In this document: piece after piece, positions 1 through 64,000 of the stretch
Layout: every line of letters starts with the position of its first letter
Numbering within the stretch: the stretch's first letter is position 1
NCBI GenBank assembly: GCA_002423185.1
Contig: DIUX01000001.1
Location: forward strand, 221,030-285,029
From: Micavibrio sp. UBA6147
GTDB lineage: Bacteria; Pseudomonadota; Alphaproteobacteria; Micavibrionales; UBA1664
Length of the DNA stretch: 64,000 bases
Direction: 5' to 3'
The notes under the pieces: model-generated
What the model saw: only the letters and a program-made list of their open reading frames with translations
Told to the model about the DNA's origin: nothing
Databases searched by the model: none
Made by a program: the position numbers and the translations under genes

Positions 1-182
1 TCGGCGCAGCCGCCATATCCGTGTTGAATAAACGCCAATCCGGCGGGCTTCGTGCCGGTGGTGCTGTCCTCACGAAAATCAACCACAGCCCGCAGCATAA
101 GGCCGCTGCGGTTCATCAGGGTATGGGATTCGCTTTGCTGGTTGGTGTGCTCGGCAACCACGGGGGGCGGCGACAGTGTCAT
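1..182 (-). CDS. Partial CDS: N-terminal ~60 codons of a gene that continues past the left edge; function unknown
   Basis: An ATG at 182-180 (minus strand) opens a stop-free frame to position 1: MTLSPPPVVAEHTNQQSESHTLMNRSGLMLRAVVDFREDSTTGTKPAGLAFIQHGYGGCA. It begins 6 nt after the stop of the upstream gene. It is absent from the ORF track because it is truncated. Confidence 0.3.
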   Translation of the reverse strand, partial: MTLSPPPVVAEHTNQQSESHTLMNRSGLMLRAVVDFREDSTTGTKPAGLAFIQHGYGGCA

Positions 183-187
183 GGGGC

Positions 188-1396
188 TCACCGTGTTGCT
201 CTTGTCGGCAAGATGGGGGCAGATGACGCCGCAACGATCCGGCTTTGTTGTAAGTCTTGCCCTGCATCCGCCGCATGGAAAACTGAGGCTGTAGAGCGTT
301 GAATGGTGGTCTGGGTCATATCCCGAATATCCTTTATGCCGTTGATACCCGCCGCGTCAAACGCCGCGTCAATCGGCTTCGCGCCTTGACGGCCGAGTAA
401 AACTTCGCTCGCGTGGTGGCGGGTCGCCTGATCTTGCCCCGCCAGCTTATCAAATAATCCTGCCGCGACCAACAGACTCATGGGGCGATAATGCAATCCT
501 TCGATTTGACGGTCTAATTCGGTGCGCAAGGATGATGGAATCTGTGTTTCGCCGCTTCTATGGGCTTTGTTGACGGCCTGTGCCGTATCAAACATTTCGT
601 CCGCCCTTGGGTGTTTTTGCCAGTCTTCGCCAAACCAGTCTTTTATGGCGCTGCTTTGAAACTCTTGGCCTTTTTGAATGTTTTGTTCCGCCTGTTTGGC
701 GATGAGGGCAACAGGGACGTTATAGAGATTCTTGGTCATGGTCGCGGTAAAATGCTGCTCGGCGGCCTGTGCAAGTTCGGGGATCCGCGACAGATGATCA
801 TAAAGGATTGATTGCACGAAATAGGCTTGGGTTTCTTGCATATGCTCGGGGTTGTTGCGATAGGAATGACCGGCTTCATGCCCGTAATCATCGGCGATGG
901 CATGCCCCAATTCATGGGCGAGGTACACAAGGCTGTTCATCGTGCCATCGTATTCAAGCTCGATAATCGCATAGGGTTCGGGGTTTTTTGACCAATCTTC
1001 GGTGGCGCCAGCGGGGCGGCATTGTTGCCCCTGTGTTGAGTCTAGCCGCCGCGTGTCATGCAGGATTTCCGTGGCCTTGGCACCAAGCGCGGGGTCAAAT
1101 TCCTGTAGGGCGGCGATGATAATCTCTTTGCCGCGTTCAAGCGGAATAGGCGCGCCGTCTGTGTGGGGCGCGCTCCCCTCCAAACGCTCAAAGGCGGCTT
1201 CTTGCGTTACATGATGCGCAAAGGCCGCCGGAATGACGGGGCGTGCGGCCTCAACCACCGCATCGACAAGCGCATCGGCAAAGTAATAACCCTTGCTGTC
1301 CTTGTGCGGCGGAAGGGCGGCGGATGCATATTTTCCCGTGACCGGAACGTTCATTAAACCGAGCTGCTGTTTTGTTGCTGTTATGCCTGCCGTCAT
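188..1396 (-). CDS. Zinc metallopeptidase, HExxH type (M3-like fold suspected)
   Basis: 402-aa ORF with LVYLAHELGHAIADDY (HExxH) and a downstream Glu in NPEHMQETQAYF, the spacing typical of thimet/PepF-like M3 enzymes. It is shorter than canonical PepF, so the family assignment is tentative. Confidence 0.6.
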   Translation of the reverse strand: MTAGITATKQQLGLMNVPVTGKYASAALPPHKDSKGYYFADALVDAVVEAARPVIPAAFAHHVTQEAAFERLEGSAPHTDGAPIPLERGKEIIIAALQEFDPALGAKATEILHDTRRLDSTQGQQCRPAGATEDWSKNPEPYAIIELEYDGTMNSLVYLAHELGHAIADDYGHEAGHSYRNNPEHMQETQAYFVQSILYDHLSRIPELAQAAEQHFTATMTKNLYNVPVALIAKQAEQNIQKGQEFQSSAIKDWFGEDWQKHPRADEMFDTAQAVNKAHRSGETQIPSSLRTELDRQIEGLHYRPMSLLVAAGLFDKLAGQDQATRHHASEVLLGRQGAKPIDAAFDAAGINGIKDIRDMTQTTIQRSTASVFHAADAGQDLQQSRIVAASSAPILPTRATR

Positions 1397-1466
1397 TATA
1401 CATTATGAATATAAACAAGAGATAAACCGAGGTGTTAAAACGCCCCGAACAAGTTTTTAGGCAGGC

Positions 1467-1724
1467 TTAGGCGTTGTCTGACTGTGCGGTGGATGGCTTG
1501 GCGGCGTCATTTTTTTCTTTTTGTGCGCGGCAGGCGCAGAGCAGGGCGTACAGGTCTTTGACTTCGTCACTTGCCGCCGTTTTGCAAAAAGCGGGGCAAA
1601 TTCCGTGAAGGATTGCCATCAAGCCGGCCTTTAAACACCGTCCGCCGAATTTAAAGGCGAAGATCAGGTGTTGCAGGTAACTTTCATTGACGCTGTCGAG
1701 ATGGTCTTTACAGGTTTTGATCAT
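1467..1724 (-). CDS. Small conserved hypothetical protein (resembles the DUF6356-type small proteins of alphaproteobacteria, from memory)
   Basis: The internal start MIKTCKDHLDSVNESYLQHLIFAFKFGGRCLKAGLMAILHGICPAF is preceded by GGGGAAG. The longer ORF-track version (to 1844) would run through the rpsD terminator hairpin, so the shorter start is preferred. Confidence 0.45.
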   Translation of the reverse strand: MIKTCKDHLDSVNESYLQHLIFAFKFGGRCLKAGLMAILHGICPAFCKTAASDEVKDLYALLCACRAQKEKNDAAKPSTAQSDNA

Positions 1725-1842
1725 CGTGGCTTCCCCATTATTTTTACGCAGCATAGCATAAAAACAAAGCCACGGAAAAGCCCGCCCAAACCGGTCATGT
1801 AACAACCCGCCAACAAACTCACCAACAAACCCGCTGCACAAC

Positions 1843-1872
1843 AAAAAAGCGCCGCTCGATGGCGGCGCTTTT
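1843..1872 (-). terminator. Rho-independent terminator downstream of rpsD (bidirectional shape)
   Basis: Stem GCGCCGC (1849-1855) / GCGGCGC (1862-1868) with a 6-nt loop. It is flanked by an A-run on the plus strand (a T-run on the minus strand) and TTTT on the other side. Confidence 0.7.
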
Positions 1873-1891
1873 GTATCGGGGAGATCCCAAA

Positions 1892-2512
1892 TTAACGTGA
1901 GTAGAATTCGACCACGAGGTTCGGTTCCATCTGCACGGCATAGGGGACGTCTTCCAAACGCGGTGTGCGAACGAAAGTGCCTTTGATGGCTTTTTCGTCA
2001 ACAGTCACGTATTCCGGCCATTCACGCTCATTGCTGGCGAGGGCGGACAAAACGTTTTGGTGCGTTTTGGATTTTTGTTTGATTTCGATGACATCGCCTT
2101 CTTGAACAATGTAAGAAGGAATGTTGACGCGCTTGCCGTTCACCAAAACGTGGCTGTGGCCGACGATTTGACGGGCGGAGAACACGGTCGGGGCGAATTT
2201 CATGCGGTACACAACCGCGTCCAGACGGCGCTCAAGCAAGCCGATCAGGTTTTGACCCGTATCGCCTTTGAGGCGCATCGCTTCTTTATAGTAGCGGTGG
2301 AATTGTTTTTCGCCGATGTTGCCGTAATAGCCTTTAAGCTTTTGCTTGGCCATTAACTGAATGCCGTAATCTGACAATTTGCCGCGACGTGCGGGGCCGT
2401 GTTGGCCGGGGCCATATTGGCGTTTATTGACGGGAGATTTTGCGCGACCCCACAAGTTGAGGCCGAGGCGGCGGTCAATCTTATGTTTCGACTGTGGGCG
2501 TTTTTCACTCAT
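1892..2512 (-). CDS. rpsD: 30S ribosomal protein S4
   Basis: [39 protein letters not shown]...[42 protein letters not shown] is a classic S4 N-terminus plus S4 RNA-binding domain. The start was moved to the internal Met, giving 206 codons. Confidence 0.95.
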
Positions 2513-2766
2513 AACAATGTCCTTTGTTTTATACGAGTTGTTGTATTGTCCCGATAGGTCTTTTGCGAGGCCGGAGCCAATCAAAAGACGTGTTCATAAC
2601 GAACCACATTCTCAGGAATAGGGCGTATTTATACCCATAACCGCCCGCAAGTCAAAGGTTTTTTTGAAAAAACACGGCAAAACAGCCATGAAAAAGCCTC
2701 ACCCATAGGTCGCGGGGAGGGCGCAGGAAAAAACGCGCAAAAACAAAGGCCTCAAACAACCGCGCC

Positions 2767-3936
2767 CTATTCCCGCAAGTCGTTCCAGAATTCTTTGACT
2801 TTGTTGAGGAAGCCAGCGGATTCAGGGCTGTTTTTATCGGGGTCTTTGCCCATGAATTGTTTGAGCAAGTCTTTTTGCTTGCCGTTCAAATTCACCGGTG
2901 TTTCAACGAAAATCTCGATATACATATCGCCCGTGGATGTTGAACGCAAAATGCTCATGCCCTTGCTGCGCAGGCGGAATTGCTGGCCTGTTTGGGTACC
3001 AGCGGGGATTTTGACTTCGGATCGGCCGCCATCAATGGTCGGCACCTCGATTTTGCCACCCAGCGCCGCCGCGCCCATGGACACCGGCACGCGGCAATAC
3101 AGGTTTGCCCCTTCGCGGTTAAAGAATTTATGCGCCTTGATGTTGAGCAAGACATATAAATCGCCCGCGGGGCCGCCCTTCAGGCCGGCTTCGCCTTCGC
3201 CGGCGAGGCGGATGCGGCGTCCGTGTTCAATACCGGCGGGGATGGACACTTTGAGGGTTTTTTCCTTGCGAATACGGCCTTGCCCCGAACAAGTGTCGCA
3301 GGCCTCGCGCACAATCGTTCCGCCGCCGCCGCATGTCGAACATGTGCGCTCGATGGTGAAAAATCCTTGCTGCGCCCGCATCTGTCCGGTGCCGGAACAG
3401 GTGGGGCAGCGCTCCGGCTTCGTTCCGGCCTTCGCGCCCGACCCGTCACAGGTTTCACACCCTTGCCATGTCGGCACGCGAATGGTTTTGTCGACGCCTT
3501 TATAGGCTTCCTCAAGCGTGATATCGAGCGCGTATTGAAGGTCGGAGCCGCGCGTTTGTCCGCTGTAAGCGCCGCCGCTGCGTCCGCCGCTCATCATGTC
3601 GCCGAACATTTCCTCAAAAATATCGGAAAAGCCGCCAAAGCCCCCGAATCCAGCACCGGCGCCCGCGCCGCCGCCCATGCCGCTGGCACCGCGCATTCCG
3701 GCACTGCCGTCAAAGGCCGCCGCGCCGTATCGGTCATAGGCGGCGCGTTTGTCCTTGTCCTTCAACACGTCATAGGCGTGCGAGATTTCCTTGAATTTTT
3801 CTTCGGCTTCGGCGTTGTCTTTGTTTTGGTCGGGATGATATTTCATCGCCATCTTGCGATAGCCTTTTTTGATCTCATCATCCGATGCGCCGCGTTCGAC
3901 GCCGAGCAATCCGTAATAATCTTTGCTGTCTGACAT
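2767..3936 (-). CDS. dnaJ: Molecular chaperone DnaJ (type I Hsp40)
   Basis: J domain with HPD (MKYHPDQN), a Gly/Phe-rich linker, and four CxxCxGxG zinc-finger motifs ([32 protein letters not shown]), followed by the C-terminal substrate-binding domains. Confidence 0.97.
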
Positions 3937-3954
3937 AAATCCGTATCCCGTGTT

Positions 3955-4851
3955 TTATAAAGGGCCGAAATCGGCACCAAAATCAGTGGGTGAGGCGGGG
4001 CTTTCGGCCTTCTCCGACCGCAATGGCCAAAAAATGGTTTCAAGAACATCAAGCGCCGCACCGGCTCTGTGGCGCAAGCCCTGCGTATCGCGGTTTTGGG
4101 GCACAGCTTGGTGTTTGAGGGCGTGAAGATTAATCGCTTGTAGGCGGCCTTTATTGTCGCCTTTGTTGTCGTTTGAGACGCCGCCAAGGCGGGTTGCAAA
4201 GCCCGCAGCATTGCGCGCAGCGACCGCTTCGGTGCTGTGCCGCGCTGTTTTGGTGGCGGCGGAGGCGGTGTTTTTGACGCGCTTTCCGTGGGTTGCGGCC
4301 TGTGCCGCGGCTTGTTTCAAGATGGCAAGTGATTGTAAATCCGCCAAAACACGGTCATACAGGGCGCGTTTTTCGCGGGTTTTGATCCGTTCATAGGCGT
4401 GGGCGATGGCTTGGAAACGGCGTTCTGCGGCTCGTTGGTATTGTTCTTCGTGGCGGTCAGGGTGCCAATGCAGTGCCAGCCGGCGAAACGCCGCGTGAAT
4501 GTCCTTTTGGTCGGCATCGGCGGTAATGCCCAATATTGTGTAAGCGTCCTGTGTCGGTGCCTGTGCGGGGGCGGACGGCGCGTTTTTGCCGTTGCGTGAT
4601 TTGTCGTTGCCGTCGCGGCTCGTCTTGAGGGGCGTTGACTGTGCAGATGAAGGCTCTTCTTGGGTCGATGCCTCTGCGGCGTCCGATACGGCGAGCGTTT
4701 TGCGCAGGGCGCGCAGGACGTGACTCTCCAATACTGCGCTTCCTAACACCTTCGAAGACGGCGTCGCGACCCCCGCCTCAGTTTTTGCGGAGGCTGCGGG
4801 CACGGAAGGGGCTGAATCGCGGTTGCTGTTGTGCTGCGTTTGCGCGGTCAT
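3955..4851 (-). CDS. Additional J-domain protein with low-complexity flanks, located between dnaK and dnaJ
   Basis: Central J domain DAYTILGITADADQKDIHAAFRRLALHWHPDRHEEQYQRAAERRFQAIAHAYERI (HPD present). The N- and C-terminal regions are Ala/Ser/Thr/Lys-rich and look disordered. The stop is 18 nt upstream of the dnaJ start. Confidence 0.8.
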   Translation of the reverse strand: MTAQTQHNSNRDSAPSVPAASAKTEAGVATPSSKVLGSAVLESHVLRALRKTLAVSDAAEASTQEEPSSAQSTPLKTSRDGNDKSRNGKNAPSAPAQAPTQDAYTILGITADADQKDIHAAFRRLALHWHPDRHEEQYQRAAERRFQAIAHAYERIKTREKRALYDRVLADLQSLAILKQAAAQAATHGKRVKNTASAATKTARHSTEAVAARNAAGFATRLGGVSNDNKGDNKGRLQAINLHALKHQAVPQNRDTQGLRHRAGAALDVLETIFWPLRSEKAESPASPTDFGADFGPL

Positions 4852-5000
4852 CGCGTGTTATCCTAAAATCTTCATAAACTACAGTCAAACTCTACAAAAA
4901 ATGGGACTTCGATAAAGATATCCGTTTTTTATTCACAAGGTTGTTCACAGCCTTATACACAGATTTTCAATGGGTTGCGAGGCTAAATATGCTGCAAGGC

Positions 5001-5057
5001 TTTTATAAAATGCGGGCGGGCGGCTTCCTAAAATGAGGGAATGCCGTCCACCCGCAT
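5001..5057 (-). terminator. GC-rich hairpin plus T-run immediately after dnaK (terminator or attenuator between dnaK and the J-domain genes)
   Basis: Plus-strand arms ATGCGGGCGGGCGGC (5010-5024) and GCCGTCCACCCGCAT (5043-5057) pair at 13 of 15 positions. On the minus strand the hairpin is followed by TTTTATAAAA. Confidence 0.55.
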
Positions 5058-5063
5058 GGGGGA

Positions 5064-6998
5064 TTATTTGCCTTTGTCTTGGTCGTCGACTTCGGTGAAT
5101 TCGGCGTCAACGACATCAGGGTCGGCTTTGCTGTCGCCTTTATCTGAAGACGGCGCAGCATCCGCGGGCGCTCCAGCGGCTTCTTCTTGTTCCTTGCGGT
5201 ACGCAAGTTCGCCGAGCTTCATGGACGCCTTCATCAAAACATCGGTTTTTGCCTTGAGGTCGTCCGTGTCGGGGCTTTCTTGCTCCAGCAAGGATTTGAC
5301 ATCGTTTAAGGCCGTGTCGATCTCGCCGCGCTCCTCGGCACCGAGCTTGTCGCCGAATTCGGAAATGGATTTTTCCGTCGCGTTGACAAGGGATTCGGCT
5401 TGGTTGCGGGCTTCAACCGCGGCGCGGCGCTTTTTGTCGCTCTCGGCATTGACTTCGGCATCCTTGACCATTTTTTCGATCTCGGAATCGTCAAGCCCGC
5501 CAGAGGCTTGAATGACGATTTGCTGCTCTTTGTTTGTCGCTTTGTCCTTGGCGGACACGTTGACAATACCGTTCGCATCAATGTCGAATGTTACCTCGAT
5601 CTGAGGAATGCCGCGCGGTGCGGGGGGGATTCCGGTCAGGTCGAATTGGCCGAGCAATTTATTGTCCGCCGCCATTTCGCGCTCGCCTTGCGATACACGG
5701 ATGGTGACGGCATTTTGGCTGTCTTCAGCGGTGGAGAAAACCTGCGTTTTCTTGGTCGGGATGGTGGTGTTGCGTTCAATCAAACGGGTGAACACACCGC
5801 CCAAGGTTTCGATGCCGAGTGACAAGGGGGTCACGTCGAGCAACAAAACATCCTTCACATCGCCTTGCAAGACGCCGCCTTGAATCGCCGCGCCATTGGC
5901 AACGACTTCATCGGGGTTGACGCCTTTGTGCGGCTCTTTGCCAAAGAAGTCTTTGACGGTTTGGATGATTTTCGGCATACGGGTCATCCCGCCGACCAGC
6001 AAGACTTCGTCAATGTCGCTGGCCTTCAGACCGGCGTCTTTGAGCGCCGCTTTACACGGATCAATCGTGCGCTTGACGAGGTCTTCAACAAGGCTTTCGA
6101 GTTTTGCGCGGGTGAGTTTAAGCGTCAAGTGTTTCGCACCCGAAGCATCCGCCGCGATAAAGGGCTGGTTGATTTCGGTTTGCGTGGTGCTGGACAGCTC
6201 GATTTTGGCTTTTTCCGCCGCGTCTTTCAGGCGTTGCAACGCCATTTTGTCGTTGCGAAGCTCAATGCCTGTTTCCTTTTTGAACTCATCGGCAAGGTAA
6301 TCAATGATGCGCGAGTCAAAATCTTCCCCGCCAAGGAACGTGTCGCCATTGGTGGATTTCACTTCGAACACACCGTCACCGATCTCAAGGATGGACACGT
6401 CGAACGTGCCGCCGCCGAGGTCATAAACCGCAATCACGCCGGAGGCTTTTTTATCAAGCCCGTAGGCGAGTGCGGCCGCGGTTGGTTCGTTGATGATCCG
6501 CAGCACTTCAAGACCGGCGATTTTACCGGCGTCTTTGGTGGCTTGGCGCTGGGAGTCATTGAAATAGGCGGGGACGGTAATCACGGCCTTGTCCACGGTT
6601 TCACCGAGGTAGCTCTCCGCCGTTTCTTTCATTTTCTTGAGAACCATCGCGCTGATCTGGCTCGGCGCGAATTTTTCGTCATTCACCGTGACCCAAGCAT
6701 CGCCGTTATCCGCCTTTGAAATGGTAAAGGGGGATTTGGAGGCCATGTCTTTGACGGCCTTGTCCGTAAACGGACGACCGATCAGGCGCTTAATGCCGTA
6801 CAGGGTGTTTTCAGGGTTTGTGACGGCCTGACGCTTCGCCGGTTGACCGACAAGACGCTCACCGTCATTGGTGAAGGCAATCATAGAGGGGGTGGTGCGT
6901 GCGCCCTCGGCGTTTTCGATCACGCGGGGTTTGTCGCCTTCCATAACGGCAACACAGGAATTGGTCGTTCCAAGGTCGATACCTATTACTTTACTCAT
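5064..6998 (-). CDS. dnaK: Molecular chaperone DnaK (Hsp70)
   Basis: [18 protein letters not shown]..., [13 protein letters not shown], and a full Hsp70 nucleotide-binding and substrate-binding domain over 644 aa with an acidic C-terminal tail. AAGGAG Shine-Dalgarno sequence upstream. Confidence 0.98.
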
Positions 6999-7314
6999 CT
7001 TTAATCTCCTTTCAGTGGCAAATCAGATGATGGTGCAGCCCAAAATGGCACTGCGGTTTTTAATGAACAGTCGATTCCCAAGCGGTCAAGACAGCATAAG
7101 GAAACAAGCAATAGACCTATCGCATATTCCCCGCTCCGTCAATATCGCGAAGGGGTAAAGATTACGCTGTGATATGCTTTCGCATGTCCTTGAATACGGT
7201 ATGTATCCTTTGGCTATCGTCCGCTTATTTGACCGATTTTGCGAAGCCCTCATCAAAAAAGCAACCCCGCGGATCGTCATCCAGCCTTCGATGTCAACAT
7301 AACCTTTAGATAAG

Positions 7315-7342
7315 AATATATTCCTTTACCCGCAATTGTCAA
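7315..7342 (-). promoter_or_regulatory. Candidate sigma70-like promoter facing dnaK; the -35 lies inside an 8-bp-arm palindrome
   Basis: The minus strand reads TTGACA-N16-TATATT. The -35 is part of the palindrome TTGTCAAA-catt-TTTGACAA (7336-7355). This would give a ~310-nt leader, which is long, so the call is weak. Confidence 0.3.
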
Positions 7343-7381
7343 ACATTTTTGACAAAGGACAAAGAAGGGGAGGCGTGAGCC

Positions 7382-7843
7382 CTATGACGGCAATTCGGCT
7401 TTCTCGGCCTTTAAGATGGCGCCGTCTACGCCAGTGATGACGATTTTCGTGCCGGCGAGCAAGTCTTGGCTGATCTCGATTTTCCATGTCGTGTCGTCAA
7501 CCTTGATTTTGCCGAACCCGTTTTCGGTCGGGGTATCGAGGGTGAAGGTACGCCCGACATAGGCTTCGCCGCGGCGGTTCAACATGGTGTCGTCCGTATG
7601 CATCGGCTGGCCTTTGCGCCATTGCCGCCACCCCAAAAGAGCGAAGATCGACAGGAAAGACCAGATAACAAGCTGCATCTGCGGGCCGAGGTCGACCGCC
7701 AATAAAATAATGCCGACAACAAACGCACCAACCCCGAACCACAGGATGATAAAGCCGGGAATAAAGACCTCCAGAATGAGGAACACGAGGCCGAACGCCC
7801 ACCAGTGCCAGAATTCTGCTTGCTCAAGCCAAGTTTCAATCAT
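7382..7843 (-). CDS. NfeD-family membrane protein (partner of the SPFH protein)
   Basis: Multiple N-terminal TM helices followed by a C-terminal soluble OB-like segment, GKIKVDDTTWKIEISQDLLAGTKIVITGVDGAILKAE. It lies directly downstream of an SPFH gene. Confidence 0.85.
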   Translation of the reverse strand: MIETWLEQAEFWHWWAFGLVFLILEVFIPGFIILWFGVGAFVVGIILLAVDLGPQMQLVIWSFLSIFALLGWRQWRKGQPMHTDDTMLNRRGEAYVGRTFTLDTPTENGFGKIKVDDTTWKIEISQDLLAGTKIVITGVDGAILKAEKAELPS

Positions 7844-7961
7844 GTTGAACGTCCTTTTCGGTTGTCGGTCTTGTCTATTCTATTGGTTTTAGTGAGGGTA
7901 GTAGGGCGTGTGCGGCAAGGCAGGGAATAGCCTATCCCGCGCCACACATACGCCACCTTGT

Positions 7962-8903
7962 TTATTTTTTCGCCTTGGATGCCGCTGCGGCGGCACCTTC
8001 GGTTTTGAAGGCTTCCTTGGCAATCTCGCCGATGCCGCCGATGGCGCCGATGACGCTGGAGGCCTCAAGCGGGATAAACAATGTTTTCTGGTTCGGAGAA
8101 TCAGCGAATTTGCCGAGGGCGCGGACATATTCTTGCGCCACGAAATAGTTGATCGCCTGAACATTGCCGCCGGCAATCGCATTGGACACGGCCTTTGTGG
8201 CTGCGGCTTCGGCGTCGGCAAGGCGTTCGCGGGCTTCGGCGTCGCGGAAGGCGGCTTCCTTGCGGCCTTCGGCCTCCAACACGGCGGCGCGTTTTTCGCC
8301 TTCGGCGCGGGCAATGGCGGCTTGACGCGCGCCTTCGGCCTCAAGGATCACAGCGCGTTTTTCCCGCTCGGCCTTCATCTGGCGTGCCATAGAGTCAACA
8401 AGGTCGCGCGGCGGGCTGATGTCTTTGATCTCGATACGGGTGACTTTGATGCCCCAAGGCGCGGTGGCATCGTCAACAATGCCGAGCAATTTGGCGTTGA
8501 TCTGATCCCGCTCGGACAACAACGAGTCCAAATCCATCGACCCCATCACCGTCCGGATGTTGGTCATGGTGAGGTTGAGGACGGAGCGTTCAAGCTCGCG
8601 CACCTGATAAGCGGCCTTGGCGGCGTCGAGGACTTGGTAGAACACAACCCCGTCAACCCGCACAACGGCGTTGTCCTTGGTGATGACGTCTTGCGAGGCC
8701 ACATCAAGGACGTTTTCCATCATGTTCATCTTGGCGCCGATGCGGTCGATGAAGGGGATGATGAAATGCAGGCCGGGGCGCAATGTCGTGGTGTATCGAC
8801 CAAAGCGTTCAACCGTGTATTCCTGTCCCTGTGACACGGCTTTGACGCCGTTGAAAATGATGACAAATGCGAAAACGACAATAGCGCCGACAAGAATATC
8901 CAT
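7962..8903 (-). CDS. SPFH/band-7 (stomatin/QmcA-like) protein
   Basis: N-terminal TM helix, then SQGQEYTVERFGRYTTTLRPGLHFIIPFIDRI...VITKDNAVVRVDGVVFYQV, followed by an Ala/Glu/Arg-rich coiled coil (AEGARQAAIARAEGEKRAAVLEAEGRKEAA). This is typical of the SPFH family. Confidence 0.9.
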   Translation of the reverse strand: MDILVGAIVVFAFVIIFNGVKAVSQGQEYTVERFGRYTTTLRPGLHFIIPFIDRIGAKMNMMENVLDVASQDVITKDNAVVRVDGVVFYQVLDAAKAAYQVRELERSVLNLTMTNIRTVMGSMDLDSLLSERDQINAKLLGIVDDATAPWGIKVTRIEIKDISPPRDLVDSMARQMKAEREKRAVILEAEGARQAAIARAEGEKRAAVLEAEGRKEAAFRDAEARERLADAEAAATKAVSNAIAGGNVQAINYFVAQEYVRALGKFADSPNQKTLFIPLEASSVIGAIGGIGEIAKEAFKTEGAAAAASKAKK

Positions 8904-9046
8904 AAGGTTGCATCCCTTTTAACGATTAATTTCCACATTAAAATAGCAAGTTTATGAATGGATGGAAAGGGGGCGCATCACACCAAAGGCGTAAATGCTG
9001 TATGAAACGGCACAAAGATGGGGATTCATAGTAAGGGAATTAAGTA

Positions 9047-9985
9047 TTAATCGCGATCATACCGACTGCTGCGGCTTTTTTTCGGGCGTCTGCCGCTGAC
9101 TTGTCCGGCGGTGGCAAGCCCAGCCCCCGCAAGGGAAAGGCCGAGCCAGCCAAGCGCGCCGTATGTCCAGATGTCTTTATAGGTTTCAAACATGCGATGG
9201 CCGAAATTATCAACCTCGACAACTTGATACACCTCGCCGCGTCCTGCGCCATAGTTTTCAGGCGTGATGGCGGCGGCGGCCTGTTGCCACAGGGTTTGTT
9301 GGGCGGCGAGAGTAGGGGCAATCGCGTCCCCCGTGAGGCGGTTGATCGTTCCGCGGCGGGAGTCACGGTAAATCTCGCCGTCTTGCTCAAGATAGGGCAT
9401 GGAAATTCCGCCATAGCTGAAGGTCGCGGGCGCGAACTCGGCGGCTGGAATATTGGGGTGCTGTTCCATCATCGCAAGGGTTTTGGCGTATGTGTCGGCA
9501 ACTTCGGCGGCATATATTTGCGCCAAAACGGGGTTTTCAATCAAATCCCAGCGATGCACGGTGTCGTGGTCACCGTCTTTATCAAGCCGGTAATTAGGAG
9601 GGGTTGTTTGCACGCGGTAGACTTCGTAAGAGCCATTATGCTGGATGAGGGCAATACGGGATTCCAGTTCCTGCGACACGATATACCCTGCGCTTTGGCT
9701 GAAATTCGTGCTGAGAGTCGGGTCAACCTGAACGCTATCGGGGTCAAGCACTGCTGAGGTAATCCCCGCAACGCCGCAAACAGCCACGTTTCCAAGAACG
9801 CCCACCAATAAGCCACCTATGACGAAGGCGCTTTCAAGGTCGTTAATTCCCAATGTGGTGCGGCTGATGGCTTCCTTTGCAAAAATGCCCATCGCGCTTT
9901 TGCCCTCAGGCGTGCGGCCAAGCGCACCGGCCACGCGGCCGCGGACGGTCTTGTATTGCGGTTTGTCGAGGGGGCTGTCTGCCAT
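9047..9985 (-). CDS. Two-TM envelope protein, paralogue family member P1 (function unknown)
   Basis: The start is set at MADSPLDKPQYK by homology with the paralogues. TM1 is FVIGGLLVGVLGNVAVCGVAGI. Conserved blocks are YIVSQELESRIALIQHNGSYEVYRV, WDLIENPVLAQIYA and LWQQAAAAITPENYG. TM2 is ALGWLGLSLAGAGLATAG, followed by a basic tail. It is closest to P7. Confidence 0.8.
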   Translation of the reverse strand: MADSPLDKPQYKTVRGRVAGALGRTPEGKSAMGIFAKEAISRTTLGINDLESAFVIGGLLVGVLGNVAVCGVAGITSAVLDPDSVQVDPTLSTNFSQSAGYIVSQELESRIALIQHNGSYEVYRVQTTPPNYRLDKDGDHDTVHRWDLIENPVLAQIYAAEVADTYAKTLAMMEQHPNIPAAEFAPATFSYGGISMPYLEQDGEIYRDSRRGTINRLTGDAIAPTLAAQQTLWQQAAAAITPENYGAGRGEVYQVVEVDNFGHRMFETYKDIWTYGALGWLGLSLAGAGLATAGQVSGRRPKKSRSSRYDRD

Positions 9986-10041
9986 ATCGTGCCTGTATAA
10001 GCTTTCTTTCATTTATTCGGGGAGTCGATACGCATCCATTG

Positions 10042-10071
10042 AAAAAAGGCGGTTTTTTGGTGCACCGCCTT
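10042..10071 (-). terminator. Rho-independent terminator after the small J-domain gene
   Basis: Stem AAGGCGGT (10046-10053) / ACCGCCTT (10064-10071) with a 10-nt loop. On the minus strand the hairpin is followed by TTTTTT (plus-strand A-run, 10042-10047). Confidence 0.6.
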
Positions 10072-10086
10072 TATCGTTTTTGAGTC

Positions 10087-10506
10087 TTACTTCGGCCTGA
10101 AGGCTGCGAACGGATCGCGTTTTTTGAAGGCCATGGTCGGCTTTGCATCGGGCTTTTGACCGACTTTGCCGAGTCCTTGCTCGAACGTCTCAGTGAAGGA
10201 CGGGGCGTCACGGAACGAATTGGTTGCGCCGCTTGTGCTGCCTGGCTTTTGACCGGCTGCGGCTTGCTCGAGACCCGCTTTGCCGTATTGGTCGTAAATA
10301 TTGCGTTTTACAGGGTCTTGCAGGACTTCCCACGCAGCATTGATTTGCGCCATTTTCTTTGCGGCTTCGGCTTTTTCTGCGTCAGTTTTGTCGTGCTGCT
10401 GATCAGGGTGAGATTTCATCGCAAGTTTGCGATATTTTTTCTTGATGCTGTCGGCGTCTTCGCCTTTTTGTGCGCCAAGGGCATCATAATATTCTGTATC
10501 AGACAT
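10087..10506 (-). CDS. Small J-domain protein (139 aa) embedded in the paralogue array
   Basis: The N-terminal J domain is YYDALGAQKGEDADSIKKKYRKLAMKSHPDQQHD...AAWEVLQDPVKRNIYDQYG, with HPD present. It is followed by ~60 residues of Gly/Ser/Pro-rich sequence ending FKKRDPFAAFRPK. There is no zinc finger and no DnaJ C-terminal domains. Confidence 0.85.
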   Translation of the reverse strand: MSDTEYYDALGAQKGEDADSIKKKYRKLAMKSHPDQQHDKTDAEKAEAAKKMAQINAAWEVLQDPVKRNIYDQYGKAGLEQAAAGQKPGSTSGATNSFRDAPSFTETFEQGLGKVGQKPDAKPTMAFKKRDPFAAFRPK

Positions 10507-10642
10507 TTTTAATCCTACTCCCTTTGAAAATCGCCATTTGTTCTGATGTCTATTAATTACGGAAAATAAATAGTTATGTCAAGAAAAAATATAGTTTTTT
10601 AGTATGCAATAATTGCTTTTTTGTGAGCCTTGAATGAGCAAG

Positions 10643-11560
10643 CTATCGCGGTGTATTTTTCTTATCGCGCCGCCGCCGCACCGCACTTGCGCCTGTTTGC
10701 CCCAAGGCCAGAGCCCCGCCGCCGACCAACAGCGCCATCCAGCCAAGCATGTAATTGGAGCTGTAGTTATCAAAGCTGCGCGATAGGAGATCAAAATCTT
10801 TTTCATGCGCCGTTACTATGGGCGTCGTGCCAAGGCCATAGGTGTCGCTCGTGATTTGCGTTGCGGCCTGCCGCCACAGGGCGATGCCTTCTTGATAGTA
10901 AGTATATGTTTCCACAGGGTTCATCTCAAGCGGCACCGTCCGCCCGAAGCGCTGGATTTTGGTCGGCGTCAAATCGGCCGCTCCTTCGGGGCTTTGAATT
11001 CTGTACGCCACACTAAGGTCGGTTGAAACATAAGCGGGTGGGAAATTGTCGTTCAAAAAATTCTGTTCTTTTGCCCGCATGTCGTTTTCAAGATTGCTGA
11101 CGATCGAGGTTGCCAGACGTGCCGCAAGAGCGGGGTCATCAACGAATGTCCATCTTTCGTTGCTGTGGTCGATCATGTAAAACTGATACTGACCGTTTTG
11201 CACGACCAGCGCGTATTGCTGGCCGTTTTGTTCGAGAATGGATAGGCCATCGGACACTTGGCCTTGGCTGTCTTGGGCAATCACCGGCCTTTGGGTGTAA
11301 AGGCTCCGGTCGGCGGCGGGGTCTATATCCGTGATGAAGGCATAGCCAAAACTGCCCGTTGCGGCGAGAAAGACAAGCGCAGAATTCATATTAATAAATC
11401 CTTGCATGCCGCTTGTCCGGCTGTCCTTGCCGCGCAGGGTTGCATTGCGCCCCCAATGACCGAAAAATTCGCCAATCGGTTCGCCGACAGCCTTCGCAGC
11501 CTTTGAAAACTTGGCTTTCGGCGTGTGAAATTCAGGTTTGTCGGTGTGTTTGTCGGCCAT
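10643..11560 (-). CDS. Two-TM envelope protein, paralogue family member P2
   Basis: MADKHTDKPEFHT...; TM1 MNSALVFLAATGSFGYAFI; WTFVDDPALAARLA; LWRQAATQITSDTYG; TM2 MLGWMALLVGGGALALG; tail RRRRDKKNTPR. Confidence 0.8.
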   Translation of the reverse strand: MADKHTDKPEFHTPKAKFSKAAKAVGEPIGEFFGHWGRNATLRGKDSRTSGMQGFINMNSALVFLAATGSFGYAFITDIDPAADRSLYTQRPVIAQDSQGQVSDGLSILEQNGQQYALVVQNGQYQFYMIDHSNERWTFVDDPALAARLATSIVSNLENDMRAKEQNFLNDNFPPAYVSTDLSVAYRIQSPEGAADLTPTKIQRFGRTVPLEMNPVETYTYYQEGIALWRQAATQITSDTYGLGTTPIVTAHEKDFDLLSRSFDNYSSNYMLGWMALLVGGGALALGQTGASAVRRRRDKKNTPR

Positions 11561-11581
11561 TAAGAATTCTCACATTACGGG

Positions 11582-12445
11582 CTATGGGCGGTGTGTAGGG
11601 TCTTTGCGCCGTCTTGACACTTGTTGTGCCGTGCCGCCGATGGACAAAACCGTGGCAAGCCCCAACAGCCCGAGCCCGAGCCATTCACCGCCGGTTTTAT
11701 AAACGGTACCGACATTGCTCCAATAGCTGTAATCCGACGTGTATTCCAACAGGCCTGTTTGCGGCACGCCATAATTTTGGGGGGTGATGCCTTCTGCGGC
11801 GGATTGCCAAAAATCGCGGCTGCGCGTGAAATAGGCCGCCATTGTTTCGTTTTCGCGCTTGCTGCTGGTTAATTGACCACCCTCGCGGGCGATGACATCG
11901 TCTTGCGCGAATGGCACGGAAATATGGGTGGTATAATAAGTGCGGGGTAGGGGATTACCGTCGGCTTCAGGCAATGTTTCCTGCGCCAGTGAGGCATTAT
12001 ACGCCTCAACCGCCAATCGTGCATATTGGCGGGCTTGTTCGGGGGATTGAATCAATGTCCAATCGCCGCCGTTGGGGCCGCCGGAGCCGATGGTGTAGAC
12101 CTCAAACCGCCCGTCTTCACCGTGGATCAGGCCGAAATAAACGCCCTCAACCTTCGTTATCGCATAGCCGTTAATCAGGTTGAATTTCCCCGCGAGCTGG
12201 GTTTGCGCCGGCGGGTCAAGGTCGATTATTCCGCCGCCGATCAAGGATACGGGGACGAGTGCCACCGCCGAAAGGCCGGCAACGAAGACCATATTCCCGA
12301 AATCCTTGCCGCATGTAATATTGTTAATAAACTCGCCCGCGAAAACGGAGAGGGCGCCGCGCCCGTTTTTGTCTTCGCCGATTGTACGGTTGAGTTTTGC
12401 CGAAATCGTGTGGTTTTCGGGGTAATCCTGCGGTGATTCTGCCAT
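11582..12445 (-). CDS. Two-TM envelope protein, paralogue family member P3
   Basis: MAESPQDYPENHT...; KFNLINGYAITKVEGVYFGLIHGEDGRFEVYTI; WTLIQSPEQARQYA; FWQSAAEGITPQNYG; TM2 EWLGLGLLGLATVLSIGG; tail RRRKDPTHRP. Confidence 0.8.
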   Translation of the reverse strand: MAESPQDYPENHTISAKLNRTIGEDKNGRGALSVFAGEFINNITCGKDFGNMVFVAGLSAVALVPVSLIGGGIIDLDPPAQTQLAGKFNLINGYAITKVEGVYFGLIHGEDGRFEVYTIGSGGPNGGDWTLIQSPEQARQYARLAVEAYNASLAQETLPEADGNPLPRTYYTTHISVPFAQDDVIAREGGQLTSSKRENETMAAYFTRSRDFWQSAAEGITPQNYGVPQTGLLEYTSDYSYWSNVGTVYKTGGEWLGLGLLGLATVLSIGGTAQQVSRRRKDPTHRP

Positions 12446-12484
12446 GCTGTCCTCTTGGTTAATTCTGTCTTTTGTCTAAATTAA

Positions 12485-13375
12485 TTAGGGTTTGAAACCG
12501 CTGACGCGCCGCCGTGTTCGCGCGATTCCGCCAAGTCCGGCGAGCAAGGCCCATCCGGCAAGCCCGCCGCCCAACGCGGCCGAGCCGCCCTCGGTTACCT
12601 GACCCCAAAAATAATAATCATCGTTTAACTGTAACGGCTCGGCAGGGCCGTATGCGGCGGTGGCGGTAAGGCTGTCGATGGCCGTAGACCATAGCGCGGC
12701 AGTTTGTTCGGTATAGGATGTGAATTGTGACGGCGGAAGGTCAACCGGCACGATATCCATATCGACATAGACGGAAGTATCGTCAATTGTACCCGCGTTA
12801 TCATCACTTACATTGCGATACGCTACCGACATTTGCGGTGCGTAATAGGCACCAATTCCATATTGGGTTGTGCCGTCTTCGTTTGTTTTTATGTGGCTTT
12901 GTTCCGCAACGCTGGTCAGCAGGTAGTCGCGTACCATGGTGGCGTAGGATTTGGCTTGGTCGGGGTCGGATACCAAGCGCCATTCATCGAGCAAATCGCT
13001 GGTGGCGTTTGTCACCAGATAAACGCCAAAGCGGTCTTCACCGTTTGTTCTTTCACGGATCAGGGCGATTTTTTCCCCTTGAACCTCGATCACGGAGTAG
13101 CCGTTAATCAGGTTGAATTTGCCGGTGACGTTCCCATTCGCGGGTATGTTCAAATCCGTTAATCCGGCGTAGCCAATGCCGCCCACAATTGTTGCCGCAG
13201 CCAGCAAAGCGCCGCGCCCGAAAAATGTTTCGCCGTCACTGCCGACAAAGCTTGATGTGGCTTCGCTGAAGAATATCCCAAGGCCGGAACGTCCGTTGCG
13301 GTCGCGCCCGAAGACACGGTCAAACCGCGCGGAGAATGTTCTTTGGCTGGGGTGGTCTTGATTACGGTCTGCCAT
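12485..13375 (-). CDS. Two-TM envelope protein, paralogue family member P4
   Basis: The start is set at MADRNQDHPSQRT. The ORF-track extension would overlap P5. Blocks: KFNLINGYSVIEVQGEKIALIRERTNGEDRFGVYLV; WRLVSDPDQAKSYA; LWSTAIDSLTATAAYG; TM2 GGGLAGWALLAGLGG; tail RTRRR. Confidence 0.8.
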   Translation of the reverse strand: MADRNQDHPSQRTFSARFDRVFGRDRNGRSGLGIFFSEATSSFVGSDGETFFGRGALLAAATIVGGIGYAGLTDLNIPANGNVTGKFNLINGYSVIEVQGEKIALIRERTNGEDRFGVYLVTNATSDLLDEWRLVSDPDQAKSYATMVRDYLLTSVAEQSHIKTNEDGTTQYGIGAYYAPQMSVAYRNVSDDNAGTIDDTSVYVDMDIVPVDLPPSQFTSYTEQTAALWSTAIDSLTATAAYGPAEPLQLNDDYYFWGQVTEGGSAALGGGLAGWALLAGLGGIARTRRRVSGFKP

Positions 13376-13379
13376 GGTT

Positions 13380-14234
13380 CTATCGTCCGTTTTTGGTTGA
13401 TGTGTTACGCCCCGCACGGCGGCGCAGGCCGGAAATGCCGGCTCCTGCCGCGCCGAGGCCAAGCCAAGCGGCAAAGGTCACCATCGCGGCATCGCCGATA
13501 AGGTCAAAGGCGGATTGTGTGCCGCTGTCGTCCGGCGCGACATAGCGCGTGACACGGTCGGCGGCGGGGCCATAGGTTTCGGGCGTCATCTGCGCCGCTG
13601 TGCTTTGCCAAAAACTCTGTGTTTGCTGGTACAGGGTGGTGATTTGAGAGGCGCTCTTGTCTGTAACCTCGGTGCATCCCGAATAATGGCGGATTGTTGC
13701 GTTGCTCGGGGTTAACATCGGATTTTCGATGGTGGAGCACGCCATGAAGTCTGAGGAGTAACGGCTGTCCGCATTCAGGTTAAATCCCGCGATCTGGCGT
13801 TCGTATCGGGCGCTGACTTCCTCAACAATCTGGCGGGCGAGGGCGTAATCACGCACGATTTCAATGCGGCGGCGCTCGTCATTCCATTGGTACAGCTCGG
13901 TGCGTCCTTCATCGCGGATCAACATGAAATGTGTTTCGGTATGCTTGGTAAAGCTGTAGGTGCGGTTCATGAACCCCTTGCCGGAAATGTCATAATCCGT
14001 ACCGGCGTTGGTTATGCCGCCCACCGGCTCGTCTTGAAACATGTATAATCCGCCGCCAATGATGCCTGCGCTGCCCGTTGCCAATGTTGCGGCAAGCGCT
14101 ATACCGCCGACCCCCTTGCCAAAACTCAGCGTTTTGAAATAGGCGTGCAGGGCGTTTTCGGCCGTATCAATTGTTCGCACAGCCTTGGCGGACAGGCTGT
14201 TGAATTCGGGGGTGTCGCGCCGGTTGTCTGCCAT
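13380..14234 (-). CDS. Two-TM envelope protein, paralogue family member P5
   Basis: The start is set at MADNRRDTPEFNS, 2 nt after the P6 stop. Blocks: FMLIRDEGRTELYQW; two Cys in CSTIENPMLTPSNATIRHYSGC; FWQSTAAQMTPETYGP; TM2 MVTFAAWLGLGAAGAG; tail RRRAGR. Confidence 0.8.
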   Translation of the reverse strand: MADNRRDTPEFNSLSAKAVRTIDTAENALHAYFKTLSFGKGVGGIALAATLATGSAGIIGGGLYMFQDEPVGGITNAGTDYDISGKGFMNRTYSFTKHTETHFMLIRDEGRTELYQWNDERRRIEIVRDYALARQIVEEVSARYERQIAGFNLNADSRYSSDFMACSTIENPMLTPSNATIRHYSGCTEVTDKSASQITTLYQQTQSFWQSTAAQMTPETYGPAADRVTRYVAPDDSGTQSAFDLIGDAAMVTFAAWLGLGAAGAGISGLRRRAGRNTSTKNGR

Positions 14235-14236
14235 GT

Positions 14237-15070
14237 CTAGAGCCTTTTTGTCGGGGCTTGTCTGGCGCGGCGGCGCATTCCCGCCACACCCGCACCAATA
14301 CCGGCAAACCCAGCCCATCCAGCAAGGCCGCCCAACGCAAAGCCCGTGACGTATTCAAGGATGGATGCGTCGGTTTCGGGACGTACTACGTTCGGCACGT
14401 CGCCTGCGGGGCCGTAATTATCGGCGGTCATGGATTCAAGGGCGCCGTTCCAAAATGTTGCGGCGCGTTGGTAATGGGCGCGTGCGGAGCTTCCGTTGAC
14501 TTGAACCATTGGGCACGACCCTTCGTAACGCACGGTTTCGCCGTCAACCATCACGGGGTCGTAGATCGTATCGCATTGGTACATTTTGATCTTGAACGAA
14601 TCCGTCCGGTCAAAATCGAACGTGTTGAGGGTGTTTTGAGTCAAAGCCGCCATTTCGGAGATGATCTGGCGGGCGATGGCGGGGTCTTCGATCAATTCAT
14701 TGCGATTGCGCGAACGCACCCATTGATATAATTCGTATCGGCCTTCGTCGCGCAGCAAAAGATAGCCGACATCGCCCATGCTCTCGTAATTTTGGTAGGC
14801 ATAAGCGCGGTTCAAAAGCCCGTGACCCGACACGTCAAAATCGGCGGGCGGAAGGGGGGTGCCCGGAACCGTCACCAAAAAAGTGCCAAGCCCCAAAACC
14901 GTAGAGGCAGCGCCGATAATCGCGCCTCTTTTTACAAAGCCTCCAACCCCCTCATGCCCTGATAAGTGGTTGAAATAATCCCGTCCGGCATTTTGCGCAC
15001 CGTCAATGGCGCGTACGGTGCGGGCGGCGGCGGATCGGTATTCCGGTGAATCGTGCTTGTGGTCGGCCAT
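14237..15070 (-). CDS. Two-TM envelope protein, paralogue family member P6
   Basis: The start is set at MADHKHDSPEYRS (ATG; the ORF-track start is a TTG three codons upstream). Blocks: YLLLRDEGRYELYQW; LIEDPAIARQII; CDTIYDPVMVDGETVRYEGSC; FWNGALESMTADNYGP; TM2 GGLAGWAGFAGIGAG; tail RRRARQ. Confidence 0.8.
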   Translation of the reverse strand: MADHKHDSPEYRSAAARTVRAIDGAQNAGRDYFNHLSGHEGVGGFVKRGAIIGAASTVLGLGTFLVTVPGTPLPPADFDVSGHGLLNRAYAYQNYESMGDVGYLLLRDEGRYELYQWVRSRNRNELIEDPAIARQIISEMAALTQNTLNTFDFDRTDSFKIKMYQCDTIYDPVMVDGETVRYEGSCPMVQVNGSSARAHYQRAATFWNGALESMTADNYGPAGDVPNVVRPETDASILEYVTGFALGGLAGWAGFAGIGAGVAGMRRRARQAPTKRL

Positions 15071-15127
15071 AAGGTTCAATCCTGTCTTACTGTTTTAAAT
15101 CCATATTCATGCCGTAACCCCGTTATC

Positions 15128-16027
15128 TCAGGTCGGGCGCGGTTTTGAAATGCGGCGGCGTGTGGCACTGCTCGCCCCCGCTGCGGCGCCGAGTATCATT
15201 AATCCGCCGACCGCCCCTATGGCATAGGGGAGGACGCTCTCGGCTACGCCGATAATGCTGTGAACATCGTCGTTCAGACGGACAAGGTCATCGGGGCGCG
15301 TTTCAAACCCGTAATGACCGGCTGCAATACGGTCGGCGGCATCTTGCCACAACGCGCCGGAGCGCTCGATATAGGAGCGCAGCTCAAAAGCCTGAATCGG
15401 GGTGCTGGGTGTATGGATGCTCTCGCGGAAGATTTGCCCGTCATCTTCATACGCCTTTGTGATCTGGCTGTATTGAATGCGGTTTGGCGCGGCAAATTCC
15501 GCCATGCGGGTTTGGCCTTGGTCAAGCGCTGTGAGCGCGGTGGCATAGCTCGCGACCATACGGTTGGCGATATACAGAGCTTGATCGCGGTCTTCGACCA
15601 TGTCCCATAAATCAACTGAAATGTTGCTTTCACGGCTGGAGGATAAGAAGCGGTTATCGCTCGTGCGGGGGATGATGCGGTAAACGCGTGTGTCATCGCC
15701 GTTTCGCACGACCGCAAAACGATTGTCAATGTCTTGGCTGACCAGATAGCTTTGCTCGGTTGAAACTGGCTGATTTATTGATGTGTCCATGCCGACGTCT
15801 TCATGGGCGACGCCGCCGTAAATCAGGCTGCCGCCCACGGCAATACTGCCCAGTACTGTCCATTTAAACGCCGCGCCGAGGACGGTTTCGCCGAGGGCTT
15901 TTTTCGCAAACTCGCCTGCCCAAACGCGTGCGCCGTTTTGTCCGGTGCGTTGGTCTTCACCAAAGGCGCGCTTCATCCGGTTTGACGGAGTGCGATAGGA
16001 GGGTGTGTCTTTTTCGTTGTCGGCCAT
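15128..16027 (-). CDS. Two-TM envelope protein, paralogue family member P7
   Basis: The start is set at MADNEKDTPSYRT. The ORF-track extension covers a promoter-like element. Blocks: YLVSQDIDNRFAVVRNGDDTRVYRI; WDMVEDRDQALYIA; AEFAAP; LWQDAADRIAAGHYG; TM2 AIGAVGGLMILGAAAG; tail RRRISKPRPT. Confidence 0.8.
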   Translation of the reverse strand: MADNEKDTPSYRTPSNRMKRAFGEDQRTGQNGARVWAGEFAKKALGETVLGAAFKWTVLGSIAVGGSLIYGGVAHEDVGMDTSINQPVSTEQSYLVSQDIDNRFAVVRNGDDTRVYRIIPRTSDNRFLSSSRESNISVDLWDMVEDRDQALYIANRMVASYATALTALDQGQTRMAEFAAPNRIQYSQITKAYEDDGQIFRESIHTPSTPIQAFELRSYIERSGALWQDAADRIAAGHYGFETRPDDLVRLNDDVHSIIGVAESVLPYAIGAVGGLMILGAAAGASSATRRRISKPRPT

Positions 16028-16069
16028 TTTTCGTCCATTAAAGGGAATGCTATCAGGCTCAATGTAATT

Positions 16070-16099
16070 TACATAAACAATGGGCGCTGTTTTTGTCAA
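16070..16099 (-). promoter_or_regulatory. Candidate sigma70-like promoter for P7 and the downstream paralogues
   Basis: The minus strand reads TTGACA-N18-TATGTA about 40 nt upstream of the P7 ATG, inside the 178-nt gap between P8 and P7. Only the -35 is consensus. Confidence 0.3.
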
Positions 16100-16205
16100 C
16101 TTTTATTTTATGAAAAACAATGTGTGAGCCGCCTCGCCTTGAGCGAGAGCCGAAGGGCAAAATAACCGCAGAGTCTGCGCATTAAGGAAGACCTAATAAT
16201 GGGAT

Positions 16206-17030
16206 CTATCGCGGGGTTTTTGAGTCGCGTCTTCGTCTGTTGGCGTTGGTGTAGGACACGCCCGCCATACCGGCTGTGCCGGCCATCCATAACCCAAGCA
16301 ATGCAAAGGATAGTTCCGCCGATTCATCGAAAAAATAGCCGATCTGGGTTTGCTGCTGCAAGGTCGTAATCTCACCACTTTGCGGGCCATAGCGTGTGGG
16401 ATTGGCTTCAAGCGCCGCGAATGCTTCATCCCACAGCGCGAGTTCCTGCGCCTGATGTTCTTCGAATTGGTGTCCGGCAACGCGGGTATGGGGGCAGCCG
16501 TCCTTATATCGTTCGATTCCGCCGCCATAGGCGAACGGCACTGTCACATACTCGCATGTGGCCGTATTGGTGAATTGCTCCTCAATCGGGTTAATAGAGG
16601 CGATATTGGCGCGAAAATTATCAATGCTGGCTTGAAGTCTGTCGCGGTTTTGCTGGATGATTTCTTTGGCTCTTACGGGGTCGCTGACCAATAGTAAACG
16701 TGTATTATCGGTGGCGTGGCGTTCATAAACACGCGGGATGCCGCCTTGCTCAAGCAATAGATACCATTGCTCCCTGCCGTTTTCGTCCTCGAATCCTGTA
16801 TAGGAATAATCTTTATGCTGGTCGAAAATGCCGGTGAGCAAGTTTTCATCGGCTTGCGGTCTTGGCGTTTCAAGCAGGGCAGGCGTTGAAAACCCTAAAC
16901 CGATCAAAAGCGGCAGTGCCACCATCGGTGCCGCAAAGCGCCAATCATTATGTCCGGCCGTTACTGCGCGCTTAAAGTGTTTGCCATAGCTGTCGCGTTT
17001 TGAGGGGTCATCATGCGGTTTATCGGCCAT
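16206..17030 (-). CDS. Two-TM envelope protein, paralogue family member P8
   Basis: The start is set at MADKPHDDPSKRD. Blocks: TM1 FAAPMVALPLLIGLGF; WYLLLEQGGIPRVYE; LLLVSDPVRAKEII; CEYVTVPFAYGGGIERYKDGC; LWDEAFAALEANPTRYGP; TM2 LLGLWMAGTAGMAG; tail RRRRDSKTPR. Confidence 0.8.
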   Translation of the reverse strand: MADKPHDDPSKRDSYGKHFKRAVTAGHNDWRFAAPMVALPLLIGLGFSTPALLETPRPQADENLLTGIFDQHKDYSYTGFEDENGREQWYLLLEQGGIPRVYERHATDNTRLLLVSDPVRAKEIIQQNRDRLQASIDNFRANIASINPIEEQFTNTATCEYVTVPFAYGGGIERYKDGCPHTRVAGHQFEEHQAQELALWDEAFAALEANPTRYGPQSGEITTLQQQTQIGYFFDESAELSFALLGLWMAGTAGMAGVSYTNANRRRRDSKTPR

Positions 17031-17130
17031 ATCCCTGCGTCCTTTTTTCATATATCGCTATAGCTTCTGATAGCGAAGCACTATGGTAAATGCAAGCGAA
17101 AAGATTCTGGAAACGGCGTGTTTGGGAGCG

Positions 17131-17154
17131 ACGGGGTATGCCACGGGGTATGCT
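17131..17154. repeat. 12-nt tandem duplication in the uvrC-P8 spacer
   Basis: ACGGGGTATGCC (17131-17142) and ACGGGGTATGCT (17143-17154) are followed directly by a G-rich tract at 17157-17187 (G7, G4, G4, G3). Confidence 0.6.
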
Positions 17155-17210
17155 CTGGGGGGGCGGGGCGGTGGGGTTTGCGGTGGGATTGAAATCCTTA
17201 AGCTTGATGC

Positions 17211-17231
17211 CCTCAAGCCTCAAGCCTCAAG
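17211..17231. repeat. Heptanucleotide tandem repeat x3 overlapping the uvrC stop codon
   Basis: CCTCAAG CCTCAAG CCTCAAG on the plus strand. The uvrC TGA (17229-17227) lies in the third unit. Confidence 0.6.
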
Positions 17232-19101
17232 CGTCATGAAAGTAATCATAGATGCTCTGGGCAAAGGATTCTGAAATCCCTTCGACCTTGAGCAAATCGG
17301 CAATCCCCGCATCTTCGACCGCCTTGGCGGAGCCGAAATGGACGAGCAGGGCTTTCTTGCGTTTGGGGCCAATCCCGGGGATTTGGTCAAGCGTGGATTT
17401 TGTGATGCCTTTGGCGCGGCGCTGGCGGTGGGCGCCGATCGCGAAGCGGTGCGATTCATCGCGCAGGCGTTGCAAATAAAACAAGGACGGGTCATTGATG
17501 GGAAGGCGGAAAGATTCCCGTCCGTTCATGTGAAATTCTTCGCGCCCTGCATTGCGGTCGGGGCCTTTGGATATCGCAACAACGGTGAGGTCATCCAAAA
17601 TACCGAGCTCCTCCAAAACGCCGCTCACGGCCGAGAGTTGCCCCTTGCCGCCGTCAATCAATAATAAGTCAGGCCATTCCGGCATGCCCGCGTTGCTACT
17701 GTCGCTGTTGCCCTTATTGTCTTTCAAGGCGCGGGAAAAACGCCGCATCATCACTTCGCGCATCATATCAAAATCGTCTTGCGCGTTGGCTTGCTTGATG
17801 TTGAATTTGCGGTATTGGTTTTTGATGAATCCGTCCGGCCCCGCCACCACCATCACGCCGGTCATGTTGGTGCCTGAGATATGGCTGTTGTCATAGATTT
17901 CAATGCGCTGGGGCGGGGTGTCCATGCCGAATAAATCGGCAATAGCGGACAGGGCGCTGGCTTGCTGGGCGTTTTCTTGTAAGTGCCGTTCCAGCGCAGC
18001 CTTGATATTGTTCTCCGCCCAATCGACAAGGCGTTTGCGGTCGCCGCGCAGGGGTGTTTTGATCGTGACTTTATAGCCCGATTTATGGCTCAAGGCTTCG
18101 GTCAACAACGCTTCTTCTGTCACAGGGGCATTGGTAATGACCTCCTTCGGAACCGGCTTGTCGGCATAAAACTGCGCCATAAACGCCCCCAAAATATCGC
18201 CCAGCGTGTCGTCTTTGTCGGCGCGGGGGAAATAGCTGCGGTTGCCATAGCTTTGCCCGCTGCGAAAGAAAAATACCTGTACGCATGTTTTGCCGCCAAG
18301 GGTCAGTCCCGCAATCACATCGGCATCAACAAGCGATGGAATACTGATGTCTTGGCGCATTTGAATGGTGGACAGCGCCCTGATCCGGTCGCGCAATGCG
18401 GCGGCTTTTTCAAATTCCATGGCATCGCTGGCCTGTTGCATTTCTTCGGCCATTTTGTCTTGGATTTGGCGGCTCTTGCCGCTCAGGTAGTCCTTCACAT
18501 CGCGCGTTTGGCGGGCGTAGTCTTGCTTTGACACAAGGTTGGTACACGGCGCGGTGCATCGTTTGATGTGGTATTGCAGGCAAGGGCGGGTGCGGTTGGC
18601 AAAGTAAGAGTCACTGCAATTGCGCACCATAAAAATCCGTTGCAGCATCGTCAACGTATGGTTCACTGCGCCAATCGATGCAAACGGCCCGAAATAATCG
18701 CCTTTGAGGGTTTTCGCGCCACGATGCTTGGTCAAACGCGGAAAATCATGGTCGCCCGTCAATAATATATAAGGAAACGACTTGTCGTCTTTGAGCAAGA
18801 TATTATAGCGCGGGCGGTGCTTTTTGATCAAATTGGCCTCAAGCAACAAGGCCTCGGCCTCGGTATGGGTTTCGACAAACTCCATCCGCAGGGTTTCACT
18901 CACCATCCGCATCAGGCGCGACGACAGGCGGTTGGGCTGCGTATACGAAAAAACCCGCCGCTTCAGGGCTTTGGCTTTGCCGACATACAATGTTTCATCG
19001 CCCTTGCCGACCATTTGGTACACGCCCGGCTTTTGACCCAGCTTCGCAGCATGAGCCTTAATCACGTCTATTCCGTCCTGAAGCGGGCGCATATCATGCA
19101 T
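17227..19101 (-). CDS. uvrC: Excinuclease ABC subunit C
   Basis: 624 aa with the N-terminal GIY-YIG module (PGVYQMVGKGDETLYVGKAKALKRRV), a UvrBC-interaction region, an RNase H-like endonuclease domain and a C-terminal (HhH)2 (LDQIPGIGPKRKKALLVHFGS). Confidence 0.95.
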   Translation of the reverse strand: MHDMRPLQDGIDVIKAHAAKLGQKPGVYQMVGKGDETLYVGKAKALKRRVFSYTQPNRLSSRLMRMVSETLRMEFVETHTEAEALLLEANLIKKHRPRYNILLKDDKSFPYILLTGDHDFPRLTKHRGAKTLKGDYFGPFASIGAVNHTLTMLQRIFMVRNCSDSYFANRTRPCLQYHIKRCTAPCTNLVSKQDYARQTRDVKDYLSGKSRQIQDKMAEEMQQASDAMEFEKAAALRDRIRALSTIQMRQDISIPSLVDADVIAGLTLGGKTCVQVFFFRSGQSYGNRSYFPRADKDDTLGDILGAFMAQFYADKPVPKEVITNAPVTEEALLTEALSHKSGYKVTIKTPLRGDRKRLVDWAENNIKAALERHLQENAQQASALSAIADLFGMDTPPQRIEIYDNSHISGTNMTGVMVVAGPDGFIKNQYRKFNIKQANAQDDFDMMREVMMRRFSRALKDNKGNSDSSNAGMPEWPDLLLIDGGKGQLSAVSGVLEELGILDDLTVVAISKGPDRNAGREEFHMNGRESFRLPINDPSLFYLQRLRDESHRFAIGAHRQRRAKGITKSTLDQIPGIGPKRKKALLVHFGSAKAVEDAGIADLLKVEGISESFAQSIYDYFHDA

Positions 19102-19331
19102 GGGTATGGCGAATCTTTTTGGTTATATGGCCTATTATTACGGGCTTTGCGGCGCTTTTCCAAGCCCGTAATCACACAATACAACTAAAAATATGCAATT
19201 CTATTGCATTAAAACGAATCGTTATAACAACTATAGATTGACAATTCTGTGGAAATTCTTAAGTTAGCATCATGTGTGCCTCGCAACGCATCGCGGGCTA
19301 ACGCAGCATCACCAGAAGGGGAGAAAAATAA

Positions 19332-20021
19332 ATGCCGACGATGTTCACGCTCAAAACCAGATCAAGAGAGCTCCGTTTTAAAGGGTTTTTCAAGGATGCA
19401 TCTGAATGCCTCGAGGCCGCCCTACGCGATGGAGTGGATATGACGGGGCTGAAATTGTCGGGGCTGAATTTGGCGCGTGCCAATCTTGATGGCGGCGTGT
19501 TTACGGGGGCGGATTTTTCGGGGTGTAATTTGGGCGGGGCGAATATGTCGGAATGCGACCTGCAAAGCTGCGTATTTTCCCATGCATCCTTGACTGATGT
19601 TTGCCTGTGTGAGAGCGACCTTCGCAAGGCGGTGTTTTTTGAAACCAGTTTTTCCGCCAGCGATATATCGGGGAGTATCATCGAAGAATGCCTGTTTTCA
19701 TGCCCCAGCGCCTTCACTTTGAAATTTTCAGAGGCCGCGACCTTCGCCAAATCGGTCTATTATGCCGATGCCGTTCATTGCCCGATGGGTCGCCCGCCGA
19801 TCGTGATAACCGGCTTGCCGTACCAGATTGTCGTGATGGATGACCACCTCATGATCGGGCGCACCGTACGGGCGCTGGACGTATGGAACAACGCCGGACA
19901 AGGCTCTGTCCGCCGCGAAGAACTCGCCTTTTATGCGTCATATCGCGATGTCATCGCCGCCATCCGCTGCGCAAAATCAGGCGAAAAACAATTGCAAACC
20001 GCGAGCGATTATTTCGCCTGA
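19332..20021 (+). CDS. Pentapeptide-repeat protein with an unrelated C-terminal domain
   Basis: LSGLNLARANLDGGVFTGADFSGCNLGGANMSECDLQSCVFSHASLTDVCLCESDLRKAVFFETSFSASDISGS shows the A(D/N)LXX-type 5-residue periodicity. Confidence 0.8.
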   Translation: MPTMFTLKTRSRELRFKGFFKDASECLEAALRDGVDMTGLKLSGLNLARANLDGGVFTGADFSGCNLGGANMSECDLQSCVFSHASLTDVCLCESDLRKAVFFETSFSASDISGSIIEECLFSCPSAFTLKFSEAATFAKSVYYADAVHCPMGRPPIVITGLPYQIVVMDDHLMIGRTVRALDVWNNAGQGSVRREELAFYASYRDVIAAIRCAKSGEKQLQTASDYFA

Positions 20022-20158
20022 ACGGGTAAGAAATGGGCAGGAGCCGAGCATATTCCAAACGCATAAGCCGCGCATTGCAAATTGCGTGCGTAAATCAGCA
20101 ATCAAAGACTTGTCTTTTGCAATAAATGAAGGTAGTCATTCAAGGCGCGCGGAACAAT

Positions 20159-20243
20159 GCCCCCGTGGCGGAATGGTAGACGCACACGACTTAAAATCGT
20201 GAGTCCTTGTGGCGTGCCGGTTCAAGTCCGGCCGGGGGCACCA
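20159..20243 (+). tRNA. tRNA-Leu (anticodon TAA), class II with long variable arm, CCA encoded
   Basis: Acceptor stem GCCCCCG/CGGGGGC; anticodon arm CACGA-CTTAAAA-TCGTG; long variable arm; T arm GCCGG-TTCAAGT-CCGGC; 3' ACCA. Confidence 0.93.
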
Positions 20244-20320
20244 CGCTTCACCTTCGGCTATGCGTGGCGCAGCCACGAAAAGATCGTTAGGTGACGCACT
20301 CAACGCCCCGCATGGCGCAC

Positions 20321-20356
20321 AAAAAAGCGGTAAGGTTTCCTTACCGCTTTTTGTTT
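20321..20356. terminator. Bidirectional Rho-independent terminator (tRNA-Leu on plus, secreted-protein gene on minus)
   Basis: Stem AGCGGTAAGG (20326-20335) / CCTTACCGCT (20339-20348) with a 3-nt loop. AAAAA lies upstream and TTTTTGTTTGTTT downstream. Confidence 0.8.
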
Positions 20357-20371
20357 GTTTATGCGCTGTGC

Positions 20372-22054
20372 TTATTGCGCGGGCTGCACGGGCTGCGCTG
20401 GTGCGGGGGCTTGTCCGGCGGCGCCTGTGAGGGCGGACATGTCGGCGCCGTTTAACAAGATTTGACCGCTTTCCTTGAAGTCGAAGACATAAACATGGGC
20501 GATTTTGCCTGTTGTCGGGTCTTGTTGTTGTTGTCCCAACATTTGCATCATTCCAATGCCGCCGAGGGCTTGCTGGATCTGGCCGGCTTGTTCGGGTGTT
20601 GCGGTTTGTGCGTCCTGCGTCAAACGGCCGATAACTGCGTCTAAACCCTGTATCCGCAGATTAGCGGTTCCGACTACCATCAAAGGCGATACGGCGCTGG
20701 CGGTCAGGTTGGTATCAAGGTCGATTTGGTACAGGTCGGATGATTTCGCAGCATTTTTCAACTTGATCACCGTGCCGAGGCTGGTCATCAAGTTTTTCAT
20801 ATTTGGCATCTGGGCGTTCAGAATATCGGTGGTGGCTTGATTGCTGTCGACATTGCCTTCTGTGTTGATGATGTCAACACTGGCTTTGCCGAGGCTCCCC
20901 ATCATTTGTTTGTAGGGGAATTTTTCGAGCAAGAAACTCAAGGTGAACGTGTCGGGAATATAAATGGTGTAAAATTCCGTTTTGGGGGCGTCTTGCCCTG
21001 ATAAAGCGGCATTGTCACCAGCATCAATTCCGAGCAAAGAAATGCCGAACCCGAGCGTGGCGGAGGCTTCGGTCATGTCGGCAAGGCTGAAATCAAGGCC
21101 TAATTGCCCCATTTTCACCGTTTCGATTTGATCGTCTTGAGTGGGGCTTGGGAATTCGACTTCAATCCCCTTGACGCCGAAGGCGGTGTTTGAGCTGTCG
21201 CTGAAATCGGTCAGATAGTCAAACATCGCACTGCTCATCTTGCCGATTTGCTCTTTGGTTTGGTCATCGAGCGGAGCGCCGGAGGCAACGCTTTGGTCGA
21301 TTTTGCCGCTGACTTCCTGAATTTTCTCTTGGAAGTCTGAGAGCGAGCTGATCTTGAAGTTTTTCACATCGCCGGTCAAATAGGCTTGCGCAATGCTTCC
21401 TTTGACCTTTTCTTCGGGGATGTTGAAGGTGACGTTATCGGCGGTGACGCTGTACGGGCCGCTCCATAATTGTTCGCCGGTGACTTCGAAATCGTTGCGA
21501 AGTGTGACTTTGGGGGCTTGAAGAATTTGTGCGTTTTGGCTGTTGGACACCACGATATTTTCATACACACCATCCAGTTTGAGGAAGTTCATCGCGGCTT
21601 CAACCCAAATACCGGCCATGCGTTGTGACCCGATGGCGATTTCCGCGTCAAGTGAGCCGAGCTTGTCATACACCCGAATGGGGGTCGGTACGGCAACGGC
21701 GACTTTCCAATGGCCTTCCTGTGTTGAGGGGATAGCATTGACGGCAATCATGCCGATATCCATGCGCGACCCCGTTGCTTGCTTGATTTTGAGGTAAGGC
21801 AAAGTCACGGCGTAATAGGTGTTGGAGGGTTCGACCGTCAAATCGCCCGTCCATTCATAGGTGTCGCCGGCGAGTTTTTTTACATCGCTGTGCATTTTAA
21901 TGGTTTTTTGCAAATGGTCTTTAAGCTTCGCGGCACCATCCGGCGAAACCGTTTGTGCATAGGCCTGTGCCGCACTCAAAAAAGTGAAGGCAACAATAAA
22001 CAAGGCCGTAAAAATCCGCAAAGGCGCATAAAAGCGGGCGTTAACCAAAGTCAT
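20372..22054 (-). CDS. Secreted hypothetical protein (~560 aa)
   Basis: The signal-peptide-like N-terminus MTLVNARFYAPLRIFTALFIVAFTFLSAAQAYAQ follows a GGAAGAAG Shine-Dalgarno-like sequence. No catalytic motif was recognised. The C-terminus is Gln/Ala/Pro-rich. Confidence 0.65.
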   Translation of the reverse strand: MTLVNARFYAPLRIFTALFIVAFTFLSAAQAYAQTVSPDGAAKLKDHLQKTIKMHSDVKKLAGDTYEWTGDLTVEPSNTYYAVTLPYLKIKQATGSRMDIGMIAVNAIPSTQEGHWKVAVAVPTPIRVYDKLGSLDAEIAIGSQRMAGIWVEAAMNFLKLDGVYENIVVSNSQNAQILQAPKVTLRNDFEVTGEQLWSGPYSVTADNVTFNIPEEKVKGSIAQAYLTGDVKNFKISSLSDFQEKIQEVSGKIDQSVASGAPLDDQTKEQIGKMSSAMFDYLTDFSDSSNTAFGVKGIEVEFPSPTQDDQIETVKMGQLGLDFSLADMTEASATLGFGISLLGIDAGDNAALSGQDAPKTEFYTIYIPDTFTLSFLLEKFPYKQMMGSLGKASVDIINTEGNVDSNQATTDILNAQMPNMKNLMTSLGTVIKLKNAAKSSDLYQIDLDTNLTASAVSPLMVVGTANLRIQGLDAVIGRLTQDAQTATPEQAGQIQQALGGIGMMQMLGQQQQDPTTGKIAHVYVFDFKESGQILLNGADMSALTGAAGQAPAPAQPVQPAQ

Positions 22055-22260
22055 TTCTTCTTCCATTTCCAAAAAAGTTTTTAAAAACAAGCCGTAATTT
22101 TTGTTGAGAAAACATCGACAACAGGCTAGATGATAAATACCAAAAAAAACTTAAGACGTCACACAGGAATTGAAACTATCTTCAAGACTGCGTATAGTCC
22201 GCATGAAATAACGTTTTCCGGATGCGAAAGCAAGCCGGATAAAACAGGATCGTAAACCGA

Positions 22261-23775
22261 ATGAGCGAAGAACCCAATCTGGTCAATCAAGAAGCGGACA
22301 AAGGCCGCTTCTCGGTACAGGAGGACGGACACGTCCTGTGGCAAAAGGATTCAACCAACCCTTTGCCCGGCACGATTATTGCCGCAATGGGGAAGGGGGA
22401 CGACCTTTACTCCCCGCGCTTTTCGGTCATTGACGGCACGTCTTTTCCGCGCCCTGAAACATTGGAACAAGAGGTCAAGGCATGGTTTACGACCTATCTT
22501 GACGAGGTTCTCGGCGGTATTCTTCGTTTTGCTTCGGCGGATGGCCTGCCCGAACATGTGCGCGGCATCGCGCGGGCGCTCAAGGATCACGGCGGCGTTG
22601 TCCAACGCCATGTCGTTGAAAAAGAATTGGCGCAGCTCGACCCCGATCAACGCAAAATCATCCGCCAGCACCGCATCCGCCTTGGCCCGTTGTTGATTTT
22701 CTTTTCTGATTTGCTCAAACCCAATGCGTTAAAGCTCAAAGCCCTGCTATGGGGTGTTTATAACGACATGGATTTGCCCGTTGCCCGCCCGAAAGACGGC
22801 CTCGTGTCCCAAGTATTGGACAACGAATCCGTTGACCATGCTTTTTACCGGATGCTTGGTTATCCTGTTTTCGGCGGCCGCGCGATCCGTATTGATATGC
22901 TCGACCGTGTCGTCACCGATATTTATGATTCCTCCAAAGAGGGTCAATTCCGCGCCCAACACAAATATGCGGAATGGCTGGGGTGCAGCATTGACGCCCT
23001 GTACACGGTTTTGGAGGCGCTCGGGCACCGCAAAGTCGAAGACGCCGCCCCGACATCCGAGGGCGCATCGGACGTTGCCGCTGAGGACACAAGCGCCCAG
23101 AGCGCCGAAACTCCGGCGGAAAGCGACTCCGCCAGTGTTGGCGAGGCCGCCGCGCCGGAAGCCGTTGCAGAAGCTGTAGCAGAAGCCGTCACAGAAGAAA
23201 CCGTAACCGCAGCAGAAACGCCAGAGGTTCCTGTTGGGGCTCCTGTTGCGGCCACCGTTGAGATTGCGGCTGAATCTGCTGAGCCTGTCGGCACTGCGGA
23301 AACCACGCCTGTGGCCAAGCCCGAAGTCGAAAAGCCTGAACTTGCCCTGTTCCGCTTGAAAAAAGGCAAGCTGTCTGAACGCAGCGGCGGCGGACGCAAG
23401 CCGCATGGCAAATCATTCGGCGGCAATAAATTCACCAAAAAACCCGTCACGGGCGATGCCGCTGCCGCTGAAGGCGACGCTGCAAACGCCGAAAAACAAC
23501 CGTATAAAAAAGGCGGTTACAAAGGCGATCGGAGCAAAGACGGTGACGGTGAAGGCGGCTATAAAGGCAATAAATCCGGCAAGAGCGCAAAAACGGGCAG
23601 CGGTTCAAAGAACGCCCGTTTCGGTGACGATGCACAAGGCGGAGATCGCAAAAAACGCTTCGATAAAAAACATGTGAAGAACGAGGACAGAGGTCCGCGC
23701 ATCATCACTATCGAAGCAAAGAAAAAGGATGAGGACGACTCACCTTTCGCCATATTGAAGAACCTTAAATTCTAA
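22261..23775 (+). CDS. Hypothetical protein with a folded N-terminal half, an acidic Ala/Glu/Thr/Pro linker and a Lys/Gly-rich basic tail
   Basis: 504-aa ORF. Residues ~270-350 are AEDTSAQSAETPAESDSASVGEAAAPEAVAEAVAEAVTEETVTAAETPE. The tail is GGRKPHGKSFGGNKFTKKP...GGYKGDRSKDGDGEGGYKGNKSGKSAKTGSGSKN...KKRFDKKHVKNE. The basic tail suggests nucleic-acid binding; this is an inference only. Confidence 0.6.
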   Translation: MSEEPNLVNQEADKGRFSVQEDGHVLWQKDSTNPLPGTIIAAMGKGDDLYSPRFSVIDGTSFPRPETLEQEVKAWFTTYLDEVLGGILRFASADGLPEHVRGIARALKDHGGVVQRHVVEKELAQLDPDQRKIIRQHRIRLGPLLIFFSDLLKPNALKLKALLWGVYNDMDLPVARPKDGLVSQVLDNESVDHAFYRMLGYPVFGGRAIRIDMLDRVVTDIYDSSKEGQFRAQHKYAEWLGCSIDALYTVLEALGHRKVEDAAPTSEGASDVAAEDTSAQSAETPAESDSASVGEAAAPEAVAEAVAEAVTEETVTAAETPEVPVGAPVAATVEIAAESAEPVGTAETTPVAKPEVEKPELALFRLKKGKLSERSGGGRKPHGKSFGGNKFTKKPVTGDAAAAEGDAANAEKQPYKKGGYKGDRSKDGDGEGGYKGNKSGKSAKTGSGSKNARFGDDAQGGDRKKRFDKKHVKNEDRGPRIITIEAKKKDEDDSPFAILKNLKF

Positions 23776-23809
23776 TATTATCTAATACTATTTCTGCGGA
23801 AGACGGTTA

Positions 23810-24328
23810 TTGACCATGGCAGTGACGAAAATACAGCTTGAGCGCGGCCAAAAAGATAGGGTTTTGCCGAAGGATTTTTTTAAAATCCTTTTTGCGCGCT
23901 ACTTCCCGATCCTCAGCATGACCTATGTGGCCTCCATTGTCGGTATGGCGGCTTACCAAGCCGGTTCGTCCAATGCGATGCTTGACCTGTTCCTCAATAA
24001 AACCGAGATTTATAGCCTCGCGCTGTGGATTGCCGTATGGGTGTCGGTTCCGGGGTTTTTGTGGATTTGCCTGAAAGGCAGCGTTCGTTTTCCCGCCTAT
24101 GCCGGGCTTTGGTACAAAATTACGGCGGGGCTTATGTCCCTGACGCTCTTGATTTCGCTGTTTTTGTTTCCGGAGGAGGGCGGCGGCCTGCGCCTGTTCA
24201 TTTTATGCGCCCTTCCGATTCACGTGTTTATGTATCTGTTCTTGGCCGTATTCCGCCTCAGCCAATGGATCGCACAACCGTTTCAATTCGTGGCCTGTGT
24301 GCTGTTGATTTATGGATTTTTGGTCTGA
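23810..24328 (+). CDS. Integral membrane protein, unknown function
   Basis: About five hydrophobic helices (ILSMTYVASIVGMAAY, LALWIAVWVSVPGFLWICL, ITAGLMSLTLLISLFLF, LFILCALPIHVFMYLFLAVF, FQFVACVLLIYGFLV). The start is ambiguous: TTG at 23810 or ATG at 23816. Confidence 0.6.
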   Translation: MTMAVTKIQLERGQKDRVLPKDFFKILFARYFPILSMTYVASIVGMAAYQAGSSNAMLDLFLNKTEIYSLALWIAVWVSVPGFLWICLKGSVRFPAYAGLWYKITAGLMSLTLLISLFLFPEEGGGLRLFILCALPIHVFMYLFLAVFRLSQWIAQPFQFVACVLLIYGFLV

Positions 24329-24405
24329 GCGTTTCACCGTTTAAACCCATAAATTATTAACCTTTGCTGTGCTAGTGTCATAAAAACATAGCGGATACAG
24401 CACCG

Positions 24406-25671
24406 ATGAGCCAATCACCCAATAAAATATTGCTGGTCGAAGATTCCCAGTTTTTTCAAAGCGTTATCCGCAAAGCCATCGAACAAGACGGCATTTATGA
24501 TGTCCTCAGCGCGATCTCGATGACCCACGCGCAGCGATTGATTGACGAGCATAAAGACGAAATTTTTGTGGCGTTGCTTGATGTCACATTGCCCGATGCG
24601 CCGGATGGTGAGGTTGTCGGCCTTTGCCGCGGTCTTGGGATTCCCTCCATCGTGTTTTCCGCCCGCTATGAAGAAAGCCTGCGCCAACGGATTTTCAGCC
24701 AAGGCGTGATAGATTATGTTATCAAATCATCCCCGACCAGCCTGAGCTACGTTAAAAATCTCGTCAAACGCTTGGGGCGAAATAAAGCCCTGACCGCGCT
24801 CGTCATTGATGATGAGGCCGAGCATTTGTCGCGCTTTGCGGGGTTGCTGGAGGGGTATTTCCTCACCGTCCTCACCGCAAGCACGGCACAGGAAGCGCAA
24901 GCCATCATCGAAAAAGAACGCGGCCTGAGCCTCATCGTCCTCGACAACAACATGGGCGGTGATGAGGAGGCAGGCTATAAACTCTTGCAAGACATTCGCA
25001 AATTGCATGAAAAGGATTCTGTCGCCGTGATCGGCCTTGCGGATGCCAAGGATTCCGGAACCGTTGTACGATTTTTGAAATTCGGTGCCAATGACTACCT
25101 CACCAAAGATTGCACACAAGAGGAATTCATCAGCCGTATCACCCAAAACCTTGACATGATCGACCGGATGCGGGCGCTCTTGGAGGCCGCGAACCAAGAT
25201 TTTATGACCGGCCTGTTCAACCGCCGATTCTTGTTTGACGCGGGGCATAAGCAATATGAGGCGAGCAAACGCGCCGAACAAGACATCGCCGTTGCGGTGA
25301 TGGATATCGACCATTTTAAAAAGGTCAACGACACATACGGCCATGATGCGGGCGATTACGTCATTAAAAAAGTCGCGGGAATCTTAAAACAACATGCGCG
25401 TAAATCCGACATCGTGTCGCGTATGGGAGGCGAAGAATTTTGCGTTGTTGCGCCCAATATGAAGACCGAGAGCGCCCAAGCCAGTTTCGACAAAATCCGC
25501 AACGCCATTCAATCCAGCGTCTTTGAATTTGAAGGCACGAAAATCCCGATCACGATCAGCATCGGCGTGTGCTGTGTGGCGCAAGTCAAATTGGAACGCG
25601 CCATTACCGTTGCCGATGAAAACCTCTACAAAGCCAAGCAAGCAGGGCGCAATACAGTGATTGCGGCCTGA
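24406..25671 (+). CDS. PleD-type response regulator diguanylate cyclase (REC-REC-GGDEF)
   Basis: The first receiver has the acceptor context ALLDVTLPD and the second receiver-like domain has LIVLDNNMGG. The C-terminal GGDEF domain carries the active site RMGGEEFCVV and DIDHFKKVNDTYGHDAGD. Confidence 0.9.
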   Translation: MSQSPNKILLVEDSQFFQSVIRKAIEQDGIYDVLSAISMTHAQRLIDEHKDEIFVALLDVTLPDAPDGEVVGLCRGLGIPSIVFSARYEESLRQRIFSQGVIDYVIKSSPTSLSYVKNLVKRLGRNKALTALVIDDEAEHLSRFAGLLEGYFLTVLTASTAQEAQAIIEKERGLSLIVLDNNMGGDEEAGYKLLQDIRKLHEKDSVAVIGLADAKDSGTVVRFLKFGANDYLTKDCTQEEFISRITQNLDMIDRMRALLEAANQDFMTGLFNRRFLFDAGHKQYEASKRAEQDIAVAVMDIDHFKKVNDTYGHDAGDYVIKKVAGILKQHARKSDIVSRMGGEEFCVVAPNMKTESAQASFDKIRNAIQSSVFEFEGTKIPITISIGVCCVAQVKLERAITVADENLYKAKQAGRNTVIAA

Positions 25672-25725
25672 GCGGGCAGGATGGTCGTCGGCATATCTAT
25701 TATAAGATGGATAGCGCTAAAGTGG

Positions 25726-26799
25726 CTAGCGGTCGCGGCGCACGACAAAATCAACAAGGTCATATAAACACGCGATGATCTGCGCATGGTTTGAGTGGCC
25801 TTGGCCTTGATCTTTGAGGGTTTTGTCGGTCAGGACATCAAGCGCGTTTTTGGCTTTTTCGGCATAATATTCGCATAATGAATATGTTTCATTCATCGCG
25901 CCATGTTGATGAATAAGGACAATGGCATGGTCAAAATCGCCGTCTTTTTGGGCTTTATCCTTCAAGACACGATTCCAAAACGCCGTTTCATCGGCGGTTT
26001 TTGCACGCTCCATGGCGATCAGGACGGGCAGGGTTATTTTACCCTCGCGGAAATCATCGCCGCGGTTTTTGCCCATAGCGGCCTCGGTTGAGGCATAATC
26101 CATCATGTCATCGGCAATTTGGAAACACATGCCGAGATTCTGGCCATAATCATACAAGGCCTGAATGCGGTCTTCGCTTTGTCCCGTCACAATCCCGCCG
26201 ACTTGGGTGGCGGCGCGGAACAAGGCGGCTGTTTTACATTCGATGATGGTCATGTATTGATCCCGCGTCATCGACACATCGCCGCGCAACGACATTTGCA
26301 GGACTTCACCCTCCGCAATCGTTGCCGAGGCGCGCGCCAGCATATCAAGGGCGCGGAGGCTCCCGCCCTCTACCATCAATTCAAACGACTTGGAAAACAG
26401 GAAATCCCCGACCAACACACTGGCTTGATTGCCGAAAACGATATTGGCGGAATCCTGCCCGCGGCGTTTTTCGCTCTCATCCACCACATCATCATGCAAC
26501 AAGGTCGCGGTATGGATGAATTCAACCGAGGCGGCATAGCCATCTGCCTTTTGAACGGGGTTTTGCGCCGGATCGGCATGATCCGCCAGCGCCGCCGCAG
26601 CAAGAGTCAAGAGCGGGCGAATCCGTTTGCCGCCAGCAGCAATCAAATACGCCGCAACGCGCGGAATAAGGGGAATATCGGATTGAAACCGTTCAATAAT
26701 CATCGCATTGACGCGCAGCATGTCGGCGTGGAGAAGCTGCTCAAGGCGTTCCAGCGGGTGCGGCATATGGGGCGCGTTGGTGTGTGCGGTGCGTGTCAT
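25726..26799 (-). CDS. ispB: Polyprenyl diphosphate synthase (octaprenyl/IspB-like)
   Basis: First Asp-rich motif LLHDDVVDESEKRRG and second FQIADDMMDY, plus GKRIRP near the N-terminus. The start is uncertain (26835, 26799 or 26766). The product chain length cannot be read from the sequence. Confidence 0.85.
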   Translation of the reverse strand: MTRTAHTNAPHMPHPLERLEQLLHADMLRVNAMIIERFQSDIPLIPRVAAYLIAAGGKRIRPLLTLAAAALADHADPAQNPVQKADGYAASVEFIHTATLLHDDVVDESEKRRGQDSANIVFGNQASVLVGDFLFSKSFELMVEGGSLRALDMLARASATIAEGEVLQMSLRGDVSMTRDQYMTIIECKTAALFRAATQVGGIVTGQSEDRIQALYDYGQNLGMCFQIADDMMDYASTEAAMGKNRGDDFREGKITLPVLIAMERAKTADETAFWNRVLKDKAQKDGDFDHAIVLIHQHGAMNETYSLCEYYAEKAKNALDVLTDKTLKDQGQGHSNHAQIIACLYDLVDFVVRRDR

Positions 26800-26868
26800 G
26801 ACCTTTTGGATAACGCAAATAGCGCCGAAAAGCAATTGTAAACCCGCCGTAGAGCAGCATAGAAAATA

Positions 26869-26904
26869 CCGCAGAAAACGCCACAGAAAACACCACAGAA
26901 AACG
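26869..26904. repeat. 12-nt tandem repeat x3 (plus one degenerate unit upstream) in the ispB-clpP divergent spacer
   Basis: CCGCAGAAAACG / CCACAGAAAACA / CCACAGAAAACG, preceded by the degenerate unit CATAGAAAATA (26858-26868). Confidence 0.6.
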
Positions 26905-27126
26905 CGATGGTCAGACATGCCGAAAAAGCACAAAATAAACCATGAAATAACAGGCTGTAAAAATGCCTTGCAACACGCCGTGGCTTTGGCTATCGTAAGC
27001 TAATCAGAATTACGAAAAAATAAACAGGGTCCCTTCATCTGATATTTGAATCTCAATGATTCAGCCAATCTCGGCGGGAGGACAAACGGTTTCTGATCAT
27101 AAAAAAATATTTTTGGGAGAGTAAAA

Positions 27127-27924
27127 ATGGCTAAGAAAAAATTACCGGATATCAGCAAACATTTCGAGGAAACCAAAGGGTTCACCATCCCGACGATTTA
27201 TGAGGATGATGAAGGCCGCCGCATGGGGTATGACATTTTTTCCCGTCTTTTGAAAGATGGCGTTGTTACCTTGAATGGCGCTGTCACCCAGCAAAGTGCC
27301 GCAGTTGTAGTGGCTCAGCTCCTGTGGCTTGACCGCAATTACAAGCCCAAAGACAAAGACTCTATGATTACGTTCTACATCGATTCCCCAGGGGGATCCG
27401 TCACCGCCGGTATGGCGATTTACGACACGATGATGCGTATGAAGCAACCGGTTCGCACCGTATGTACCGGCCTTGCCGCGTCGATGGGGTCGTTCTTGCT
27501 CATGGCCGGCGCACCGGATGAGCGTTACGCCATGCCGAACTCGGAAATCATGATTCACGAAGTCTCCGCCGGAACTCAGGGCAAGGCCTCCGAAATGGAT
27601 ACCTACAGTGACCTGTTCAACCGCACCAATGACCGCCTGATTCAAATGTATGTCTTCCACACCGGCCTGCCGGAAAAGACATTGCGGATGTTGATGGAAG
27701 GCAAAGACACCTTCATGAACGCCGAAGAGGCCGCCGCCCTCAACCTTGTTGATTATGTTCTGTACGATTCGTTTGACGAAAAAGACGAACACAAAAAGAA
27801 ATGGGCGAAATTCGTCGAAGACTTCAACAAGAAAGAAGCCGAAGAACGTGGCAAGCCTCGCGCCCCCGCACTTCCGATGAATATTTTGGACGTCGCCAAA
27901 AAAGACAAGCCAAAGGTGAAGTAA
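27127..27924 (+). CDS. ClpP-family serine protease paralogue with a charged C-terminal extension
   Basis: FYIDSPGGSVTAGMAIYDTMMRMKQPVRTVCTGLAASMGSFLLMAG contains the catalytic Ser context, and SEIMIHEVSAG the His context. About 60 extra Lys/Glu-rich residues at the C-terminus. No clpX is adjacent. Confidence 0.85.
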   Translation: MAKKKLPDISKHFEETKGFTIPTIYEDDEGRRMGYDIFSRLLKDGVVTLNGAVTQQSAAVVVAQLLWLDRNYKPKDKDSMITFYIDSPGGSVTAGMAIYDTMMRMKQPVRTVCTGLAASMGSFLLMAGAPDERYAMPNSEIMIHEVSAGTQGKASEMDTYSDLFNRTNDRLIQMYVFHTGLPEKTLRMLMEGKDTFMNAEEAAALNLVDYVLYDSFDEKDEHKKKWAKFVEDFNKKEAEERGKPRAPALPMNILDVAKKDKPKVK

Positions 27925-27951
27925 GCCTTGTGCGCTTCCTTAGATTTTCTC

Positions 27952-27984
27952 AAAACCCGCTGCCGCAGCGGGTTTTGTCTTTTA
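27952..27984 (+). terminator. Rho-independent terminator after the ClpP paralogue
   Basis: Stem ACCCGCTG (27955-27962) / CAGCGGGT (27966-27973) followed by TTTTGTCTTTT. Confidence 0.75.
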
Positions 27985-28030
27985 TAAAACAGGGCTTTGA
28001 TAAACACGCGATACGGGCTAAAAATACCGG

Positions 28031-28819
28031 ATGAGCCATTCAGTCAACACAACACTTCTGGACGGGCGGGTCAAACTGGAGCAGCCTGAAGAAGGCTTTC
28101 GCGCCGGTATGGACACGGTTTTTGCCGCCGCCTATGCCCCCATCAAGGCGGGACAGCGGGTGCTGGATGCCGGTTGCGGCGTCGGCAGCATCGGCCTATG
28201 CCTACTCGCCCGCCAACCGGATTTGTCCGTCACGGGGGTGGAACTTCAATCCCATTACGCCGACATTGCAGCCCGCAACGCCGCCCTGAACGGGGTCGAA
28301 GACCGCCTGAGCATTATTCAGCGCGATATCCGCGACTTTCAGGTTACGGGCAAAATAAGCGGCACGGACGACCGTTTCGACCATGTGGTGTGCAACCCGC
28401 CTTACATGATCGAAGGCACCCACCAACGCGCCCAAAACCCCGCCAAGGCCTCCGCCATGGGGCAGGGGGCGGGTGAGGCAAGCCTTGAAGAATGGATGGA
28501 TGTGTGCTTTCGGGCTTTAAAATCCGGCGGCACGCTCACACTCGTGCAACGAGCGGAATTGCTGGGGCATTTGATTGTCATGTTGTCGGGGCGTTTTGGC
28601 GCGTTTGAGGTTCTGCCCCTGCACTCTAAGCAAGGCCAACCGGCGAAGCGGGTCTTGCTCCGCGCGGTGAAAGACAGAAAATCGCCGATGACTCTGTACT
28701 CCGGCCTTGTCTTGCACTATGACAATGGGGAGTATACGCCGGAGGCGGACAACGTCCTGCGCCACATGCAAACATTACCGCCGCCGCCCGCGCCGCAGCC
28801 AATGAACACGTCATCATAA
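28031..28819 (+). CDS. SAM-dependent N6-adenine methyltransferase (YfiC/TrmN6-like tRNA m6A37 methyltransferase suspected)
   Basis: Motif I is VLDAGCGVGSIGL and motif IV is VVCNPPYM (NPPY). Size and layout match the small tRNA1(Val) methyltransferase class. The substrate is inferred, not shown. Confidence 0.7.
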   Translation: MSHSVNTTLLDGRVKLEQPEEGFRAGMDTVFAAAYAPIKAGQRVLDAGCGVGSIGLCLLARQPDLSVTGVELQSHYADIAARNAALNGVEDRLSIIQRDIRDFQVTGKISGTDDRFDHVVCNPPYMIEGTHQRAQNPAKASAMGQGAGEASLEEWMDVCFRALKSGGTLTLVQRAELLGHLIVMLSGRFGAFEVLPLHSKQGQPAKRVLLRAVKDRKSPMTLYSGLVLHYDNGEYTPEADNVLRHMQTLPPPPAPQPMNTSS

Positions 28820-28831
28820 GGAACAAACGCC

Positions 28832-29494
28832 ATGGCTCATGAAATCGAACGCAAATATTTGCTCCGCACCGATGCTTGGAAATCCATGCCCTTTCAATCT
28901 GTGTCACAAATCACTCAAGGCTATGTGCCGGACGACGGCTCGGTCGCGGTGCGGATAGCCTTTCCGGCAATCGACACCGCCGATATTCGTTTTAGCAAAG
29001 GCGCGGCGCAGTATGATCTGCGCGTCCAAGGCCCCGACATCGCCGCCGATTTTCGCAAAGTCGCAACCTTGCCGCAATATGATGCGGCGACTCAATCCTT
29101 ACACATGACGGATTCTTTGGTCTGCCGTATTCGATCGCGCAAGACAGGCGCGTTGCAAGAGGCGTTCTTAACGATCAAAGCCCCGACCGCCCGCGCCGAT
29201 GTTACCAATGAATTCGAAATCGCGATTCCCTATGACACGGCGGAAAAAATCATGCACGACATGACCATCCACACGGTGCGCAAAACCCGCCACGTCATCG
29301 ACCATAGCGGCCAAAAATGGGAGGTGGACGTGTTCGCAGGCGCCCTCAAAGGCCTCGTGATGGCGGAGGCCGAAGTCGCCGACATCGCGGTGTTCGACCG
29401 TTTGGACATGCTCCCCGGCATCGGCGCGGACGTGACGCAAAACCGCGCCTACACAAACCGCGCCCTCGGTGAATACGGACTCCCAAAGCCCTAA
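28832..29494 (+). CDS. CYTH-domain protein (triphosphate tunnel metalloenzyme family)
   Basis: The N-terminal signature MAHEIERKYLL (ExExK) is followed by the alternating charged beta-strand pattern of this family. At 220 aa it is longer than minimal CYTH proteins. Confidence 0.75.
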   Translation: MAHEIERKYLLRTDAWKSMPFQSVSQITQGYVPDDGSVAVRIAFPAIDTADIRFSKGAAQYDLRVQGPDIAADFRKVATLPQYDAATQSLHMTDSLVCRIRSRKTGALQEAFLTIKAPTARADVTNEFEIAIPYDTAEKIMHDMTIHTVRKTRHVIDHSGQKWEVDVFAGALKGLVMAEAEVADIAVFDRLDMLPGIGADVTQNRAYTNRALGEYGLPKP

Positions 29495-29643
29495 ACTATA
29501 AAAACCGCACCCCAGAGCATCCTTATAAGGCGCACCCCATAACGGTTTTACCCCGTTGCACCCAATGCCGTAATAAGTTATAAGCGAGATATTCTCAAAG
29601 GATGGACGGATGACGATCGACCGTCCATTCCCGTCCTTCGGTG

Positions 29644-29720
29644 GGGCCAGTAGCTCAGTTGGTCAGAGCGGACCGCTCATAACGGTTTGGTCGGGGGTTC
29701 AAGTCCCTCCTGGCCCACCA
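29644..29720 (+). tRNA. tRNA with anticodon CAT (elongator Met or lysidine-modified Ile2; not initiator-like), CCA encoded
   Basis: Acceptor stem GGGCCAG/CTGGCCC; D arm GCTC-AGTTGGTCA-GAGC; anticodon arm GACCG-CTCATAA-CGGTT; T arm GGGGG-TTCAAGT-CCCTC. It lacks the 1:72 mismatch and the three G:C pairs of initiator tRNA. Confidence 0.92.
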
Positions 29721-29770
29721 AAACTTCAAAGCTAAGATAAATTAGCGGTTTGATTTTTCTTGTGTAATCT

Positions 29771-30502
29771 GTGTTTTCTAAAGAAAAAGAGAGTAACCTA
29801 TTGGCAAACAATCCAACGCATATTTTTCGCATGACGGACTATAGAAACATTGCGTGTTTTTGTAGTGATGGGCATATGTATGCCAAAAATTATAGAGACC
29901 AGCCACAAATATCAATTTCTCATCAACAGATTAATAACCGTAGAGGAAGTGGTGAGCTGTCTTTCCCAAGCAGTTCGACCACTCCACATGATTATGTTCC
30001 TTTTTATTTCTCGCCCATAACTGCAATGTATTTTGCAATACGCAATGGTAAGGTTGCCTCGTTTGATGAGGATGGAGTATCTACAGGCGTTACGGATATA
30101 AATGATGTAGCTTTTGTGGTTTTGGACATAGAACATATTGTTTCAAGTCAATGCGAATACAAATTCACAGACAAGGCGTGCTTTAAAGTGGGATATAGAG
30201 AGTTTGATGATTGGGCGCAATCCAAAGATGAGATAAATTGGGGACTATTTAATGAACCACCTATTGTAGCCAATATATCTGTAATAGGGTATAATGGAGT
30301 CTGCAGATATGCGACGAGTCGAGATATCAGGCCTGAATATTTGGACAGAACAGATAAACGGATGGCCGAGTTTCTTGTAAGAGATAGGGTCAGCATGGAT
30401 GATGTGCGAGCCATTGTTGTCCAAAGTGACAGAGTTAAAGAGCATATTGAGGCGTATTTTAGTGGTTCTGTTATAGTTAAACCTGAAATTTACAACGTCT
30501 AG
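29771..30502 (+). CDS. darT: DarT-type (DUF4433) DNA ADP-ribosyltransferase toxin
   Basis: Matches remembered DarT landmarks: THIFRMTDYRNI (IYHITH-type N-terminus), PHDYVPFYFSPITAMYFAI, YKFTDKAC (FTD motif) and RMAEFLVRD (catalytic Glu context). GTG start. AT-rich codon usage unlike the flanking genes. Confidence 0.85.
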   Translation: MFSKEKESNLLANNPTHIFRMTDYRNIACFCSDGHMYAKNYRDQPQISISHQQINNRRGSGELSFPSSSTTPHDYVPFYFSPITAMYFAIRNGKVASFDEDGVSTGVTDINDVAFVVLDIEHIVSSQCEYKFTDKACFKVGYREFDDWAQSKDEINWGLFNEPPIVANISVIGYNGVCRYATSRDIRPEYLDRTDKRMAEFLVRDRVSMDDVRAIVVQSDRVKEHIEAYFSGSVIVKPEIYNV

Positions 30503-30522
30503 GGTATTTTTGTGGGGCTGAT

Positions 30523-31572
30523 ATGGCACTAAAGTTTTTGCACGGTGATTTGTTTAAGGATGATGCAGAGGCGCTGGTTAACACAGTTAATTGCGTGGGT
30601 GTCATGGGCAAGGGCGTTGCTCTAAAATTTAAACAGCTCTGGCCTGAAAATTACAGAAAATATAAAGAAGTGTGCGAAAGAAATGAGCTGTACCCAGGAA
30701 AGTTACTGGTTGTGGAGGAGGGCGACATGATTAACGGCAGAAAACTGCTTGTTAATTTTCCCACGAAAGAGCATTGGAAAGCTAAGTCCAAATTAGAATA
30801 TGTAGAAAAGGGACTCGACGCCTTAGTTAAGGAAATTCAAGGCAGCAATATCAAGTCGATTGCTATGCCTCCGCTAGGTTGTGGAAACGGTGGATTGGAA
30901 TGGAAAGAGGTCAGAAAAATCATTGTTCAAAAATTAAGTGGTTTGAACGATGTTGATATACGTATTTATGCCCCCGCATATATTGCTATTGATGAGCCAG
31001 AGTATACGCTTACAGGAAAGCCGAATTTGACGAAAGAAAGAGCTATAATTCTAAGAATGCTGGGAGAACTTGAAGAGTTTTTTGATTATTCACTAACAAA
31101 ATTATGTTTACAAAAATTAGTCTACTTTTTGAACCTTTTTGACTACCAGTTTAATGTCGAATTCAAAAAAGAAGCTATGGGGCCATATTCTTCTGAGTTA
31201 AATGCAGCTTTTTTAAAGATGGATGAATTAGGCTGGATTAAGGGATATAACGAAGAAGGAGCGGATAAGATAAGCGTTCCTTCGGGCATATTTTCTGAAT
31301 GCAATAGTTTCATACAGGCAGAAGGCTATGAGGATGATGTTTCTCATACTATAGATAAAATTTCGAAACTTATTCAAGGCTTTGAGAGTCCTTTTGGAAT
31401 GGAGCTTCTTTCGACTGTTCATTATTTGGGAAGCGTAGAGAATGTCTCCAAGGAAAATATGTTCAGTGCCGTTCAAAGTTGGTCAGATAGAAAAAAAGGG
31501 CTGTTTAGCCAAAAGGAAGTTGAAGAAGCGTATTCTAGATTAAGCGAAGACGAATTTTGGGTAGTTATCTAG
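30523..31572 (+). CDS. darG: DarG-type macrodomain antitoxin (ADP-ribosylglycohydrolase) with C-terminal toxin-binding domain
   Basis: N-terminal macrodomain: GDLFKDDAEALVNTVNCVGVMGKGVALKFKQLWPENY and PPLGCGNGGLEW. It has a ~190-aa C-terminal extension and starts 20 nt after darT. AT-rich. Confidence 0.85.
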   Translation: MALKFLHGDLFKDDAEALVNTVNCVGVMGKGVALKFKQLWPENYRKYKEVCERNELYPGKLLVVEEGDMINGRKLLVNFPTKEHWKAKSKLEYVEKGLDALVKEIQGSNIKSIAMPPLGCGNGGLEWKEVRKIIVQKLSGLNDVDIRIYAPAYIAIDEPEYTLTGKPNLTKERAIILRMLGELEEFFDYSLTKLCLQKLVYFLNLFDYQFNVEFKKEAMGPYSSELNAAFLKMDELGWIKGYNEEGADKISVPSGIFSECNSFIQAEGYEDDVSHTIDKISKLIQGFESPFGMELLSTVHYLGSVENVSKENMFSAVQSWSDRKKGLFSQKEVEEAYSRLSEDEFWVVI

Positions 31573-31628
31573 GGCAACATCTTGAGTATATTAAGCACTC
31601 CACGTAGTCGGTGTTTCCGCTGCGATCA

Positions 31629-32678
31629 CTAATTCAACTTCGGGTTCCCCGATCCGTAGTTATGCGCTTTTTTCACGGGTTGGGTGGCGTAGTGTTCTAG
31701 GTCTTTGTCCGTGGGGCTGGGGATGGCGTATTTTTCGAAGAATTTGTCGAAATTGCCGGAAACGGTGCGCAGCCTGTCGCCCATGCCTTTATGCTGGGCG
31801 GGGGCGTGGCCTTGGCCGAAATTGGGGAGCCATATGTTGCGAAGCTCCGGCGCGACGCCGCCGACTTGCAAGGCCGCTTCGTTGAGCTGGCAATAGCCGA
31901 GTTTGAGCATCCCGAGTGTTTCGGCGTCAACGACAACGCTTTTGTCTTGGTTCGGGCTTTTGCCGATGATGTCGGACAGGGCGGCGGTGGAGCGGATGAG
32001 CGCGTGATACAGGCTCCCTTTATCGTCCTCATTCTTGAACCCATCCTCAACCCAGCGGATCATCTCGCCGAGCGCGCTGGTCAAATACATGTTATCAACC
32101 GTCGCCACGGGCGCGGTGAGGGGGGCGAGAACGGCGGCAATGTCGCTCTTATCAATCGTAACGGGCGGGTGTTCGTCTTTCTTATCCGAGGATTTTTTGA
32201 AGGATCGCAGCAGCGGCTTGACGGGCGCGCCTTCCCGCGCCGGCACAGGCCGCCCCATATCCGCAAGCGTCTGGGCGAGCGCCTTGACGCGCGGGTCGGA
32301 GGGGCTGATCGAGGCTTGCGCTTGCTGGAAAAACAGCGCCGCAGAGCGCGCGTCTTGATCGGTTCCATACCCATTAATCAACATATACCCCGCCATTAGG
32401 GCGCTCTCGGGGTGCTGCGCCTGCGCCGTGTGGACAAAGACTTCGAAGGCTTTTGCGTCCATCGCCTTTTTAACGGCGGCGGGCAGGGCGTTAAACTGCG
32501 GATACATGGTTTCGTTATGCGCCATGTCGCACAGCATTAATCCATAGCTGTATAATAAATCTACATCCCCCGTCAGGGCGGCATCGCGCATCTCTTGAAT
32601 TAATTCAACATTACAATCGGCGATTGGGTGGCTTTCCATATAGGTCAGCAACGGGCAGGATTCTAAATTCAGGCTCAT
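31629..32678 (-). CDS. Hypothetical protein with a Sel1-like (TPR-family) repeat in the N-terminal third
   Basis: HPESALMAGYMLINGYGTDQDARSAALFFQQAQA resembles a Sel1 repeat. The rest is unrecognised. GC content is like the host backbone, not the darTG islet. Confidence 0.55.
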   Translation of the reverse strand: MSLNLESCPLLTYMESHPIADCNVELIQEMRDAALTGDVDLLYSYGLMLCDMAHNETMYPQFNALPAAVKKAMDAKAFEVFVHTAQAQHPESALMAGYMLINGYGTDQDARSAALFFQQAQASISPSDPRVKALAQTLADMGRPVPAREGAPVKPLLRSFKKSSDKKDEHPPVTIDKSDIAAVLAPLTAPVATVDNMYLTSALGEMIRWVEDGFKNEDDKGSLYHALIRSTAALSDIIGKSPNQDKSVVVDAETLGMLKLGYCQLNEAALQVGGVAPELRNIWLPNFGQGHAPAQHKGMGDRLRTVSGNFDKFFEKYAIPSPTDKDLEHYATQPVKKAHNYGSGNPKLN

Positions 32679-32928
32679 GGATCACTCTTTCTTATAGGGA
32701 TCGACAGATTTTAAAATGATATTTGTCATATTATATAGGCGAAATAATTCCTGCAACTAATATCTCGGTGAAGTTTTTACGGATATTTTTATGCGCCTGT
32801 ATGCCTTGCATTTCCTTATATATCCCCCGCCCTCAAATTTTTTTTACAAAACCGCGCAGGGGTTTTCAATCTGCCCCCGTATAAAGGATATACACGGCGT
32901 ATAAACATTTAAAAACTTAGAGGACATC

Positions 32929-33498
32929 ATGCAGACAAAAAATATTTTGAAGACAACCGCCTTCGCTCTGGTCATTGGTTTGATGGCGCAGACATCCCTT
33001 GCCACCAACGTAAGTGCCGCCGAGCGCAGCGCAGAATTCGTCACTGGTAAAGGCAAAACAGGCGCCATCGCAAGAACACGCGACGGCAATTTGCGCGACG
33101 GCCTGAACCGCTCCAAAACCGTGACCGGCCCGAATGGTGAGAGCTATGAAGTGCAATCCACCGTCACCTATGACAAGGAAACCGGCACATATAACAAAAC
33201 CGTGACCGGCGCGGATGGCAAGGCCATAACATATAACGGCACAATCGAAGACGGCCAAAAAACCGGCACATACACGACGGCTGATGGCAAGACCGGCACA
33301 TACGAAACCGGCGTGACCAAGAATGACGACGGCGAAGTGACCCGCAGCAACACATGGACGAACGAAGCCGGCGAAACAAAAAACCGCAGCGCAACCTATG
33401 AATACGAAGCCGAAACCGGCGAAGCAACGCGCGTGATCACCAATAACCGCGGTAAAATCAGAGCGGGCAGCGTTTCAAAGGTTCCAAGCGGCGAATAA
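32929..33498 (+). CDS. Secreted Thr/Gly-rich repeat protein
   Basis: The signal peptide is MQTKNILKTTAFALVIGLMAQTSLATNVSA. The mature part has recurring units: ETGTYNKTVTGADGKAITYNGT, QKTGTYTTADGKTGTYETGVTKNDDGEVTRS and ETKNRSATYEYEAETGEATRV. Confidence 0.7.
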   Translation: MQTKNILKTTAFALVIGLMAQTSLATNVSAAERSAEFVTGKGKTGAIARTRDGNLRDGLNRSKTVTGPNGESYEVQSTVTYDKETGTYNKTVTGADGKAITYNGTIEDGQKTGTYTTADGKTGTYETGVTKNDDGEVTRSNTWTNEAGETKNRSATYEYEAETGEATRVITNNRGKIRAGSVSKVPSGE

Positions 33499-33629
33499 CG
33501 CCGTCACTTTGCGAAAGCTCTATCGAGCGAGCTACGAGAAAATATCATGCCCTCGGCCTCATGTGCCGGCATGACGTGAACAAGATAAAATGCTACTGTT
33601 CATCGTCAAATACCGCAATGGGTGAGGGC

Positions 33630-34193
33630 ATGATACAAGACCAATCGGACGAAGACCTGATGAAGGCTGTTGCCAAGGCGAACCAGTCCGCGTTTCGGAC
33701 ATTGGTCAACCGCCATATGGGGCGTGCGAATACCATCGCGATGCGGAGCCTACCGCGCCGTGAGGACGCAGAAGAGGCCGTACAGGATTCATTTTGCAAA
33801 ATATGGGTGAATGCGGCGTCTTTTGACCCTGACAAAGCAAAGTTCATGACATGGTTTGTGCGTATTTTGACGAATACATGTCTGGATAAAATTCGCTCAA
33901 ACCCGCCGCGTGCCGGTGATATTGACGCGCTGGCGGATGTTTTGGCGGATGATGCGGCCTCGTATGATGCGCAATACGGCCAAAAACGCGAAGGTGAGGC
34001 CATCCGCAAAGCGGTGCAAACCTTGCCGGATCGCCAAAGGATGGCAGTGATTTTATGTTATTTCGAGGAGATGACAAACCCGCAAGCCGCCGAAGTTTTG
34101 GGAATAAACGTCAAGGCGCTGGAAGGATTACTGGTTCGCGCAAGGCGGGATTTGAAGGGACGATTAGGAGCAGGAGAAGACAATGACGGATGA
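33630..34193 (+). CDS. ECF-type RNA polymerase sigma factor
   Basis: Region 2: FRTLVNRHMGRANTIAMRSLPRREDAEEAVQDSFCKIW. Region 4 HTH: MTNPQAAEVLGINVKALEGLLVRARRDLK. The start is set at MIQDQSDEDL after a GGTGAGGG Shine-Dalgarno sequence. Confidence 0.88.
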   Translation: MIQDQSDEDLMKAVAKANQSAFRTLVNRHMGRANTIAMRSLPRREDAEEAVQDSFCKIWVNAASFDPDKAKFMTWFVRILTNTCLDKIRSNPPRAGDIDALADVLADDAASYDAQYGQKREGEAIRKAVQTLPDRQRMAVILCYFEEMTNPQAAEVLGINVKALEGLLVRARRDLKGRLGAGEDNDG

Positions 34194-34497
34194 TGATTTG
34201 AAAAAACGCCTGCGGGCATGGACGGTCCCTGCGCCGGATTCCGGCCTTGCGGATCGGATTGTGATGAACGCCCTGCGCCACCCGCAAAAAATGCCGTGGA
34301 GCCTGCGCTTGGGAAAAACGCTGGAAACATGGCTTTTGGATTGGAACGCAGGGGCGATTTATAAATGCGCCAGCCTCGCGATGATCGTTGTGATTGGCCT
34401 CAGCATTGGCTATTCCAGCCCCTATGCAGGCGGCGCGGATACGATCAGCATCGTCGACCTCGCGATGGGTGGAATGAATGAATGGGAGGGATCATGA
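34183..34497 (+). CDS. Putative anti-sigma factor (single-pass membrane protein)
   Basis: It overlaps the sigma gene stop by 11 nt. A short cytoplasmic N-terminus is followed by one TM helix (ASLAMIVVIGLSIGY). The position is classic for a cognate anti-sigma factor. Confidence 0.55.
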   Translation: MTDDDLKKRLRAWTVPAPDSGLADRIVMNALRHPQKMPWSLRLGKTLETWLLDWNAGAIYKCASLAMIVVIGLSIGYSSPYAGGADTISIVDLAMGGMNEWEGS

Positions 34498-34940
34498 ACA
34501 AGCGTATAATTTGTATGGTGGCATTGTCGGTGTCTTTGGCACTCAACGTATTTTTCGGCTCGGTCATGCTCGGCAAATTTGCGGGACGCATGGAACAAGG
34601 CAATGGAAAATCTCTTAAGCTGGTGATGCAGAAAATGCGCGACTTGCCGCCCGAGCAACGCGAAAAAGCCGCTGCCATAGTGCGCGACACTGCCCCGCAA
34701 TTACGCGCCACGATTGCGGAATTGAAGCAAGAGCGCACAGAAGTATTCGACCAATTAAAAAGTCCGGACTATCAGCGTTCAGATGTTGAACCGCGCCTCA
34801 TCGCCGTTCGCGAGAAAACCAATGAGCTTCAGGCCGTGGCACAAACATTGATGCTGGATTTTGCCGACCAATTAACCCCCGAACAACGCGCCGAATTTTT
34901 TGCGCGCCAAGGCAATTGGGAAGATAAATTCCAACCATAA
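34482..34940 (+). CDS. Periplasmic LTXXQ-motif protein (Spy/CpxP / heavy-metal-sensor family)
   Basis: N-terminal signal/TM (IICMVALSVSLALNVFFGSVML), helical Gln/Glu/Arg-rich body and an LTPEQRAEFF (LTXXQ) motif. It overlaps the preceding gene by 16 nt. Confidence 0.65.
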   Translation: MGGIMNKRIICMVALSVSLALNVFFGSVMLGKFAGRMEQGNGKSLKLVMQKMRDLPPEQREKAAAIVRDTAPQLRATIAELKQERTEVFDQLKSPDYQRSDVEPRLIAVREKTNELQAVAQTLMLDFADQLTPEQRAEFFARQGNWEDKFQP

Positions 34941-35003
34941 CGCCCAGCCACAATGCCGAAAGGCGAGTCACAGGCGAGTCTAAGTGATAAACGGAGAAGA
35001 CCG

Positions 35004-35957
35004 ATGAAACAGCTTTTGTTAACCCTTATGCTTGTCTGCGTTTTGTGGCCTGTCCACGTTCAGGCGCAGGATGCCACACAAGACGGCCTTAAGCTGCAAT
35101 CCATCACGAGCGGTGGCATAGAGCGCAATTTTTTCTATCTCAACCCCGCAATCAACGCCGATGCCGCCAATAAAATGCCGCTGCTTCTGTCCCTTCATGG
35201 CGGCGGCAAGGATGACGGCGATGAATATGCGGCGCGCGCAGGATACACCCCAATGGCGCGAGAACAGGGATTTATCATCGTCTATCCGAATGGCGTCAAC
35301 GCCCAATGGAATGACGGGCGCGGCGTCACGTTTCGCGGCATTGACGACAACGCACATGTCGATGATGCGCGGTTTTTGGCGGATGTGATCGACTATTTCA
35401 TCGCCCACCACAATGCCGACCCCGCGCGGGTGTATATTGAGGGGAGTTCAAACGGCGGCATGATGACCTATCGGATGCTGTGCGAATATTCCGAAAAGAT
35501 TGCGGCGGCGGCGGCGGTGATTGCGAGTATTCCTGAAAACATCTACCCTAGCTGCGCCCCGAAAAAGCCCGTGCCGCTCCTGAGCATGAACGCAACCGCC
35601 GACCCGCTGGTTCCTTTTAACGGCGGTGAATTAAGGCTCGGCAAACGCAAAACGGCGGGGCGGATTACCTCCACCGAACAAAGCGTTGCGTTTTGGCGCA
35701 ATAATAACGGATGCAAGGATCCGGTTAAAACCGAAGAATTGCCCGATGTCGTCACCAGCGATGACTCCACGGTGGAACATCGCGTCTACGGCGGCTGCAC
35801 CGCCGGCGCGACTGTCGAACAATATATCGTCCATGGCGGCGGCCATTCAAGACCGGGGATGAAAGGGGTTGCCCTTGAACGTTTCTTGGGCAAGGTGAAC
35901 AAGGATATTGTCGCCGGTGACGTCATCTGGGATTTTCTCAAACAATATTCGCAATAA
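35004..35957 (+). CDS. Secreted alpha/beta-hydrolase esterase (PHB-depolymerase/LpqC-like family)
   Basis: Signal peptide MKQLLLTLMLVCVLWPVHVQA; oxyanion region PLLLSLHGGG; nucleophile elbow YIEGSSNGGMM (GxSxG); C-terminal VHGGGHS. The start is set after a GGAGAAG Shine-Dalgarno sequence. Confidence 0.75.
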   Translation: MKQLLLTLMLVCVLWPVHVQAQDATQDGLKLQSITSGGIERNFFYLNPAINADAANKMPLLLSLHGGGKDDGDEYAARAGYTPMAREQGFIIVYPNGVNAQWNDGRGVTFRGIDDNAHVDDARFLADVIDYFIAHHNADPARVYIEGSSNGGMMTYRMLCEYSEKIAAAAAVIASIPENIYPSCAPKKPVPLLSMNATADPLVPFNGGELRLGKRKTAGRITSTEQSVAFWRNNNGCKDPVKTEELPDVVTSDDSTVEHRVYGGCTAGATVEQYIVHGGGHSRPGMKGVALERFLGKVNKDIVAGDVIWDFLKQYSQ

Positions 35958-36087
35958 GATATTGTCGCGTAAAATACTGCGGCAAATACAAAAACCGCGT
36001 TATTGTGTTTTTAAGGAACTGGCTTCATAATAGTACGGAACCGAAAAAACCGCCCTTGGCGGACGACACGAAGGCGAGGCCGGACGC

Positions 36088-36918
36088 GTGCTCTGGAAAA
36101 TTATCTGGATATTATTTGCTTTGGCAGTCACAGGCTATTGCGGCTGGACACTTCAGGTTATTTTGAACCAGAAGAAAGCATGGCGCGCCTTCGCAAAGAA
36201 ATACAAACTCAAATATATGGAGGAGGGGATGTTCTCCCCCCCCGGCATGTTCGGTAAAATCGGCGGTCAGGCTTTTGTGGCCTATATTGAGAGCAGTAAC
36301 GGCTTCTCTTTCGGCCAGAGCGGGAGTTGGACCGTCCTCGAAATGCCGTTTGAGAGCGAGCTGAAAACCGCCGAAATAACAATGGTGTCAACCGATTTCA
36401 TGCTGGAAATGCAGCAAGCCGATTGGCTCCAATCCTTTGTGCCGGATCATCCCGCATGGGGCGATAACACACCGCTTTATTCCGAAACACCGGATTTCTT
36501 TAAAAACTATCTTGATGACGAAAAAATCACGTCCCTTGCGCGCCTTAAATCTGCCCCAAAGGCGGGATATATTTTTATGGTCGATCAGGAAGGCAGCGTG
36601 GTGTCATACCGCACCCGCCAACCTTTGGACGACCCGAAACAGATTAACGAAGCGGTGAAAATCATCCGAGCCGTTGTCGATGCATGGCAAAAACCGTCCA
36701 AAGCCCGCCTTGCGGACAAGAAGTTCAGCGGGACATTAGCCTTCGAAGACGATGACGAAGACAAAGCGCAAGACCAAAATCTAGGCCAAGAGCCAAGCCA
36801 AAATAATGCGGCCAAGAATACTGAGGACGAAATCCTGCCACAGGACAACACACAACAAGACAACAAGAGTATCAATCCGGAGTCCGGTTCCGATAAATCC
36901 GTTCAACCTTCATCATAA
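36088..36918 (+). CDS. Membrane-anchored hypothetical protein with an acidic/polar tail
   Basis: GTG start; N-terminal TM (LWKIIWILFALAVTGYCGWTL); C-terminal EDDDEDKAQDQNLGQEPSQNNAAKNTEDEILPQDNTQQDN. Confidence 0.55.
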   Translation: MLWKIIWILFALAVTGYCGWTLQVILNQKKAWRAFAKKYKLKYMEEGMFSPPGMFGKIGGQAFVAYIESSNGFSFGQSGSWTVLEMPFESELKTAEITMVSTDFMLEMQQADWLQSFVPDHPAWGDNTPLYSETPDFFKNYLDDEKITSLARLKSAPKAGYIFMVDQEGSVVSYRTRQPLDDPKQINEAVKIIRAVVDAWQKPSKARLADKKFSGTLAFEDDDEDKAQDQNLGQEPSQNNAAKNTEDEILPQDNTQQDNKSINPESGSDKSVQPSS

Positions 36919-36928
36919 AGGACGACCC

Positions 36929-37636
36929 ATGGTTAAGAAGTGCGAAGGAAAAAGTAAAACATTCCGAAGAAATCTCGTTCTTGCGAGTGTCAGCATTGCT
37001 TTGGCTGCGCTCACATTCGGCTGGGATAATCTCAACGGAAAAGTAGCCACAGCCGAAGATCTTGCCCCGCCGCCATTGCTGTGGGAGGCTCAACCCGAGC
37101 CGCGTAAACCAGATAACACCTACTACCACAAGAAAAAAGCTCAACAGCAGCAACAGCAACAACAATCCCAGCGCCGCATGGCGCAAGAGCCCGCTCATGG
37201 TGGCCCTCAACAAGTACAAGGCGGCGCAGAGCCGGGGTCTGCAATGGCTCCGTCCATGACGCCCCCACCTGAAGGGGGCATAAGCGCCGAAGAATATCAA
37301 AGAAATCTCGATGCCCGTGAACAACCGGATTCCGACATGATCGGCGATGGTGAAGCAGGTGCCCCGGGGGTTTCCGAAGGTTATCCGGGCGATGACGCTG
37401 AGCCTTCCGATGCCATGGACAAACGCGCCCCTACGTCGCCTTTACCGCCTCAGGAAGCCTGTAACTACAACCATTTCGTCGGCAAGAATATCAAGGATAT
37501 TGACTTCTCGTTATTCGGCAAACGTCCGACCCGCGTAATTTATCCGAACCAAGCGGTCACGATGGATTATTCATCCAGCCGCATTAATTTCGAAGTCGAA
37601 CAAAGCGGTAAAATTACGCGCGTTGCGTGCTACTAA
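36929..37636 (+). CDS. Membrane-anchored protein with a poly-Gln/Pro-rich linker and a C-terminal peptidase-inhibitor-I78-like domain
   Basis: The start is set at MVKKCEGKS. TM helix LVLASVSIALAALTF, then a KKKAQQQQQQQQSQRR run. The C-terminus is CNYNHFVGKNIKDIDFSLFGKRPTRVIYPNQAVTMDYSSSRINFEVEQSGKITRVACY. It matches the I78 pattern C..FvG....R(v/i)i.P...vTmDy...RiN..vd..g.I..v.C, recalled from memory. Confidence 0.6.
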   Translation: MVKKCEGKSKTFRRNLVLASVSIALAALTFGWDNLNGKVATAEDLAPPPLLWEAQPEPRKPDNTYYHKKKAQQQQQQQQSQRRMAQEPAHGGPQQVQGGAEPGSAMAPSMTPPPEGGISAEEYQRNLDAREQPDSDMIGDGEAGAPGVSEGYPGDDAEPSDAMDKRAPTSPLPPQEACNYNHFVGKNIKDIDFSLFGKRPTRVIYPNQAVTMDYSSSRINFEVEQSGKITRVACY

Positions 37637-37664
37637 GCGCCGTACATCACACGTACACCCTCAT

Positions 37665-37703
37665 TAAAAAAACGGCACAGAAATGTGCCGTTTTTTGTTT
37701 TTT
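37665..37703. terminator. Bidirectional Rho-independent terminator between convergent genes
   Basis: Stem CGGCAC (37673-37678) / GTGCCG (37685-37690), with AAAAAAAA upstream and TTTTTTGTTTTTT downstream. Confidence 0.8.
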
Positions 37704-37747
37704 ATCAGTGTGTTGTGATTGAGTGTTATTGCAAAACGTAAAGCAAG

Positions 37748-39421
37748 TTACGCCTTGATAAGAGCAATTCCAAATCCATCCAAAATCAATAAGCCATTAT
37801 CGTCCGTATGGCTGTTTTGTTGCAATATAGGCGTTTTGCCGCGATAGGCTTCGGGAACGGTAATGCCCGCTTGCCACTGGTCGAGGTGGAAAACGCAGAG
37901 GATTTTCTTACCCTCAAAGCACCGGTCAAAGACGAGCACGCCTTCGCCATAATCATGGAACGAAATATCCCCCAGCATAAGGGCGGGAAGGGTTTTTCGA
38001 AGCGCCATAAAACCCTTCGTAAAGTGGAACACGGATTGCGGGTCGCCGCGCTGTACGTCTGCGGCATTGTCCAAATGGGCGACTTCAACGGGCAACCATG
38101 GCTCTGCGCTTGACGATGCGGGCGAAAATCCGGCGTGACGATCCATGCGCGACCACGGCATCGGCGTACGGCACCCATCGCGCCCTTGCCATTGCGGCCA
38201 TAAATGAATGCCCCAAGGGTCTTGAAGTTTTTCATACGGGATGGTGCTTTCGGTCAGGCCAAGCTCGTCGCCTTGATACATGAAAATTGTTCCGCGCAGC
38301 GCCAGCAACAGCGCCAAAATCATCTTCTTGAACGCGGGGTCATTATCGTGTTTATCCTCCCCCCAACGACTGAAGACGCGTACAACGTCGTGGTTGCTGA
38401 ACGCCCATGACGGCCAGCTCTGCCCCGCGCCGTATTCGATCTCCAGCTCTACCGGCTTACGAATACGGCTGGTGGTGAGTTTTTTGCGCTCACCGCTCAT
38501 CAAATGGGTGTTATAGGCGGTATGCAACAAATCGCCGCCGGAGGTGTATTCCGCCGACCGCGCATAGGGGTTGTCATCGCCGATTTCACCGAGCATCACG
38601 GTCGAGTCATACTCATCCGTAAGCGCCCGCAAACGGCGAATAAATGCGATGTTTTCCGGCTGCGATTTATCGTGAATATGGCTTTGCATATTATACGGGT
38701 CTTTGGCCTCAAGCTGGGTCGCGAAATCGGTTGCGCCGGCGTCCACATTGCGCGGCGGGTTGTCTTCGAGGCTGGGATTATGCGCGTACATATTGACGGT
38801 ATCAAGGCGGAATCCGTCAATCCCGCGATCAAGCCAGAATTTGCACGTCGCCAAAATCGCGTCCTGAACATCGGGGTTGTGGTAATTGAGGTCGGGCTGT
38901 TCCTTCAGGAAGTTATGCATGTAATATTGCCCGCGAAACACGTCAAAATGCCATGCCGGCCCCCCAAAAATGGATTGCCAGTTATTCGGCGGCGACCCGT
39001 CGGATTTGGGGTCGGCCCAGACATACCAGTCGCTTTTGGTGCCTTTGGCGCCTTTGCGGCTCTCCTGAAACCACGGGTGGCGGTCGGATGTGTGGCTCAA
39101 GACTTGGTCGATCATCACCTTAATGCCGAGCGTTTTGGCGCGGGCGATCAAGGCGTCAAAATCGGCGAGTGTTCCGAACATCGGGTCAACATCGCAATAA
39201 TCCGACACGTCATAGCCGAAATCCTTCATCGGCGACTTAAAAAACGGCGAAATCCAGATCGCATCAATCCCGAGATCGGCAAGATAATCAAGCTTTTGAG
39301 TAATGCCGGGCAGGTCGCCAATCCCGTCACCGTTCAAATCCATGAAACTGCGCGGGTATATTTGATAAAATACGGCTTTTCTCCACCATTCCTGACCTTT
39401 TTTCTCGGTATTATGCGTCAT
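37748..39421 (-). CDS. GH13 alpha-glucosidase (oligo-1,6-glucosidase/AglA-like)
   Basis: WWRKAVFYQIYPRSFMDLNGDGIGDLPGI, DAIWISPFF, VMIDQVLSHTS, GIDGFRLDTVN (nucleophile region), MLGEIGDD (acid/base) and AFSNHD are the four conserved alpha-amylase family regions. Confidence 0.9.
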   Translation of the reverse strand: MTHNTEKKGQEWWRKAVFYQIYPRSFMDLNGDGIGDLPGITQKLDYLADLGIDAIWISPFFKSPMKDFGYDVSDYCDVDPMFGTLADFDALIARAKTLGIKVMIDQVLSHTSDRHPWFQESRKGAKGTKSDWYVWADPKSDGSPPNNWQSIFGGPAWHFDVFRGQYYMHNFLKEQPDLNYHNPDVQDAILATCKFWLDRGIDGFRLDTVNMYAHNPSLEDNPPRNVDAGATDFATQLEAKDPYNMQSHIHDKSQPENIAFIRRLRALTDEYDSTVMLGEIGDDNPYARSAEYTSGGDLLHTAYNTHLMSGERKKLTTSRIRKPVELEIEYGAGQSWPSWAFSNHDVVRVFSRWGEDKHDNDPAFKKMILALLLALRGTIFMYQGDELGLTESTIPYEKLQDPWGIHLWPQWQGRDGCRTPMPWSRMDRHAGFSPASSSAEPWLPVEVAHLDNAADVQRGDPQSVFHFTKGFMALRKTLPALMLGDISFHDYGEGVLVFDRCFEGKKILCVFHLDQWQAGITVPEAYRGKTPILQQNSHTDDNGLLILDGFGIALIKA

Positions 39422-39457
39422 TAGATGCCTTTCTTGGTTGTTTTGGTGTTTTTGTTG

Positions 39458-40249
39458 TTATTTTTGCGCGACAAGCCGTATTTTTTCGGCGGCATCTCGT
39501 ATTTCTGCCTCTGCTTTGTCCAAAATATCGGTATTTGTGCTGCGGATTACGATATTCAGCCCCGCAACACCGTCTTTAAAGCGCGGATAGCTTCCGACAT
39601 CCAGCCCTGCATAGGCGTTTTCGATACGCTCAAGGTCAGGTGCGATCATGCTCTCCGGAATATCATCACACCCGATTGTGCGCGAATGAACGAGGAGTCC
39701 GGCGCGTAATGTCGGGATAATCACCCCCAGCATCGCCTTCATAATATCCGGCACACCCGCCATGCCAAAGACATTTTTCATGTGAATCCCGGGGGCGGCG
39801 GACACGCTGTTTTCGATCAGCCCTGCGCCTTTGGGCATCCATGCCATTTTTTCGCGGCCTTTGTTCATGCGGTCTGCGCCGTAATGGCGGATCAAGATGC
39901 CATGCGCCTCGGCGTTGAGTTCTAGCTCCGTGTCAAAGGCGCGGGCGAAGGCTTCGGCGGTTTTGTCGTCATGGGTCGGGCCAATCCCGCCGCAGGTGAA
40001 AACATAGTCGAACCGCGCCGCATAATCACGGATACGCGCTTCGATAAGGTCGATGATGTCGGGGATGACTTGTATCTCTCGCACCGTGATGCCATGGGCG
40101 GTGAGGGCTTCGGCAATATATCCCGAATTCGTGTCTTTTGTGCGCCCCGACAATATTTCATTGCCGATCACCAAAATACCGGCAGTCACAAATCCGTCCT
40201 GCCCGTTCTTTTGGGCGTTTTGGTGGCTTTTTTCTGTGGTTTTGCTCAT
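39458..40249 (-). CDS. CinA-like / MoCF-biosynthesis (molybdopterin-binding) domain protein
   Basis: AGILVIGNEILSGRTKDTNSGYIAEALTAHGITVREIQVIPD...FTCGGIGPTHDD. The start is uncertain (40336 or the internal MSKTTEK at 40249). The longer version would overlap map. Confidence 0.75.
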   Translation of the reverse strand: MSKTTEKSHQNAQKNGQDGFVTAGILVIGNEILSGRTKDTNSGYIAEALTAHGITVREIQVIPDIIDLIEARIRDYAARFDYVFTCGGIGPTHDDKTAEAFARAFDTELELNAEAHGILIRHYGADRMNKGREKMAWMPKGAGLIENSVSAAPGIHMKNVFGMAGVPDIMKAMLGVIIPTLRAGLLVHSRTIGCDDIPESMIAPDLERIENAYAGLDVGSYPRFKDGVAGLNIVIRSTNTDILDKAEAEIRDAAEKIRLVAQK

Positions 40250-40311
40250 ATTACTACTCTTAACACTTTGCTTTTTGTGTCCTTCTATACTATTTTGAGC
40301 GCTGGAAAAAG

Positions 40312-41166
40312 ATGATTTCGGGAAAAATCGCGACAATGAAGCACAGCATCACACGAACCGAAGAAGCCAGAAGCGCGAGCGGCATCCTCCTGCACACCAA
40401 GGAGGGATTCCAAGGGATGCGTGACGCCGGACAATTGGCGGCGCGGACATTGGACTATATCACGCCGCTTGTTCAGGTCGGCACAACGACCGAGGAATTG
40501 AACCGCCTGTGCCATGATTTTATCCTGAAAAACGGCGCGATTCCGGCACCGCTCAATTACAAAGGCTATCCCAAATCCATCTGTACGTCGATCAATCATG
40601 TGGTTTGCCACGGCATTCCCGACGATAAACCCCTGAAAAACGGCGACATCATGAATGTCGATGTGACCGTGATTTTGAACGGCTGGTACGGCGATACGAG
40701 CCGTATGTTCACGGTTGGCGATAAAATCTCGGTCAAGGCGCGGCGCCTTATTGATGTGACCTATGATGCGATGATGGCGGGGATTGAGGCCGTCCGCCCT
40801 GGTGCAACGCTCAACGACATTGCCCGCGCCATCCAAGAAGTCGCGGAAGCCCAGCGTTTTTCCGTTGTCCGCGATTTCTGTGGCCATGGTCTTGGGCGCG
40901 TTTTTCATGACCTGCCCTCCGTTTTGCATTACGTCGAACCGGGCAATGATACGGTGCTGGAGGCCGGCATGTTCTTTACCATCGAACCGATGATCAACGC
41001 CGGACGATACGAAACAAAAGTCTTGTCCGATGGATGGACGGCGGTGACGCGCGACCGCGAATTATCGGCACAATTTGAACACAGCCTCGCCGTCACGGAT
41101 GACGGGTTTGAAATTTTCACATTATCGCCGGCGGGACACACCAAGCCCCCGTATAGCGCAGCCTAG
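40312..41166 (+). CDS. map: Type I methionine aminopeptidase
   Basis: Metal ligand contexts: VVCHGIPDDKPLKNGDIMNVDVTVILNGWYGDTSRMF, CGHGLG, FTIEPM and FEHS. The start is either 40312 or 40336. Confidence 0.93.
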   Translation: MISGKIATMKHSITRTEEARSASGILLHTKEGFQGMRDAGQLAARTLDYITPLVQVGTTTEELNRLCHDFILKNGAIPAPLNYKGYPKSICTSINHVVCHGIPDDKPLKNGDIMNVDVTVILNGWYGDTSRMFTVGDKISVKARRLIDVTYDAMMAGIEAVRPGATLNDIARAIQEVAEAQRFSVVRDFCGHGLGRVFHDLPSVLHYVEPGNDTVLEAGMFFTIEPMINAGRYETKVLSDGWTAVTRDRELSAQFEHSLAVTDDGFEIFTLSPAGHTKPPYSAA

Positions 41167-41182
41167 ACAACAGAGCAACATA

Positions 41183-42052
41183 ATGACCCGCAAATCGGGA
41201 ACGCATTTTTCCGACCTTATGCCCGCCGCGCAAGGATCATCCCTCGCGCTGCCTGACCCATCATGGATAAAGGCGACGGATGAACAAACCACAAACCCCG
41301 AAGCGCCGCTTCACTCCGCCGCTGACACTGCCGCTGCCAAAGCCACCGCCGCCCAAAACGGCGGACAAGCCGATGACAAGCCGCACCATCTCGGCCATCG
41401 TGACCGCCTGCGCACACGCTTTGTGGAGGGCGGGGGTGAGGCGCTGGCCGATTATGAACTGATTGAGATGCTGCTCTTCCTCGGCATCCCGCGCAAGGAC
41501 ACCAAGCCCCTCGCCAAAGACCTCATCAAACATTTCAAATCATACGAAGCGGTTTTGGCAACCGATTATGACGATCTTGCGGCGTTTAAAGGCATGACGA
41601 AAAACGCCGCCGTGGCGCTCAAACTCGTTCAAGCCTCGGCGCACCGTATGTTGCGGGCATCGGTGATGGGCGAGCCGGTGTTGAACAGTTGGGCGCGGTT
41701 GATGGATTACTTGCGCGCAACGATGGCGCAGGAGAAAAGAGAACATTTCAGGATTTTATTCCTTGATCGCAAAAACAACCTGATCGCCGATGAAGTCCAG
41801 CAATCGGGAACGGTCGATCAAACCCCTGTATACCCGCGTGAAATTGTTAAACGCGCGATACAGCTCAACGCCACCGCGCTGATCCTCGTTCATAACCATC
41901 CCAGCGGCGACCCCAGCCCGAGCCGTGCCGACATCGACATGACAAGACAAGTCGTCGAAGCCGCTAAAACCCTCGATATCGTCGTCCACGACCATATCAT
42001 CGTGTCGCGCAAGGGTTTAACGAGCCTTAAAAACGAAGGGCTGATGGGGTAG
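41183..42052 (+). CDS. radC: RadC-family JAMM/MPN+ protein with an extended N-terminal region
   Basis: C-terminal ALILVHNHPSGDPSPSRADIDMT (JAMM motif) and an upstream HhH-like LADYELIEMLLFLGIPRKDTKPLAKDLI. The start is set at MTRKSGT, after the map stop. Confidence 0.88.
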   Translation: MTRKSGTHFSDLMPAAQGSSLALPDPSWIKATDEQTTNPEAPLHSAADTAAAKATAAQNGGQADDKPHHLGHRDRLRTRFVEGGGEALADYELIEMLLFLGIPRKDTKPLAKDLIKHFKSYEAVLATDYDDLAAFKGMTKNAAVALKLVQASAHRMLRASVMGEPVLNSWARLMDYLRATMAQEKREHFRILFLDRKNNLIADEVQQSGTVDQTPVYPREIVKRAIQLNATALILVHNHPSGDPSPSRADIDMTRQVVEAAKTLDIVVHDHIIVSRKGLTSLKNEGLMG

Positions 42053-42151
42053 GCATAGGGGCGCGGCGTTCGGCGTCAATCTGCCCGCCGCGAAGCCATC
42101 TATATCGAATAGTTTTGCTTTCTCTTTCAATCCTCTGCATAATGACGCCAA

Positions 42152-42421
42152 GCCGTAGGCATTACGGCTCGGGGCTTCACAACCTCATCAATATCATGCG
42201 GCCCGCACCGGTCGTTATCTGTGCGCTTGTTTTCCTTACAAGAGCACCGTTTGGTGCCGCACTCGGCTTACGGCCGGGAGCGACGGTTATGTCCAAAGCT
42301 CCGGCTTAAAAGCCGTCGGCTGTTTTCATGGTATTACAGTTGTGAACTCCCGGTCACCAGAGCTTCATTGCTTCTGGTGACTTTTGGCACATGTTGTTGA
42401 CAAAAGCGGAGGACGTAAGCT
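42152..42421 (+). promoter_or_regulatory. Conserved 5' leader, copy A (upstream of FG-GAP paralogue 1)
   Basis: It aligns block by block with 45707-45989 and 54152-54325. Examples: TCGGGGCTTCACAACCTCATCA and GACGGTTATGTCCAAAGCTCCGGCTTAAAAGCCGTCGGCTGTTTTCATGG. The frame 42159-42380 encodes ...DGYVQSSGLKAVGCFHGITVVNSRSPELHCFW* but has no ATG/GTG/TTG start in this copy. Confidence 0.5.
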
Positions 42422-45382
42422 ATGAATACGCCTATAAACTGCTGTAAAACTTGCGTTATTACTTCTTTTAATTTTTTCATCTATAATCGTATTTATTCAC
42501 AGTTCACGCACGGAGCAAAAGAACTGCAAGTCGTTGTATGCTGGGTATTTCTTGCTTGTGTGTTGTGGGCGTGGGCGATTAGCCCCGCAAACGCGTCGTG
42601 CCCCGTGTCCGTCGCCGGTCAATATATCATGACTTATAATAACGGCACCAAATTTATGGCGGCGTGTAAATTCGGCGATTCTTTGCGCAATTTATGCGGC
42701 GTGACCGGAGCGGCCTGCACCGCGGGTCAAGAAGGCGACGTAGAGTATAACACGGCTGGCAACGTCCTGCGTTATTGCAACGCCAGCAACTGGATCAACG
42801 TCCAATGTGAATCGCTTGGCTCCTGCGCTGGTACAACGGCGGGCACGATTTCCGCCGATGCGACACAGATGAAATACTGCAACGGCACGACATGGCAAGC
42901 CATGTATAATGACGGGATATGCACCGGCATCGGCGTGCAAGAAGCCCTGTTTACCCCCAATGCCAGCACCGAAGGCGAAGACACGGTGCATTTCGGCGCG
43001 AGCCAAGGCATCACAATGACCGATGACTATATGGTGATTGGTGCTCACCGCGCGACACGTAATTCCATTCTTGATGGCGCGGCAACGGTCTATAAACGTT
43101 CCGGCGCGACATGGACGCGGCTCAAGGAGCTCGTCCCCAGCCCGATTGACACATTTGACTATTTTGGTCAAAGAGTGTCAATGGACGGCGATTACGTGAT
43201 TGTCGGCGCGGGCGGGCGCAGCACGGTTTATTTCTTTAAAAAGGACAGCGGCGGTGCCGATAACTGGGGGCAAATCGCGGTGCGCAGCGGCAATAGCTGG
43301 CACGGCGAAGCCGTTGATCTTGAGGGAGATCAAGCCATCGCCGGTGGCTATGCTCATAACGCGACCGTGGTTGACCAAGGACGCGCCCGCATTTACCGCA
43401 GGGATAGGGGCGGCGCCGATGCATGGGGTGAGGTCGTCATTCTCGACCACCCCGATGTTGATAAAGTCAATTATGACCGATTTGGTCGGGCTGTGGCGAT
43501 TGCGGCGGATGTTGCCGTCGTCGGCGCCTATGAACGCGATGAATCCGGCGTTGCCAATGCGGGGGCGGTCTATTTATACCGCGAAACGGCGCTCGACACA
43601 TGGTCGTATCACAAGAAACTTCTCAATCCCAACGGCCTAGGTGCAAGCGACCTTTTCGGCTATGCGCTCGATATCAAGGATCTCGACAATAACGGCACGG
43701 CGGACAGGCTGGTCGTCACCGCCTATGGAGATGATACGCAGGTCGGTGACCGCGGCACGATTTATATTTATGAACGCGACGAAGGCGGCGCCAATAATTG
43801 GGGACTCGTGGCACAAACATCGGATGCCACCGTGTCACCAACGTCGCGGCATGTCGGGTTTGATGTGACACTGGCGGGGGATTACATCATCTCTGGCTCA
43901 CGCCTCAATGACGAAAATGGCGTGGACGCAGGGGCTGGAATGATATTCCGCAAGGATGAAGGCGGTGCGAATAACTGGGGGCTGCAAACCTATGTCTGGG
44001 GTGGGGACACTGACACGCTCGACGAGCTTGGGCGCGGGGTTGCCGCATCCGAAACCGGAAACTACGCCGCCTTTGGTGCGATTTTTCGCCAGAATGCGGG
44101 CGCGCAGCCGGGCGCGGTTTATGCCTTCAGTCGTTCCGGTGCGACATGGACGCAACAACAAAAACTCACGCCCCCCGGAACCTATCAATACTCGGTGCGG
44201 ATGGGCGACTCCGTCGCGGTGTCCGGCGATTATGCGGCCGTCAGTATGATTTACCAGACCGACCGTTGGACGACTTTCCGCTCTGAACGCACTGGTGCGG
44301 TGAATATTTACCAACGTCAACCAAATGCCACATGGATTTTGGACAAACATCTTGTGCCGACATCGCCGCCGAGTGACATGCAATTCGGCGCGACATTGGA
44401 TGTTTCGCCCGAATATATGGTGGTCGGTGTTCCGCTGGACAACGGCCCGACCCGATCGGGCGGCGCGATTATCTTCGGGCGTAACGTCGGCGGCGCGGGC
44501 AATTGGGGCGAAATCAAAAAAATCAAACCATCCGACGCTGAATCTGAAGACAGGGCGGGGGAGTTTAATGGCCTTAGCTTGTTTGGCGATTACATCGTCC
44601 TCGGTGCATTTCGCGAAGACCGCGACCTCGTTTTTCCACAAATAGATGCCGGTGCGGCCTATATTTTCCACCGTAACCAAGGGGGCGCGGATAATTGGGG
44701 CGAGATTAAAAAAATTGTTTCAAGCGTCACCGAGAATAGCGCAAATTTCGGCAATGCCGTCGATATGGGCGGCACGACCTTGGCGGTGGGCGCACGGCTT
44801 GAGGACGCCAATGGCGGCAACTCCGGCGCGGTGTACCTGTTCGAACGCGACCAAGGCGGCTTGGATAATTGGGGGCAGGTCAAGCGTCTTGTCGGGGAAT
44901 CGGCGAATGATCAATATGGCTATGAAGTCGCGGTGTCTGGTGACACATTAGCGATTGGGGCGCCCTATGACGATGATGCCGGCACAAATACTGGTACGGT
45001 CTATATTTACTACCGTAATAATGGCGGTGCCAATAACTGGGGGCTGGAGAAAAAGCAGATCTACAGTGGCGCTGGCGCGGGCGATGCCGCCTTCGGCCAG
45101 TCCATTGACCTGTCGGGCGATATTTTGATTGTCGGCGCGCCGCTCGACGATACCAACCAGACAGATGGCGGCTATACCTATGTCTATTCCCGCAACGAAG
45201 GGGGCAACGACAATTGGGGCTTGCTCGCAACGATTGACCCCAATGTACCGGGGGAGGGCGATTATTTCGGGTTCAGTGTTGCCGTTTCCGGCAACGTGGT
45301 CGCCAGCAGCGGCCTATACAACGATGATTTCGGCGTTGATGACGGCTCGGTCTACCTTTTCGGCTGCCCTCCTGTACCATAG
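42422..45382 (+). CDS. Secreted Cys-rich-module + FG-GAP(FG-GAP_3-type) beta-propeller repeat protein, paralogue 1
   Basis: Signal peptide ending ANA|SCP. The ~150-aa module has 9 Cys (SCPVSVAGQYIMTYNNGTKFMAACKFGDSLRNLCG...RYCNASNWINVQC...KYCNGTTWQAMYNDGICTG). About 13 repeats follow of the form FG.SV...GDY...GA...D.GA.Y.F.R..GG..NWG, one with a DLDNNGTADRLVV Ca-loop-like motif. It ends GSVYLFGCPPVP. Confidence 0.9.
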   Translation: MNTPINCCKTCVITSFNFFIYNRIYSQFTHGAKELQVVVCWVFLACVLWAWAISPANASCPVSVAGQYIMTYNNGTKFMAACKFGDSLRNLCGVTGAACTAGQEGDVEYNTAGNVLRYCNASNWINVQCESLGSCAGTTAGTISADATQMKYCNGTTWQAMYNDGICTGIGVQEALFTPNASTEGEDTVHFGASQGITMTDDYMVIGAHRATRNSILDGAATVYKRSGATWTRLKELVPSPIDTFDYFGQRVSMDGDYVIVGAGGRSTVYFFKKDSGGADNWGQIAVRSGNSWHGEAVDLEGDQAIAGGYAHNATVVDQGRARIYRRDRGGADAWGEVVILDHPDVDKVNYDRFGRAVAIAADVAVVGAYERDESGVANAGAVYLYRETALDTWSYHKKLLNPNGLGASDLFGYALDIKDLDNNGTADRLVVTAYGDDTQVGDRGTIYIYERDEGGANNWGLVAQTSDATVSPTSRHVGFDVTLAGDYIISGSRLNDENGVDAGAGMIFRKDEGGANNWGLQTYVWGGDTDTLDELGRGVAASETGNYAAFGAIFRQNAGAQPGAVYAFSRSGATWTQQQKLTPPGTYQYSVRMGDSVAVSGDYAAVSMIYQTDRWTTFRSERTGAVNIYQRQPNATWILDKHLVPTSPPSDMQFGATLDVSPEYMVVGVPLDNGPTRSGGAIIFGRNVGGAGNWGEIKKIKPSDAESEDRAGEFNGLSLFGDYIVLGAFREDRDLVFPQIDAGAAYIFHRNQGGADNWGEIKKIVSSVTENSANFGNAVDMGGTTLAVGARLEDANGGNSGAVYLFERDQGGLDNWGQVKRLVGESANDQYGYEVAVSGDTLAIGAPYDDDAGTNTGTVYIYYRNNGGANNWGLEKKQIYSGAGAGDAAFGQSIDLSGDILIVGAPLDDTNQTDGGYTYVYSRNEGGNDNWGLLATIDPNVPGEGDYFGFSVAVSGNVVASSGLYNDDFGVDDGSVYLFGCPPVP

Positions 45383-45626
45383 GGAGGGGGACAGGCGAGG
45401 TGTATTCGGGTAATCAGCGGGATGAAGGACTGTATAGGCTCTTCTTAGCATTCGAGCGCTTTGCTTCGCGGCGTCTATTTTTTTCTCTAAAAAGTTGATT
45501 AATGATTTAGATCAGACACAGTCACTAATGGTTACTGTATCGCGCCCTGCAAAACTATATTTTTTCTAAAAAGATAAGCTGCCTTAGACGGTTTTTTATA
45601 AAAACACTATTTATTACAGTCGCTTA

Positions 45627-45651
45627 CAGATATGCAAAAAATGCATATCTG
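45627..45651. repeat. Perfect 10-bp inverted repeat in the AT-rich spacer upstream of leader B
   Basis: CAGATATGCA-aaaaa-TGCATATCTG. Confidence 0.7.
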
Positions 45652-45706
45652 CATCCTATGTGGGTGTGTTTACATTCTTTTGCAATCAAAAGTATACTTA
45701 AGAAAG

Positions 45707-45989
45707 GCTGTATCCTACGCAGTATGGCATACAGCTCTGGGTTTCACAACCTTATCATACCATAATATGCAGTCTGCACTGGTTGTATGATGCGCGCCTG
45801 TTTTATATGGACGCGCAAAATGGTTCTGCGTTTCGGTTTCTGGCCGAGTGACGGTTATGTTCAAAGCTCCGGTTTAAAGGCTGTCGAGTGTTTTCATGAC
45901 GGCGCAGTTGTGATTCCTAAATCGCCGGAAAGCCCCGCTGCTTCTGGGAACCCTAACGCATATCTTAAACAAAACGGAGAAAGTAAACA
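45707..45989 (+). promoter_or_regulatory. Conserved 5' leader, copy B (upstream of FG-GAP paralogue 2)
   Basis: Homologous to copies A and C. The hairpin GCTGTAT...ATACAGC corresponds to GCCGTA...TACGGC in copy A (compensatory changes). A GGAGA Shine-Dalgarno sequence lies 10 nt before the GTG of the main gene. Confidence 0.5.
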
Positions 45990-45993
45990 GTGA
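45787..45993 (+). CDS. Candidate small upstream ORF (68 aa) coupled to paralogue 2 by GTGA stop/start overlap
   Basis: MMRACFIWTRKMVLRFGFWPSDGYVQSSGLKAVECFHDGAVVIPKSPESPAASGNPNAYLKQNGESKQ. Against copy A, the DGYVQSSGLKAV and SPE blocks differ only at third codon positions, and one Arg/Lys codon is changed at all three positions (cgg vs aaa). The TGA at 45991-45993 overlaps the GTG at 45990. Confidence 0.45.
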   Translation: MMRACFIWTRKMVLRFGFWPSDGYVQSSGLKAVECFHDGAVVIPKSPESPAASGNPNAYLKQNGESKQ

Positions 45994-48053
45994 ACGTGTC
46001 CAATAAGAAAGCCCAAGAGTTGAGTATGACTATCATTTGCAACAATGTTTATTCTCGATCAAACAAGGGGGCTACAAAACAAAAGACGTTCCAAGGGTTC
46101 ACATCCATTGCTTTTTTCGCCTGCGTGTTTGTACTCATCATGATGGATACTGCAAGCGCGTCATGCCCAGTCTCTACCGCCGGACAATACATCCTGACCT
46201 ATAATAACGGCACGAAATTTATGGCCGCCTGTAAATATGGTGATTCCTTGCGCAATTTATGCGGCGTAACGGACGCGGCTTGCGCGGCAGGAGAAGAAGG
46301 TGACTTGGAATATAATACGGCGGGGAGTGTGCTGCGCTATTGCAACGGCACGAACTGGGTCAACGTGCAATGCGAAACGCTCACGTCCTGTGCCGGTACG
46401 ACGGCGGGCATGATTTCCGCCGATACGGAACGGATGAAGTACTGTAACGGTGCGACGTGGCAAGCCATGTATAATGACGGCATATGCGCCGGAATCGGTG
46501 TACAAGAGGCGATCTTAACCCCGAGCAACGCCACGGACGGCGATGACGCGCTTTATTTTACCTATATGAGCGGCCTTGCGATGACGGATGATTTCATGAT
46601 GGCGGGGGCGATTTATGCCGCACGTAACAAAACGCGCGATGGTGCAGTGACTGTGTATAAGCGCAGCGGCACAACATGGAACCGTGTCAAGGAACTTGTC
46701 CCCAGTGGTAGCGCAGCAAATCACTATTTCGGCGCCTCCATCGCTATGGACGGCGATTACGCAATCGTCGGAGCCTTTGGCGGAAGCCGTGTTCATTTCT
46801 TCAAAAAAGATCAAGGTGGCGCGGAAAATTGGGGCGAGCTGGTGATGCGCGCGGGGTCAGGCTACTCCGGTCTGTCTGTTGACCTTGATGGCGACAAGGC
46901 TATCGCGGGGGCGTATGGCGCCGATGGTGCAGCAGCGAATCAAGGCAATGCCCGTATTTACAGGCGCGATAAGGACGGCGCTGACGCTTGGGGGCAGGTT
47001 GTTATTCTCAATCACCCTGGTACGCCGCCGATCGCTAATGACAATATTGGGCGTTCCGCAGCGATATCGGGTGATATCGCTGCCGTTGGGAGCCATGTCG
47101 CGGATGAGCCGGGTTTCGTGGATACCGGTGTGGTCTGGCTCTACCAAGAAACATCTCAAGATAACTGGGCGTTGATCAAGAAACTCGTAAACCCCAACGG
47201 GGCGTCTGCGAGCAATTACTTCGGCTCTTCCGTGGACGTGAAGGATCTGGATGGTGACGGCACGGCTGATCGAGTTGTAATCGGAGCCTATGGTGACGAC
47301 ACCTATGGCAGCAATAAAGGCTCTTTGTTTGTGTATGAGCGCAATCAAGGCGGCGCCGATAATTGGGGGCAAATCAAGAAAGTCGTGCCAACGGTTGAGG
47401 AACACGGAGCCTATTTCGGCAGGTCTGTTGACCTTTCGGGGACAACGCTCGTGGCCGGCGCGGCGCGTGAAGATTCCAATGGTAACGATTCCGGTGCCGT
47501 ATATGTTTTCGAACGTGACCAAGGCGGCAGTGAGAATTGGGGGCAAGTCAAACGTATGACGGGCGAGAATGCCGGAGATCTTTACGGCTTCGAAGTTGCC
47601 ATTTCGGGGGATACGATGGTCATAGGGGCGCCTTATGAAGATACCGGCGGAACCAATCGCGGGGCTGTCTATGTCTATTACCGCGACAATGGTGGTGCGG
47701 GTAATTGGGGGCTGGAAAAGAAAATACCCTATGGTGGAGCCGGAGGTGCAGGAGATGCCTTTTTTGGCTGGGCGCTTGATTTATCGGGCGATATCTTGAT
47801 TGTCGGCGCACCGAATGACGACACCAATGCGAATAACAGCGGTTATACCTATGTCTATTCCCGCAACGAAGGCGGCAACGATAATTGGGGGCTTTTGGCG
47901 ACGATTGACCCGAATGTTCCGGGTGAGGGGGATTATTTCGGATACAGCGTTGCAGTGTCGGGAAATGTCGTTGCCGCAGGCGGCATTTATAATGATGATG
48001 CGGGCGTTGATGACGGTGCGGTATACGTGTTCGGCTGCCCGTCTGTGCCATAG
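45990..48053 (+). CDS. Secreted Cys-rich-module + FG-GAP beta-propeller repeat protein, paralogue 2 (short form, ~8 repeats)
   Basis: Same N-module (ASA|SCPVSTAGQYILTYNNGTKFMAACKYGDSLRNLCG...) and the same C-terminus (GAVYVFGCPSVP), but 687 aa. Relative to paralogue 3 it lacks about five central repeats. The GTG start is supported by homology of its Shine-Dalgarno context with copy A. Confidence 0.88.
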   Translation: MNVSNKKAQELSMTIICNNVYSRSNKGATKQKTFQGFTSIAFFACVFVLIMMDTASASCPVSTAGQYILTYNNGTKFMAACKYGDSLRNLCGVTDAACAAGEEGDLEYNTAGSVLRYCNGTNWVNVQCETLTSCAGTTAGMISADTERMKYCNGATWQAMYNDGICAGIGVQEAILTPSNATDGDDALYFTYMSGLAMTDDFMMAGAIYAARNKTRDGAVTVYKRSGTTWNRVKELVPSGSAANHYFGASIAMDGDYAIVGAFGGSRVHFFKKDQGGAENWGELVMRAGSGYSGLSVDLDGDKAIAGAYGADGAAANQGNARIYRRDKDGADAWGQVVILNHPGTPPIANDNIGRSAAISGDIAAVGSHVADEPGFVDTGVVWLYQETSQDNWALIKKLVNPNGASASNYFGSSVDVKDLDGDGTADRVVIGAYGDDTYGSNKGSLFVYERNQGGADNWGQIKKVVPTVEEHGAYFGRSVDLSGTTLVAGAAREDSNGNDSGAVYVFERDQGGSENWGQVKRMTGENAGDLYGFEVAISGDTMVIGAPYEDTGGTNRGAVYVYYRDNGGAGNWGLEKKIPYGGAGGAGDAFFGWALDLSGDILIVGAPNDDTNANNSGYTYVYSRNEGGNDNWGLLATIDPNVPGEGDYFGYSVAVSGNVVAAGGIYNDDAGVDDGAVYVFGCPSVP

Positions 48054-48164
48054 AGGGGGCGAATAAGGCGAATAAAGTGCACAACAAAAATAGGGTTGTT
48101 ATTGCTTTTTTAGGATTCGTGCTTCAAACTGAGGGAACAGGTTATCACTAATCAAAGATGTTTC

Positions 48165-51017
48165 ATGAGGATAAGCGGAAAAATTTTCGCTGCTGTGGCT
48201 GTTGTCTTTTGTGCGCTTGTGCCGCTTCGCGCGGTGCAGGCAACTTGCCCTGTGTCCGTCGCCGGACAATATATCATGACCTATAATAACGGCACGAAAT
48301 TCATGGCAGCGTGCAAGTTTGGTGACTCGCTGCGTAATTTATGCGGCGACCCTGCGGGGGTGTGTACAGCCGGCCAAGAAGGGGATGTCGAATATAATAC
48401 AGGGGGCAGTGTCCTGCGTTATTGTAACGGCAGTAACTGGGTCAATGTTCAATGCCAATCGCTTGGTTCTTGCGTCGGAACGGCGGCGGGAACAATCTCC
48501 GCCGATGCCACACAAATGAAATACTGCAACGGCACAACATGGCAAGCCATGTATAATGACGGCATTTGTACGGGGATCGGGGTGCAAGAAGCCACATTTT
48601 CTCCGTCAAACGCAACGGATGGAGAGGACGCTGTCCAATTCACCCACCCTAACGGTCTTGCCATGACGGATGCGTACATGATGGCGGGGTCGATGCTTGG
48701 TTCGCGTAACCGTCTGCGTGACGGGGCTGTAACGGTCTATAAACGCAGCGGCACAACATGGACACGGCTCAAGGAACTTGTTCCCACAGGCAACGGTGTT
48801 GCCCATTATTTCGGCAATGCTGTCGCCATGGATGGCGATTATGCGATTGTCGGCGCCTATGGCGGAAGCCGCGTCCATTTTTTCAAAAAAGATCATGGAG
48901 GAGCCGATAACTGGGGCGAATTGGTAATGCGCGGCGGATCGACATATTCCGGCATTGCTGTCGATCTGGATGGGGATCAGGCTATTGCAGGCGCGCACGG
49001 CGCGGACGGCGCGGCGACGAACCAAGGCAATGCCCGTATTTATAGGCGGGACAGCGGCGGCGCCGATGCATGGGGGCAAGTTGTTATCCTCACGCACCCT
49101 GGCACGCCGGTCATCAGCGATAACCTTGGTAACTCGGTGGCGATTGCCGCCGACATGGCCGCAATAGGCGGGCCGAATGTGGATGATTCCGGCGTTGCGA
49201 ATACGGGGGTCATCTGGCTGTACCAAGAAACATCGCTTGATAACTGGGTGATGTTGAAGAAATTTACCAACCCGAATGGCTTGGGGTCGAGTGATTATTT
49301 CGGGTCGAGTGTTGATCTGAAAGACCTTGATAATGACGGCACGGCGGATCGCATGGTGATCGGCGCGTACGCAGATGATGAAGGCGGCAGCAATAAAGGC
49401 ACAGTGTTTGTGTATGAACGCAATCAAGGCGGCGCCAATAATTGGGGCTTGGTCAAGCAAATCGATGATACGGCTTCACCGGCTACCTCACAGTATTTGG
49501 GGTTTAGCACCGTCCTTGGGGGGGATCGTGTTATCTCGGGCATTATTTTGGACGATACGCAAGGCAGCAATGCCGGTGCTTCCGTCGTTTTCGGCAAAGA
49601 TGTGGGCGGTGCCAATAACTGGGGTGTTGAACAATTCCTGTATGGCAGTCTTTCAAGCGCCAACGACCAACAAGGCAGAGTCGTCGCAATGGACGAATCC
49701 GGCACTTACGCCACAATGGGGTCAATGTACGAAGGGGAAAGAGGGGCGGCCTATACATACAGCCGTTCAGGCAGCACATGGACTCAGCGCCAGCGCACGC
49801 AACCCCATTCAGGCATTGAGCATTCGGTCAGGATGGGGGATGCCGTCGCGGCCTCGGGCGATTATGCCGCCACAGGCATTATTTATAAAACCGATTACTG
49901 GGTGGCGAATAAATGGACAGTCGTCGGCGGAGTCGATATTTACAAGCGCGCGCCGGACGCAACATGGTCGCTCGATAAGCACGTTTTGCCGCCGTCCCCC
50001 GCAAACTCGATGCAGTTTGGGCAGACGCTAGATATTTCGCCGGAATATTTGGTTGTCGGCGTGCCGGGCGATGATACGGGCGGCGGCGATTCCGGCGGCG
50101 CAATGCTCTTTGGCCGAAACGTCGGCGGAGCAGGAAATTGGGGCTTCAGCAAGCTCATCAAGCACGATTATGCGGCGGGCAGCCAAGACGCCGGAGCGGA
50201 AAACGGGATTGCGTTGTTTGGCGAATATATCGTTCTCGGCGTTGGCGGCGATAACCGAAGCCTCGTCTATCCTCAAGGAAGTGCCGGATCCGTCGCCATT
50301 TTTAAAAAGGATCAAGGCGGCGCGGATAACTGGGGGCAAATCAAAAAAGTCGTCCCAACGGTTGAGGAGCATGCCGCCTATTTCGGGCGGTCGGTTGATC
50401 TTGCGGGAACCACGCTGGTTGCTGGAGCCGCACGCGAAAACGCGAATGGTACGGATGCTGGGGCGATTTATATTTATGAACGTGACCAAGGGGGCGCGGA
50501 TAATTGGGGTTTGATCAAGCGTATGACCGGTGAGTCCGCGAGCGATCATTACGGATGGGAAGTCGCAGTGTCGGGCGACACGATGGCGATTGGTGCCCCC
50601 TATGACGATGACGCCGGAACAGACCGCGGCGCGGTGTATATTTATTATCGCGATAATGGCGGTTCGGGCAATTGGGGTCTGGAAAAGAAGATGGTCTATG
50701 ACGGGGCAAGCAGCGGCAATGCTCTGTTTGGTCGGGCGCTGGACTTGTCGGGCGATATTTTGATCATTGGCGCGCCCTATGACGACACCAATGTGACGGA
50801 TGGCGGCTATACCTATGTCTATTCCCGCAACGAAGGCGGCAACGATAACTGGGGACTTTTGGCGACGATTGACCCGAATGTTCCGGGGGTAGAGGACTTG
50901 TTTGGCTTCAGTGTCGCCGTGTCGGGAAATGTCGTTGCCGCAGGCGGAATCTATAACGACGATGCGGGCGTTGATGATGGCGCTATTTATGTGTTCGGCT
51001 GTCCGCCTGTGCCGTAA
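48165..51017 (+). CDS. Secreted Cys-rich-module + FG-GAP beta-propeller repeat protein, paralogue 3
   Basis: Signal peptide MRISGKIFAAVAVVFCALVPLRAVQA|TCP; 9-Cys module; 13 recognisable repeats; no Cys in the repeat region; ends GAIYVFGCPPVP. Confidence 0.9.
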   Translation: MRISGKIFAAVAVVFCALVPLRAVQATCPVSVAGQYIMTYNNGTKFMAACKFGDSLRNLCGDPAGVCTAGQEGDVEYNTGGSVLRYCNGSNWVNVQCQSLGSCVGTAAGTISADATQMKYCNGTTWQAMYNDGICTGIGVQEATFSPSNATDGEDAVQFTHPNGLAMTDAYMMAGSMLGSRNRLRDGAVTVYKRSGTTWTRLKELVPTGNGVAHYFGNAVAMDGDYAIVGAYGGSRVHFFKKDHGGADNWGELVMRGGSTYSGIAVDLDGDQAIAGAHGADGAATNQGNARIYRRDSGGADAWGQVVILTHPGTPVISDNLGNSVAIAADMAAIGGPNVDDSGVANTGVIWLYQETSLDNWVMLKKFTNPNGLGSSDYFGSSVDLKDLDNDGTADRMVIGAYADDEGGSNKGTVFVYERNQGGANNWGLVKQIDDTASPATSQYLGFSTVLGGDRVISGIILDDTQGSNAGASVVFGKDVGGANNWGVEQFLYGSLSSANDQQGRVVAMDESGTYATMGSMYEGERGAAYTYSRSGSTWTQRQRTQPHSGIEHSVRMGDAVAASGDYAATGIIYKTDYWVANKWTVVGGVDIYKRAPDATWSLDKHVLPPSPANSMQFGQTLDISPEYLVVGVPGDDTGGGDSGGAMLFGRNVGGAGNWGFSKLIKHDYAAGSQDAGAENGIALFGEYIVLGVGGDNRSLVYPQGSAGSVAIFKKDQGGADNWGQIKKVVPTVEEHAAYFGRSVDLAGTTLVAGAARENANGTDAGAIYIYERDQGGADNWGLIKRMTGESASDHYGWEVAVSGDTMAIGAPYDDDAGTDRGAVYIYYRDNGGSGNWGLEKKMVYDGASSGNALFGRALDLSGDILIIGAPYDDTNVTDGGYTYVYSRNEGGNDNWGLLATIDPNVPGVEDLFGFSVAVSGNVVAAGGIYNDDAGVDDGAIYVFGCPPVP

Positions 51018-51125
51018 TATTGTGAGCCGTTCGGCATCGCATCGTTATTGTTTTCTTAAAATAAATACGTCACAATAAAGGGGAGCATCTCTAACCACAG
51101 GGATGCCGTTTTTTATTCGGACAAA

Positions 51126-53999
51126 ATGAAGAAAATAGCTTGTCTGTTTTGGGCGCTCCTTGTTGTAATCCTGCCGTTTGAGGCGCGGGCAAGTTGTCCT
51201 GTGGCGGAGGCCGGACAATACATCATGACGTATAACAGCGGCACGAAATATATGTCGGCCTGTAAATTCGGCGATTCCTTGCGTAATTTATGCGGCAATG
51301 TCGGCGTGTCCTGCACGGCGGGGCAAGAAGGCGACGTTGAATACAGCGCCGCCGGAACGGTTTTGCGCTATTGCAACGGGAGTAACTGGATCAACGTCCA
51401 GTGCGAGGCGCTCGGATCCTGTGTCGGCACGGCGGCGGGGACGATTTCCGCCGACACGACGCAAATGAAATACTGCAACGGCACGACATGGCAAGCCATG
51501 TATAATGACGGAATATGCGTCGGTATCGGGGTGCAAGAAGCGGTCTTCACACCCACTGGCGCATCGCACGGTCAAAACACCATGTATTACGGGTGGGAAG
51601 ACCAAATCGCGATGACCGATGACTATGCCGCGGTCGGCTCGCAATTCGCCACGCGGGTCAGGCTTCGTGACGGCGCGGTGACGATGTATAAACGCACCGG
51701 CGCGGCATGGGCACGAATCAAGGAGCTTGTCCCCAGTGTGTATGGTGTGACTCATTATTTCGGCAATTCCGTGTCGATGGATGGCGATTACATTATGGTC
51801 GGGGCGTATAGCGCCAACCGCGCCTTCATTTTCAAAAAAGACCAAGGCGGCGCCGATAACTGGGGTGAGATTGCCGTGCGGTCGGGCAGTCAATATCACG
51901 GTTTCTCCGTCGATATCGAAGGTGACAAAGCCATAGCCGGAAGCCCCTATCACGGTACCGCAAGCTCGGGCTCTGGCTACCGCCAAGGCCGCGCCCGAAT
52001 TTATCGCAAGGATCGAAGCGGTGTCGATGCATGGGGCGAGGTTGTTATTTTGGAAAATCCTGAGGTTGCGCCGGTTGCGTCGGATCGTTTCGGTGACACG
52101 GTCGCCATCGCGGGCGATATTGCTGTGGTCGCCAGCCCCTATCAGAACGAGGGCGGTATCGGCGACGCTGGTGCGGTCTGGCTATACCGTGAAACGGCCT
52201 TGGACACATGGTCTTTGCTCAAGAAAATCACCAACCCCAACGGGCTGGGGTCGAGTGACCTTTTCGGCTATGCCGTCGACATCAAGGATAACGACGGCAA
52301 CGGCACCGCCGACCGTTTGGTTGTGTCGGCGCTGAGCGACGACGATTTCGGGAGCAATAAAGGTACGATCTTCGTTTTCGAGCGCGACCAAGGCGGCGCG
52401 AATAATTGGGGCTTGGTCACGCATACGGGTGACCGCACAAACGCAAATCCAACCACGGTGGAGATCGGCCGTGGTCTTAGCTTGACGACCAATAATAAAA
52501 TGATTGTTGGTGTCCGCGCCAATGACGACCAAGGCGTTGATGCCGGCGCGGCGATCATCTTCGGCAAGGATACGGGCGGCGCCAATAACTGGGGGATCGA
52601 AGAATATATCTATGCTGGTGACCCTGCGGTGCGCAATGAATTCGGGCGCGCCGTGGCGTTTTCGGAAACAGGCGCCTATGCCATGGCGTCCGCCCCGTTT
52701 GACATTACGAACGACCCCGTGGCCGGTGCCGCCTATATCTTCAGCCGTTCCGGCACGACCTCAACACAGCGCGCCAAACTTGCCCCCACATCCTCCATCG
52801 AATATTCGGTACGGATGGGCGACTCCGTGGCGGTGTCGGGCGACTATGCCGCTGTCGGCATCATCTATAAAACTGATTTGTGGAACACATTGCGCACCCG
52901 CGCCACAGGCGGTGTAAACATTTATAAACGCGCCGCGAATGCAACGTGGTCATTGGAAAAACACATCACGCCTGAAACCCCCTATGGGGACGGGCATTTC
53001 GGAATTACGGTTGACATCTCGCCCGAATTTTTGGCCGTCGCCGTGCCGGGGGATAACGCGGGTGCCAGCGATTCCGGCGCCATCATGCTCTACAGCCGCA
53101 ACCACGGCGGCGTCGGCAATTGGGGCGAGTTTAAAAAGCTCAAAGCCCTCGACCGACAAGCAAGCGATGTTATGGGCTCTGAAAATGGCCTCAGCCTGTT
53201 TGGTGACTACATTGTCGCAGGGGCGCTTGGCGATGACGGAACACTTGTTTCGCCGCAGGGTAACTCAGGATCTGCCTATATTTTCAACCGCAATCAAGGC
53301 GGTGCGGATAATTGGGGACAGGTCAAAAAGCTCATTCCGCCTGTTGACGAACATGAGGCTCGCTTCGGCAACGCCGTTGATATGGGGGGCAACATCATCG
53401 CCGTTGCCTCTCGGATTGAGGATGCAAACGGCGTAAACTCGGGCGCAGTCTATTTGTTTTCAAAGGATCAAGGCGGCACGAATAACTGGGGGCAAATCAA
53501 GAAATTTGTCGGTGAGGCCGCCAACGACCATTTCGGCTATGACGTGGCGGTGTCGGGCGACACGGTCGCGGTCGGCGCTCCGTATCAAGACGCTGCCGGA
53601 ACGGATCGTGGCGCCGTTTATCTCTATTACAAAGACCAAGGCGGCGCGGGCAATTGGGGCTTGTTCAAAAAACTCAATTACCCAGGGGTCAGCTCAGGCA
53701 ACGCCTTGTTCGGGTTCCAGATCGACCTCGCGGGCGATATTTTGATTGTCGGCGCGCCGTATGACGACACAAACTTGACCGATGCGGGCTATGTGTACGT
53801 GTTTTCGCGCAACGAGGGCGGTAACGATAATTGGGGGCAACTCGCCACCATCGTGCCGAACACCCCAGGCGAAACGGACTATTTCGGCTACAGCGTGTCC
53901 GTGTCCGGTAACGTCGTCGCAGGGGGCGGCTTGTATAACGATGATGGCGGCAAGGATGACGGGTCGGTGTATTTGTTCGGTTGTCCGCCGACGCCTTAG
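51126..53999 (+). CDS. Secreted Cys-rich-module + FG-GAP beta-propeller repeat protein, paralogue 4
   Basis: Signal peptide MKKIACLFWALLVVILPFEARA|SCP, with the same module and repeats. It ends GSVYLFGCPPTP. Confidence 0.9.
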   Translation: MKKIACLFWALLVVILPFEARASCPVAEAGQYIMTYNSGTKYMSACKFGDSLRNLCGNVGVSCTAGQEGDVEYSAAGTVLRYCNGSNWINVQCEALGSCVGTAAGTISADTTQMKYCNGTTWQAMYNDGICVGIGVQEAVFTPTGASHGQNTMYYGWEDQIAMTDDYAAVGSQFATRVRLRDGAVTMYKRTGAAWARIKELVPSVYGVTHYFGNSVSMDGDYIMVGAYSANRAFIFKKDQGGADNWGEIAVRSGSQYHGFSVDIEGDKAIAGSPYHGTASSGSGYRQGRARIYRKDRSGVDAWGEVVILENPEVAPVASDRFGDTVAIAGDIAVVASPYQNEGGIGDAGAVWLYRETALDTWSLLKKITNPNGLGSSDLFGYAVDIKDNDGNGTADRLVVSALSDDDFGSNKGTIFVFERDQGGANNWGLVTHTGDRTNANPTTVEIGRGLSLTTNNKMIVGVRANDDQGVDAGAAIIFGKDTGGANNWGIEEYIYAGDPAVRNEFGRAVAFSETGAYAMASAPFDITNDPVAGAAYIFSRSGTTSTQRAKLAPTSSIEYSVRMGDSVAVSGDYAAVGIIYKTDLWNTLRTRATGGVNIYKRAANATWSLEKHITPETPYGDGHFGITVDISPEFLAVAVPGDNAGASDSGAIMLYSRNHGGVGNWGEFKKLKALDRQASDVMGSENGLSLFGDYIVAGALGDDGTLVSPQGNSGSAYIFNRNQGGADNWGQVKKLIPPVDEHEARFGNAVDMGGNIIAVASRIEDANGVNSGAVYLFSKDQGGTNNWGQIKKFVGEAANDHFGYDVAVSGDTVAVGAPYQDAAGTDRGAVYLYYKDQGGAGNWGLFKKLNYPGVSSGNALFGFQIDLAGDILIVGAPYDDTNLTDAGYVYVFSRNEGGNDNWGQLATIVPNTPGETDYFGYSVSVSGNVVAGGGLYNDDGGKDDGSVYLFGCPPTP

Positions 54000-54151
54000 C
54001 GGGCACTATGAGATTTGTTTTTTGTGTAACACGTTTAGTATAGATTGGGTTGAGCTTGATTGTTTCGTTTAGTATTTTTGTTTTATAAAAAACAACCTTG
54101 CCGTTCTTCCACTATTCTTCTACTGTCTGTGATGGATCGTGGGGTGTCTGC

Positions 54152-54325
54152 GGTCTGGGGACTAAGAAACCCCGATAGAATGCAGCTTGTGCAACTGTTT
54201 TGCACTCCTCGGCGTATGGTCGGGGAGGCTATGGCGTATGTACAGCCTTTGGTAAAGGCCATAGCGACCCTTCATTCTATGGGTTTTCTTACTCCCCGAT
54301 CACCTAAAGGTCAGGGGACAGCACA
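54152..54325 (+). promoter_or_regulatory. Conserved 5' leader, copy C (upstream of FG-GAP paralogue 5)
   Basis: This is the more diverged copy. ATGCAGCTTGTGCAACTG corresponds to ATGCGGCCCGCACCGG, and CTATGGCGTATGTACAGCCTTTGGTAAAGGCCATAG corresponds to GACGGTTATGTCCAAAGCTCCGGCTTAAAAGCCGTC. Confidence 0.45.
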
Positions 54326-54329
54326 ATGA
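54216..54329 (+). CDS. Candidate small upstream ORF (33-38 aa) coupled to paralogue 5 by ATGA stop/start overlap
   Basis: MVGEAMAYVQPLVKAIATLHSMGFLTPRSPKGQGTAQ is in the same frame as, and shares the motif of, the copy A/B peptides (YVQ...KA(V/I)..(F/L)H.......(R/K)SP(E/K)). GGGGAGG lies just upstream of the second ATG (54231). The TGA at 54327-54329 overlaps the ATG at 54326. Confidence 0.4.
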   Translation: MVGEAMAYVQPLVKAIATLHSMGFLTPRSPKGQGTAQ

Positions 54330-57247
54330 AGATCTTCCAATCATCAGGTTTCAAAATACCGTTTTTCCTTCGTGTTCAACGTCGTTTTTCTGCTTTGCTT
54401 TGGGGGTTTGTTTTTGTGACTGTCCTGCTCGCGAGCCTGCCTCATGCGGCGTGGGCAAGCTGTCCTGTGTCCGTCGCGGGTCAATATATCATGACCTATA
54501 ACAACGGCACGAAATTCATGGCGGCGTGTAAATTCGGGGATTCCTTGCGCAATTTATGCGGCAATGTCGGCGTGTCCTGCACGGTGGGGCAAGAGGGCGA
54601 TGTTGAATACAACACGGCTGGTAACGTCCTTCGCTATTGTAACGGGAGCAACTGGGTCAATGTTCAGTGCGAGGCTCTGACGTCCTGTGTCGGCACGCCG
54701 GCGGGAACGATCTCCGCTGACGCCACGCAAATGAAATACTGCAACGGCACGACATGGCAAGCCATGTACAGTGACGGCATTTGCACGGGGATCGGGGTTC
54801 AAGAAGCCTTGTTCACCCCCACCGCGGGCACTCACGGTCAAAACGCAATGCAATATGCGATGGAACAACAAGTCGCCATCACCGACACCTATGCGATTGT
54901 CGGTGCGTCACAGGCCACGCGTAACGTGCTTATCGACGGGGCGGCGACCATCTATAAACGATCCGGCACAACATGGTCACGGATCAAGGAACTGGAGCCG
55001 AGCGTCACGGGAGTCTCCCATTATTTCGGTCAAGCTGTGGCGATTGACGGCGATTACGCCATGGTCGGTGCCTATAACAACAACCGAGTTTTTATATTCA
55101 AAAAAGACCAAGGCGGTGCCGATAATTGGGGACAAATCGCCACCCGTACCGGCGCGACCTATCACGGCGTGTCTGTCGACATCAACGGTGACAAGGCCAT
55201 CGGCGGCAGTCACGGTTACAGCGGCGCGGCGGTACGGCAAGGGCAGGCGAGAATATACCGCAAGGATCGAAGCGGAGCCGATGCGTGGGGCGAGGTCGTC
55301 ATCCTCAACCATCCCGAACCCGACCCCGTGAACTACGACTATTTCGGTCGTACCGTGGCTATTGCGGGGGATATTGCGGTGGTTGCGGGCGGATACCGGA
55401 CGGAAGCGGGAATTAGCAATGCAGGCGTTGTCTGGGTTTACCGCGAAACATCGGCGGATAATTGGTCTTTGCTGAAAAAAATCACCAACCCCAACGGCTT
55501 GGGTGCGAATGATTATTTCGGTTACAGCGTCGATGTACAGGATAACGACTCCAACGGCACAGGCGACCGGATTGCTGTCGGCGCTTTTGGAGATGATAAT
55601 TTCGGTGGCGATAAAGGCACGATATTTATTTTCGAGCGTGACCAAGGCGGTGCGAATAACTGGGGGCTGGTGACACAGACTGCCGACACAACGATTTCCG
55701 TATCATCCTTTCATCAAGGCCGCGAAATCGCGCTGGCGAACGACCGTTTGATATCAGGTACGCGTTTGAACGACGATCAAGGCACGGATGCCGGAGCGGC
55801 AATCATTTTCGGCAAAGATAATGGCGGCGCCAATAATTGGGGCGTCGAACAATATGTATACGCCTCCGACGGATCGGATCGCGATGAACTTGGTCGCTCT
55901 GTCGGCCTGTCGAAAACGGGAACCTATGCCATTGCCGGCGCACCCTATGCGGTGAACAGTGCCACCAATGTCGGTGCGGCCTATATCTATGCTCGCTCCG
56001 GCACAACATGGACTCAGCAATCCAAACAAACCCCGCATTCCTCCGTTGAATATTCGGTGCGGATGGGGGATTCCGTCGTGGTGTCGGGGGACTATGCGGC
56101 GGTCGGCATGGCCTTGAAGACAGATTTTTGGAACAGCAACCGAATCTATCGCACCGGCGGCGTGAACATATACCAGCGCCAACCCAATTCCACTTGGATC
56201 TTGGAAAAACACGTCGTGCCGACAGCGCCGGTCAACGACATGCAATTCGGTCAGACGCTTGCTATCTCGCCCGAAATATTGGTTGTGGCAACACCAGGGG
56301 ATAACAGCAGCGCGGGCAATTCCGGGGCAGCGCTTTTGCATGGGCGTAATGAAGGCGGCGCGGGGAATTGGGGGCTGATTAAAAAAGTCAAACACGGCGA
56401 CCCGCAAGGTAACGACTATGCCGGAAATGAAAACGGCTTGGCTTTATTCGGTGATTATCTGGTGCTTGGTGTGTCGCGCAAAAATTTGAATCTGGTTGTT
56501 CCGCAAGGCTCTGCGGGCGCGGCCTATATCTTCAAACGCAATCAAGGCGGCGCCGATAATTGGGGACAAATCAAAAAACTTGTCGCTCCGGTCGAAGAAA
56601 ACGGCGCCTATTTCGGTAACGCCGTGAGTATGGGCGGCACAACCCTCGCGGTCGGGGCGCGGATCGAGGATTCCAACGGCACGAACTCAGGTTCAGTTTA
56701 TCTCTATTCCCGCGACCAAGGCGGCGTGGATAATTGGGGGCAAATCAAAAAACTTACGGGTGAGAACGTCGGTGACCAATTCGGCTATGACGTTGCCGTG
56801 TCGGGCAGTACGATGGCGATCGGCGCACCCTATGACGATGATGCCGGCACCGACACAGGCACGGTTTACATTCACTACGAAAACCAAGGCGGCGCGGGCA
56901 ATTGGGGACAATTTAAGAAGATCGTCTATAACGGCGGCGGCGTGGGCAACGCCTTGTTCGGCTTTAACATTGACTTGTCGGGCGATATTTTGATTGTCGG
57001 TGCGCCCTATGATGACCGCAACGTCGAAAACGGCGGCTATGTCTACGTCTATTCCCGCAACGAAGGCGGCGATGATAACTGGGGCTTGCTCGCCACCATC
57101 GACCCCGATGTACCGGGGCTAGGCGACTTGTTCGGGTGGAGCGTGGCGGTGTCGGGCAACGTGGTTGCGGGGGCTGGGCTTTACAATGACGACTACGGCA
57201 AGGATGACGGATCGGTGTATTTGTTCGGCTGTCCACCAACGCCGTAA
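54326..57247 (+). CDS. Secreted Cys-rich-module + FG-GAP beta-propeller repeat protein, paralogue 5
   Basis: Signal peptide ending AWA|SCP. The N-module is almost identical to that of paralogue 6. It ends GSVYLFGCPPTP. Confidence 0.9.
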   Translation: MKIFQSSGFKIPFFLRVQRRFSALLWGFVFVTVLLASLPHAAWASCPVSVAGQYIMTYNNGTKFMAACKFGDSLRNLCGNVGVSCTVGQEGDVEYNTAGNVLRYCNGSNWVNVQCEALTSCVGTPAGTISADATQMKYCNGTTWQAMYSDGICTGIGVQEALFTPTAGTHGQNAMQYAMEQQVAITDTYAIVGASQATRNVLIDGAATIYKRSGTTWSRIKELEPSVTGVSHYFGQAVAIDGDYAMVGAYNNNRVFIFKKDQGGADNWGQIATRTGATYHGVSVDINGDKAIGGSHGYSGAAVRQGQARIYRKDRSGADAWGEVVILNHPEPDPVNYDYFGRTVAIAGDIAVVAGGYRTEAGISNAGVVWVYRETSADNWSLLKKITNPNGLGANDYFGYSVDVQDNDSNGTGDRIAVGAFGDDNFGGDKGTIFIFERDQGGANNWGLVTQTADTTISVSSFHQGREIALANDRLISGTRLNDDQGTDAGAAIIFGKDNGGANNWGVEQYVYASDGSDRDELGRSVGLSKTGTYAIAGAPYAVNSATNVGAAYIYARSGTTWTQQSKQTPHSSVEYSVRMGDSVVVSGDYAAVGMALKTDFWNSNRIYRTGGVNIYQRQPNSTWILEKHVVPTAPVNDMQFGQTLAISPEILVVATPGDNSSAGNSGAALLHGRNEGGAGNWGLIKKVKHGDPQGNDYAGNENGLALFGDYLVLGVSRKNLNLVVPQGSAGAAYIFKRNQGGADNWGQIKKLVAPVEENGAYFGNAVSMGGTTLAVGARIEDSNGTNSGSVYLYSRDQGGVDNWGQIKKLTGENVGDQFGYDVAVSGSTMAIGAPYDDDAGTDTGTVYIHYENQGGAGNWGQFKKIVYNGGGVGNALFGFNIDLSGDILIVGAPYDDRNVENGGYVYVYSRNEGGDDNWGLLATIDPDVPGLGDLFGWSVAVSGNVVAGAGLYNDDYGKDDGSVYLFGCPPTP

Positions 57248-57311
57248 AGAACAAAGCCATAAAAATACGTTTTAGGGTTGATCGAGCCATTTTTTCTATT
57301 AAAATGGTATA

Positions 57312-60209
57312 ATGACATTATTACCCGATCACATTTTTATGACAGGTATCATTAAAAAGTTATCTGTCTTGTCGCTGGCAATACTGTGTTTCCTGTCTTT
57401 TTCTTATTCTAAGTCTTGGGCAAGTTGCCCCGTGTCCGTTGCTGGTCAATATATCATGACCTATAATAACGGCACGAAATTCATGGCGGCTTGCAAATTC
57501 GGGGATTCCTTGCGTAATTTATGCGGCAATGTCGGCGTGTCCTGCACCGCGGGGCAAGAAGGCGATGTTGAATACAACACTGCGGGCAACGTCCTTCGTT
57601 ATTGTAACGGGAGCAACTGGGTCAATGTTCAGTGCGAGGCTCTGACGTCCTGTGTCGGCACACCGGCGGGGACGATCTCCGCTGACGCCACGCAAATGAA
57701 ATACTGCAACGGCACGACATGGCAAGCCATGTACAGTGACGGCATTTGCACCGGAATCGGGGTGCAAGAAGCCCTGTTCACCCCCACCGCGGCCACCCAT
57801 GGTCAAAACGCGATGTATTACGGCTTTGAACAACAATCCGCCATCACCGACACTTATGCGATTGTTGGTGCGCCACGCGCTACGCGTAACCGTCTTTTTG
57901 ATGGGGCGGCGACCATCTATAAGCGCTCCGGCGCGTCGTGGACGCGGCTAAAGGAAGTGGAACCGAGCGTTACCGGCACATCCCATTATTTCGGCCAATC
58001 CGTGGCGATTGACGGCGATTACACCATCGTCGGCGCCTATAACGCCAACCGGATTGCCATTTTCAAAAAAGACCAAGGCGGCGCGGATAATTGGGGGCAG
58101 GTCGCAACCAGAACAGGCTCAGACAATCACGGTATTTCCGTCGATATTTCCGGCGACAAGGCTATCGCGGGTTCCAACGCACACAACGCCGCCGTTATTA
58201 ACCAAGGCAACGCCAGAATATACCGCAGGGATAGCGGCGGTGCGGATAGCTGGGGGCAAGTCGTGATCTTGAACCACCCTGACGCCACCCCTGTCACGAG
58301 CGACCAGTTTGGTCGTGCCGTGGCGATTGCGGGGGACATCGCGGTGGTTGCGGGTGGATACCGTACGGAGGCGGGCGTATCCAACGCAGGGGCGGTCTGG
58401 TTGTTTCACGAAACATCGGCGGATAATTGGGTTTTTCTGAAAAAACTGACCAATCCCAACGGGCTTGGTGCGAGTGATTATTTCGGATTCAGTGTCGATA
58501 TTCAGGATAATGACGGCAACGGAACGGCGGACAGACTGGCTGTCGGCGCATTGGGGGATGACGAATATGGCTCTAACCGTGGCGGCGTTTTTATTTTTGA
58601 ACGCAACCAAGGCGGCGCGGATAATTGGGGGTTTGTGACGCAGGCCGTTGATACGAGCATCGCTTCCGCAACCGATCAAGGGCGTGAAGTCACCCTTGCC
58701 GCAGATCGAGTGATTACGGGGTCGCGGATCAGCGACGAAGAGGCGTATGACGCGGGCGCGGCTTTTGTGTTCCAAAAAGATGCCGGCGGTGCAAATAATT
58801 GGGGATTGGAACAATATCTCCATGCCTCGGATGCGTCTGAACGCAACGAATTTGGCCGTTCGGTCGGCATATCCAAAACGGGAACATACGCCATAGCGGG
58901 CGCACCCTATACGGAGAACAGCGCTACCAATGTCGGCGCGGCCTATATCTTCAGCCGCTCCGGCACGACATGGACAGAGCGTTCAAAGCAAATCCCGCAT
59001 TCCTCCGTCGAATATTCGGTGCGGATGGGGGATTCCGTCGTGGTGTCGGGCGATTATGCGGCAGTCGGTATGGCATGGAAAACGGATTTCTTTAATTCGA
59101 ACAGGATTTCGCGCACCGGCGGTGTGAACATATACCAACGCCAACCTAATTCCACATGGGTCTTGGAAAAACACGTCGTGCCGACATCGCCGGTCAACGA
59201 CATGCAATTCGGTCAGACCCTCGCCATCTCACCTGAAATATTGGTTGTGGCAACACCGGGGGACAATACCGGTGCCGGCAACTCAGGCGCGGCCTTGTTG
59301 CATGGGCGTAACCAAGGCGGGGCGGGCAATTGGGGATTGATTAAAAAAGTCAAACACGGCGACCCGCAATCCAGTGACTATGCCACTAATGAAAACGGCT
59401 TGGCTTTATTCGGCGATTATCTGGTGATTGGCGCATCGCGTAAGAATTTGAACTTGGTTTCTCCGCAAGGCTCGGCCGGTGCGGCCTATATCTTCAAGCG
59501 CAACCAAGGTGGCGCGGATAATTGGGGTCAGATCAAGAAGCTTGTTGCGCCGGTCGAAGAAAACGGCGCCTATTTCGGGAATTCTGTGAGCATGGGCGGT
59601 ACAACCCTAGCGGTCGGAGCGCGACTCGAGGATTCCAACGGCACGAATTCAGGCTCGGTCTACCTCTATTCCCGCGACCAAGGCGGCGCGGAAAACTGGG
59701 GTCAGATTAAGAAATTCACGGGCGAGAGCGCAAGCGACCATTTCGGTTATGATGTCGCAGTATCGGGCAACACCCTCGCCATCGGCGCCCCCTATGATGA
59801 CGATGCCGGCGGCGATGCGGGCGCGGTTTATATTCACTACGAAGACCAAGGCGGCGCGGGCAATTGGGGACAATTCAAGAAGATCGTCTATAACGGTGGC
59901 GGCGTAGGCAACGCCTTGTTCGGCTTTAATATTGACTTGTCGGGCGATATTTTGATTGTCGGTGCGCCCTATGACGACCGTAATGTGACGAATGGCGGCT
60001 ATGTCTATGTCTATTCCCGCAATGAAGGCGGCGACGATAATTGGGGCTTGCTCGCCACCATCGACCCCGATGTGCCGGGCGAGGAAGACTTGTTCGGCTA
60101 CAGCGTTGCGGTGTCCGGCAACGTCGTCGCGGGGGCGGGGCTGTATAATGACGATTACGGCAAGGACGATGGATCGGTCTATCTGTTCGGTTGCCCCCCA
60201 ACCCCTTAG
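57312..60209 (+). CDS. Secreted Cys-rich-module + FG-GAP beta-propeller repeat protein, paralogue 6
   Basis: Signal peptide ending SWA|SCP. It shares long blocks with paralogue 5. It ends GSVYLFGCPPTP, followed by a triplicated stop-containing 12-mer. Confidence 0.9.
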   Translation: MTLLPDHIFMTGIIKKLSVLSLAILCFLSFSYSKSWASCPVSVAGQYIMTYNNGTKFMAACKFGDSLRNLCGNVGVSCTAGQEGDVEYNTAGNVLRYCNGSNWVNVQCEALTSCVGTPAGTISADATQMKYCNGTTWQAMYSDGICTGIGVQEALFTPTAATHGQNAMYYGFEQQSAITDTYAIVGAPRATRNRLFDGAATIYKRSGASWTRLKEVEPSVTGTSHYFGQSVAIDGDYTIVGAYNANRIAIFKKDQGGADNWGQVATRTGSDNHGISVDISGDKAIAGSNAHNAAVINQGNARIYRRDSGGADSWGQVVILNHPDATPVTSDQFGRAVAIAGDIAVVAGGYRTEAGVSNAGAVWLFHETSADNWVFLKKLTNPNGLGASDYFGFSVDIQDNDGNGTADRLAVGALGDDEYGSNRGGVFIFERNQGGADNWGFVTQAVDTSIASATDQGREVTLAADRVITGSRISDEEAYDAGAAFVFQKDAGGANNWGLEQYLHASDASERNEFGRSVGISKTGTYAIAGAPYTENSATNVGAAYIFSRSGTTWTERSKQIPHSSVEYSVRMGDSVVVSGDYAAVGMAWKTDFFNSNRISRTGGVNIYQRQPNSTWVLEKHVVPTSPVNDMQFGQTLAISPEILVVATPGDNTGAGNSGAALLHGRNQGGAGNWGLIKKVKHGDPQSSDYATNENGLALFGDYLVIGASRKNLNLVSPQGSAGAAYIFKRNQGGADNWGQIKKLVAPVEENGAYFGNSVSMGGTTLAVGARLEDSNGTNSGSVYLYSRDQGGAENWGQIKKFTGESASDHFGYDVAVSGNTLAIGAPYDDDAGGDAGAVYIHYEDQGGAGNWGQFKKIVYNGGGVGNALFGFNIDLSGDILIVGAPYDDRNVTNGGYVYVYSRNEGGDDNWGLLATIDPDVPGEEDLFGYSVAVSGNVVAGAGLYNDDYGKDDGSVYLFGCPPTP

Positions 60210-60236
60210 CCGACCCCTTAGCCAACACCTTAGGCG
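60201..60236 (+). repeat. 12-nt tandem repeat x3 spanning the stop codon of paralogue 6, each unit carrying an in-frame TAG
   Basis: ACCCCTTAGCCG / ACCCCTTAGCCA / ACACCTTAGGCG reads in frame as TP* PTP* PTP*. A T-run follows at 60237-60242. Confidence 0.8.
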
Positions 60237-60325
60237 TTTTTTCTTACTGGAATTTAATATTTTCATAATATGTTTATTGTATTCTGATCCGACCGCAACC
60301 CAAAGCGCCGAAACGGATACAGACA

Positions 60326-60637
60326 ATGACGGATTCCATCATACAATCTTTACAAACCTATTACGGGCTTGACTGGATGACCATGATTTTGGGCATGGTG
60401 GGGAGTTTTATGATCTCATCGCAAAATGCGAAGGGATTTTTATTCAGTATTCTTGCCTGTTGTTGCGGGTTTACCGTGGCGTGGATGTCGGGTCAGTTTG
60501 GCTTTGTCGTGCATAATATTGTGATTACGTCTATTGCTGTGCGCGGCTATCTTGTGTGGACAGGGCGGCTGAATGTCGCCCCGCAAAACAACCGCCAAAA
60601 CCACAATAAGGACATTGTTCTTGACGCTGCGGAATGA
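60326..60637 (+). CDS. Small 3-TM membrane protein with PnuC-like sequence features
   Basis: 103 aa. LDWMTMILGMVGSFMISSQNAKGFLFSILACCCGFTVAWMSGQFGFVVHNIVITSIAVRGYLVW resembles, from memory, the first three helices of PnuC nicotinamide-riboside transporters (W...G.yL.arEN.w ... s.YGwy.W pattern). Only half the length of PnuC. Confidence 0.5.
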   Translation: MTDSIIQSLQTYYGLDWMTMILGMVGSFMISSQNAKGFLFSILACCCGFTVAWMSGQFGFVVHNIVITSIAVRGYLVWTGRLNVAPQNNRQNHNKDIVLDAAE

Positions 60638-60674
60638 GATTGGCTAAAACTCCTGTATGGGGAGGCACAAAGCC

Positions 60675-61289
60675 ATGACACAAATATCAAACAAACCGAA
60701 AATCTATCTCGCGGGGCCAATGGTCTTTTACGCCGATCCGCCCGCCATTTTTGACGCGATGAAGGATATCTGCGCCCGTCACGGGCTTGTCGGCTGCGCT
60801 CCGATTGACAACCAAATGGGGCTTGAGGGCGCGGATGCGGGCGAGGATTTAATGATCGCCATCGCCAAGGCCGACTTTGACCTGATGGATCAATGCGATG
60901 CGGGCATATTCTGCCTCGACCCGTTTCGCCGTTGCCCCGAAATGGACCCTGGCACAGCGGTCGAGATCGGCTATATGAAGGCGCAGGGAAAATTAATGAC
61001 GGGCTGGAGCATTGACGGGCGTTTGTACCCTGAAAAGGTTAAATCATTCCTCAAAGACCGCTATGGCGAGGATTTAGAATCCACCGCCGCCAACGCATCC
61101 GGCGCGACATCCGGCTCATTGCGCGACAGCGAGGGCTTGCTCGTTCATTCTGCCGGCATGATCCAAAACCTGATGACCGAAGGCGGCATCGTCCTGAGCG
61201 GCGGCAAAGTGTTCAGTGACCCAGACTGGCAAACCGCTTTTGACCGCGCTGCGGGCTTTATGGCGCAGGCGTTAAAAAAGGCGGCCTGA
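60675..61289 (+). CDS. Nucleoside 2-deoxyribosyltransferase-family protein
   Basis: KIYLAGPMVFYADPPAIFDAMKDICARHGLVGCAPID and DPGTAVEIGYMKAQGK are typical of the family (Rossmann-like YLAGP start, catalytic Glu context). The start is set at the ATG preceded by GGGGAGG. Confidence 0.75.
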   Translation: MTQISNKPKIYLAGPMVFYADPPAIFDAMKDICARHGLVGCAPIDNQMGLEGADAGEDLMIAIAKADFDLMDQCDAGIFCLDPFRRCPEMDPGTAVEIGYMKAQGKLMTGWSIDGRLYPEKVKSFLKDRYGEDLESTAANASGATSGSLRDSEGLLVHSAGMIQNLMTEGGIVLSGGKVFSDPDWQTAFDRAAGFMAQALKKAA

Positions 61290-61383
61290 CCTTACTTACT
61301 CGCGATAAAGGCAAAACAAAACTTTGCACGATCTTTGTATTATGGTAATAATGGCGGTGTAATAGAAAAAAAGACCGTCGCGA

Positions 61384-62622
61384 ATGAATGTAAAGCCGTT
61401 TTACTTCCTGCACGATCCTGACAAGATGCAGCGCGCCATGCCCGCCATGGCGCAGGCCTTGGACAACATCCGCGCAAGCGGCGCGGAAGGCGCATCGCTC
61501 ATCGCCTTTGCCGAAGACGCAAAAATAGGCTTCCAAAGCGCCCATCTTGGCCCCTATACCGCTGGGAATTGCATGTGGGGGCGAAGCTATATTTCAACAG
61601 GCGATCCGTATAAAGGGCGCTATGCCCGTGTTCAGTATAATCAGGACAGCACCCTCTCCATCGAGCATATCTTGGTGCATGAACTCACTCATGCGGCGCA
61701 AAACATCATCCACGACATATTGGAAACGCGGGAACGATCCAACATCTTATCGCGACTGACCCTGATGATCTGCGCTGAGGCGGGGGCGGAGGTTATGGCG
61801 GCGCGGGTTCTTTACGACATGGCGGCACAAGGTCATACAACCCCGCTTGAGAAGGCTCAAAAGCCCGCATTGGGGAATGACGGTCAACACATGTTGTTCC
61901 GCCTCTACGCCCAAACCTATGCGCAGCAAAAGGATCAAGGACAGAGCCCTGACGAAGCCAAGCAAGCGGCGAGCCTTGCCATGTTTAACGCAGCATTCGC
62001 AAACACGCATATGGTGTCTGCCTATGCCGACCAGCTCTGCCGCGCCTATATTCGGACAATATGCAACCTTGGAATCTACGGAAGCCGCACTCATTATGAC
62101 GTGCCGGAGCGTCACGTCAGTCGTTTCGCATCCTTGGCAAGTGATAAGCCGTTGTTCGGGCAGTGGACTTATGACGGCGATCTTGCGTCATCGGGGATAG
62201 TCTTACCGCAAACACTGCACGACCTATTTCCTGCCAATGCGCGAATGCGCCAGTTTTGTGATTACCTAGATTTCGTCCGTACCATATGGGTCGAAGACCG
62301 CGAAGCGGATGAATTATCAACCGAAAAGCGGGCTGAGCTGAAACAAGAGTCCAACCCGTTCATTGATCTTGACCTGTTCAAACTCTATCGCGCGATCAAG
62401 GATAATGACGAAAGCCACCCATATTCCTACCGCCGTGTCTTGAACATTGCCGAGCGAGTCGCCGGAATAGACGAGCAATACGAAATGGCTAAATCCTTCC
62501 AAAAAGTGGCGGAACAAGACACGCTGAAATTAAAGAGGCACGAGGCAACCGCAAACAACACGCCCCCATTCCCTGACATAGGTCATTCAAAATCCAGTAG
62601 AAGGCGGGGGCGGCGCCCTTAA
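61384..62622 (+). CDS. Hypothetical HExxH protein (possible zinc metalloprotease), no recognised family
   Basis: 412 aa with ILVHELTHAAQNIIHD, no signal peptide, and a basic C-terminal tail SKSSRRRGRRP. Confidence 0.55.
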   Translation: MNVKPFYFLHDPDKMQRAMPAMAQALDNIRASGAEGASLIAFAEDAKIGFQSAHLGPYTAGNCMWGRSYISTGDPYKGRYARVQYNQDSTLSIEHILVHELTHAAQNIIHDILETRERSNILSRLTLMICAEAGAEVMAARVLYDMAAQGHTTPLEKAQKPALGNDGQHMLFRLYAQTYAQQKDQGQSPDEAKQAASLAMFNAAFANTHMVSAYADQLCRAYIRTICNLGIYGSRTHYDVPERHVSRFASLASDKPLFGQWTYDGDLASSGIVLPQTLHDLFPANARMRQFCDYLDFVRTIWVEDREADELSTEKRAELKQESNPFIDLDLFKLYRAIKDNDESHPYSYRRVLNIAERVAGIDEQYEMAKSFQKVAEQDTLKLKRHEATANNTPPFPDIGHSKSSRRRGRRP

Positions 62623-62627
62623 CGCCC

Positions 62628-63989
62628 TTAAGCCGCTTTGGCGATCAAGGAAAGGCGCTCTTGAACCTTTTCCGGCCCGATAAGGGGGAGCATTTTATCA
62701 AGCTCCGGCCCGTGATCCATTCCCGTCAAGGCCTGACGCAGCGGCATGAACAAAGCCTTGCCCTTACGGTCTGTTTTGCCCTTGATGGCGGCAATCCATT
62801 GGCTCCATGTTTGTTCATCCCACGGCGCGGCGGGAAGGACGGAATAGGCCAGCGCGATATAATCCTTGTCCTCGGCGGCGATGGATGTTTTGACGGGGCC
62901 ATTCGTGACCGTCCACCAATCCTTCAAATCACGCAGCAAAGTCATATTCTGGCGCACGGCTTCCCAATAATCCGCCGTAATGTCACCTTTTTTCATGCCA
63001 ATCGACACAAGCCGCTCTTGCACTTGGTCAAAGCTCATGCCTTGTACGATCTTGGCGTTCAGGCGGGTTAATTCCTCCACATCGCATTTTGGCGCACCTT
63101 TTGAAAACTTCGAAAAATCGAAGCTGTCAATAATCGGCTGCGGCGAAGAAAACGCCTCAATCGGGTCGGCGGTGCCAAGGCGGGCGAGAAGGCTGATCAC
63201 TGCCATTGGCTCAATCCCTTCTTGCGTGCGGTATTCTTGCAAGCTCAGTGAGCCAAGGCGCTTCGAGAGCTTGCCGCCCTGTGGATCGGTGAGCAAAGGC
63301 AAATGCGCAAAAACCGGCACAGTTCCACCAAACGCTTCAAACATCTGAATGTGAAACGCCGTGTTCGACACATGGTCTTCACCGCGAATAACGTGGGTCA
63401 TTTCAAAATCAATATCATCAATGACCGAGCAAATATGATACAGCGGGCTGCCGTCCTCACGGATCAAAACAGGGTCGGAAATATCCTTACCGTGGAATTT
63501 GACTTCGCCACGCACAAGGTCGTTCCATTCGATGGGGTCGTGATTCATCCGAAAACGCCAATGCGGCATACGCCCTTCGGCCTCAAACGCTTTTTTCTGG
63601 TCGTCCGTAAGGTTTAAAGCGCCGCGATCATAAATCGGCGGCAATCCGCGCGACAATAATGACTTGCGCTTTAAATCGAGCTCGGTCGGCGTTTCATAGC
63701 AGGGGTAAAGCCGGCCATTATCCTTCAATTTTTGAATAACGGTGTTGTAACGGTCTGTGCGCTTGCTTTGATACGCCATGTCGTCCCATGTCACGCCGAG
63801 CCATGTCAGGTCATCCTGAATCGCTTGGATATATTCGACTTTAGACCGTTCCGTGTCGGTGTCATCAATGCGCAGCAAAAACTTGCCCCCCTGATTTTTG
63901 GCGAACAACCATGTGATAATGGCGGCGCGGGCGTTGCCGATATGCAGCAAGCCGGTCGGAGAAGGGGCAAAACGGACTTTAACGGTCAT
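62628..63989 (-). CDS. gltX: Glutamate--tRNA ligase
   Basis: RFAPSPTGLLHIGNARAA (HIGH motif), GKLSKRLGS (KMSKS variant) and a class I GluRS catalytic and anticodon-binding layout over 453 aa. Confidence 0.95.
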   Translation of the reverse strand: MTVKVRFAPSPTGLLHIGNARAAIITWLFAKNQGGKFLLRIDDTDTERSKVEYIQAIQDDLTWLGVTWDDMAYQSKRTDRYNTVIQKLKDNGRLYPCYETPTELDLKRKSLLSRGLPPIYDRGALNLTDDQKKAFEAEGRMPHWRFRMNHDPIEWNDLVRGEVKFHGKDISDPVLIREDGSPLYHICSVIDDIDFEMTHVIRGEDHVSNTAFHIQMFEAFGGTVPVFAHLPLLTDPQGGKLSKRLGSLSLQEYRTQEGIEPMAVISLLARLGTADPIEAFSSPQPIIDSFDFSKFSKGAPKCDVEELTRLNAKIVQGMSFDQVQERLVSIGMKKGDITADYWEAVRQNMTLLRDLKDWWTVTNGPVKTSIAAEDKDYIALAYSVLPAAPWDEQTWSQWIAAIKGKTDRKGKALFMPLRQALTGMDHGPELDKMLPLIGPEKVQERLSLIAKAA

Positions 63990-64000
63990 TATTCACTCGC

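Follow-up and report, generated by a model that had tools for sequence, protein, structure and literature searches.

A tandem array of eight paralogous inner-membrane hairpin proteins with an embedded J-domain gene in an uncultured alphaproteobacterium

Results

The window, meaning the whole 64,000-nucleotide stretch of DNA that was analysed, contains eight tandem minus-strand open reading frames of 274-312 aa spanning positions 9047-17030, all of which a sequence-only reading had placed correctly. We named them, in order from the adjacent uvrC gene, W1 (16206-17030, 274 aa), W2 (15128-16027, 299 aa), W3 (14237-15070, 277 aa), W4 (13380-14234, 284 aa), W5 (12485-13375, 296 aa), W6 (11582-12445, 287 aa), W7 (10643-11560, 305 aa) and W8 (9047-9985, 312 aa), each identified by its ORF, its alignment and its transmembrane (TM) helices. 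Upstream, the array is bounded by uvrC (17227-19101, minus strand) in all three lineages with contigs that extend that far (the window, L004 and L100). Intergenic gaps from uvrC to W8 are 196, 178, 57, 2, 4, 39, 21, 136 and 101 nt; W4 follows W3 by 2 nt and W5 follows W4 by 4 nt, and gaps of only 2-39 nt from W3 to W7 agree with the close packing described earlier. The MAD start codons of the array genes are backed by GGA-type ribosome-binding sites, and the same starts were chosen by gene callers on public contigs.

Between W7 and W8 lies a gene for a J-domain-only co-chaperone of 139 aa (10087-10506, minus strand; PF00226, E 2e-19). Its J domain, at residues 5-72 with the HPD motif, is followed by a Gly-rich linker and a C-terminus with conserved LGKVGQ and KK.DPFAAF peptides, so that the earlier description of a J domain and nothing else was accurate. 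A terminator had also been proposed after this gene, and sequence and fold identified an intrinsic-terminator-like hairpin at about 10072-10042 (minus strand), 15 nt past the stop codon, consisting of AAAGGCGGU, a 10-nt loop and ACCGCCUUU, then a U6 run. An automatic terminator scan missed this hairpin because its loop is 10 nt. An equivalent GC hairpin followed by T5 is present after the J gene in L004.

Downstream of W8, also on the minus strand, are genes for a 313-aa SPFH/Band_7 protein (7962-8903; PF01145), a stomatin/prohibitin-type membrane scaffold, and for its usual partner, a 153-aa NfeD protein (7382-7843; PF01957). Past this pair, about 2 kb beyond the array, is a canonical dnaK-dnaJ operon on the same strand, encoding a 644-aa canonical DnaK (5064-6998; PF00012, E 1e-272), which is 76-78% identical to alphaproteobacterial DnaK, and a 389-aa full-length type I DnaJ with J, CXXCXGXG and DnaJ_C domains (2767-3936). 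The gene between them (3955-4851, minus strand) encodes a low-complexity protein of 298 aa whose J domain occupies residues 102-166 (PF00226, E 3e-18); no orthologue of this protein was found in 80 other dnaK loci.

W1-W8 align end to end, with 19-29% identity to the first member, and nine alignment columns are invariant (M1, A2, D7, P9, Y102, A121, W200, Y214 and G215). BLASTP found 20 of the 28 pairs, about 17 with E < 1e-3 and the best with 3e-50, at a database size set to 1e8. An exhaustive search with a profile built from the eight proteins, with relatives clustered at 50% identity, identified 149 representatives, nearly all 250-350 aa in length; since an eight-member profile found these 149 further full-length relatives, the paralogy is not due to chance, and W1-W8 are true paralogues. 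DNA repeats in the array are confined to short segments coding for shared motifs, so there has been no recent duplication or gene conversion.

All eight proteins share one layout. A conserved N-terminus (MAD..D.PE; consensus M-A-D-K/R-x-x-D-x-P-E/D) opens a basic tail, about 50 residues long, that leads into TM1; an acidic domain of some 185 residues then separates TM1 from a Gly/Ala-rich TM2, after which the protein ends in an RRR tail. Kyte-Doolittle analysis with a 19-residue window detected two hydrophobic helices in every protein (scores 1.2-2.3), and the corresponding AlphaFold helices of W6 span residues 49-74 and 237-278. Among 81 members, the combined Lys and Arg content per 100 residues is 17 for the N-tail and 36 for the C-tail, against 7 for the middle domain, whose Asp and Glu content is 16. 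Cys is absent from the middle domain of 60 of these proteins, single in one and paired in 20. In the array, exactly two Cys, all in this domain, are found in W1 (159/179), W3 (166/186) and W4 (166/187), three members, as the sequence-only reading had counted. Hydropathy, positive-inside charge bias and Cys statistics thus support the N-in/C-in topology with a periplasmic central domain that had been proposed, and one quarter of members probably form a disulfide in that domain. Other proposed shared features held in part. Tyr of the E(V/L)Y motif is invariant and the full motif occurs in only four of the eight copies; Trp of 'W-x-L-V' is present in just five; and the terminal RRR tail is a shared feature, with W8 ending in GRRPKK instead. 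Gly, Ala and Ser make up 38% of TM1 and 47% of TM2, and in each helix a small-xxx-small-xxx-small motif occurs in about 63% of members. Conservation is even along the protein (55% in the N-tail, 47% in the periplasmic domain), so no single functional surface stands out.

No family match for the array proteins was found in Pfam, NCBIfam, PADLOC or PDB sequences. An AlphaFold model of full-length W6 had a pLDDT of 79, and a model of its periplasmic domain was confident (pLDDT 90.1, pTM 0.88), with an alpha/beta fold in which four strands and a helix are followed by four more strands and a second helix. Foldseek searches of this domain model against PDB and BFVD returned no match with E < 0.06 or TM-score > 0.26. 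Neither profile nor structure searches therefore place these proteins in a characterised family, in line with their having gone unrecognised from the sequence, and they constitute a new, undescribed family of inner-membrane hairpin proteins.

The family has so far been found only on contigs from one group of uncultured alphaproteobacteria, where it has expanded at multiple loci. Of the 139 full-length representatives, 128 begin with MA and 132 carry basic residues clustered close to the C-terminus; none of the 149 representatives carries a fusion or an extra domain. At least seven other loci (L005, L088, L090, L093, L096, L098 and L102), with one to six family members each, lack a called J-domain or Hsp70 gene in the flanking DNA, up to 10 kb a side as far as the contig reaches. 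L093 and L098 have a single copy and L005 is an array of near-identical recent copies, so the full paralogue set is not required at every locus. The L090 locus lies near genes for an ECF sigma factor and a CpxP-like protein, the L096 locus near FtsH and the L093 locus near MsrA.

The order uvrC, array, J-only gene, terminator, last paralogue, SPFH, NfeD and dnaK is colinear in two other lineages and partly so in a fourth; homologues elsewhere are accordingly not confined to single-copy loci that lack J-domain or Hsp70 genes. The J gene, a W8-type paralogue, Band_7 and NfeD occur in this order in four lineages (the window, L004, L095 and L100), with HSP70 next where the contig reaches; the L004 contig has only a cut Band_7-like gene downstream of its W8 orthologue. 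All four thus have the J gene truly embedded, ahead of the last paralogue. Its orthologues in L004 (60% identity), L095 (44%) and L100 (41%) occupy the matching position and are confined to these lineages, one clade, among those seen. The LGKVGQ and KK.DPFAAF peptides are conserved in three of the four J proteins, the DPFAAF tail being missing from that of L100.

Array paralogues also map one-to-one between lineages in conserved order. Identity is 30-56% between orthologues of the window, L004 and L100, and 20-34% between paralogues of one genome. W1 corresponds to L004_3 (51% identity) and L100_1 (37%), W2 to L004_4 (46%) with no counterpart in L100, W3 to L004_5 and L004_6 (46-51%, duplicated in L004) and L100_2 (44%), W4 to L004_7 (56%), W5 to L004_8 (47%) and L100_3 (48%), W6 to L004_9 (52%) and L100_4 (41%), and W7 to L004_10 (35%) and to L100_5 and L100_6 (30-35%, duplicated in L100). 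The W8-type position is constant, between the J gene and SPFH: L004_11 (53%), L095_1 (39%) and L100_7 (50%) are each flanked by J and Band_7. This one-to-one, order-keeping orthology suggests that the array paralogues are ancient and non-redundant. In L100, the complete J-containing locus, synteny with the window covers the entire neighbourhood, about 20 kb, and L004 and L095 match the window as far as their contigs go; UvrC is 71-77% identical between related lineages, and the SPFH protein 78-89% identical in L004, L095 and L100. Conserved gene order may simply reflect this limited divergence, and with the neighbourhood syntenic throughout, the constant placement of the J gene does not count as independent evidence for a functional link.

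Discussion

We tentatively favour, with low confidence, a model in which the W proteins are co-expressed hairpin subunits of an envelope assembly with a common cytoplasmic docking peptide. The tight spacing and kept order of the paralogues suggest that they are probably made together, and their small-residue TM helices would probably pack them into a mixed (hetero-oligomeric) envelope assembly. The N-terminal peptide that they have in common would be the docking site for one cytoplasmic partner. At this array locus only, the embedded J-only co-chaperone may bring the neighbouring DnaK to the W proteins, and the downstream SPFH-NfeD pair may take part, for assembly or quality control. Several points count against this model: the conserved N-terminal peptide of the family is acidic and polar, unlike a typical DnaK-binding site; single-copy loci and the recent copies of L005 do without the full paralogue set; conservation is even along the protein; and limited divergence may explain the conserved gene order.

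Independent periplasmic binding or sensor modules, each with its own ligand and signalling or tethering via the common peptide without co-assembly, are a doubtful alternative. Their periplasmic domains have diverged strongly (20-30% identity between paralogues) and yet are retained one-to-one across species, and a near-invariant Arg, Trp and Tyr within the domain could make a common binding site; single-copy loci and varied locus contexts, some near envelope-stress genes (L090, L096 and L093), would also fit. However, the PDB Foldseek search showed no likeness to any known sensor fold (PAS/Cache, 4HB, CHASE and others, which the PDB would contain), none of the approximately 150 representatives has an output domain or fusion, and no conserved signalling partner gene is nearby. 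The sequence-only reading had proposed instead that the cytoplasmic tails are dedicated clients or anchors of a specialised J-protein/DnaK pathway, with the 139-aa protein delivering DnaK. We regard this as unlikely. The same-strand J-only gene does close the W1-W7 unit with a terminator, keeps its position in four lineages to which it is confined and encodes conserved C-terminal peptides in three of them; the genes for DnaK, DnaJ and the odd J protein between them follow 2-6 kb downstream, and basic-hydrophobic stretches come after the MAD motif in the N-tails. Against it stand the seven family loci without a called J-domain or Hsp70 gene and the missing DPFAAF tail of the L100 J protein, and because synteny holds wherever related contigs extend, co-location of J gene and array adds little. 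The J/DnaK link is specific to this array locus, not to the family.

Two further readings concern self-protection and C-terminal sorting. Self-protection, in which the proteins would be periplasm-facing inhibitors of lytic effectors made by the organism or by competitors, on the model of tandem immunity-gene arrays, would suit tandem, divergent, periplasm-facing genes that evolve faster than housekeeping genes (35-56% identity vs 76% for UvrC and 89% for SPFH), and the closest relatives by DnaK and UvrC are MAGs of the type of Micavibrio, a predatory bacterium. Nevertheless, strict colinear one-to-one orthology across long divergence, a locus free of cognate toxin genes, mobile elements and recent turnover, the lack of a PADLOC match and a strongly conserved cytoplasmic N-terminal peptide that it leaves unexplained make it very unlikely. 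That TM2 and the Arg cluster form a cleavable C-terminal sorting signal (for exosortase, rhombosortase or similar), with the mature protein released or re-anchored, we consider extremely improbable. The Gly-rich helix with RRR behind it looks like the final two elements of these signals, and weak sub-threshold NCBIfam matches to MYXO-CTERM and CoaP C-terminal models were found (E 0.02-0.09), but every HMM score was far under the curated cut-off, in place of an N-terminal signal peptide there is the conserved cytoplasmic tail, about 50 residues long, no signature motif directly precedes TM2, 5-15 more residues follow the Arg cluster, and no sortase-type gene was among the neighbours examined.

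Parts of the locus resemble several known systems. PEP-CTERM, GlyGly-CTERM and MYXO-CTERM signals have the same Gly-rich C-terminal helix and Arg cluster, whereas the W family lacks the signature motif and signal peptide and continues past the cluster. The 139-aa protein, with its intact J domain, HPD motif and short specific tail, is similar to J-domain-only (class III/C) co-chaperones such as the membrane-bound DjlA, and its gene lies beside candidate clients and near dnaK; unlike DjlA it has no TM segment, and it matched NCBIfam DjlA only at E 1.8e-5 (cut-off 162 bits). In four lineages the last paralogue is followed immediately by a Band_7-NfeD pair (in L004, the cut Band_7-like gene only), which recalls SPFH-NfeD operons of the QmcA-YbbJ type, which are linked to membrane-protein quality control, although the W proteins are neither SPFH nor NfeD and the pair is missing from other family loci. 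The Mce/MlaD system, with six tandem paralogues forming a heterohexamer, is likewise an order-conserved array of diverged membrane-anchored periplasmic paralogues that are co-expressed from one operon, but the W proteins have two TM helices and no MlaD/Mce domain, and the array locus has no YrbE/MlaE permease or ATPase genes. PilN/PilO and GspL/GspM, the inner-membrane alignment proteins of type IV pili and of type II secretion, are also tandem-encoded paralogues of modest size. PilN/PilO have one TM helix rather than two, pilM, pilP and pilQ are absent from the neighbours of the array, and PilN/PilO-type structures are solved and in the PDB, whereas the periplasmic fold of the W family matches no PDB entry and its proteins match no Pfam family. 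Like the W family, PilN/PilO combine a small alpha/beta periplasmic domain, which in their case pairs with its paralogue, with a short conserved N-terminal cytoplasmic peptide, and that of PilN docks onto PilM, a protein of the actin/Hsp70 fold.

An ancient, tightly spaced array of paralogues

An ORF check recovered all eight minus-strand genes that the sequence-only reading had placed between 17030 and 9047 (W1 to W8, numbered in the direction of transcription), with lengths of 274-312 aa counted from the MAD start. These starts have GGA-type ribosome-binding sites upstream, and are identical in independent gene calls on public contigs. The eight proteins align end to end, with 19-29% identity to the first member and nine invariant columns, and BLASTP detects 20 of the 28 pairs (approximately 17 of them with E < 1e-3 when scaled to a database of 1e8), the strongest being W3/W4 (E 3e-50) and W5/W6 (E 4e-23). 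Spurious ORFs or chance similarity were rejected. DNA-level repeats in the array are short, and correspond to the segments encoding MAD..D.PE, NLINGY and LW..A..T..YG. This indicates that the copies are old and not recent duplicates; a phase-variable or gene-conversion locus was rejected, as the repeats are confined to shared-motif segments. The intergenic gaps from uvrC to W8 are, in order, 196, 178, 57, 2, 4, 39, 21, 136 and 101 nt, in agreement with the 2-39 nt spacing originally noted for several genes. No convincing terminators were present in the W1-W2, W7-J139 or W8-SPFH intergenic regions, J139 being a 139-aa J-domain-only gene between W7 and W8. The motifs first described for the array proved roughly right, except that some copies lack E(V/L)Y or the Trp of W-x-L-V, and the terminal RRR(R) tail does not extend to W8, which ends in GRRPKK instead.

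On the minus strand the window reads uvrC, W1-W7, J139, terminator, W8, SPFH/Band_7, NfeD, dnaK, J298 (a 298-aa J-domain protein), dnaJ and rpsD. This gene order recurs in three further lineages. L004 (UvrC 76% identical) has a main array of nine paralogues, with a further two upstream of it; L100/L101 (UvrC 71% identical) has six paralogues, then the J gene, then one more paralogue; and L095 is a short contig with the J gene, a W8-type paralogue, Band_7 and NfeD. Best-hit analysis showed colinear one-to-one orthology of the paralogues. W1 corresponds to L004_3 and L100_1, W5 to L004_8 and L100_3, and W6 to L004_9 and L100_4, while W8 is matched by L004_11, L100_7 and L095_1. W3 has been duplicated in L004 (L004_5 and L004_6; L100_2 in L100) and W7 in L100 (L100_5 and L100_6; L004_10 in L004), and only L004 has orthologues of W2 and W4. 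Identity is 30-56% between orthologues and 20-34% between paralogues, compared with 78-89% for SPFH and 71-77% for UvrC. This shows that the paralogues are much older than the species splits, have each been kept, and change more quickly than housekeeping genes. Conservation varies little along the protein, at 55% in the N-tail and 47% in the periplasmic domain. The family members are thus ancient, order-conserved and tightly spaced paralogues. The two upstream members of L004, at 35-1798 and ahead of its pentapeptide gene, are very divergent and of the subtype MADKP.D...W..K.FG..AD, which also makes up the arrays or lone copies in L005, L093, L098 and L102_4.

Inner-membrane hairpins displaying a periplasmic domain

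Each of the W1-W8 proteins has two hydrophobic segments, and the AlphaFold model of W6 has helices at residues 49-74 and 237-278. A hydrophobic helix begins at residue 35-60, behind a conserved tail of polar and basic residues. In a set of 81 family members, the N-tail has 17 K+R per 100 residues, the C-tail 36 and the middle domain 7, the last also carrying 16 D+E per 100 residues. Basic tails around a middle domain poor in K+R fit the positive-inside rule for an N-in/C-in protein. The middle domain has no Cys in 60 of these proteins, one in a single protein and two in 20, an almost strictly even count, as periplasmic disulfide pairs would give. The array members first noted as having exactly two Cys are W1, W3 and W4, with all of these Cys in the middle domain. 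The charge bias and the cysteine counts together support the topology originally proposed, N-in/C-in with a periplasmic central domain. Small residues (G+A+S) make up 38% and 47% of the two transmembrane (TM) helices, and a small-xxx-small-xxx-small motif is found in each TM helix in approximately 63% of members. The second helix (TM2) is followed by a basic cluster near the C-terminus in 132 of 139 full-length representatives, with RRR itself in 91, and 5-15 residues follow the cluster.

The sequence-only reading did not recognise the family, and searches of sequence and structure libraries (Pfam, NCBIfam, PADLOC, PDB and BFVD) bore this out. Scans of W1-W8 and the 81 family members against Pfam-A, NCBIfam and PADLOC gave nothing above curated thresholds; the best E values (0.004-0.1) each belonged to a different unrelated family, with no family recurring. 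The family profile had no match among PDB sequences (best E 1.7), and nothing relevant was found in the literature on Micavibrio with DnaJ or on the host order. The full-length W6 model averages a pLDDT of 79, rising above 90 in the middle domain, and a domain-only model reached pLDDT 90.1 and pTM 0.88. Its elements run in the order four strands, long helix, four strands, long helix, and hhalign of the two halves found no internal repeat and no mutual sequence similarity. In Foldseek against the PDB, the lowest E for the domain model (pLDDT 90) was 0.06 and no TM-score exceeded 0.26, with the same null outcome for the full-length model; BFVD likewise gave no match (E < 0.06 or TM-score > 0.26). 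Foldseek matches to lipocalin, Bet v 1 and Mago nashi (TM-score ≤ 0.26) were rejected as noise, sharing at most a general sheet-plus-helices layout. We regard W1-W8 as a new protein family, outside every sequence and structure library searched, and the modelled periplasmic domain is a candidate new fold as judged against the PDB and BFVD.

Distribution of the family

An exhaustive profile search of 1.84 billion representatives (clusters at 50% identity) identified 149 clusters with E ≤ 1e-3, of which 84 reached E ≤ 1e-10. Almost all measure 250-350 aa and match over their full length, and none has an added domain. Word-indexed searching found far fewer homologues (2-5 proteins per query). The best-conserved feature is the extreme N-terminus (first ten residues), members otherwise often being only about 15-20% identical: 128 of the 139 full-length representatives start with MA, and MA-x4-D/H fits 113. 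Family members are named only 'hypothetical protein' in their sources, and the loci retrieved derive from SRA (Logan), ENA and JGI assemblies. No family member was detected in GTDB species representatives scanned with a W5/W6 subfamily motif, in two metagenome scans of the JGI contig collection, or within 10 kb of dnaK at 80 loci from a GTDB DnaK scan. The same was true of plasmids and phages searched by tblastn, and a plasmid or phage origin of the array was rejected. The window DnaK is 76-78% identical to DnaK of Micavibrio-type and other alphaproteobacterial MAGs and UvrC approximately 58% identical to Micavibrio-type MAG proteins; the divergent uvrC-pentapeptide gene pair is common to the window and these Micavibrio-type MAGs. 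The host is thus placed among the alphaproteobacteria, and in the collection scanned its DnaK and UvrC come nearest to those of Micavibrio-type MAGs.

The remaining family loci vary in copy number and surroundings. L088/L089 carries four copies, L090 five plus one, and L093 and L098 one each. The three near-identical copies of L005 adjoin an AAA+ gene and HAD hydrolase genes, the five of L102 adjoin chaperone-usher pilus genes, and L096 has two copies with FtsH 3 kb off. None of these seven loci has a called J-domain or Hsp70 gene, up to 10 kb per side as the contigs allow. L100, L005, L093, L098 and L102 belong to a single sample series and have similar GC contents (45-47%), which suggests that one organism may carry approximately 17 family copies at five loci. 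Judged by its GC content (53%) and a source set shared with the window, L096 may belong to the window's own genome. The L090 array is broken by a 584-aa gene without a Pfam match, and genes upstream of it (region 4483-9891) encode an ECF sigma factor, a 107-aa product, a Metal_resist (CpxP/Spy-like) protein and an EF-hand protein, hinting at an envelope-stress context. Beside the single member in L093, seven small tandem ORFs (2828-5582, minus strand; 74-141 aa, no Pfam match) may be another lineage-specific paralogue array.

J-domain genes and other genes of the window

As initially described, J139 (10506-10087) encodes a J domain only (PF00226, E 2.4e-19, residues 5-72), with its HPD within KSHPDQ. 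Its assignment as a type I DnaJ was rejected: only the J domain and Gly-rich linker match, CXXCXGXG and C-terminal substrate-binding domains are absent, and it scores 88 bits against NCBIfam DnaJ models with a cut-off of 338. The terminator reported behind it is a 9-bp hairpin with a 10-nt loop followed by a U run (approximately 10072-10042). J298 (3955-4851, minus strand), which is of low complexity and has its J domain at residues 102-166, is encoded between dnaK and the full-length dnaJ; a search of 80 other alphaproteobacterial dnaK loci gave no orthologue of it. In all, a single dnaK in the window has three J-domain genes within 8 kb.

A second paralogue array, at 42422-60209 on the plus strand, comprises six ORFs in tandem (687-986 aa). 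Three were scanned and proved to be made up of FG-GAP_2 repeats (PF14312, E 1e-71 to 1e-92), and the products of the array are probably large secreted or surface proteins. At 29644-31572 (plus strand), directly after a tRNA-Met, genes for DarT (an ssDNA ADP-ribosyltransferase; PF14487, E 2e-24) and a DarG-like Macro-domain protein occupy a GC-poor stretch (0.425) whose GC skew is strong. This is probably a DarTG toxin-antitoxin island that has integrated here. Large ORFs of 572 aa (20372-22090, minus strand) and 504 aa (22261-23775, plus strand) have no Pfam match, and L100 has similar-sized genes at the same relative positions. The ClpP-family protease (PF00574) encoded at 27127-27924 on the plus strand also weakly matches the NfeD1b N-terminal domain. 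Instead of a canonical ClpP, it may be an NfeD-like serine protease associated with the membrane.

Discussion

The array belongs to a family of inner-membrane hairpin proteins, present in multiple copies, whose periplasmic part is an acidic alpha/beta domain of no recognised type. We tentatively favour a reading in which the products of the main array would be made together, their small-residue TM helices would pack them into a mixed assembly, and the conserved N-terminal peptide would be the docking site for one common cytoplasmic partner. Conservation is highest in the first ten residues, among members only about 15% identical overall, and this suggests a short linear signal for docking or targeting, of a kind not so far described in bacteria.

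The earlier proposal was that the cytoplasmic tails are clients or anchors of a dedicated J-protein/DnaK pathway. In its favour, J139 is embedded in the array, where it terminates the W1-W7 unit, keeps this position in four lineages, has conserved C-terminal peptides of its own, and has orthologues seen only in this clade; the stretch is also rich in proteostasis genes (SPFH-NfeD, dnaK, J298 and dnaJ). However, most family loci have no chaperone neighbour, and wherever related contigs extend the whole neighbourhood is syntenic with the window, so the conserved position of J139 adds little as evidence. The earlier interpretation is supported in part: taken together, these points make the J/DnaK/SPFH link a plausible locus-specific accessory rather than the defining feature of the family; as the primary explanation we consider it unlikely. 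Independent sensor or binding modules would be a somewhat better candidate, if still a doubtful one, and immunity-type proteins are improbable. We give very little credence to C-terminal sortase substrates: no conserved signature motif adjoins TM2, model scores fall short of their cut-offs (14.4 bits where 150 are required, and 12.4 where 35 are), and no sortase gene was seen among the neighbours examined within the 64-kb window. Membership of the PEP-CTERM, GlyGly-CTERM or MYXO-CTERM sorting signals was rejected, there being no N-terminal Sec signal peptide. A further possibility is an undescribed envelope machine, in which up to 8-9 new-fold hairpin paralogues would make up a hetero-oligomeric complex of the inner membrane, organised by SPFH-NfeD, with its assembly or turnover driven via the N-peptide by a dedicated J co-chaperone and DnaK; this we regard as a long shot.

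If the family holds up, it would give envelope biology a membrane-protein family that lacks annotation, probably with a new fold in its periplasmic domain, in a little-known, uncultured group of alphaproteobacteria allied to the predatory Micavibrio. The recurrence of a J-only co-chaperone, SPFH-NfeD and dnaK beside one array would be an entry to Hsp70 handling of inner-membrane proteins. It is equally possible that this is one more lineage-specific envelope family, of which there are many, with narrow significance.

Known systems provide two working analogies for the mixed assembly with a common partner that we favour, and membership of both was rejected. PilN binds PilM via a conserved N-terminal peptide; PilN, PilO, GspL and GspM have a single N-terminal TM helix, whereas the W1-W8 family has two, their periplasmic domain is ferredoxin-like, whereas that of W1-W8 has no fold match in the PDB, and they have pil or gsp neighbours, of which there are none near the array. 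Mce/MlaD proteins are defined by an MlaD/Mce domain, in contrast to the W1-W8 family, which lacks such a Pfam match, and it is as an analogy only that we draw on the Mce operons, in which six paralogues give rise to one heterohexamer.

Follow-up and report, generated by a model that had tools for sequence, protein, structure and literature searches.

A tandem array of six FG-GAP_2 repeat proteins with an N-terminal triple Cys-repeat module in Micavibrio sp. UBA6147

A total of six co-directional open reading frames encoding paralogous proteins were found on the plus strand of the analysed window, a stretch of 64,000 nucleotides of the Micavibrio sp. UBA6147 contig DIUX01000001.1. The DNA comes from an uncultured bacterium of the Syncrude Mildred Lake tailings pond, sampled in its surface water (JGI metagenome 3300001605; PMC5029510). 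The gene boundaries match exactly those given in an earlier reading of the same DNA, made from the sequence only. The annotated features of the array are as follows.

42140-42421, plus strand: conserved leader upstream of paralogue 1, about 70% identical to the paralogue 2 leader
42422-45382, plus strand: paralogue 1, 986 aa as ORF, with 14 FG-GAP_2 blades at 42959-45379
42422-42595, plus strand: signal peptide of paralogue 1 (start probably further downstream)
42596-42922, plus strand: Cys-repeat module of paralogue 1
42923-42958, plus strand: linker of paralogue 1, TGIGVQEALFTP
43679-43705, plus strand: Ca-type loop DLDNNGTAD of paralogue 1; C-terminal Cys at 45365-45367
45710-45989, plus strand: conserved leader upstream of paralogue 2, homologous to 42140-42421
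45990-48053, plus strand: paralogue 2 (short form), 687 aa, with 9 blades at 46524-48050
46161-46487, plus strand: module of paralogue 2; linker at 46488-46523
47244-47270, plus strand: Ca-type loop DLDGDGTAD of paralogue 2; C-terminal Cys at 48036-48038
48165-51017, plus strand: paralogue 3, 950 aa, with 14 blades at 48606-51014
48165-48242, plus strand: signal peptide of paralogue 3; module at 48243-48569; linker at 48570-48605
49323-49349, plus strand: Ca-type loop of paralogue 3; C-terminal Cys at 51000-51002
51126-53999, plus strand: paralogue 4, 957 aa, with 14 blades at 51555-53996
51126-51191, plus strand: signal peptide of paralogue 4; module at 51192-51518; linker at 51519-51554
52287-52313, plus strand: Ca-type loop of paralogue 4; C-terminal Cys at 53982-53984
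54326-57247, plus strand: paralogue 5, 973 aa, with 14 blades at 54821-57244
54326-54457, plus strand: signal peptide of paralogue 5; module at 54458-54784; linker at 54785-54820
55541-55567, plus strand: Ca-type loop of paralogue 5; C-terminal Cys at 57230-57232
57312-60209, plus strand: paralogue 6, 965 aa, with 14 blades at 57786-60206
57423-57749, plus strand: module of paralogue 6; linker at 57750-57785
58506-58532, plus strand: Ca-type loop of paralogue 6; C-terminal Cys at 60192-60194

Translation of paralogues 1, 2, 5 and 6 probably begins downstream of the annotated start. For paralogue 6 the start is most likely M10 (nt 57339), in agreement with the public gene call of 956 aa. The leader at 42140-42421 is a possible promoter or 5' UTR. 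Promoter and terminator scans over the array gave counts no different from those in shuffled sequences and are therefore uninformative. Neither pseudogene remnants nor further copies were found in the spacers or in the rest of the window. Relatives were observed to have one, two, three or six copies, some of them carried by conjugative elements. An alpha-amylase gene (37748-39421) is located 3 kb upstream of the array, with housekeeping genes (cinA-like, map and radC) lying in between.

The Pfam family FG-GAP_2 (PF14312) was detected in each paralogue with E-values of 1e-71 to 5e-96 and scores of 235-315 bits (gathering threshold, 23 bits), covering 6-10 stretches per protein. These are the repeats that the sequence-only reading had recognised as FG-GAP-type and expected to match PF14312, although the Pfam name is FG-GAP_2 and not FG-GAP_3, and its count of 8-13 repeats has to be revised. 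A repeat HMM derived from the window sequences resolved 14 blades in five of the paralogues and nine in paralogue 2, where blade 5 is fused to blade 10 through the exact in-frame loss of five blades. The blades are predicted to be four-stranded and span about 55 aa. In most of them the GGxxNWG motif is highly conserved and lies on one face, while the positions that vary most are in the 2-3 loop, strand 4 and the 4-1 loop. The last blade (14) ends after strand 3, as it does in the single-propeller relatives, and the chain then closes with G-C-P-(P/S)-x-P.

A single loop of the form D-x-D-x-(D/N)-G-T-(A/G)-D had been proposed for each protein and is present in blade 5 of all six. The integrin-type Ca-binding motif D-x-[DN]-x-[DN]-G-x-x-D occurs only once per protein, and the classical FG-GAP model PF01839 matches this loop in paralogue 2 with an E-value of 1.5e-5. 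The blade-5 loop is thus assigned to the Ca-binding type and may be predicted to bind Ca. Matches of CofB_pilin_dom over the same loop scored 17-21 bits against a cut-off of 27 and were regarded as noise.

In the AlphaFold model of the full-length protein, which was built from six sequences and is weak overall (pTM 0.48), the strands are grouped in regular quartets and the blades have pLDDT values mostly of 70-90. Integrin alpha headpiece propellers were among the best Foldseek matches of this model (about 470 columns, E about 1e-12, TM to target 0.43-0.58), which, together with the Pfam E-values, supports the earlier propeller assignment; double-propeller proteins aligned over about 920-950 columns. 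The 14 blades probably form two 7-bladed integrin-alpha-like propellers. Paralogue 2, with nine blades and clearly under purifying selection, is at odds with a strict 7+7 architecture.

Two features resemble the integrin alpha propellers: blades of about 55 aa that are predicted to be four-stranded, and a DxDxDGxxD-type loop, present in one blade within the hairpin of strands 1 and 2. The paralogues differ from integrin alpha in having 14 (or nine) blades instead of seven, one Ca-type loop only and a GGxxNWG turn in most blades, in lacking thigh and calf domains, a transmembrane segment and a beta-subunit partner, and in possessing an unrelated N-terminal Cys module together with a C-terminal Cys. 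A true integrin alpha subunit was rejected, as the chain ends four residues past the last blade and the window contains no beta-subunit-like gene.

The 14-blade unit, which makes up about 80% of the query, was found to recur in hundreds of proteins. As the whole 14-blade region aligns at 28-35% identity, this double unit is ancient and widespread. Bacteroidota, Chloroflexota and others have FG-GAP_2 proteins with 14 blades that share it over its entire length. These carry sorting, secretion or cell-surface domains (T9SS tails (PF18962), CarboxypepD_reg, DUF11, HYR and GEVED) but not the N-terminal Cys module. These proteins are annotated as ‘FG-GAP repeat protein’ or as hypothetical, and no tested function for them was found in the literature. 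The propeller part of the window proteins is ordinary, representing one more uncharacterised FG-GAP_2 protein, and the array is a clear example of the conserved 14-blade unit together with a viable nine-blade derivative.

The N-terminal module contains nine invariant Cys, as had been noted before, at mature positions 2, 24, 34, 41, 61, 71, 77, 95 and 109, but its size is about 110 aa rather than 150. The duplicated YCNG(S/T)xW motif of the sequence-only reading is real, although the underlying unit is triple with a degenerate first copy. The module consists of three tandem repeats of about 36 aa starting from mature residue 2, with the consensus C-x-G-x-x-A-G-x-h-x-Y-x(5-7)-h-x-[YF]-C-[ND]-G-T-x-W. 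Repeats 2 and 3 were detected by a repeat HMM in all six paralogues; in repeat 1 the tryptophan is replaced by leucine (motif CKFGDSL).

The earlier impression that the module corresponds to no named domain was upheld. It has no match in Pfam at E-values up to 10, in NCBIfam or among PDB sequences, the last searched with both a single sequence and a profile. AlphaFold gave a confident model of the module (pLDDT 88), predicted to be all-beta, for which Foldseek found no neighbour in PDB or BFVD (best PDB E-value, 1.4). Three candidate identities were rejected. A beta-trefoil or ricin-B (QxW)3 lectin has no Pfam match, and trefoils appeared in Foldseek only at E > 2 and TM < 0.2. The choline-binding or DUF2510 hairpin repeats do not match the window proteins, C-LytA appearing only at a Foldseek E-value of 5; one canonical family member scored 21.6 bits against DUF2510, under the cut-off of 24. 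Finally, a degenerate FG-GAP blade received an hhalign probability of 1.4%.

An exhaustive HMMER search with a profile of the module found 476 representative proteins, i.e., clusters at 50% identity, while the module alone gave no match in a 5.8-billion word-indexed database. The window module can be aligned with the canonical modules over its full length, the conservation of the six canonical Cys being at least 90%; on this sequence evidence it is a divergent member of a large, uncurated triple Cys-repeat family. Exactly three repeats are present in 127 of about 155 proteins among the matches listed, and 126 proteins among the matches listed begin with x-Cys straight after an AxA signal peptide, so that the family module nearly always starts at mature residue 2. 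Family members such as P0010, P0012, P0088 and Bdellovibrio sp. HCB-162 (locus L007) share with the window proteins the three repeats of about 36 aa with [YF]C[ND]GTxW, the six canonical Cys, the start at residue 2 after the AxA signal peptide and the joining to a large binding-type domain, including 7-blade FG-GAP_2 propellers. The window family differs in its degenerate repeat 1, in the extra Cys 34, 71 and 109 plus the C-terminal one, and in the doubling of the propeller.

The fusion partners of the module are Laminin_G_3 (30/88), Lcl_C (11/88), Laminin_G_2, Toxin_R_bind_N, LVIVD, Mtd_N, DUF1554, FG-GAP_2, Sialidase-N, Pentaxin and Fibrinogen_C. A first genome scan with module patterns gave no loci. 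A second scan, using a broader alignment and two short patterns, gave eight, located in Bdellovibrio/Bdellovibrionales, a Gracilibacteria MAG, Nitrospiraceae, Pseudomonadaceae and Alphaproteobacteria MAGs; a metagenome scan added two distant matches only. Literature searches on the module motif, PF14312 and DUF1566 in Bdellovibrio found nothing relevant. The module is moderately novel.

A tenth conserved Cys was found in the C-terminal G-C-P-(P/S)-x-P of every paralogue, four residues from the end, which gives each mature protein an even number of Cys. About 20 family members, the most distant at 37% identity, all keep this 9+1 arrangement, with an even total of either 10 or 12 Cys. The C-terminal Cys is probably tied back to the module by a disulfide with Cys109. 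The invariant GIGVQEA linker following the module probably provides the fourth strand of the last blade (velcro closure), in which case the Cys109-C-terminal Cys disulfide would staple the closure.

A Sec-type signal peptide is present on each of the six paralogues. The signal peptides end in ANA, ASA, VQA, ARA, AWA or SWA and are directly followed by (S/T)CP, as the sequence-only reading had described. The N-terminal Cys could suggest a lipoprotein, but this was rejected: the residues preceding it in the six paralogues are N-A-S, S-A-S, Q-A-T, R-A-S, W-A-S and W-A-S, without the lipobox [LVI][ASTVI][GAS]C with Cys at +1. Position -3 is polar or charged, and A-x-A fits signal peptidase I with the Cys at +2. 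Other members of the module family have D or V immediately before this Cys. No C-terminal sorting signal (T9SS tail, PEP-CTERM, LPXTG etc.) was matched by Pfam or NCBIfam in the six paralogues, and neither an outer-membrane translocation signal nor a dedicated secretion system adjoins the array. The proteins are most likely extracellular or envelope-exposed, which presumes export beyond the periplasm.

The paralogues are old and all are under purifying selection. Most pairs have a dS above 1; the exceptions include paralogues 5 and 6, with 0.31-0.96 (module 0.31, rest of the gene 0.8-0.96), and the module in pairs 4-5 and 4-6 (0.74-0.79). The module is the most conserved part, with an omega of 0.01-0.15 and an amino-acid identity of 74-99%, compared to 51-60% for blades 5-10 in most pairs. 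The least conserved part is blades 1-10 (omega 0.06-0.25), whereas blades 10-14 have values of 0.06-0.14. Overall omega values far under 1 give no indication of positive diversifying selection. The earlier suggestion of a diversified set of binding proteins, in which an anchoring or lectin-like module forms a part of its own, agrees with the contrast between the conserved module and the variable blades 1-10, and with the lectin-like heads found on the module elsewhere. It fails where ‘diversified’ is taken to mean rapid evolution, given the age of the copies and the purifying selection acting on them (omega 0.04-0.25).

On balance, and with somewhat better than even confidence, we consider the array to be a six-copy, lineage-specific tandem expansion of one gene that encodes a two-part, Sec-exported, disulfide-rich ligand-binding protein. 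One ancestral gene would have given rise to the six tandem copies. The module and blades 11-14 would then act as a conserved common base, while the divergent blades 1-10 may present a different binding surface in each paralogue, making the set one of extracellular or envelope-exposed ligand binders. In other proteins the triple-repeat module could likewise form the base shared by a wide range of heads of lectin-like or adhesion type.

Catalysis is the first function to be weighed against ligand binding. Ca-site beta-propellers act as polysaccharide lyases in other families, and the propellers could be enzymes such as Ca-dependent polysaccharide lyases or hydrolases, with the array forming a set of substrate specificities. 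The nearby alpha-amylase gene and the strong conservation of GGxxNWG on one blade face would fit, but housekeeping genes lie between the amylase and the array, the positions that are conserved belong to the structural consensus of FG-GAP_2, no Pfam or NCBIfam enzyme family is matched, and the partner module goes elsewhere with lectin-like, non-catalytic heads. An enzymatic role is therefore unlikely. That the proteins stay in the cell, as periplasmic or envelope-structural scaffolds or chaperone-like propellers (TolB/BamB-like) with the module as a periplasmic docking domain, is quite unlikely. The Sec signal is the only export signal visible, no secretion system is nearby, and five disulfides would suit periplasmic oxidative folding. 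Six divergent copies would however be unusual for a housekeeping envelope role. The copy number also varies among relatives, some copies are carried on conjugative elements, and the homologous 14-blade units of Bacteroidota bear T9SS secretion tails.

The presence of the module family in Bdellovibrio/Bdellovibrionales genomes and a Gracilibacteria MAG, and its fusion to receptor-binding-type heads including Mtd_N and Toxin_R_bind_N, could suggest that a predatory or epibiotic organism uses the proteins for contact or attack, to recognise prey or host cells. However, the list of taxa cannot be taken as a fair sample, since its eight loci come from two short patterns and include other lineages, and the window holds no predation indicator; we regard this role as improbable. 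Tandem co-directional paralogues with highly similar ends could also be antigenic or phase-variation cassettes, in which one copy is expressed and silent donors exchange segments by gene conversion, and the low dS of the module in paralogues 5 and 6 could represent one local conversion event. Nevertheless, all six ORFs are complete, each with its own signal peptide and start context, and the array spacers showed neither invertible nor repeat elements. For almost every pair dS is saturated, the conserved module included, so that the conservation comes from purifying selection and not from recent conversion. The cassette model is hardly credible and was rejected.

The main value of the array lies with the module, which is widespread in secreted proteins (at least 476 clusters), sits at a fixed mature N-terminal site and can be split. 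With a domain definition, hundreds of surface proteins now labelled ‘hypothetical’ would be better annotated, and a role as an anchoring or docking unit would explain the display of lectin-like heads in such bacteria. An analogy, but no more, can be drawn with SLH (three repeats), choline-binding repeats and (QxW)3 lectins, which are short tandem beta or three-fold repeats at the ends of many otherwise unrelated secreted proteins; the module has no sequence or fold match to them. We tentatively suggest, with less than even confidence, that the module is a new domain family, possibly with a new fold, in which a three-piece disulfide-bonded ‘clasp’ reassembles around inserted domains (LamG, 7- or 13-blade propellers). 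Bdellovibrionota, Alphaproteobacteria, Nitrospirota, candidate phyla and others might all use it as a hub for docking or anchoring, by which diverse receptor-binding heads are held on the envelope or on one common partner, with the window family adding a C-terminal disulfide from the 14-blade double propeller to the hub. The repeats are split by inserted whole domains in 49/127 proteins (about 40%), and the last repeat is usually located at the C-terminus. In P0088 a 7-blade FG-GAP_2 propeller is inserted between module repeats 1 and 2, and in a complete Bdellovibrio genome 13 LVIVD repeats are inserted in a split module.

All six co-directional open reading frames proposed by the sequence-only reading were found, on the + strand and with exactly the coordinates it gave. 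The proteins share 60-82% pairwise identity, and the spacers between their genes are, in order, 607, 111, 108, 326 and 64 bp.

42422-45382, + strand, paralogue 1 (986 aa)
45990-48053, + strand, paralogue 2 (687 aa)
48165-51017, + strand, paralogue 3 (950 aa)
51126-53999, + strand, paralogue 4 (957 aa)
54326-57247, + strand, paralogue 5 (973 aa)
57312-60209, + strand, paralogue 6 (965 aa)

The array is flanked on both sides by housekeeping genes, with a cinA-like gene, methionine aminopeptidase and radC upstream and nucleoside deoxyribosyltransferase, a DUF6782 protein and gltX downstream. The scaffold of 804,632 bp belongs to JGI metagenome 3300001605, sampled from the surface water of the Syncrude Mildred Lake tailings pond (PMC5029510).

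The mature chains start with (S/T)-C-P after ANA, ASA, VQA, ARA, AWA or SWA, in keeping with the AxA-type cleavage claimed earlier, and the nine conserved cysteines are indeed invariant, at mature positions 2, 24, 34, 41, 61, 71, 77, 95 and 109. The N-terminal module itself had to be redrawn, from ~150 residues with a duplicated motif to ~110 residues with three repeats, the first of which is degenerate. It was rightly taken for no named domain, as it is unmatched in Pfam (E up to 10), NCBIfam and PDB sequences, with chance matches only for its profile against the latter. Public gene calls depart from the ORF starts: paralogue 3 is given as 913 aa from an internal Met, without its signal peptide and its first conserved cysteine, and paralogue 6 as 956 aa from M10, with a signal peptide of normal length.

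When 1.84 billion representatives were searched exhaustively with a module profile (E ≤ 0.001), 476 proteins matched. Full-module coverage was found in three clusters only (P0001, which is identical to paralogue 2, P0002 and P0003), and all the other matches align to the part holding the duplicated motif. A single-repeat HMM (consensus CSGGTAGTIRYNSGSNVLQYCNGTNWVSMG) detected exactly three copies in 127 of the ~155 listed proteins, the first copy lying directly after the signal peptide (AxA|x-Cys) in 126 of these. In an alignment with 52 canonical modules, the match to the window module runs from end to end; the first ~33 residues of the latter (CPVSVAGQYIMTYNNGTKFMAACKFGDSL) represent the degenerate repeat 1, cysteines 2, 24, 41, 61, 77 and 95 are the canonical six, and cysteines 34, 71 and 109 are extra ones particular to the window lineage. 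Membership of the window module in a large unnamed family is established. The AlphaFold model built with the canonical-module alignment is confident (pLDDT 87.9, pTM 0.78) and all-beta, with about four short strands in each repeat, and no Foldseek match to it is significant (best E-values 1.4 for PDB and 0.06 for BFVD). A relationship between the Cys repeat and an FG-GAP blade was rejected (hhalign probability 1.4%).

The module partners are for the most part lectin-like or receptor-binding heads.

Partner domains among the 88 module-family members scanned
Laminin_G_3: 30
Lcl_C/DUF1566: 11
Laminin_G_2: 9
Toxin_R_bind_N: 6
LVIVD propeller: 4
Mtd_N: 4
DUF1554: 4
FG-GAP_2: 3
Sialidase N-terminal lectin domain: 3
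Pentaxin: 3
Fibrinogen_C: 2

Large inserted domains separate the repeats (1+2, 2+1 or 1+1+1) in 49 of the 127 three-copy proteins, and the final residue of such proteins is usually the end of the last repeat. A 7-blade FG-GAP_2 propeller sits between repeats 1 and 2 of the family member P0088. A whole double propeller clearly interrupts the module in the 1399-aa protein of Bdellovibrio sp. HCB-162 (complete genome, NZ_CP178861.1; locus L007, 6020-10216), in which Cys repeat 1 at the N-terminus is followed by 13 LVIVD repeats and then by Cys repeats 2-3, which run to the C-terminus. Splitting with the last repeat at the chain end implies that the three repeats would assemble as one unit that brings both chain ends together.

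Tandem module-bearing genes occur in other genomes too (L003, L004 and L007). A second module-bearing ORF follows the 1399-aa gene in L007, and three to four adjacent Cys-repeat ORFs, some with DUF1554 or Lcl_C heads, were observed in a Pseudomonadaceae MAG (L003, 6928-11152) and a Nitrospiraceae MAG (L004, 7058-10774); tandem clusters of module-bearing genes are thus common.

The FG-GAP-type repeats were confirmed, each of the six proteins scoring 235-315 bits against Pfam FG-GAP_2 (PF14312), and the NCBIfam scan added nothing further. Instead of the 8-13 repeats counted by eye, an HMM built from the window's own repeats gives 14 blades in paralogues 1, 3, 4, 5 and 6 and nine in paralogue 2, where blade 5 is joined in register to blade 10 (…FVYE|RNQGGADNWG…), five blades having been lost exactly and in frame. 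The proposed Ca-type loop, D-x-D-x-(D/N)-G-T-(A/G)-D, lies in the strand 1-2 hairpin of blade 5, and in paralogue 2 it is matched by PF01839, the classical integrin FG-GAP model. The AlphaFold model of paralogue 1, from the six-sequence alignment, is of moderate reliability only (mean pLDDT 68, pTM 0.48) and displays regular strand quartets; Foldseek aligned it with integrin alpha headpiece propellers over ~470 columns (E ~1e-12, TM to target 0.43-0.58) and with double-propeller proteins (among them Utp, DDB1 and IFT-A subunits) over ~920-950 columns. The 14-blade region would accordingly be read from this model as two 7-bladed propellers. At 28-35% identity the complete 14-blade unit (~80% of the query) is found again in hundreds of proteins of other phyla, together with T9SS tails, DUF11, HYR, CarboxypepD_reg or GEVED domains, which indicates that the double unit is old and a typical component of surface or secreted proteins.

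Blade 14 always ends past strand 3 (…GSVYLFG-C-P-P-x-P) and has no strand 4; in P0147, P0146 and P0063, single-propeller relatives whose module is contiguous, the last blade likewise ends after strand 3. Every mature paralogue carries a tenth cysteine four residues before its end. This 9+1 pattern is invariant in ~20 paralogue-family members, down to 37% identity, and their cysteines always add up to an even number (10 or 12), any added ones coming in pairs. The motif G-I-G-V-[QL]-E-A after Cys109 is also invariant throughout the family, and residues 171-175 of paralogue 1 form a low-confidence predicted strand (segment pLDDT below 50). A velcro closure is the simplest reading, whereby the post-module linker would supply strand 4 of blade 14 and a putative disulfide between Cys109 and the C-terminal cysteine would stand in for the absent 3-4 loop. 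The linker positions of Cys34 and Cys71 are equivalent, and these two may pair with each other.

Most paralogue pairs have a saturated dS (>1), with the exception of paralogues 5/6 (0.31-0.96) and of the module in pairs 4-5 and 4-6 (0.74-0.79).

Omega and amino acid identity between paralogues, by region
Module: omega 0.01-0.15; identity 74-99%
Blades 1-5: omega 0.06-0.24; identity 54-74%
Blades 5-10: omega 0.12-0.25; identity 51-60% in most pairs
Blades 10-14: omega 0.06-0.14; identity 65-92%

The six copies are therefore old and constrained, and the similarity of their modules stems from purifying selection and not from recent gene conversion, which effectively rules out a cassette or antigenic-variation model. 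In the module of paralogues 5/6, where dS is 0.31 versus ~0.9 in the rest, a single local conversion may have taken place. Paralogue 2 is itself constrained (omega 0.08-0.10 against paralogue 3), which argues that the 9-blade form is functional. Within blades the structural consensus positions are conserved, and variation is greatest in the 2-3 loop, strand 4 and the 4-1 loop.

The architecture, the FG-GAP_2 and module-family memberships and the even-cysteine rule are established. From the module partners, the surface-type partners of the 14-blade homologues and the conservation gradient, we infer that the paralogues are binding proteins located outside the cell or exposed on its envelope, with the module and blades 11-14 as a conserved base that would carry a diverged binding region (blades 1-10). 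Less probable rival readings would make them enzymatic propellers, periplasmic proteins or factors in cell-cell attack; no functional study of PF14312 proteins was found in the literature. The propeller adds a new member to a known, little-studied kind. The main interest lies in the module, which is widespread, unnamed and without a structural neighbour, and which combines a fixed place at the mature N-terminus with tolerance of domain insertion.

Copy number and context differ among the relatives. One context (L013 and P0174) has one copy and, at another place on its contig, a second one. Three tandem copies (949, 951 and 945 aa) adjoin groES/groEL, near dnaA, at L016 (4146-12838; ENA ERZ15185039, 2.2-Mb contig), which indicates that tandem expansion occurred more than once in the family. 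Single copies on conjugative/mobile elements, P0166 at L002 (8073-13715) and P0164 at L017 (4217-15516), lie between a small Lcl_C/DUF1566-like ORF and a ~246-aa prepilin-type (N_methyl) ORF, near resolvase, ArdC, TraG/VirD4, MobA/MobL and ParA/ParB genes; the three ORFs may be a mobile adhesion cassette. As no neighbour gene is conserved across these contexts, the protein appears to act by itself and to use general export.

The ~280 nt 5' of paralogue 1 (42140-42421) and paralogue 2 (45710-45989) are ~70% identical despite saturated synonymous sites, which suggests a conserved promoter or 5' leader. This element was not found upstream of paralogues 3-6 or at related loci, and its only Rfam match is a sub-threshold one to sRNA-Xcc1 (23.9 vs 53 bits). 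RNAalifold predicted 53 pairs, six with compensatory changes, from these two sequences only.

Two further genes are found immediately upstream of the housekeeping genes before the array, one for a protein with a peptidase-inhibitor I78 domain at its C-terminus (36806-37636) and one for a 557-aa alpha-amylase-family enzyme (37748-39421), for which no link to the array was established. Finally, a toxin-antitoxin pair of DarT (PF14487, E 2e-24) and a DarG-like macro-domain protein (PF01661) was found at 29644-31572, directly after tRNA-Met; GC falls to 0.425 with strong GC skew at 30-32 kb, and the region looks like a small tRNA-associated island.

Follow-up and report, generated by a model that had tools for sequence, protein, structure and literature searches.

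The window, i.e., the whole stretch of 64,000 nt from Micavibrio sp. UBA6147 that was analysed, carries an array of six FG-GAP_2 paralogues, and long leaders precede three of them. The question raised by this locus is what these leaders encode. A preliminary description had read them as a frame-conserved small open reading frame (ORF) whose stop overlaps the main start codon, and had left a structured cis-regulatory RNA open as the alternative.

Homology and layout of the three leaders

All six paralogues (Table 1) are predicted to be secreted, based on their signal peptides, and their alignment reveals a conserved Cys-rich N-terminal module. Leaders A, B and C stand before paralogues 1, 2 and 5, respectively. 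Their homology, as claimed earlier, holds, and the short gaps before paralogues 3, 4 and 6 (111, 108 and 64 nt) indeed give no match to the element. Leaders A and B are 71% identical across 178 nt (blastn E=1e-16), with 83% identity between their cores, while blastn reports no similarity of leader C to either. Since MAFFT misaligned A with C, the search was bootstrapped from a covariance model of A and B only. This model retrieves leader C at 54211-54314 (35.7 bits, E=6.6e-7); beyond A, B and C, it detects no copy over the 64 kb window. Because 71-83% leader identity compares with only 36% at the fourfold-degenerate sites of the adjacent genes 1 and 2, leaders A and B are, by this measure, kept by selection and not by neutral retention.

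Three transcription units of 1, 3 and 2 FG-GAP genes are plausible from this arrangement, and each leader would be the 5' untranslated region of one of them. The top promoter-like site of a scan of 18.6 kb (41900-60500) is located immediately 5' of leader B. The respective region of leader A aligns with it column for column, at a match too weak to pass the cut-off of the scan.

Table 1. Features of the FG-GAP_2 array and of its leaders (window coordinates)
Feature	Position	Strand	Evidence or details
Six FG-GAP_2 paralogues	42422..60209	+	Pfam PF14312, E=1e-71 to 1e-96
Paralogues 1-3	42422-45382, 45990-48053, 48165-51017	+	
Paralogues 4-6	51126-53999, 54326-57247, 57312-60209	+	
Promoter-like region, leader A	42114..42143	+	putative; weak -35 ~42114-42120, -10 CATAAT 42138-42143
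Leader A 5' domain	42152..42225	+	family recurrence of H1, H2, H3, pseudoknot
Leader A H1	42152-42168	+	GCCGUAGGCAUUACGGC
Leader A H2	42171-42186	+	GGGG-CUUCACAA-CCUC
Leader A H3	42198-42215	+	loop CGCAC pairs with GUGCG 42221-42225 (pseudoknot)
Leader A anti-P1 strand a (CUCGGCU)	42262..42268	+	complementary to P1 5' arm GGCCGGG, loop UAC
Leader A three-way junction	42272..42358	+	90 bits, E=4e-18 with model R2; minimum-free-energy fold; family covariation
Leader A P1	42272-42280 with 42347-42355	+	
Leader A P2	42281-42288 with 42311-42318	+	conserved internal loop UAUGUCCAA/UAAA, 3-bp tip
Leader A P3	42319-42323 with 42336-42340	+	
Leader A ACC tail	42356-42358	+	
Leader A hairpin P4 (GUCACCAGAGC / GCUUCUGGUGAC), then UUUU	42353..42385	+	classed terminator-like
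Paralogue 1 ribosome-binding site and start	42408..42424	+	GGAGGA 42408-42413, ATG 42422
Promoter-like site, leader B	45669..45698	+	TTTACA, 18 nt, TATACT; matches 10/12 (consensus scan)
Leader B H1 (GGCUGUAU...AUACAGCU)	45706..45736	+	aligned with H1 of A, compensatory changes
Leader B degenerate junction	45835..45947	+	P2 and most of P3 retained
Leader C 5' domain and anti-P1	54135..54213	+	pseudoknot found in C; 9-bp a:b helix
Leader C H1	54135-54155	+	
Leader C H2	54157-54173	+	GGGG-ACUAAGAAA-CCCC
Leader C H3	54182-54198	+	loop GUGCAA pairs with UUGCAC 54200-54205
Leader C strand a	54205-54213	+	CUCCUCGGC
Leader C three-way junction	54218..54304	+	73.9 bits, E=2e-14 with R2
Leader C P1	54218-54227 with 54292-54301	+	
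Leader C P2	54228-54235 with 54258-54265	+	
Leader C P3	54266-54270 with 54281-54285	+	
Leader C ACC tail	54302-54304	+	
Paralogue 5 ribosome-binding site and start	54313..54328	+	AGGGGA 54313-54318, ATG 54326; 22 nt past junction

Family membership and covariation

Relatives of the leaders were modelled by a covariance model (R2) from 66 other genomes, which does not include the window copies. It scores leader A with 90, leader C with 73.9 and leader B with 29.3 bits, and gives 80 bits for a copy in another genome (locus L008) that precedes an orthologous FG-GAP gene (45% identity). The L008 copy is retrieved by the covariance model alone, not by blastn; a blastn comparison of the leaders with ten FG-GAP-homologue loci gave no match. 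According to the covariance models, the element is absent at six other homologue contexts (L001, L003-L006, L009), and a protein-based search with the N-terminal domain among species-representative genomes found no relatives.

The family set was collected by a sequence pattern that imposes GGYCGGG, TATGTNCA and CCGRYCACC, i.e., the conservation of these three strings is partly given by construction. R2 confirms 114/119 of the genome stretches selected this way, almost all of them from Alphaproteobacteria. The element thereby occurs in over 100 genomes, most of them alphaproteobacterial, spanning Rickettsiales to Sphingomonadales (Rickettsia, Rhizobium, sphingomonads, gut lineages) and including plasmids and prophage-like contigs. 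Among its cultured carriers are Phyllobacterium calauticae R2-JL, which has two copies, Rhizobium sp. CFBP 8762, Pseudochelatococcus sp. G4_1912 and Brevifollis gellanilyticus NBRC 108608.

Base pairing was evaluated for 101 sequences in a model-fitted alignment. Here, 98.6% of the cells are paired, both-side changes occur in 19/25 pairs, and 619 compensatory cells are counted compared to 170+-12 in shuffles. Slid controls show only 23-53% paired cells. Many G-U pairs are seen on one strand only, which is always the sense strand of the following gene; this points to an RNA rather than a DNA element. Judged by family model and very strong covariation, the leaders are copies of a large structured RNA family and not of a peptide, such that the alternative left open in the preliminary description is the favoured one.

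The element as such is, by our database comparisons, not in RNA family databases and is related to the known sRNA-Xcc1 and C4 RNAs. Its copies escape annotation, since current Rfam models label none of them, and a literature search by family names, general RNA-motif terms and sequence strings gave no description of the alphaproteobacterial element.

Architecture and competing pairings

The full element comprises about 210-230 nt, with one copy per leader. From 5' to 3', it is composed of H1, H2, H3 with a pseudoknot, a strand a, a three-way junction, the ACC tail with hairpin P4, and a U run or a ribosome-binding site. The 5' domain of about 110 nt (H1, H2, H3 and pseudoknot) recurs across the family. 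Strand a is pyrimidine-rich (UCCUYGACC). Within the junction, P1 pairs strand b (GGYCGGGGAG) with strand c (CUCCCCGRYC), P2 contains an internal loop, P3 is the third arm, and the ACC tail opens P4. Conserved unpaired parts are the P2 internal loop (UAUGUCCAG/YAAAG), the junction sequence UUNCUAA and the H2 loop with its consensus CKUAGNAA. The hairpins with compensatory changes reported before are real helices of this family, i.e., GCCGTA/TACGGC is H1, and GACGG/CCGTC versus CTATGGC/GCCATAG is P2.

Strand b has two possible partners, a and c. Both pairings are conserved and mutually exclusive. The a:b helix has a mean length of 7.9 bp (5.55 in shuffles), reaches at least 8 bp in 61/101 members and has matching strands (GACC with GGUC, GGCC with GGCC). 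A strict pseudoknot pattern is found in 64/101 members versus 240/2020 shuffles (12%). H2, H3 and a:b are also predicted independently by RNAalifold on a MAFFT alignment that was not fitted to the structure. Comparative evidence of this kind shows the junction, the pseudoknot and the a:b pairing all to be evolutionarily maintained. P4 is present in nearly all members. In 39/101 it is followed by a U run and forms an intrinsic terminator; others have a ribosome-binding site 3-20 nt after ACC. The start codon is typically found 13-70 nt downstream of ACC. Genes in well over 100 alphaproteobacterial species are thus preceded by an RNA that exceeds 200 nt and combines pseudoknot, junction and two competing pairings.

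In copy A, the pseudoknot is picked up by a looser pattern search, and the a:b helix (7 bp) belongs to the minimum-free-energy fold of the full leader. The initial 3 nt of its P4 are shared with the 3' arm of P1, and in constrained folds P4 is complete (11 pairs) in the a:b state, while the P1 state leaves it with 8. Copy C differs from A in P2 and P3 on both strands, i.e., by compensatory changes, and its junction fold is stable (z=-3.13; 0/200 shuffles are equally stable). By its sequence it is a translational-type platform without terminator. Copy B is, on sequence grounds, a decaying copy: it reaches 29.3 bits compared to 90 for A despite the 83% identity, the 3' arm of P1 is broken (CUCCCGGUC to UUCCUAAAUC), CACC is changed to CGCC, and P4 is shrunk to CCGGAA (45925-45930) / UUCUGG (45942-45947) without a U run. 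Its fold is no better than that of shuffles (z=+0.29), a search against Rfam gave no match even at E<=10, and its paralogue has an internal deletion.

A two-state leader as proposed mechanism

Since both mutually exclusive pairings are conserved, we consider the element to be probably a cis-acting two-state ON/OFF leader of the downstream gene. In the OFF state, the local a:b hairpin would form and free strand c, which is anti-Shine-Dalgarno-like. In copy A and in L008, the free strand c would complete P4 up to the U run and thus yield the full terminator, while in copy C it would pair with the GGGAG/GGGGA ribosome-binding site. In the ON state, b:c (P1) would form and the junction would fold, such that the terminator would lose its closing pairs beside the U run or the ribosome-binding site would be freed.

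Energy predictions place both states close together (on average -62.3 vs -66.1 kcal/mol). Predicted accessibility of the ribosome-binding site is higher in the P1 state for 35/65 members and in the a:b state for 13, with no difference for 17, which is a modest trend from nearest-neighbour folding that ignores the pseudoknot and tertiary structure. For copy A, the predicted unpaired probability of the ribosome-binding site and start codon region (42408..42424) is 0.45 in the P1 state vs 0.09 in the a:b state. For copy C, thermodynamic modelling is ambiguous: in one constrained fold with P1 formed, strand a pairs with the ribosome-binding site, which would reverse the switch logic. In the 39/101 terminator-type members, the terminator shares only 2-5 nt with P1 and could therefore form in both states, such that these 39 members could be simply small-RNA genes.

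With regard to the trigger, the invariant unpaired nucleotides of junction and H2 loop argue for a bound factor, which may be a protein or a small ligand. Another possibility is that RNase P cleaves at the initial GG of P1, in analogy to phage C4 RNA. Should the element be a switch, the secreted, surface and mobile-element genes behind it would form an unexplored regulon, and it would provide a testable model for the poorly understood sRNA-Xcc1 family in terms of cis control, not trans-acting virulence regulation.

The element resembles riboswitches in its complex conserved fold with covariation and invariant unpaired nucleotides, as well as in mutually exclusive helices linked to a terminator or to occlusion of the ribosome-binding site, where the direction of the effect is a prediction. 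On the other hand, the competitor of P1 is located 5' of the junction and not in a 3' expression platform, and the downstream genes have no common pathway that would suggest a ligand. Furthermore, none of 4227 Rfam families matches at its threshold, in line with the earlier failure to assign a known riboswitch class.

A wider reading, which we hold only tentatively, is that the element and the whole sRNA-Xcc1/C4 group form an unrecognised class of factor-sensing ON-switches that would gate surface-protein and cargo genes by binding of a ligand or host factor or by RNase P cleavage. Its users would be alphaproteobacterial chromosomes, conjugative elements, transposons and prophages. The domain of junction and pseudoknot would bind the small molecule or host factor, or would serve RNase P as a tRNA-like cleavage substrate, and either event would lock P1 and thereby release the terminator or the ribosome-binding site. 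A tRNA-like ACCA 3' end was also considered; this candidate is weakened as nearly all members use ACC as the 5' base of P4, and as the base after ACC is U in the low-G+C group.

Relation to sRNA-Xcc1 and C4 RNA

The nearest relatives in Rfam are sRNA-Xcc1 (RF02221) and the C4 antisense RNA of phages P1/P7 (RF01695), with reciprocal similarities that stay below threshold. RF02221 scores copies A and C with 23.9 and 24.9 bits and the loci L008, L019 and L051 with 29.6, 30.9 and 30.7 bits (gathering threshold 53), and has no match to copy B. The respective alignments are full-length (1-87/87), i.e., P1 closes P2 (internal loop and short tip) and P3 and is followed by the CACC tail. Conversely, R2 gives 20-31 bits for three sRNA-Xcc1-like elements retrieved by the Rfam consensus. 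An sRNA-Xcc1-like example from Aeromonas shows the 5' flank UAU before GG as well as ACC and a CCACC/GGUGG hairpin.

Both families share a G+C-rich P1 (GGCCGGGG.../...CCCCGGCC), an asymmetric P2 internal loop with short tip, P3, a U-rich junction and the CACC tail. They are also alike in lying immediately before genes of the same orientation that are very diverse and often belong to mobile elements, in the case of sRNA-Xcc1 symE, ORF6N, a BRO family protein and hypothetical proteins (10.1101/2025.06.18.660453; 10.1101/2020.03.17.996009), and in the occurrence of tandem copies (PMC12189769). They differ in the P2 loop, which is UAUGUCCAG/YAAAG here and AUACAAUA/GAA in sRNA-Xcc1, and in the 5' domain of about 110 nt, which is not seen in the three retrieved sRNA-Xcc1-like examples; the scores of the alphaproteobacterial copies (24-31 bits) are below the gathering threshold. 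Moreover, the literature treats sRNA-Xcc1 as a trans-acting small RNA and not as a leader switch; the integron-encoded RNA of Xanthomonas campestris was found as a discrete 88-nt molecule by RACE and Northern (PMC2996969).

For C4, RF01695 yields 22.4 bits (L008) and 25.8 bits (L019) at a gathering threshold of 45 and no match on the window copies. C4 also has three helices with P1 closing two hairpins, P1 opens with GG(U), and CCACC follows. C4 is encoded in the leader of the operon under its control, and its transcript carries upstream sequences complementary to part of the C4 RNA. In C4, the variable loops a' and b' pair with the target's ribosome-binding site, whereas the alternative pairing of our element involves the P1 strands. 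IsrK is a relative of C4.

These similarities bring up the strongest alternative, namely a leader-derived small RNA of the C4/IsrK/sRNA-Xcc1 type that is excised and regulates either its own read-through transcript or other mRNAs. Its 5' end would be made by RNase P at the GG of P1 and its 3' end would lie at ACC or at the P4 terminator. Beside the fact that sRNA-Xcc1 and C4 provide the only Rfam similarity, P1 begins, in nearly all members, with GGU or GGC after a YUAU, which is compatible with the GGW site of RNase P in C4, an RNA that is processed from a longer transcript (PMC5320573). The flank and hairpin of the Aeromonas example, the strong terminator directly after the junction in 39/101 members, and tandem copies and a mobile-element association that recall sRNA-Xcc1 in Xylella and Xanthomonas (PMC12189769; 10.1101/2025.06.18.660453) point in the same direction. 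The variable loops, however, barely favour their own ribosome-binding-site region: complementarity is 3.74 nt for the P3 loop (3.59+-0.09 for mismatched partners) and 3.35 for the P2 tip (3.13+-0.08), and C4-style antisense pairing of loops with the own ribosome-binding site is not supported, given this near lack of excess. A UUCAU facing (A/G)UGAA at the start codon is common to the window copies and amounts to only 4-6 nt. Furthermore, the conserved single-stranded parts are identical before unrelated genes, unlike target-specific antisense loops. Copy C and many other members without terminator have their start codon 13-25 nt past the junction and cannot be separate genes, and a simple excised RNA leaves both the conserved a:b alternative and the 110-nt 5' domain unexplained. 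We thus regard the excised small RNA as a possible but unlikely explanation compared to the two-state leader.

Downstream genes and mobile elements

The 79 downstream proteins comprise DUF5818 (5), XRE HTH (4), porins (2), RovC/DUF2285 (2), resolvase (2) and Mrr (2), while the remaining ones are of single families or without Pfam match. Among these 79 proteins, no shared pathway pointing to a ligand was found, and because the genes are extremely heterogeneous, we make no guess on a ligand from them. The flanking +-4 kb revealed no common neighbour and no gene for a conserved partner protein either.

Some loci have a mobile context, which would fit a selfish or relic repeat, i.e., a mobile-element piece that spread with cargo genes and has no regulatory role. 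Integrases or serine recombinases are located within less than 4 kb in ~15/95 loci, tRNA genes are found just upstream in L066 and L021, a Shinella plasmid copy adjoins a Tn3 transposase and a resolvase, and viral contigs give 10 matches; a plasmid search with a Rhizobium copy gave only four. We nevertheless consider such a repeat very unlikely, given the strict position on the same strand directly before the next gene and the usual distance of 13-70 nt between ACC and the start codon. The platform varies between terminator and ribosome-binding site as in regulatory leaders, compensatory change maintains the element across orders from Rickettsiales to Sphingomonadales, and terminal repeats or target duplications are not seen. 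Furthermore, two distant genomes have kept the element before orthologous FG-GAP genes.

The small-ORF reading

A translated leader peptide, coupled to FG-GAP translation by a stop codon overlapping the main start, is the least credible reading, and it is already contradicted at the family level. The observations on which it was built read as claimed: the quoted peptides are present, one frame is open in all three window copies, the differences between A and B are at third positions, and the stops overlap the starts in B (TGA 45991-45993 within GTGA) and C (TGA 54327-54329 within ATGA). In addition, L008 has a real 91-aa signal-peptide gene between element and FG-GAP gene. The proposed protein-level constraint does not extend to the family. 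The frame is open through the core in only 45/100 members (34 and 23 for the other two frames), and core lengths modulo 3 are uniform (30/33/37), which runs against the idea of frame-keeping indels. Copy A has no ATG, GTG or TTG that would yield at least 20 aa in the quoted frame, and the respective stop is located 41 nt upstream of the main ATG. The frame is best kept in copy B (ATG 45787..45993), i.e., the copy with 29 bits that lost the closing helix of the RNA and the CACC tail.

The synonymous A/B changes are explained by RNA pairing instead. The peptide strings 'YVQ' and 'GLK' result from translating UAUGUCCAG and GGCUUAAAG, which are conserved at the RNA level. Within DGYVQSSGLKAV, 3/4 differences are transitions from G-C to G-U or from U-A to U-G within P2 and its tip, and the fourth is the variable N of UAUGUNCA. 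In SPE, 2/3 changes preserve pairs of the 6-bp P4 to which copy B is reduced (A-U to G-U; G-U to A-U).

A mini-ORF from the AUG of UAUGU to the UAA of UAAAG, preceded by the Shine-Dalgarno-like GGGGAG, was rejected as well, since its frame holds only if the tip has the modal length (distances modulo 3 for the non-modal cases: 11/28/18). ORFs annotated across the element are spurious; an example in the window is the 89-aa ORF 54060-54329. The 91-aa gene of L008 begins only after the RNA, without any overlap between the two.

Leaders of the FG-GAP_2 paralogues

The window encodes six FG-GAP_2 paralogues, i.e., secreted proteins of 63-65% identity that each carry a signal peptide and share a conserved Cys-rich N-terminal module. 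Paralogues 1, 2 and 5 are preceded by long leaders (A, B and C, respectively), and their proposed homology holds: A and B are similar by blastn (71% identity over 178 nt, 83% in the core), and C, undetected by blastn, was found by a covariance model built from A and B alone (E=6.6e-7). That model found nothing beyond leader C elsewhere in the window. Since fourfold-degenerate sites of the genes adjoining A and B are only 36% identical, the leaders are under selection.

A and C each fold independently into a common three-way junction (helices P1, P2 and P3; z=-3.1 for C) with an ACC tail on its 3' side, and both strands differ between them in P2 and in P3. Leader B is a decaying copy: despite 83% identity to A, it no longer has the P1 3' arm, and CGCC stands in place of the CACC tail. 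Paralogue 2 starts with GTG and has an internal deletion of ~300 aa mid-propeller compared to its five siblings; gene and degenerate leader may be decaying together. The strongest promoter-like site of an 18.6-kb scan (41900-60500) ends 8 nt 5' of hairpin H1 in leader B and aligns with a weaker one 5' of leader A, which suggests that the RNA probably starts at H1.

Features of the window and of loci from other genomes (L handles), with elements of the RNA structure
Feature	Position	Strand	Details
Paralogue 1	42422-45382	+	PF14312; preceding gap 369 nt
Paralogue 2	45990-48053	+	PF14312; gap 607 nt
Paralogue 3	48165-51017	+	PF14312; gap 111 nt
Paralogue 4	51126-53999	+	PF14312; gap 108 nt
Paralogue 5	54326-57247	+	PF14312; gap 326 nt
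Paralogue 6	57312-60209	+	PF14312; gap 64 nt
Leader C, model hit	54211-54314
P1 arms			A: GGCCGGGAG/CUCCCGGUC; C: GGUCGGGGAG/CUCCCCGAUC
P2 arms			A: CGACGGUU/AGCCGUCG; C: GCUAUGGC/GCCAUAGC
P3 arms			A: GCUGU/ACAGU; C: GACCC/GGGUU
H1			5' domain; hairpin of variable sequence
H2			5' domain; GGGG-CKUAGNAA-CCCC
H3			5' domain; loop pairs with strand 3' of hairpin (pseudoknot)
Strand a			UCCUYGACC, pyrimidine-rich; YUAU between it and 5' arm of P1
tRNA genes	20159-20240; 29644-29717	+	63 and 70 bits; unrelated to leaders
Cys-rich module	42593-43100		also in equivalent parts of other paralogues
Mechanical ORF	54060-54329		89 aa, TTG start; spans leader C
L008 signal-peptide gene	9724-9998		91 aa
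L008 ORFs through RNA	9220-9699; 9549-9998		159 and 149 aa
Tandem elements, L040	5071-5173; 5705-5808
Tandem elements, L060	3702-3802; 3830-3932		28 nt apart
Tandem elements, L061	2618-2730; 2921-3028
FG-GAP homologue, L003	10001-12826
FG-GAP homologue, L005	5784-8675
FG-GAP homologue, L009	6609-9503
Cys-rich module, L019	3312-4016
Cys-rich module, L132	8518-10557

A family of RNA elements

Among loci encoding FG-GAP homologues from other assemblies, the element is present in one (L008; 44 bits), 327 nt upstream of the gene for a 45% identical protein. A textbook intrinsic terminator comes next, followed by a signal-peptide gene that ends 2 nt before the FG-GAP start and has no counterpart in the window.

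From the bases common to A, C and L008 we derived a search pattern (GGYCGGG, 9-12 nt, TATGTNCA, 45-75 nt, CCGRYCACC). Using one genome per species, it matches at least 119 stretches, while fewer than 20 are expected by chance according to a rough estimate. Nearly all of the matches listed are from Alphaproteobacteria and two from Verrucomicrobia; Rickettsia, Rhizobium, Phyllobacterium, sphingomonads, Micavibrio, Maricaulaceae and gut lineages are included. A model rebuilt from 66 pattern hits (R2), which contains no window sequence, confirms 114 of the 119 matches listed and scores A, L008, C and B with 90, 80, 73.9 and 29.3 bits, respectively. Confirmed copies are also found on ten prophage-like contigs and two plasmids. 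As all members were gathered via one sequence pattern, the figures for diversity and copy number are too low, and the pattern bases are conserved by construction.

RNA structure versus coding potential

The core of the element is an RNA three-way junction. Within a 101-sequence alignment, 98.6% of the cells show standard pairs and 19/25 pairs are changed on both sides; compensatory cells number 619 vs. 170±12 in shuffles, a large margin even though fitting the alignment to the model somewhat inflates the covariation figures. When the structure is slid by 1-3 columns, pairing falls to 23-53%. As many as six different pair types occur at single positions of P2, its tip and P3, and G-U pairs are frequent on the element's strand only.

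The preliminary description favoured a small ORF of conserved frame. Its frame (TAT GTC CAx) is open through the core in only 45/100 members (34 and 23 for the other two frames), many members have stops exactly at the 'GLK' position of the window copies, and copy A lacks an ATG, GTG or TTG start in this frame. Nor do indels preserve it across the family, where core length modulo 3 is distributed 30/33/37, and the seemingly synonymous differences between A and B result from transitions under which P2 and P4 (a hairpin 3' of the junction) stay paired through G-U. A second candidate mini-ORF within P2 was rejected. ORFs called across the element, as in leader C, L008 and elsewhere, are likely mis-annotated as genes.

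The 5' domain and P4

The element extends beyond what had been reported, i.e., it includes a 5' domain: conservation across the family, window copies A and C included, covers the 110 nt 5' of the junction. The H3 loop pairing covaries (GGUGUC/GGCACC, GGCAUC/GAUGCC, GGAUAUA/UAUAUCC), and a strict pseudoknot pattern fits 64/101 members compared to 12% of shuffles. By complementarity, strand a can form a contiguous helix with the 5' arm of P1 (strand b) that averages 7.9 bp (5.55 in shuffles) and reaches at least 8 bp in 61/101 members; partners are matched, i.e., GACC occurs with GGUC and GGCC with GGCC. H2, H3 and a:b are also predicted by RNAalifold from a plain MAFFT alignment.

Nearly every member shows P4 3' of the ACC, with arms (Y)CACC.../...GGUG(R). 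A subsequent U run completes an intrinsic terminator in 39/101 members; window A reads GUCACCAGAGC...GCUUCUGGUGAC-UUUU. Many members without U run, window C among them, have a ribosome-binding site a few nt downstream. Sphingomonad and Rhodospirillales-type members (e.g., L048 ~3990-4020, L036, L043, L066, L079, L035, L064, L131) show an additional conserved hairpin (GCGG-GGGCGYA-CCGC) between P4 and ribosome-binding site, where it caps a longer stem.

Two alternative pairings

For strand b there are two possible partners, strand a and the 3' arm of P1 (strand c), and either pairing is conserved. The sequence of c resembles an anti-Shine-Dalgarno (CUCCCC), that of b a Shine-Dalgarno sequence. 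The element is thus probably a two-state ON/OFF leader, with modest support from predicted folds. In the OFF state, a:b would leave c free, either to extend P4 as far as the U run (terminator type) or to pair with a GGGAG-type site (ribosome-binding-site type). In the ON state, formation of P1 and the junction would cost the terminator its pairs adjoining the U run or, alternatively, free the ribosome-binding site. In constrained folds, which ignore the pseudoknot, P4 of copy A has 11 pairs in the a:b state vs. 8 in the P1 state. For 65 members folded under each constraint, energies are similar (-62 vs. -66 kcal/mol), and the ribosome-binding site is predicted to be more open in the P1 state for 35, in the a:b state for 13 and similarly open for 17; for window A, predicted openness is 0.45 (P1) vs. 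0.09 (a:b). The invariant unpaired bases suggest a bound factor.

Relation to sRNA-Xcc1 and C4

At curated thresholds, Rfam reports only the two tRNAs in the window. A permissive search links A (23.9 bits) and C (24.9 bits) full-length but weakly to sRNA-Xcc1 (gathering score 53), while leader B remains without match even then; sRNA-Xcc1 and, weaker, C4 are the only detectable relatives. The similarity is reciprocal, i.e., three sRNA-Xcc1-like elements, for which the Rfam consensus sequence served as query, obtain 20-31 bits with R2. Annotation places two of the three immediately upstream of a co-oriented gene, and one shows ACC and a CCACC/GGUGG hairpin as in our family.

sRNA-Xcc1 measures 88 nt (PMC2996969). 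In integron cassettes it precedes symE (10.1101/2025.06.18.660453), and a Xylella island harbours tandem arrays of it next to matches to C4 and IsrK (PMC12189769). RNase P releases C4 from a longer leader by cleaving at a GGW where P1 begins, and C4 acts via its loops (PMC5320573). Our family scores below both gathering thresholds, differs in its P2 loop, and carries the 5' pseudoknot domain and anti-P1 strand in addition; unlike C4, it lacks loop complementarity to the ribosome-binding site. Given these differences, we regard it as a putative new variant of the sRNA-Xcc1/C4 kind that belongs to neither family and may have been described elsewhere before. A conserved, terminator-like stretch, GCCCGTCAG(A/C)CGT(G/A)GTTTTTTTATGCC, is found ~45 nt upstream of P1 in the sRNA-Xcc1-like elements of a Desulfovibrio-group plasmid (L142, ~1420-1440) and of Aeromonas (L144, ~1420-1445).

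Genomic context

In most members, a same-strand ORF starts 13-70 nt after the ACC. No partner gene is common to the loci, and most downstream products lack a Pfam match. They are very diverse: DUF5818, XRE regulators, porins, an autotransporter, lipoproteins, pilin-like and small membrane proteins, a GGDEF-EAL protein, glycosyltransferases, Mrr-like nucleases and recombinases. Integrases or recombinases are nearby in ~15/95 loci, and tRNA genes lie directly upstream of the element in two. Three loci carry tandem copies, each followed in L040 by an identical gene for a 96-aa membrane protein.

The Cys-rich module (C..G.....Y.....L.YCNG.NW), which has no Pfam family, repeats in otherwise unrelated proteins 3' of the RNA element in L019 and L132. 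FG-GAP homologues of 59-65% identity without RNA leader are found on conjugative/integrative elements (L003, L005, L009), flanked by genes for an Lcl_C-domain and a prepilin-like protein, with ArdC, DUF2958, resolvase, TraG/VirD4 coupling protein and MobA relaxase among the neighbours.
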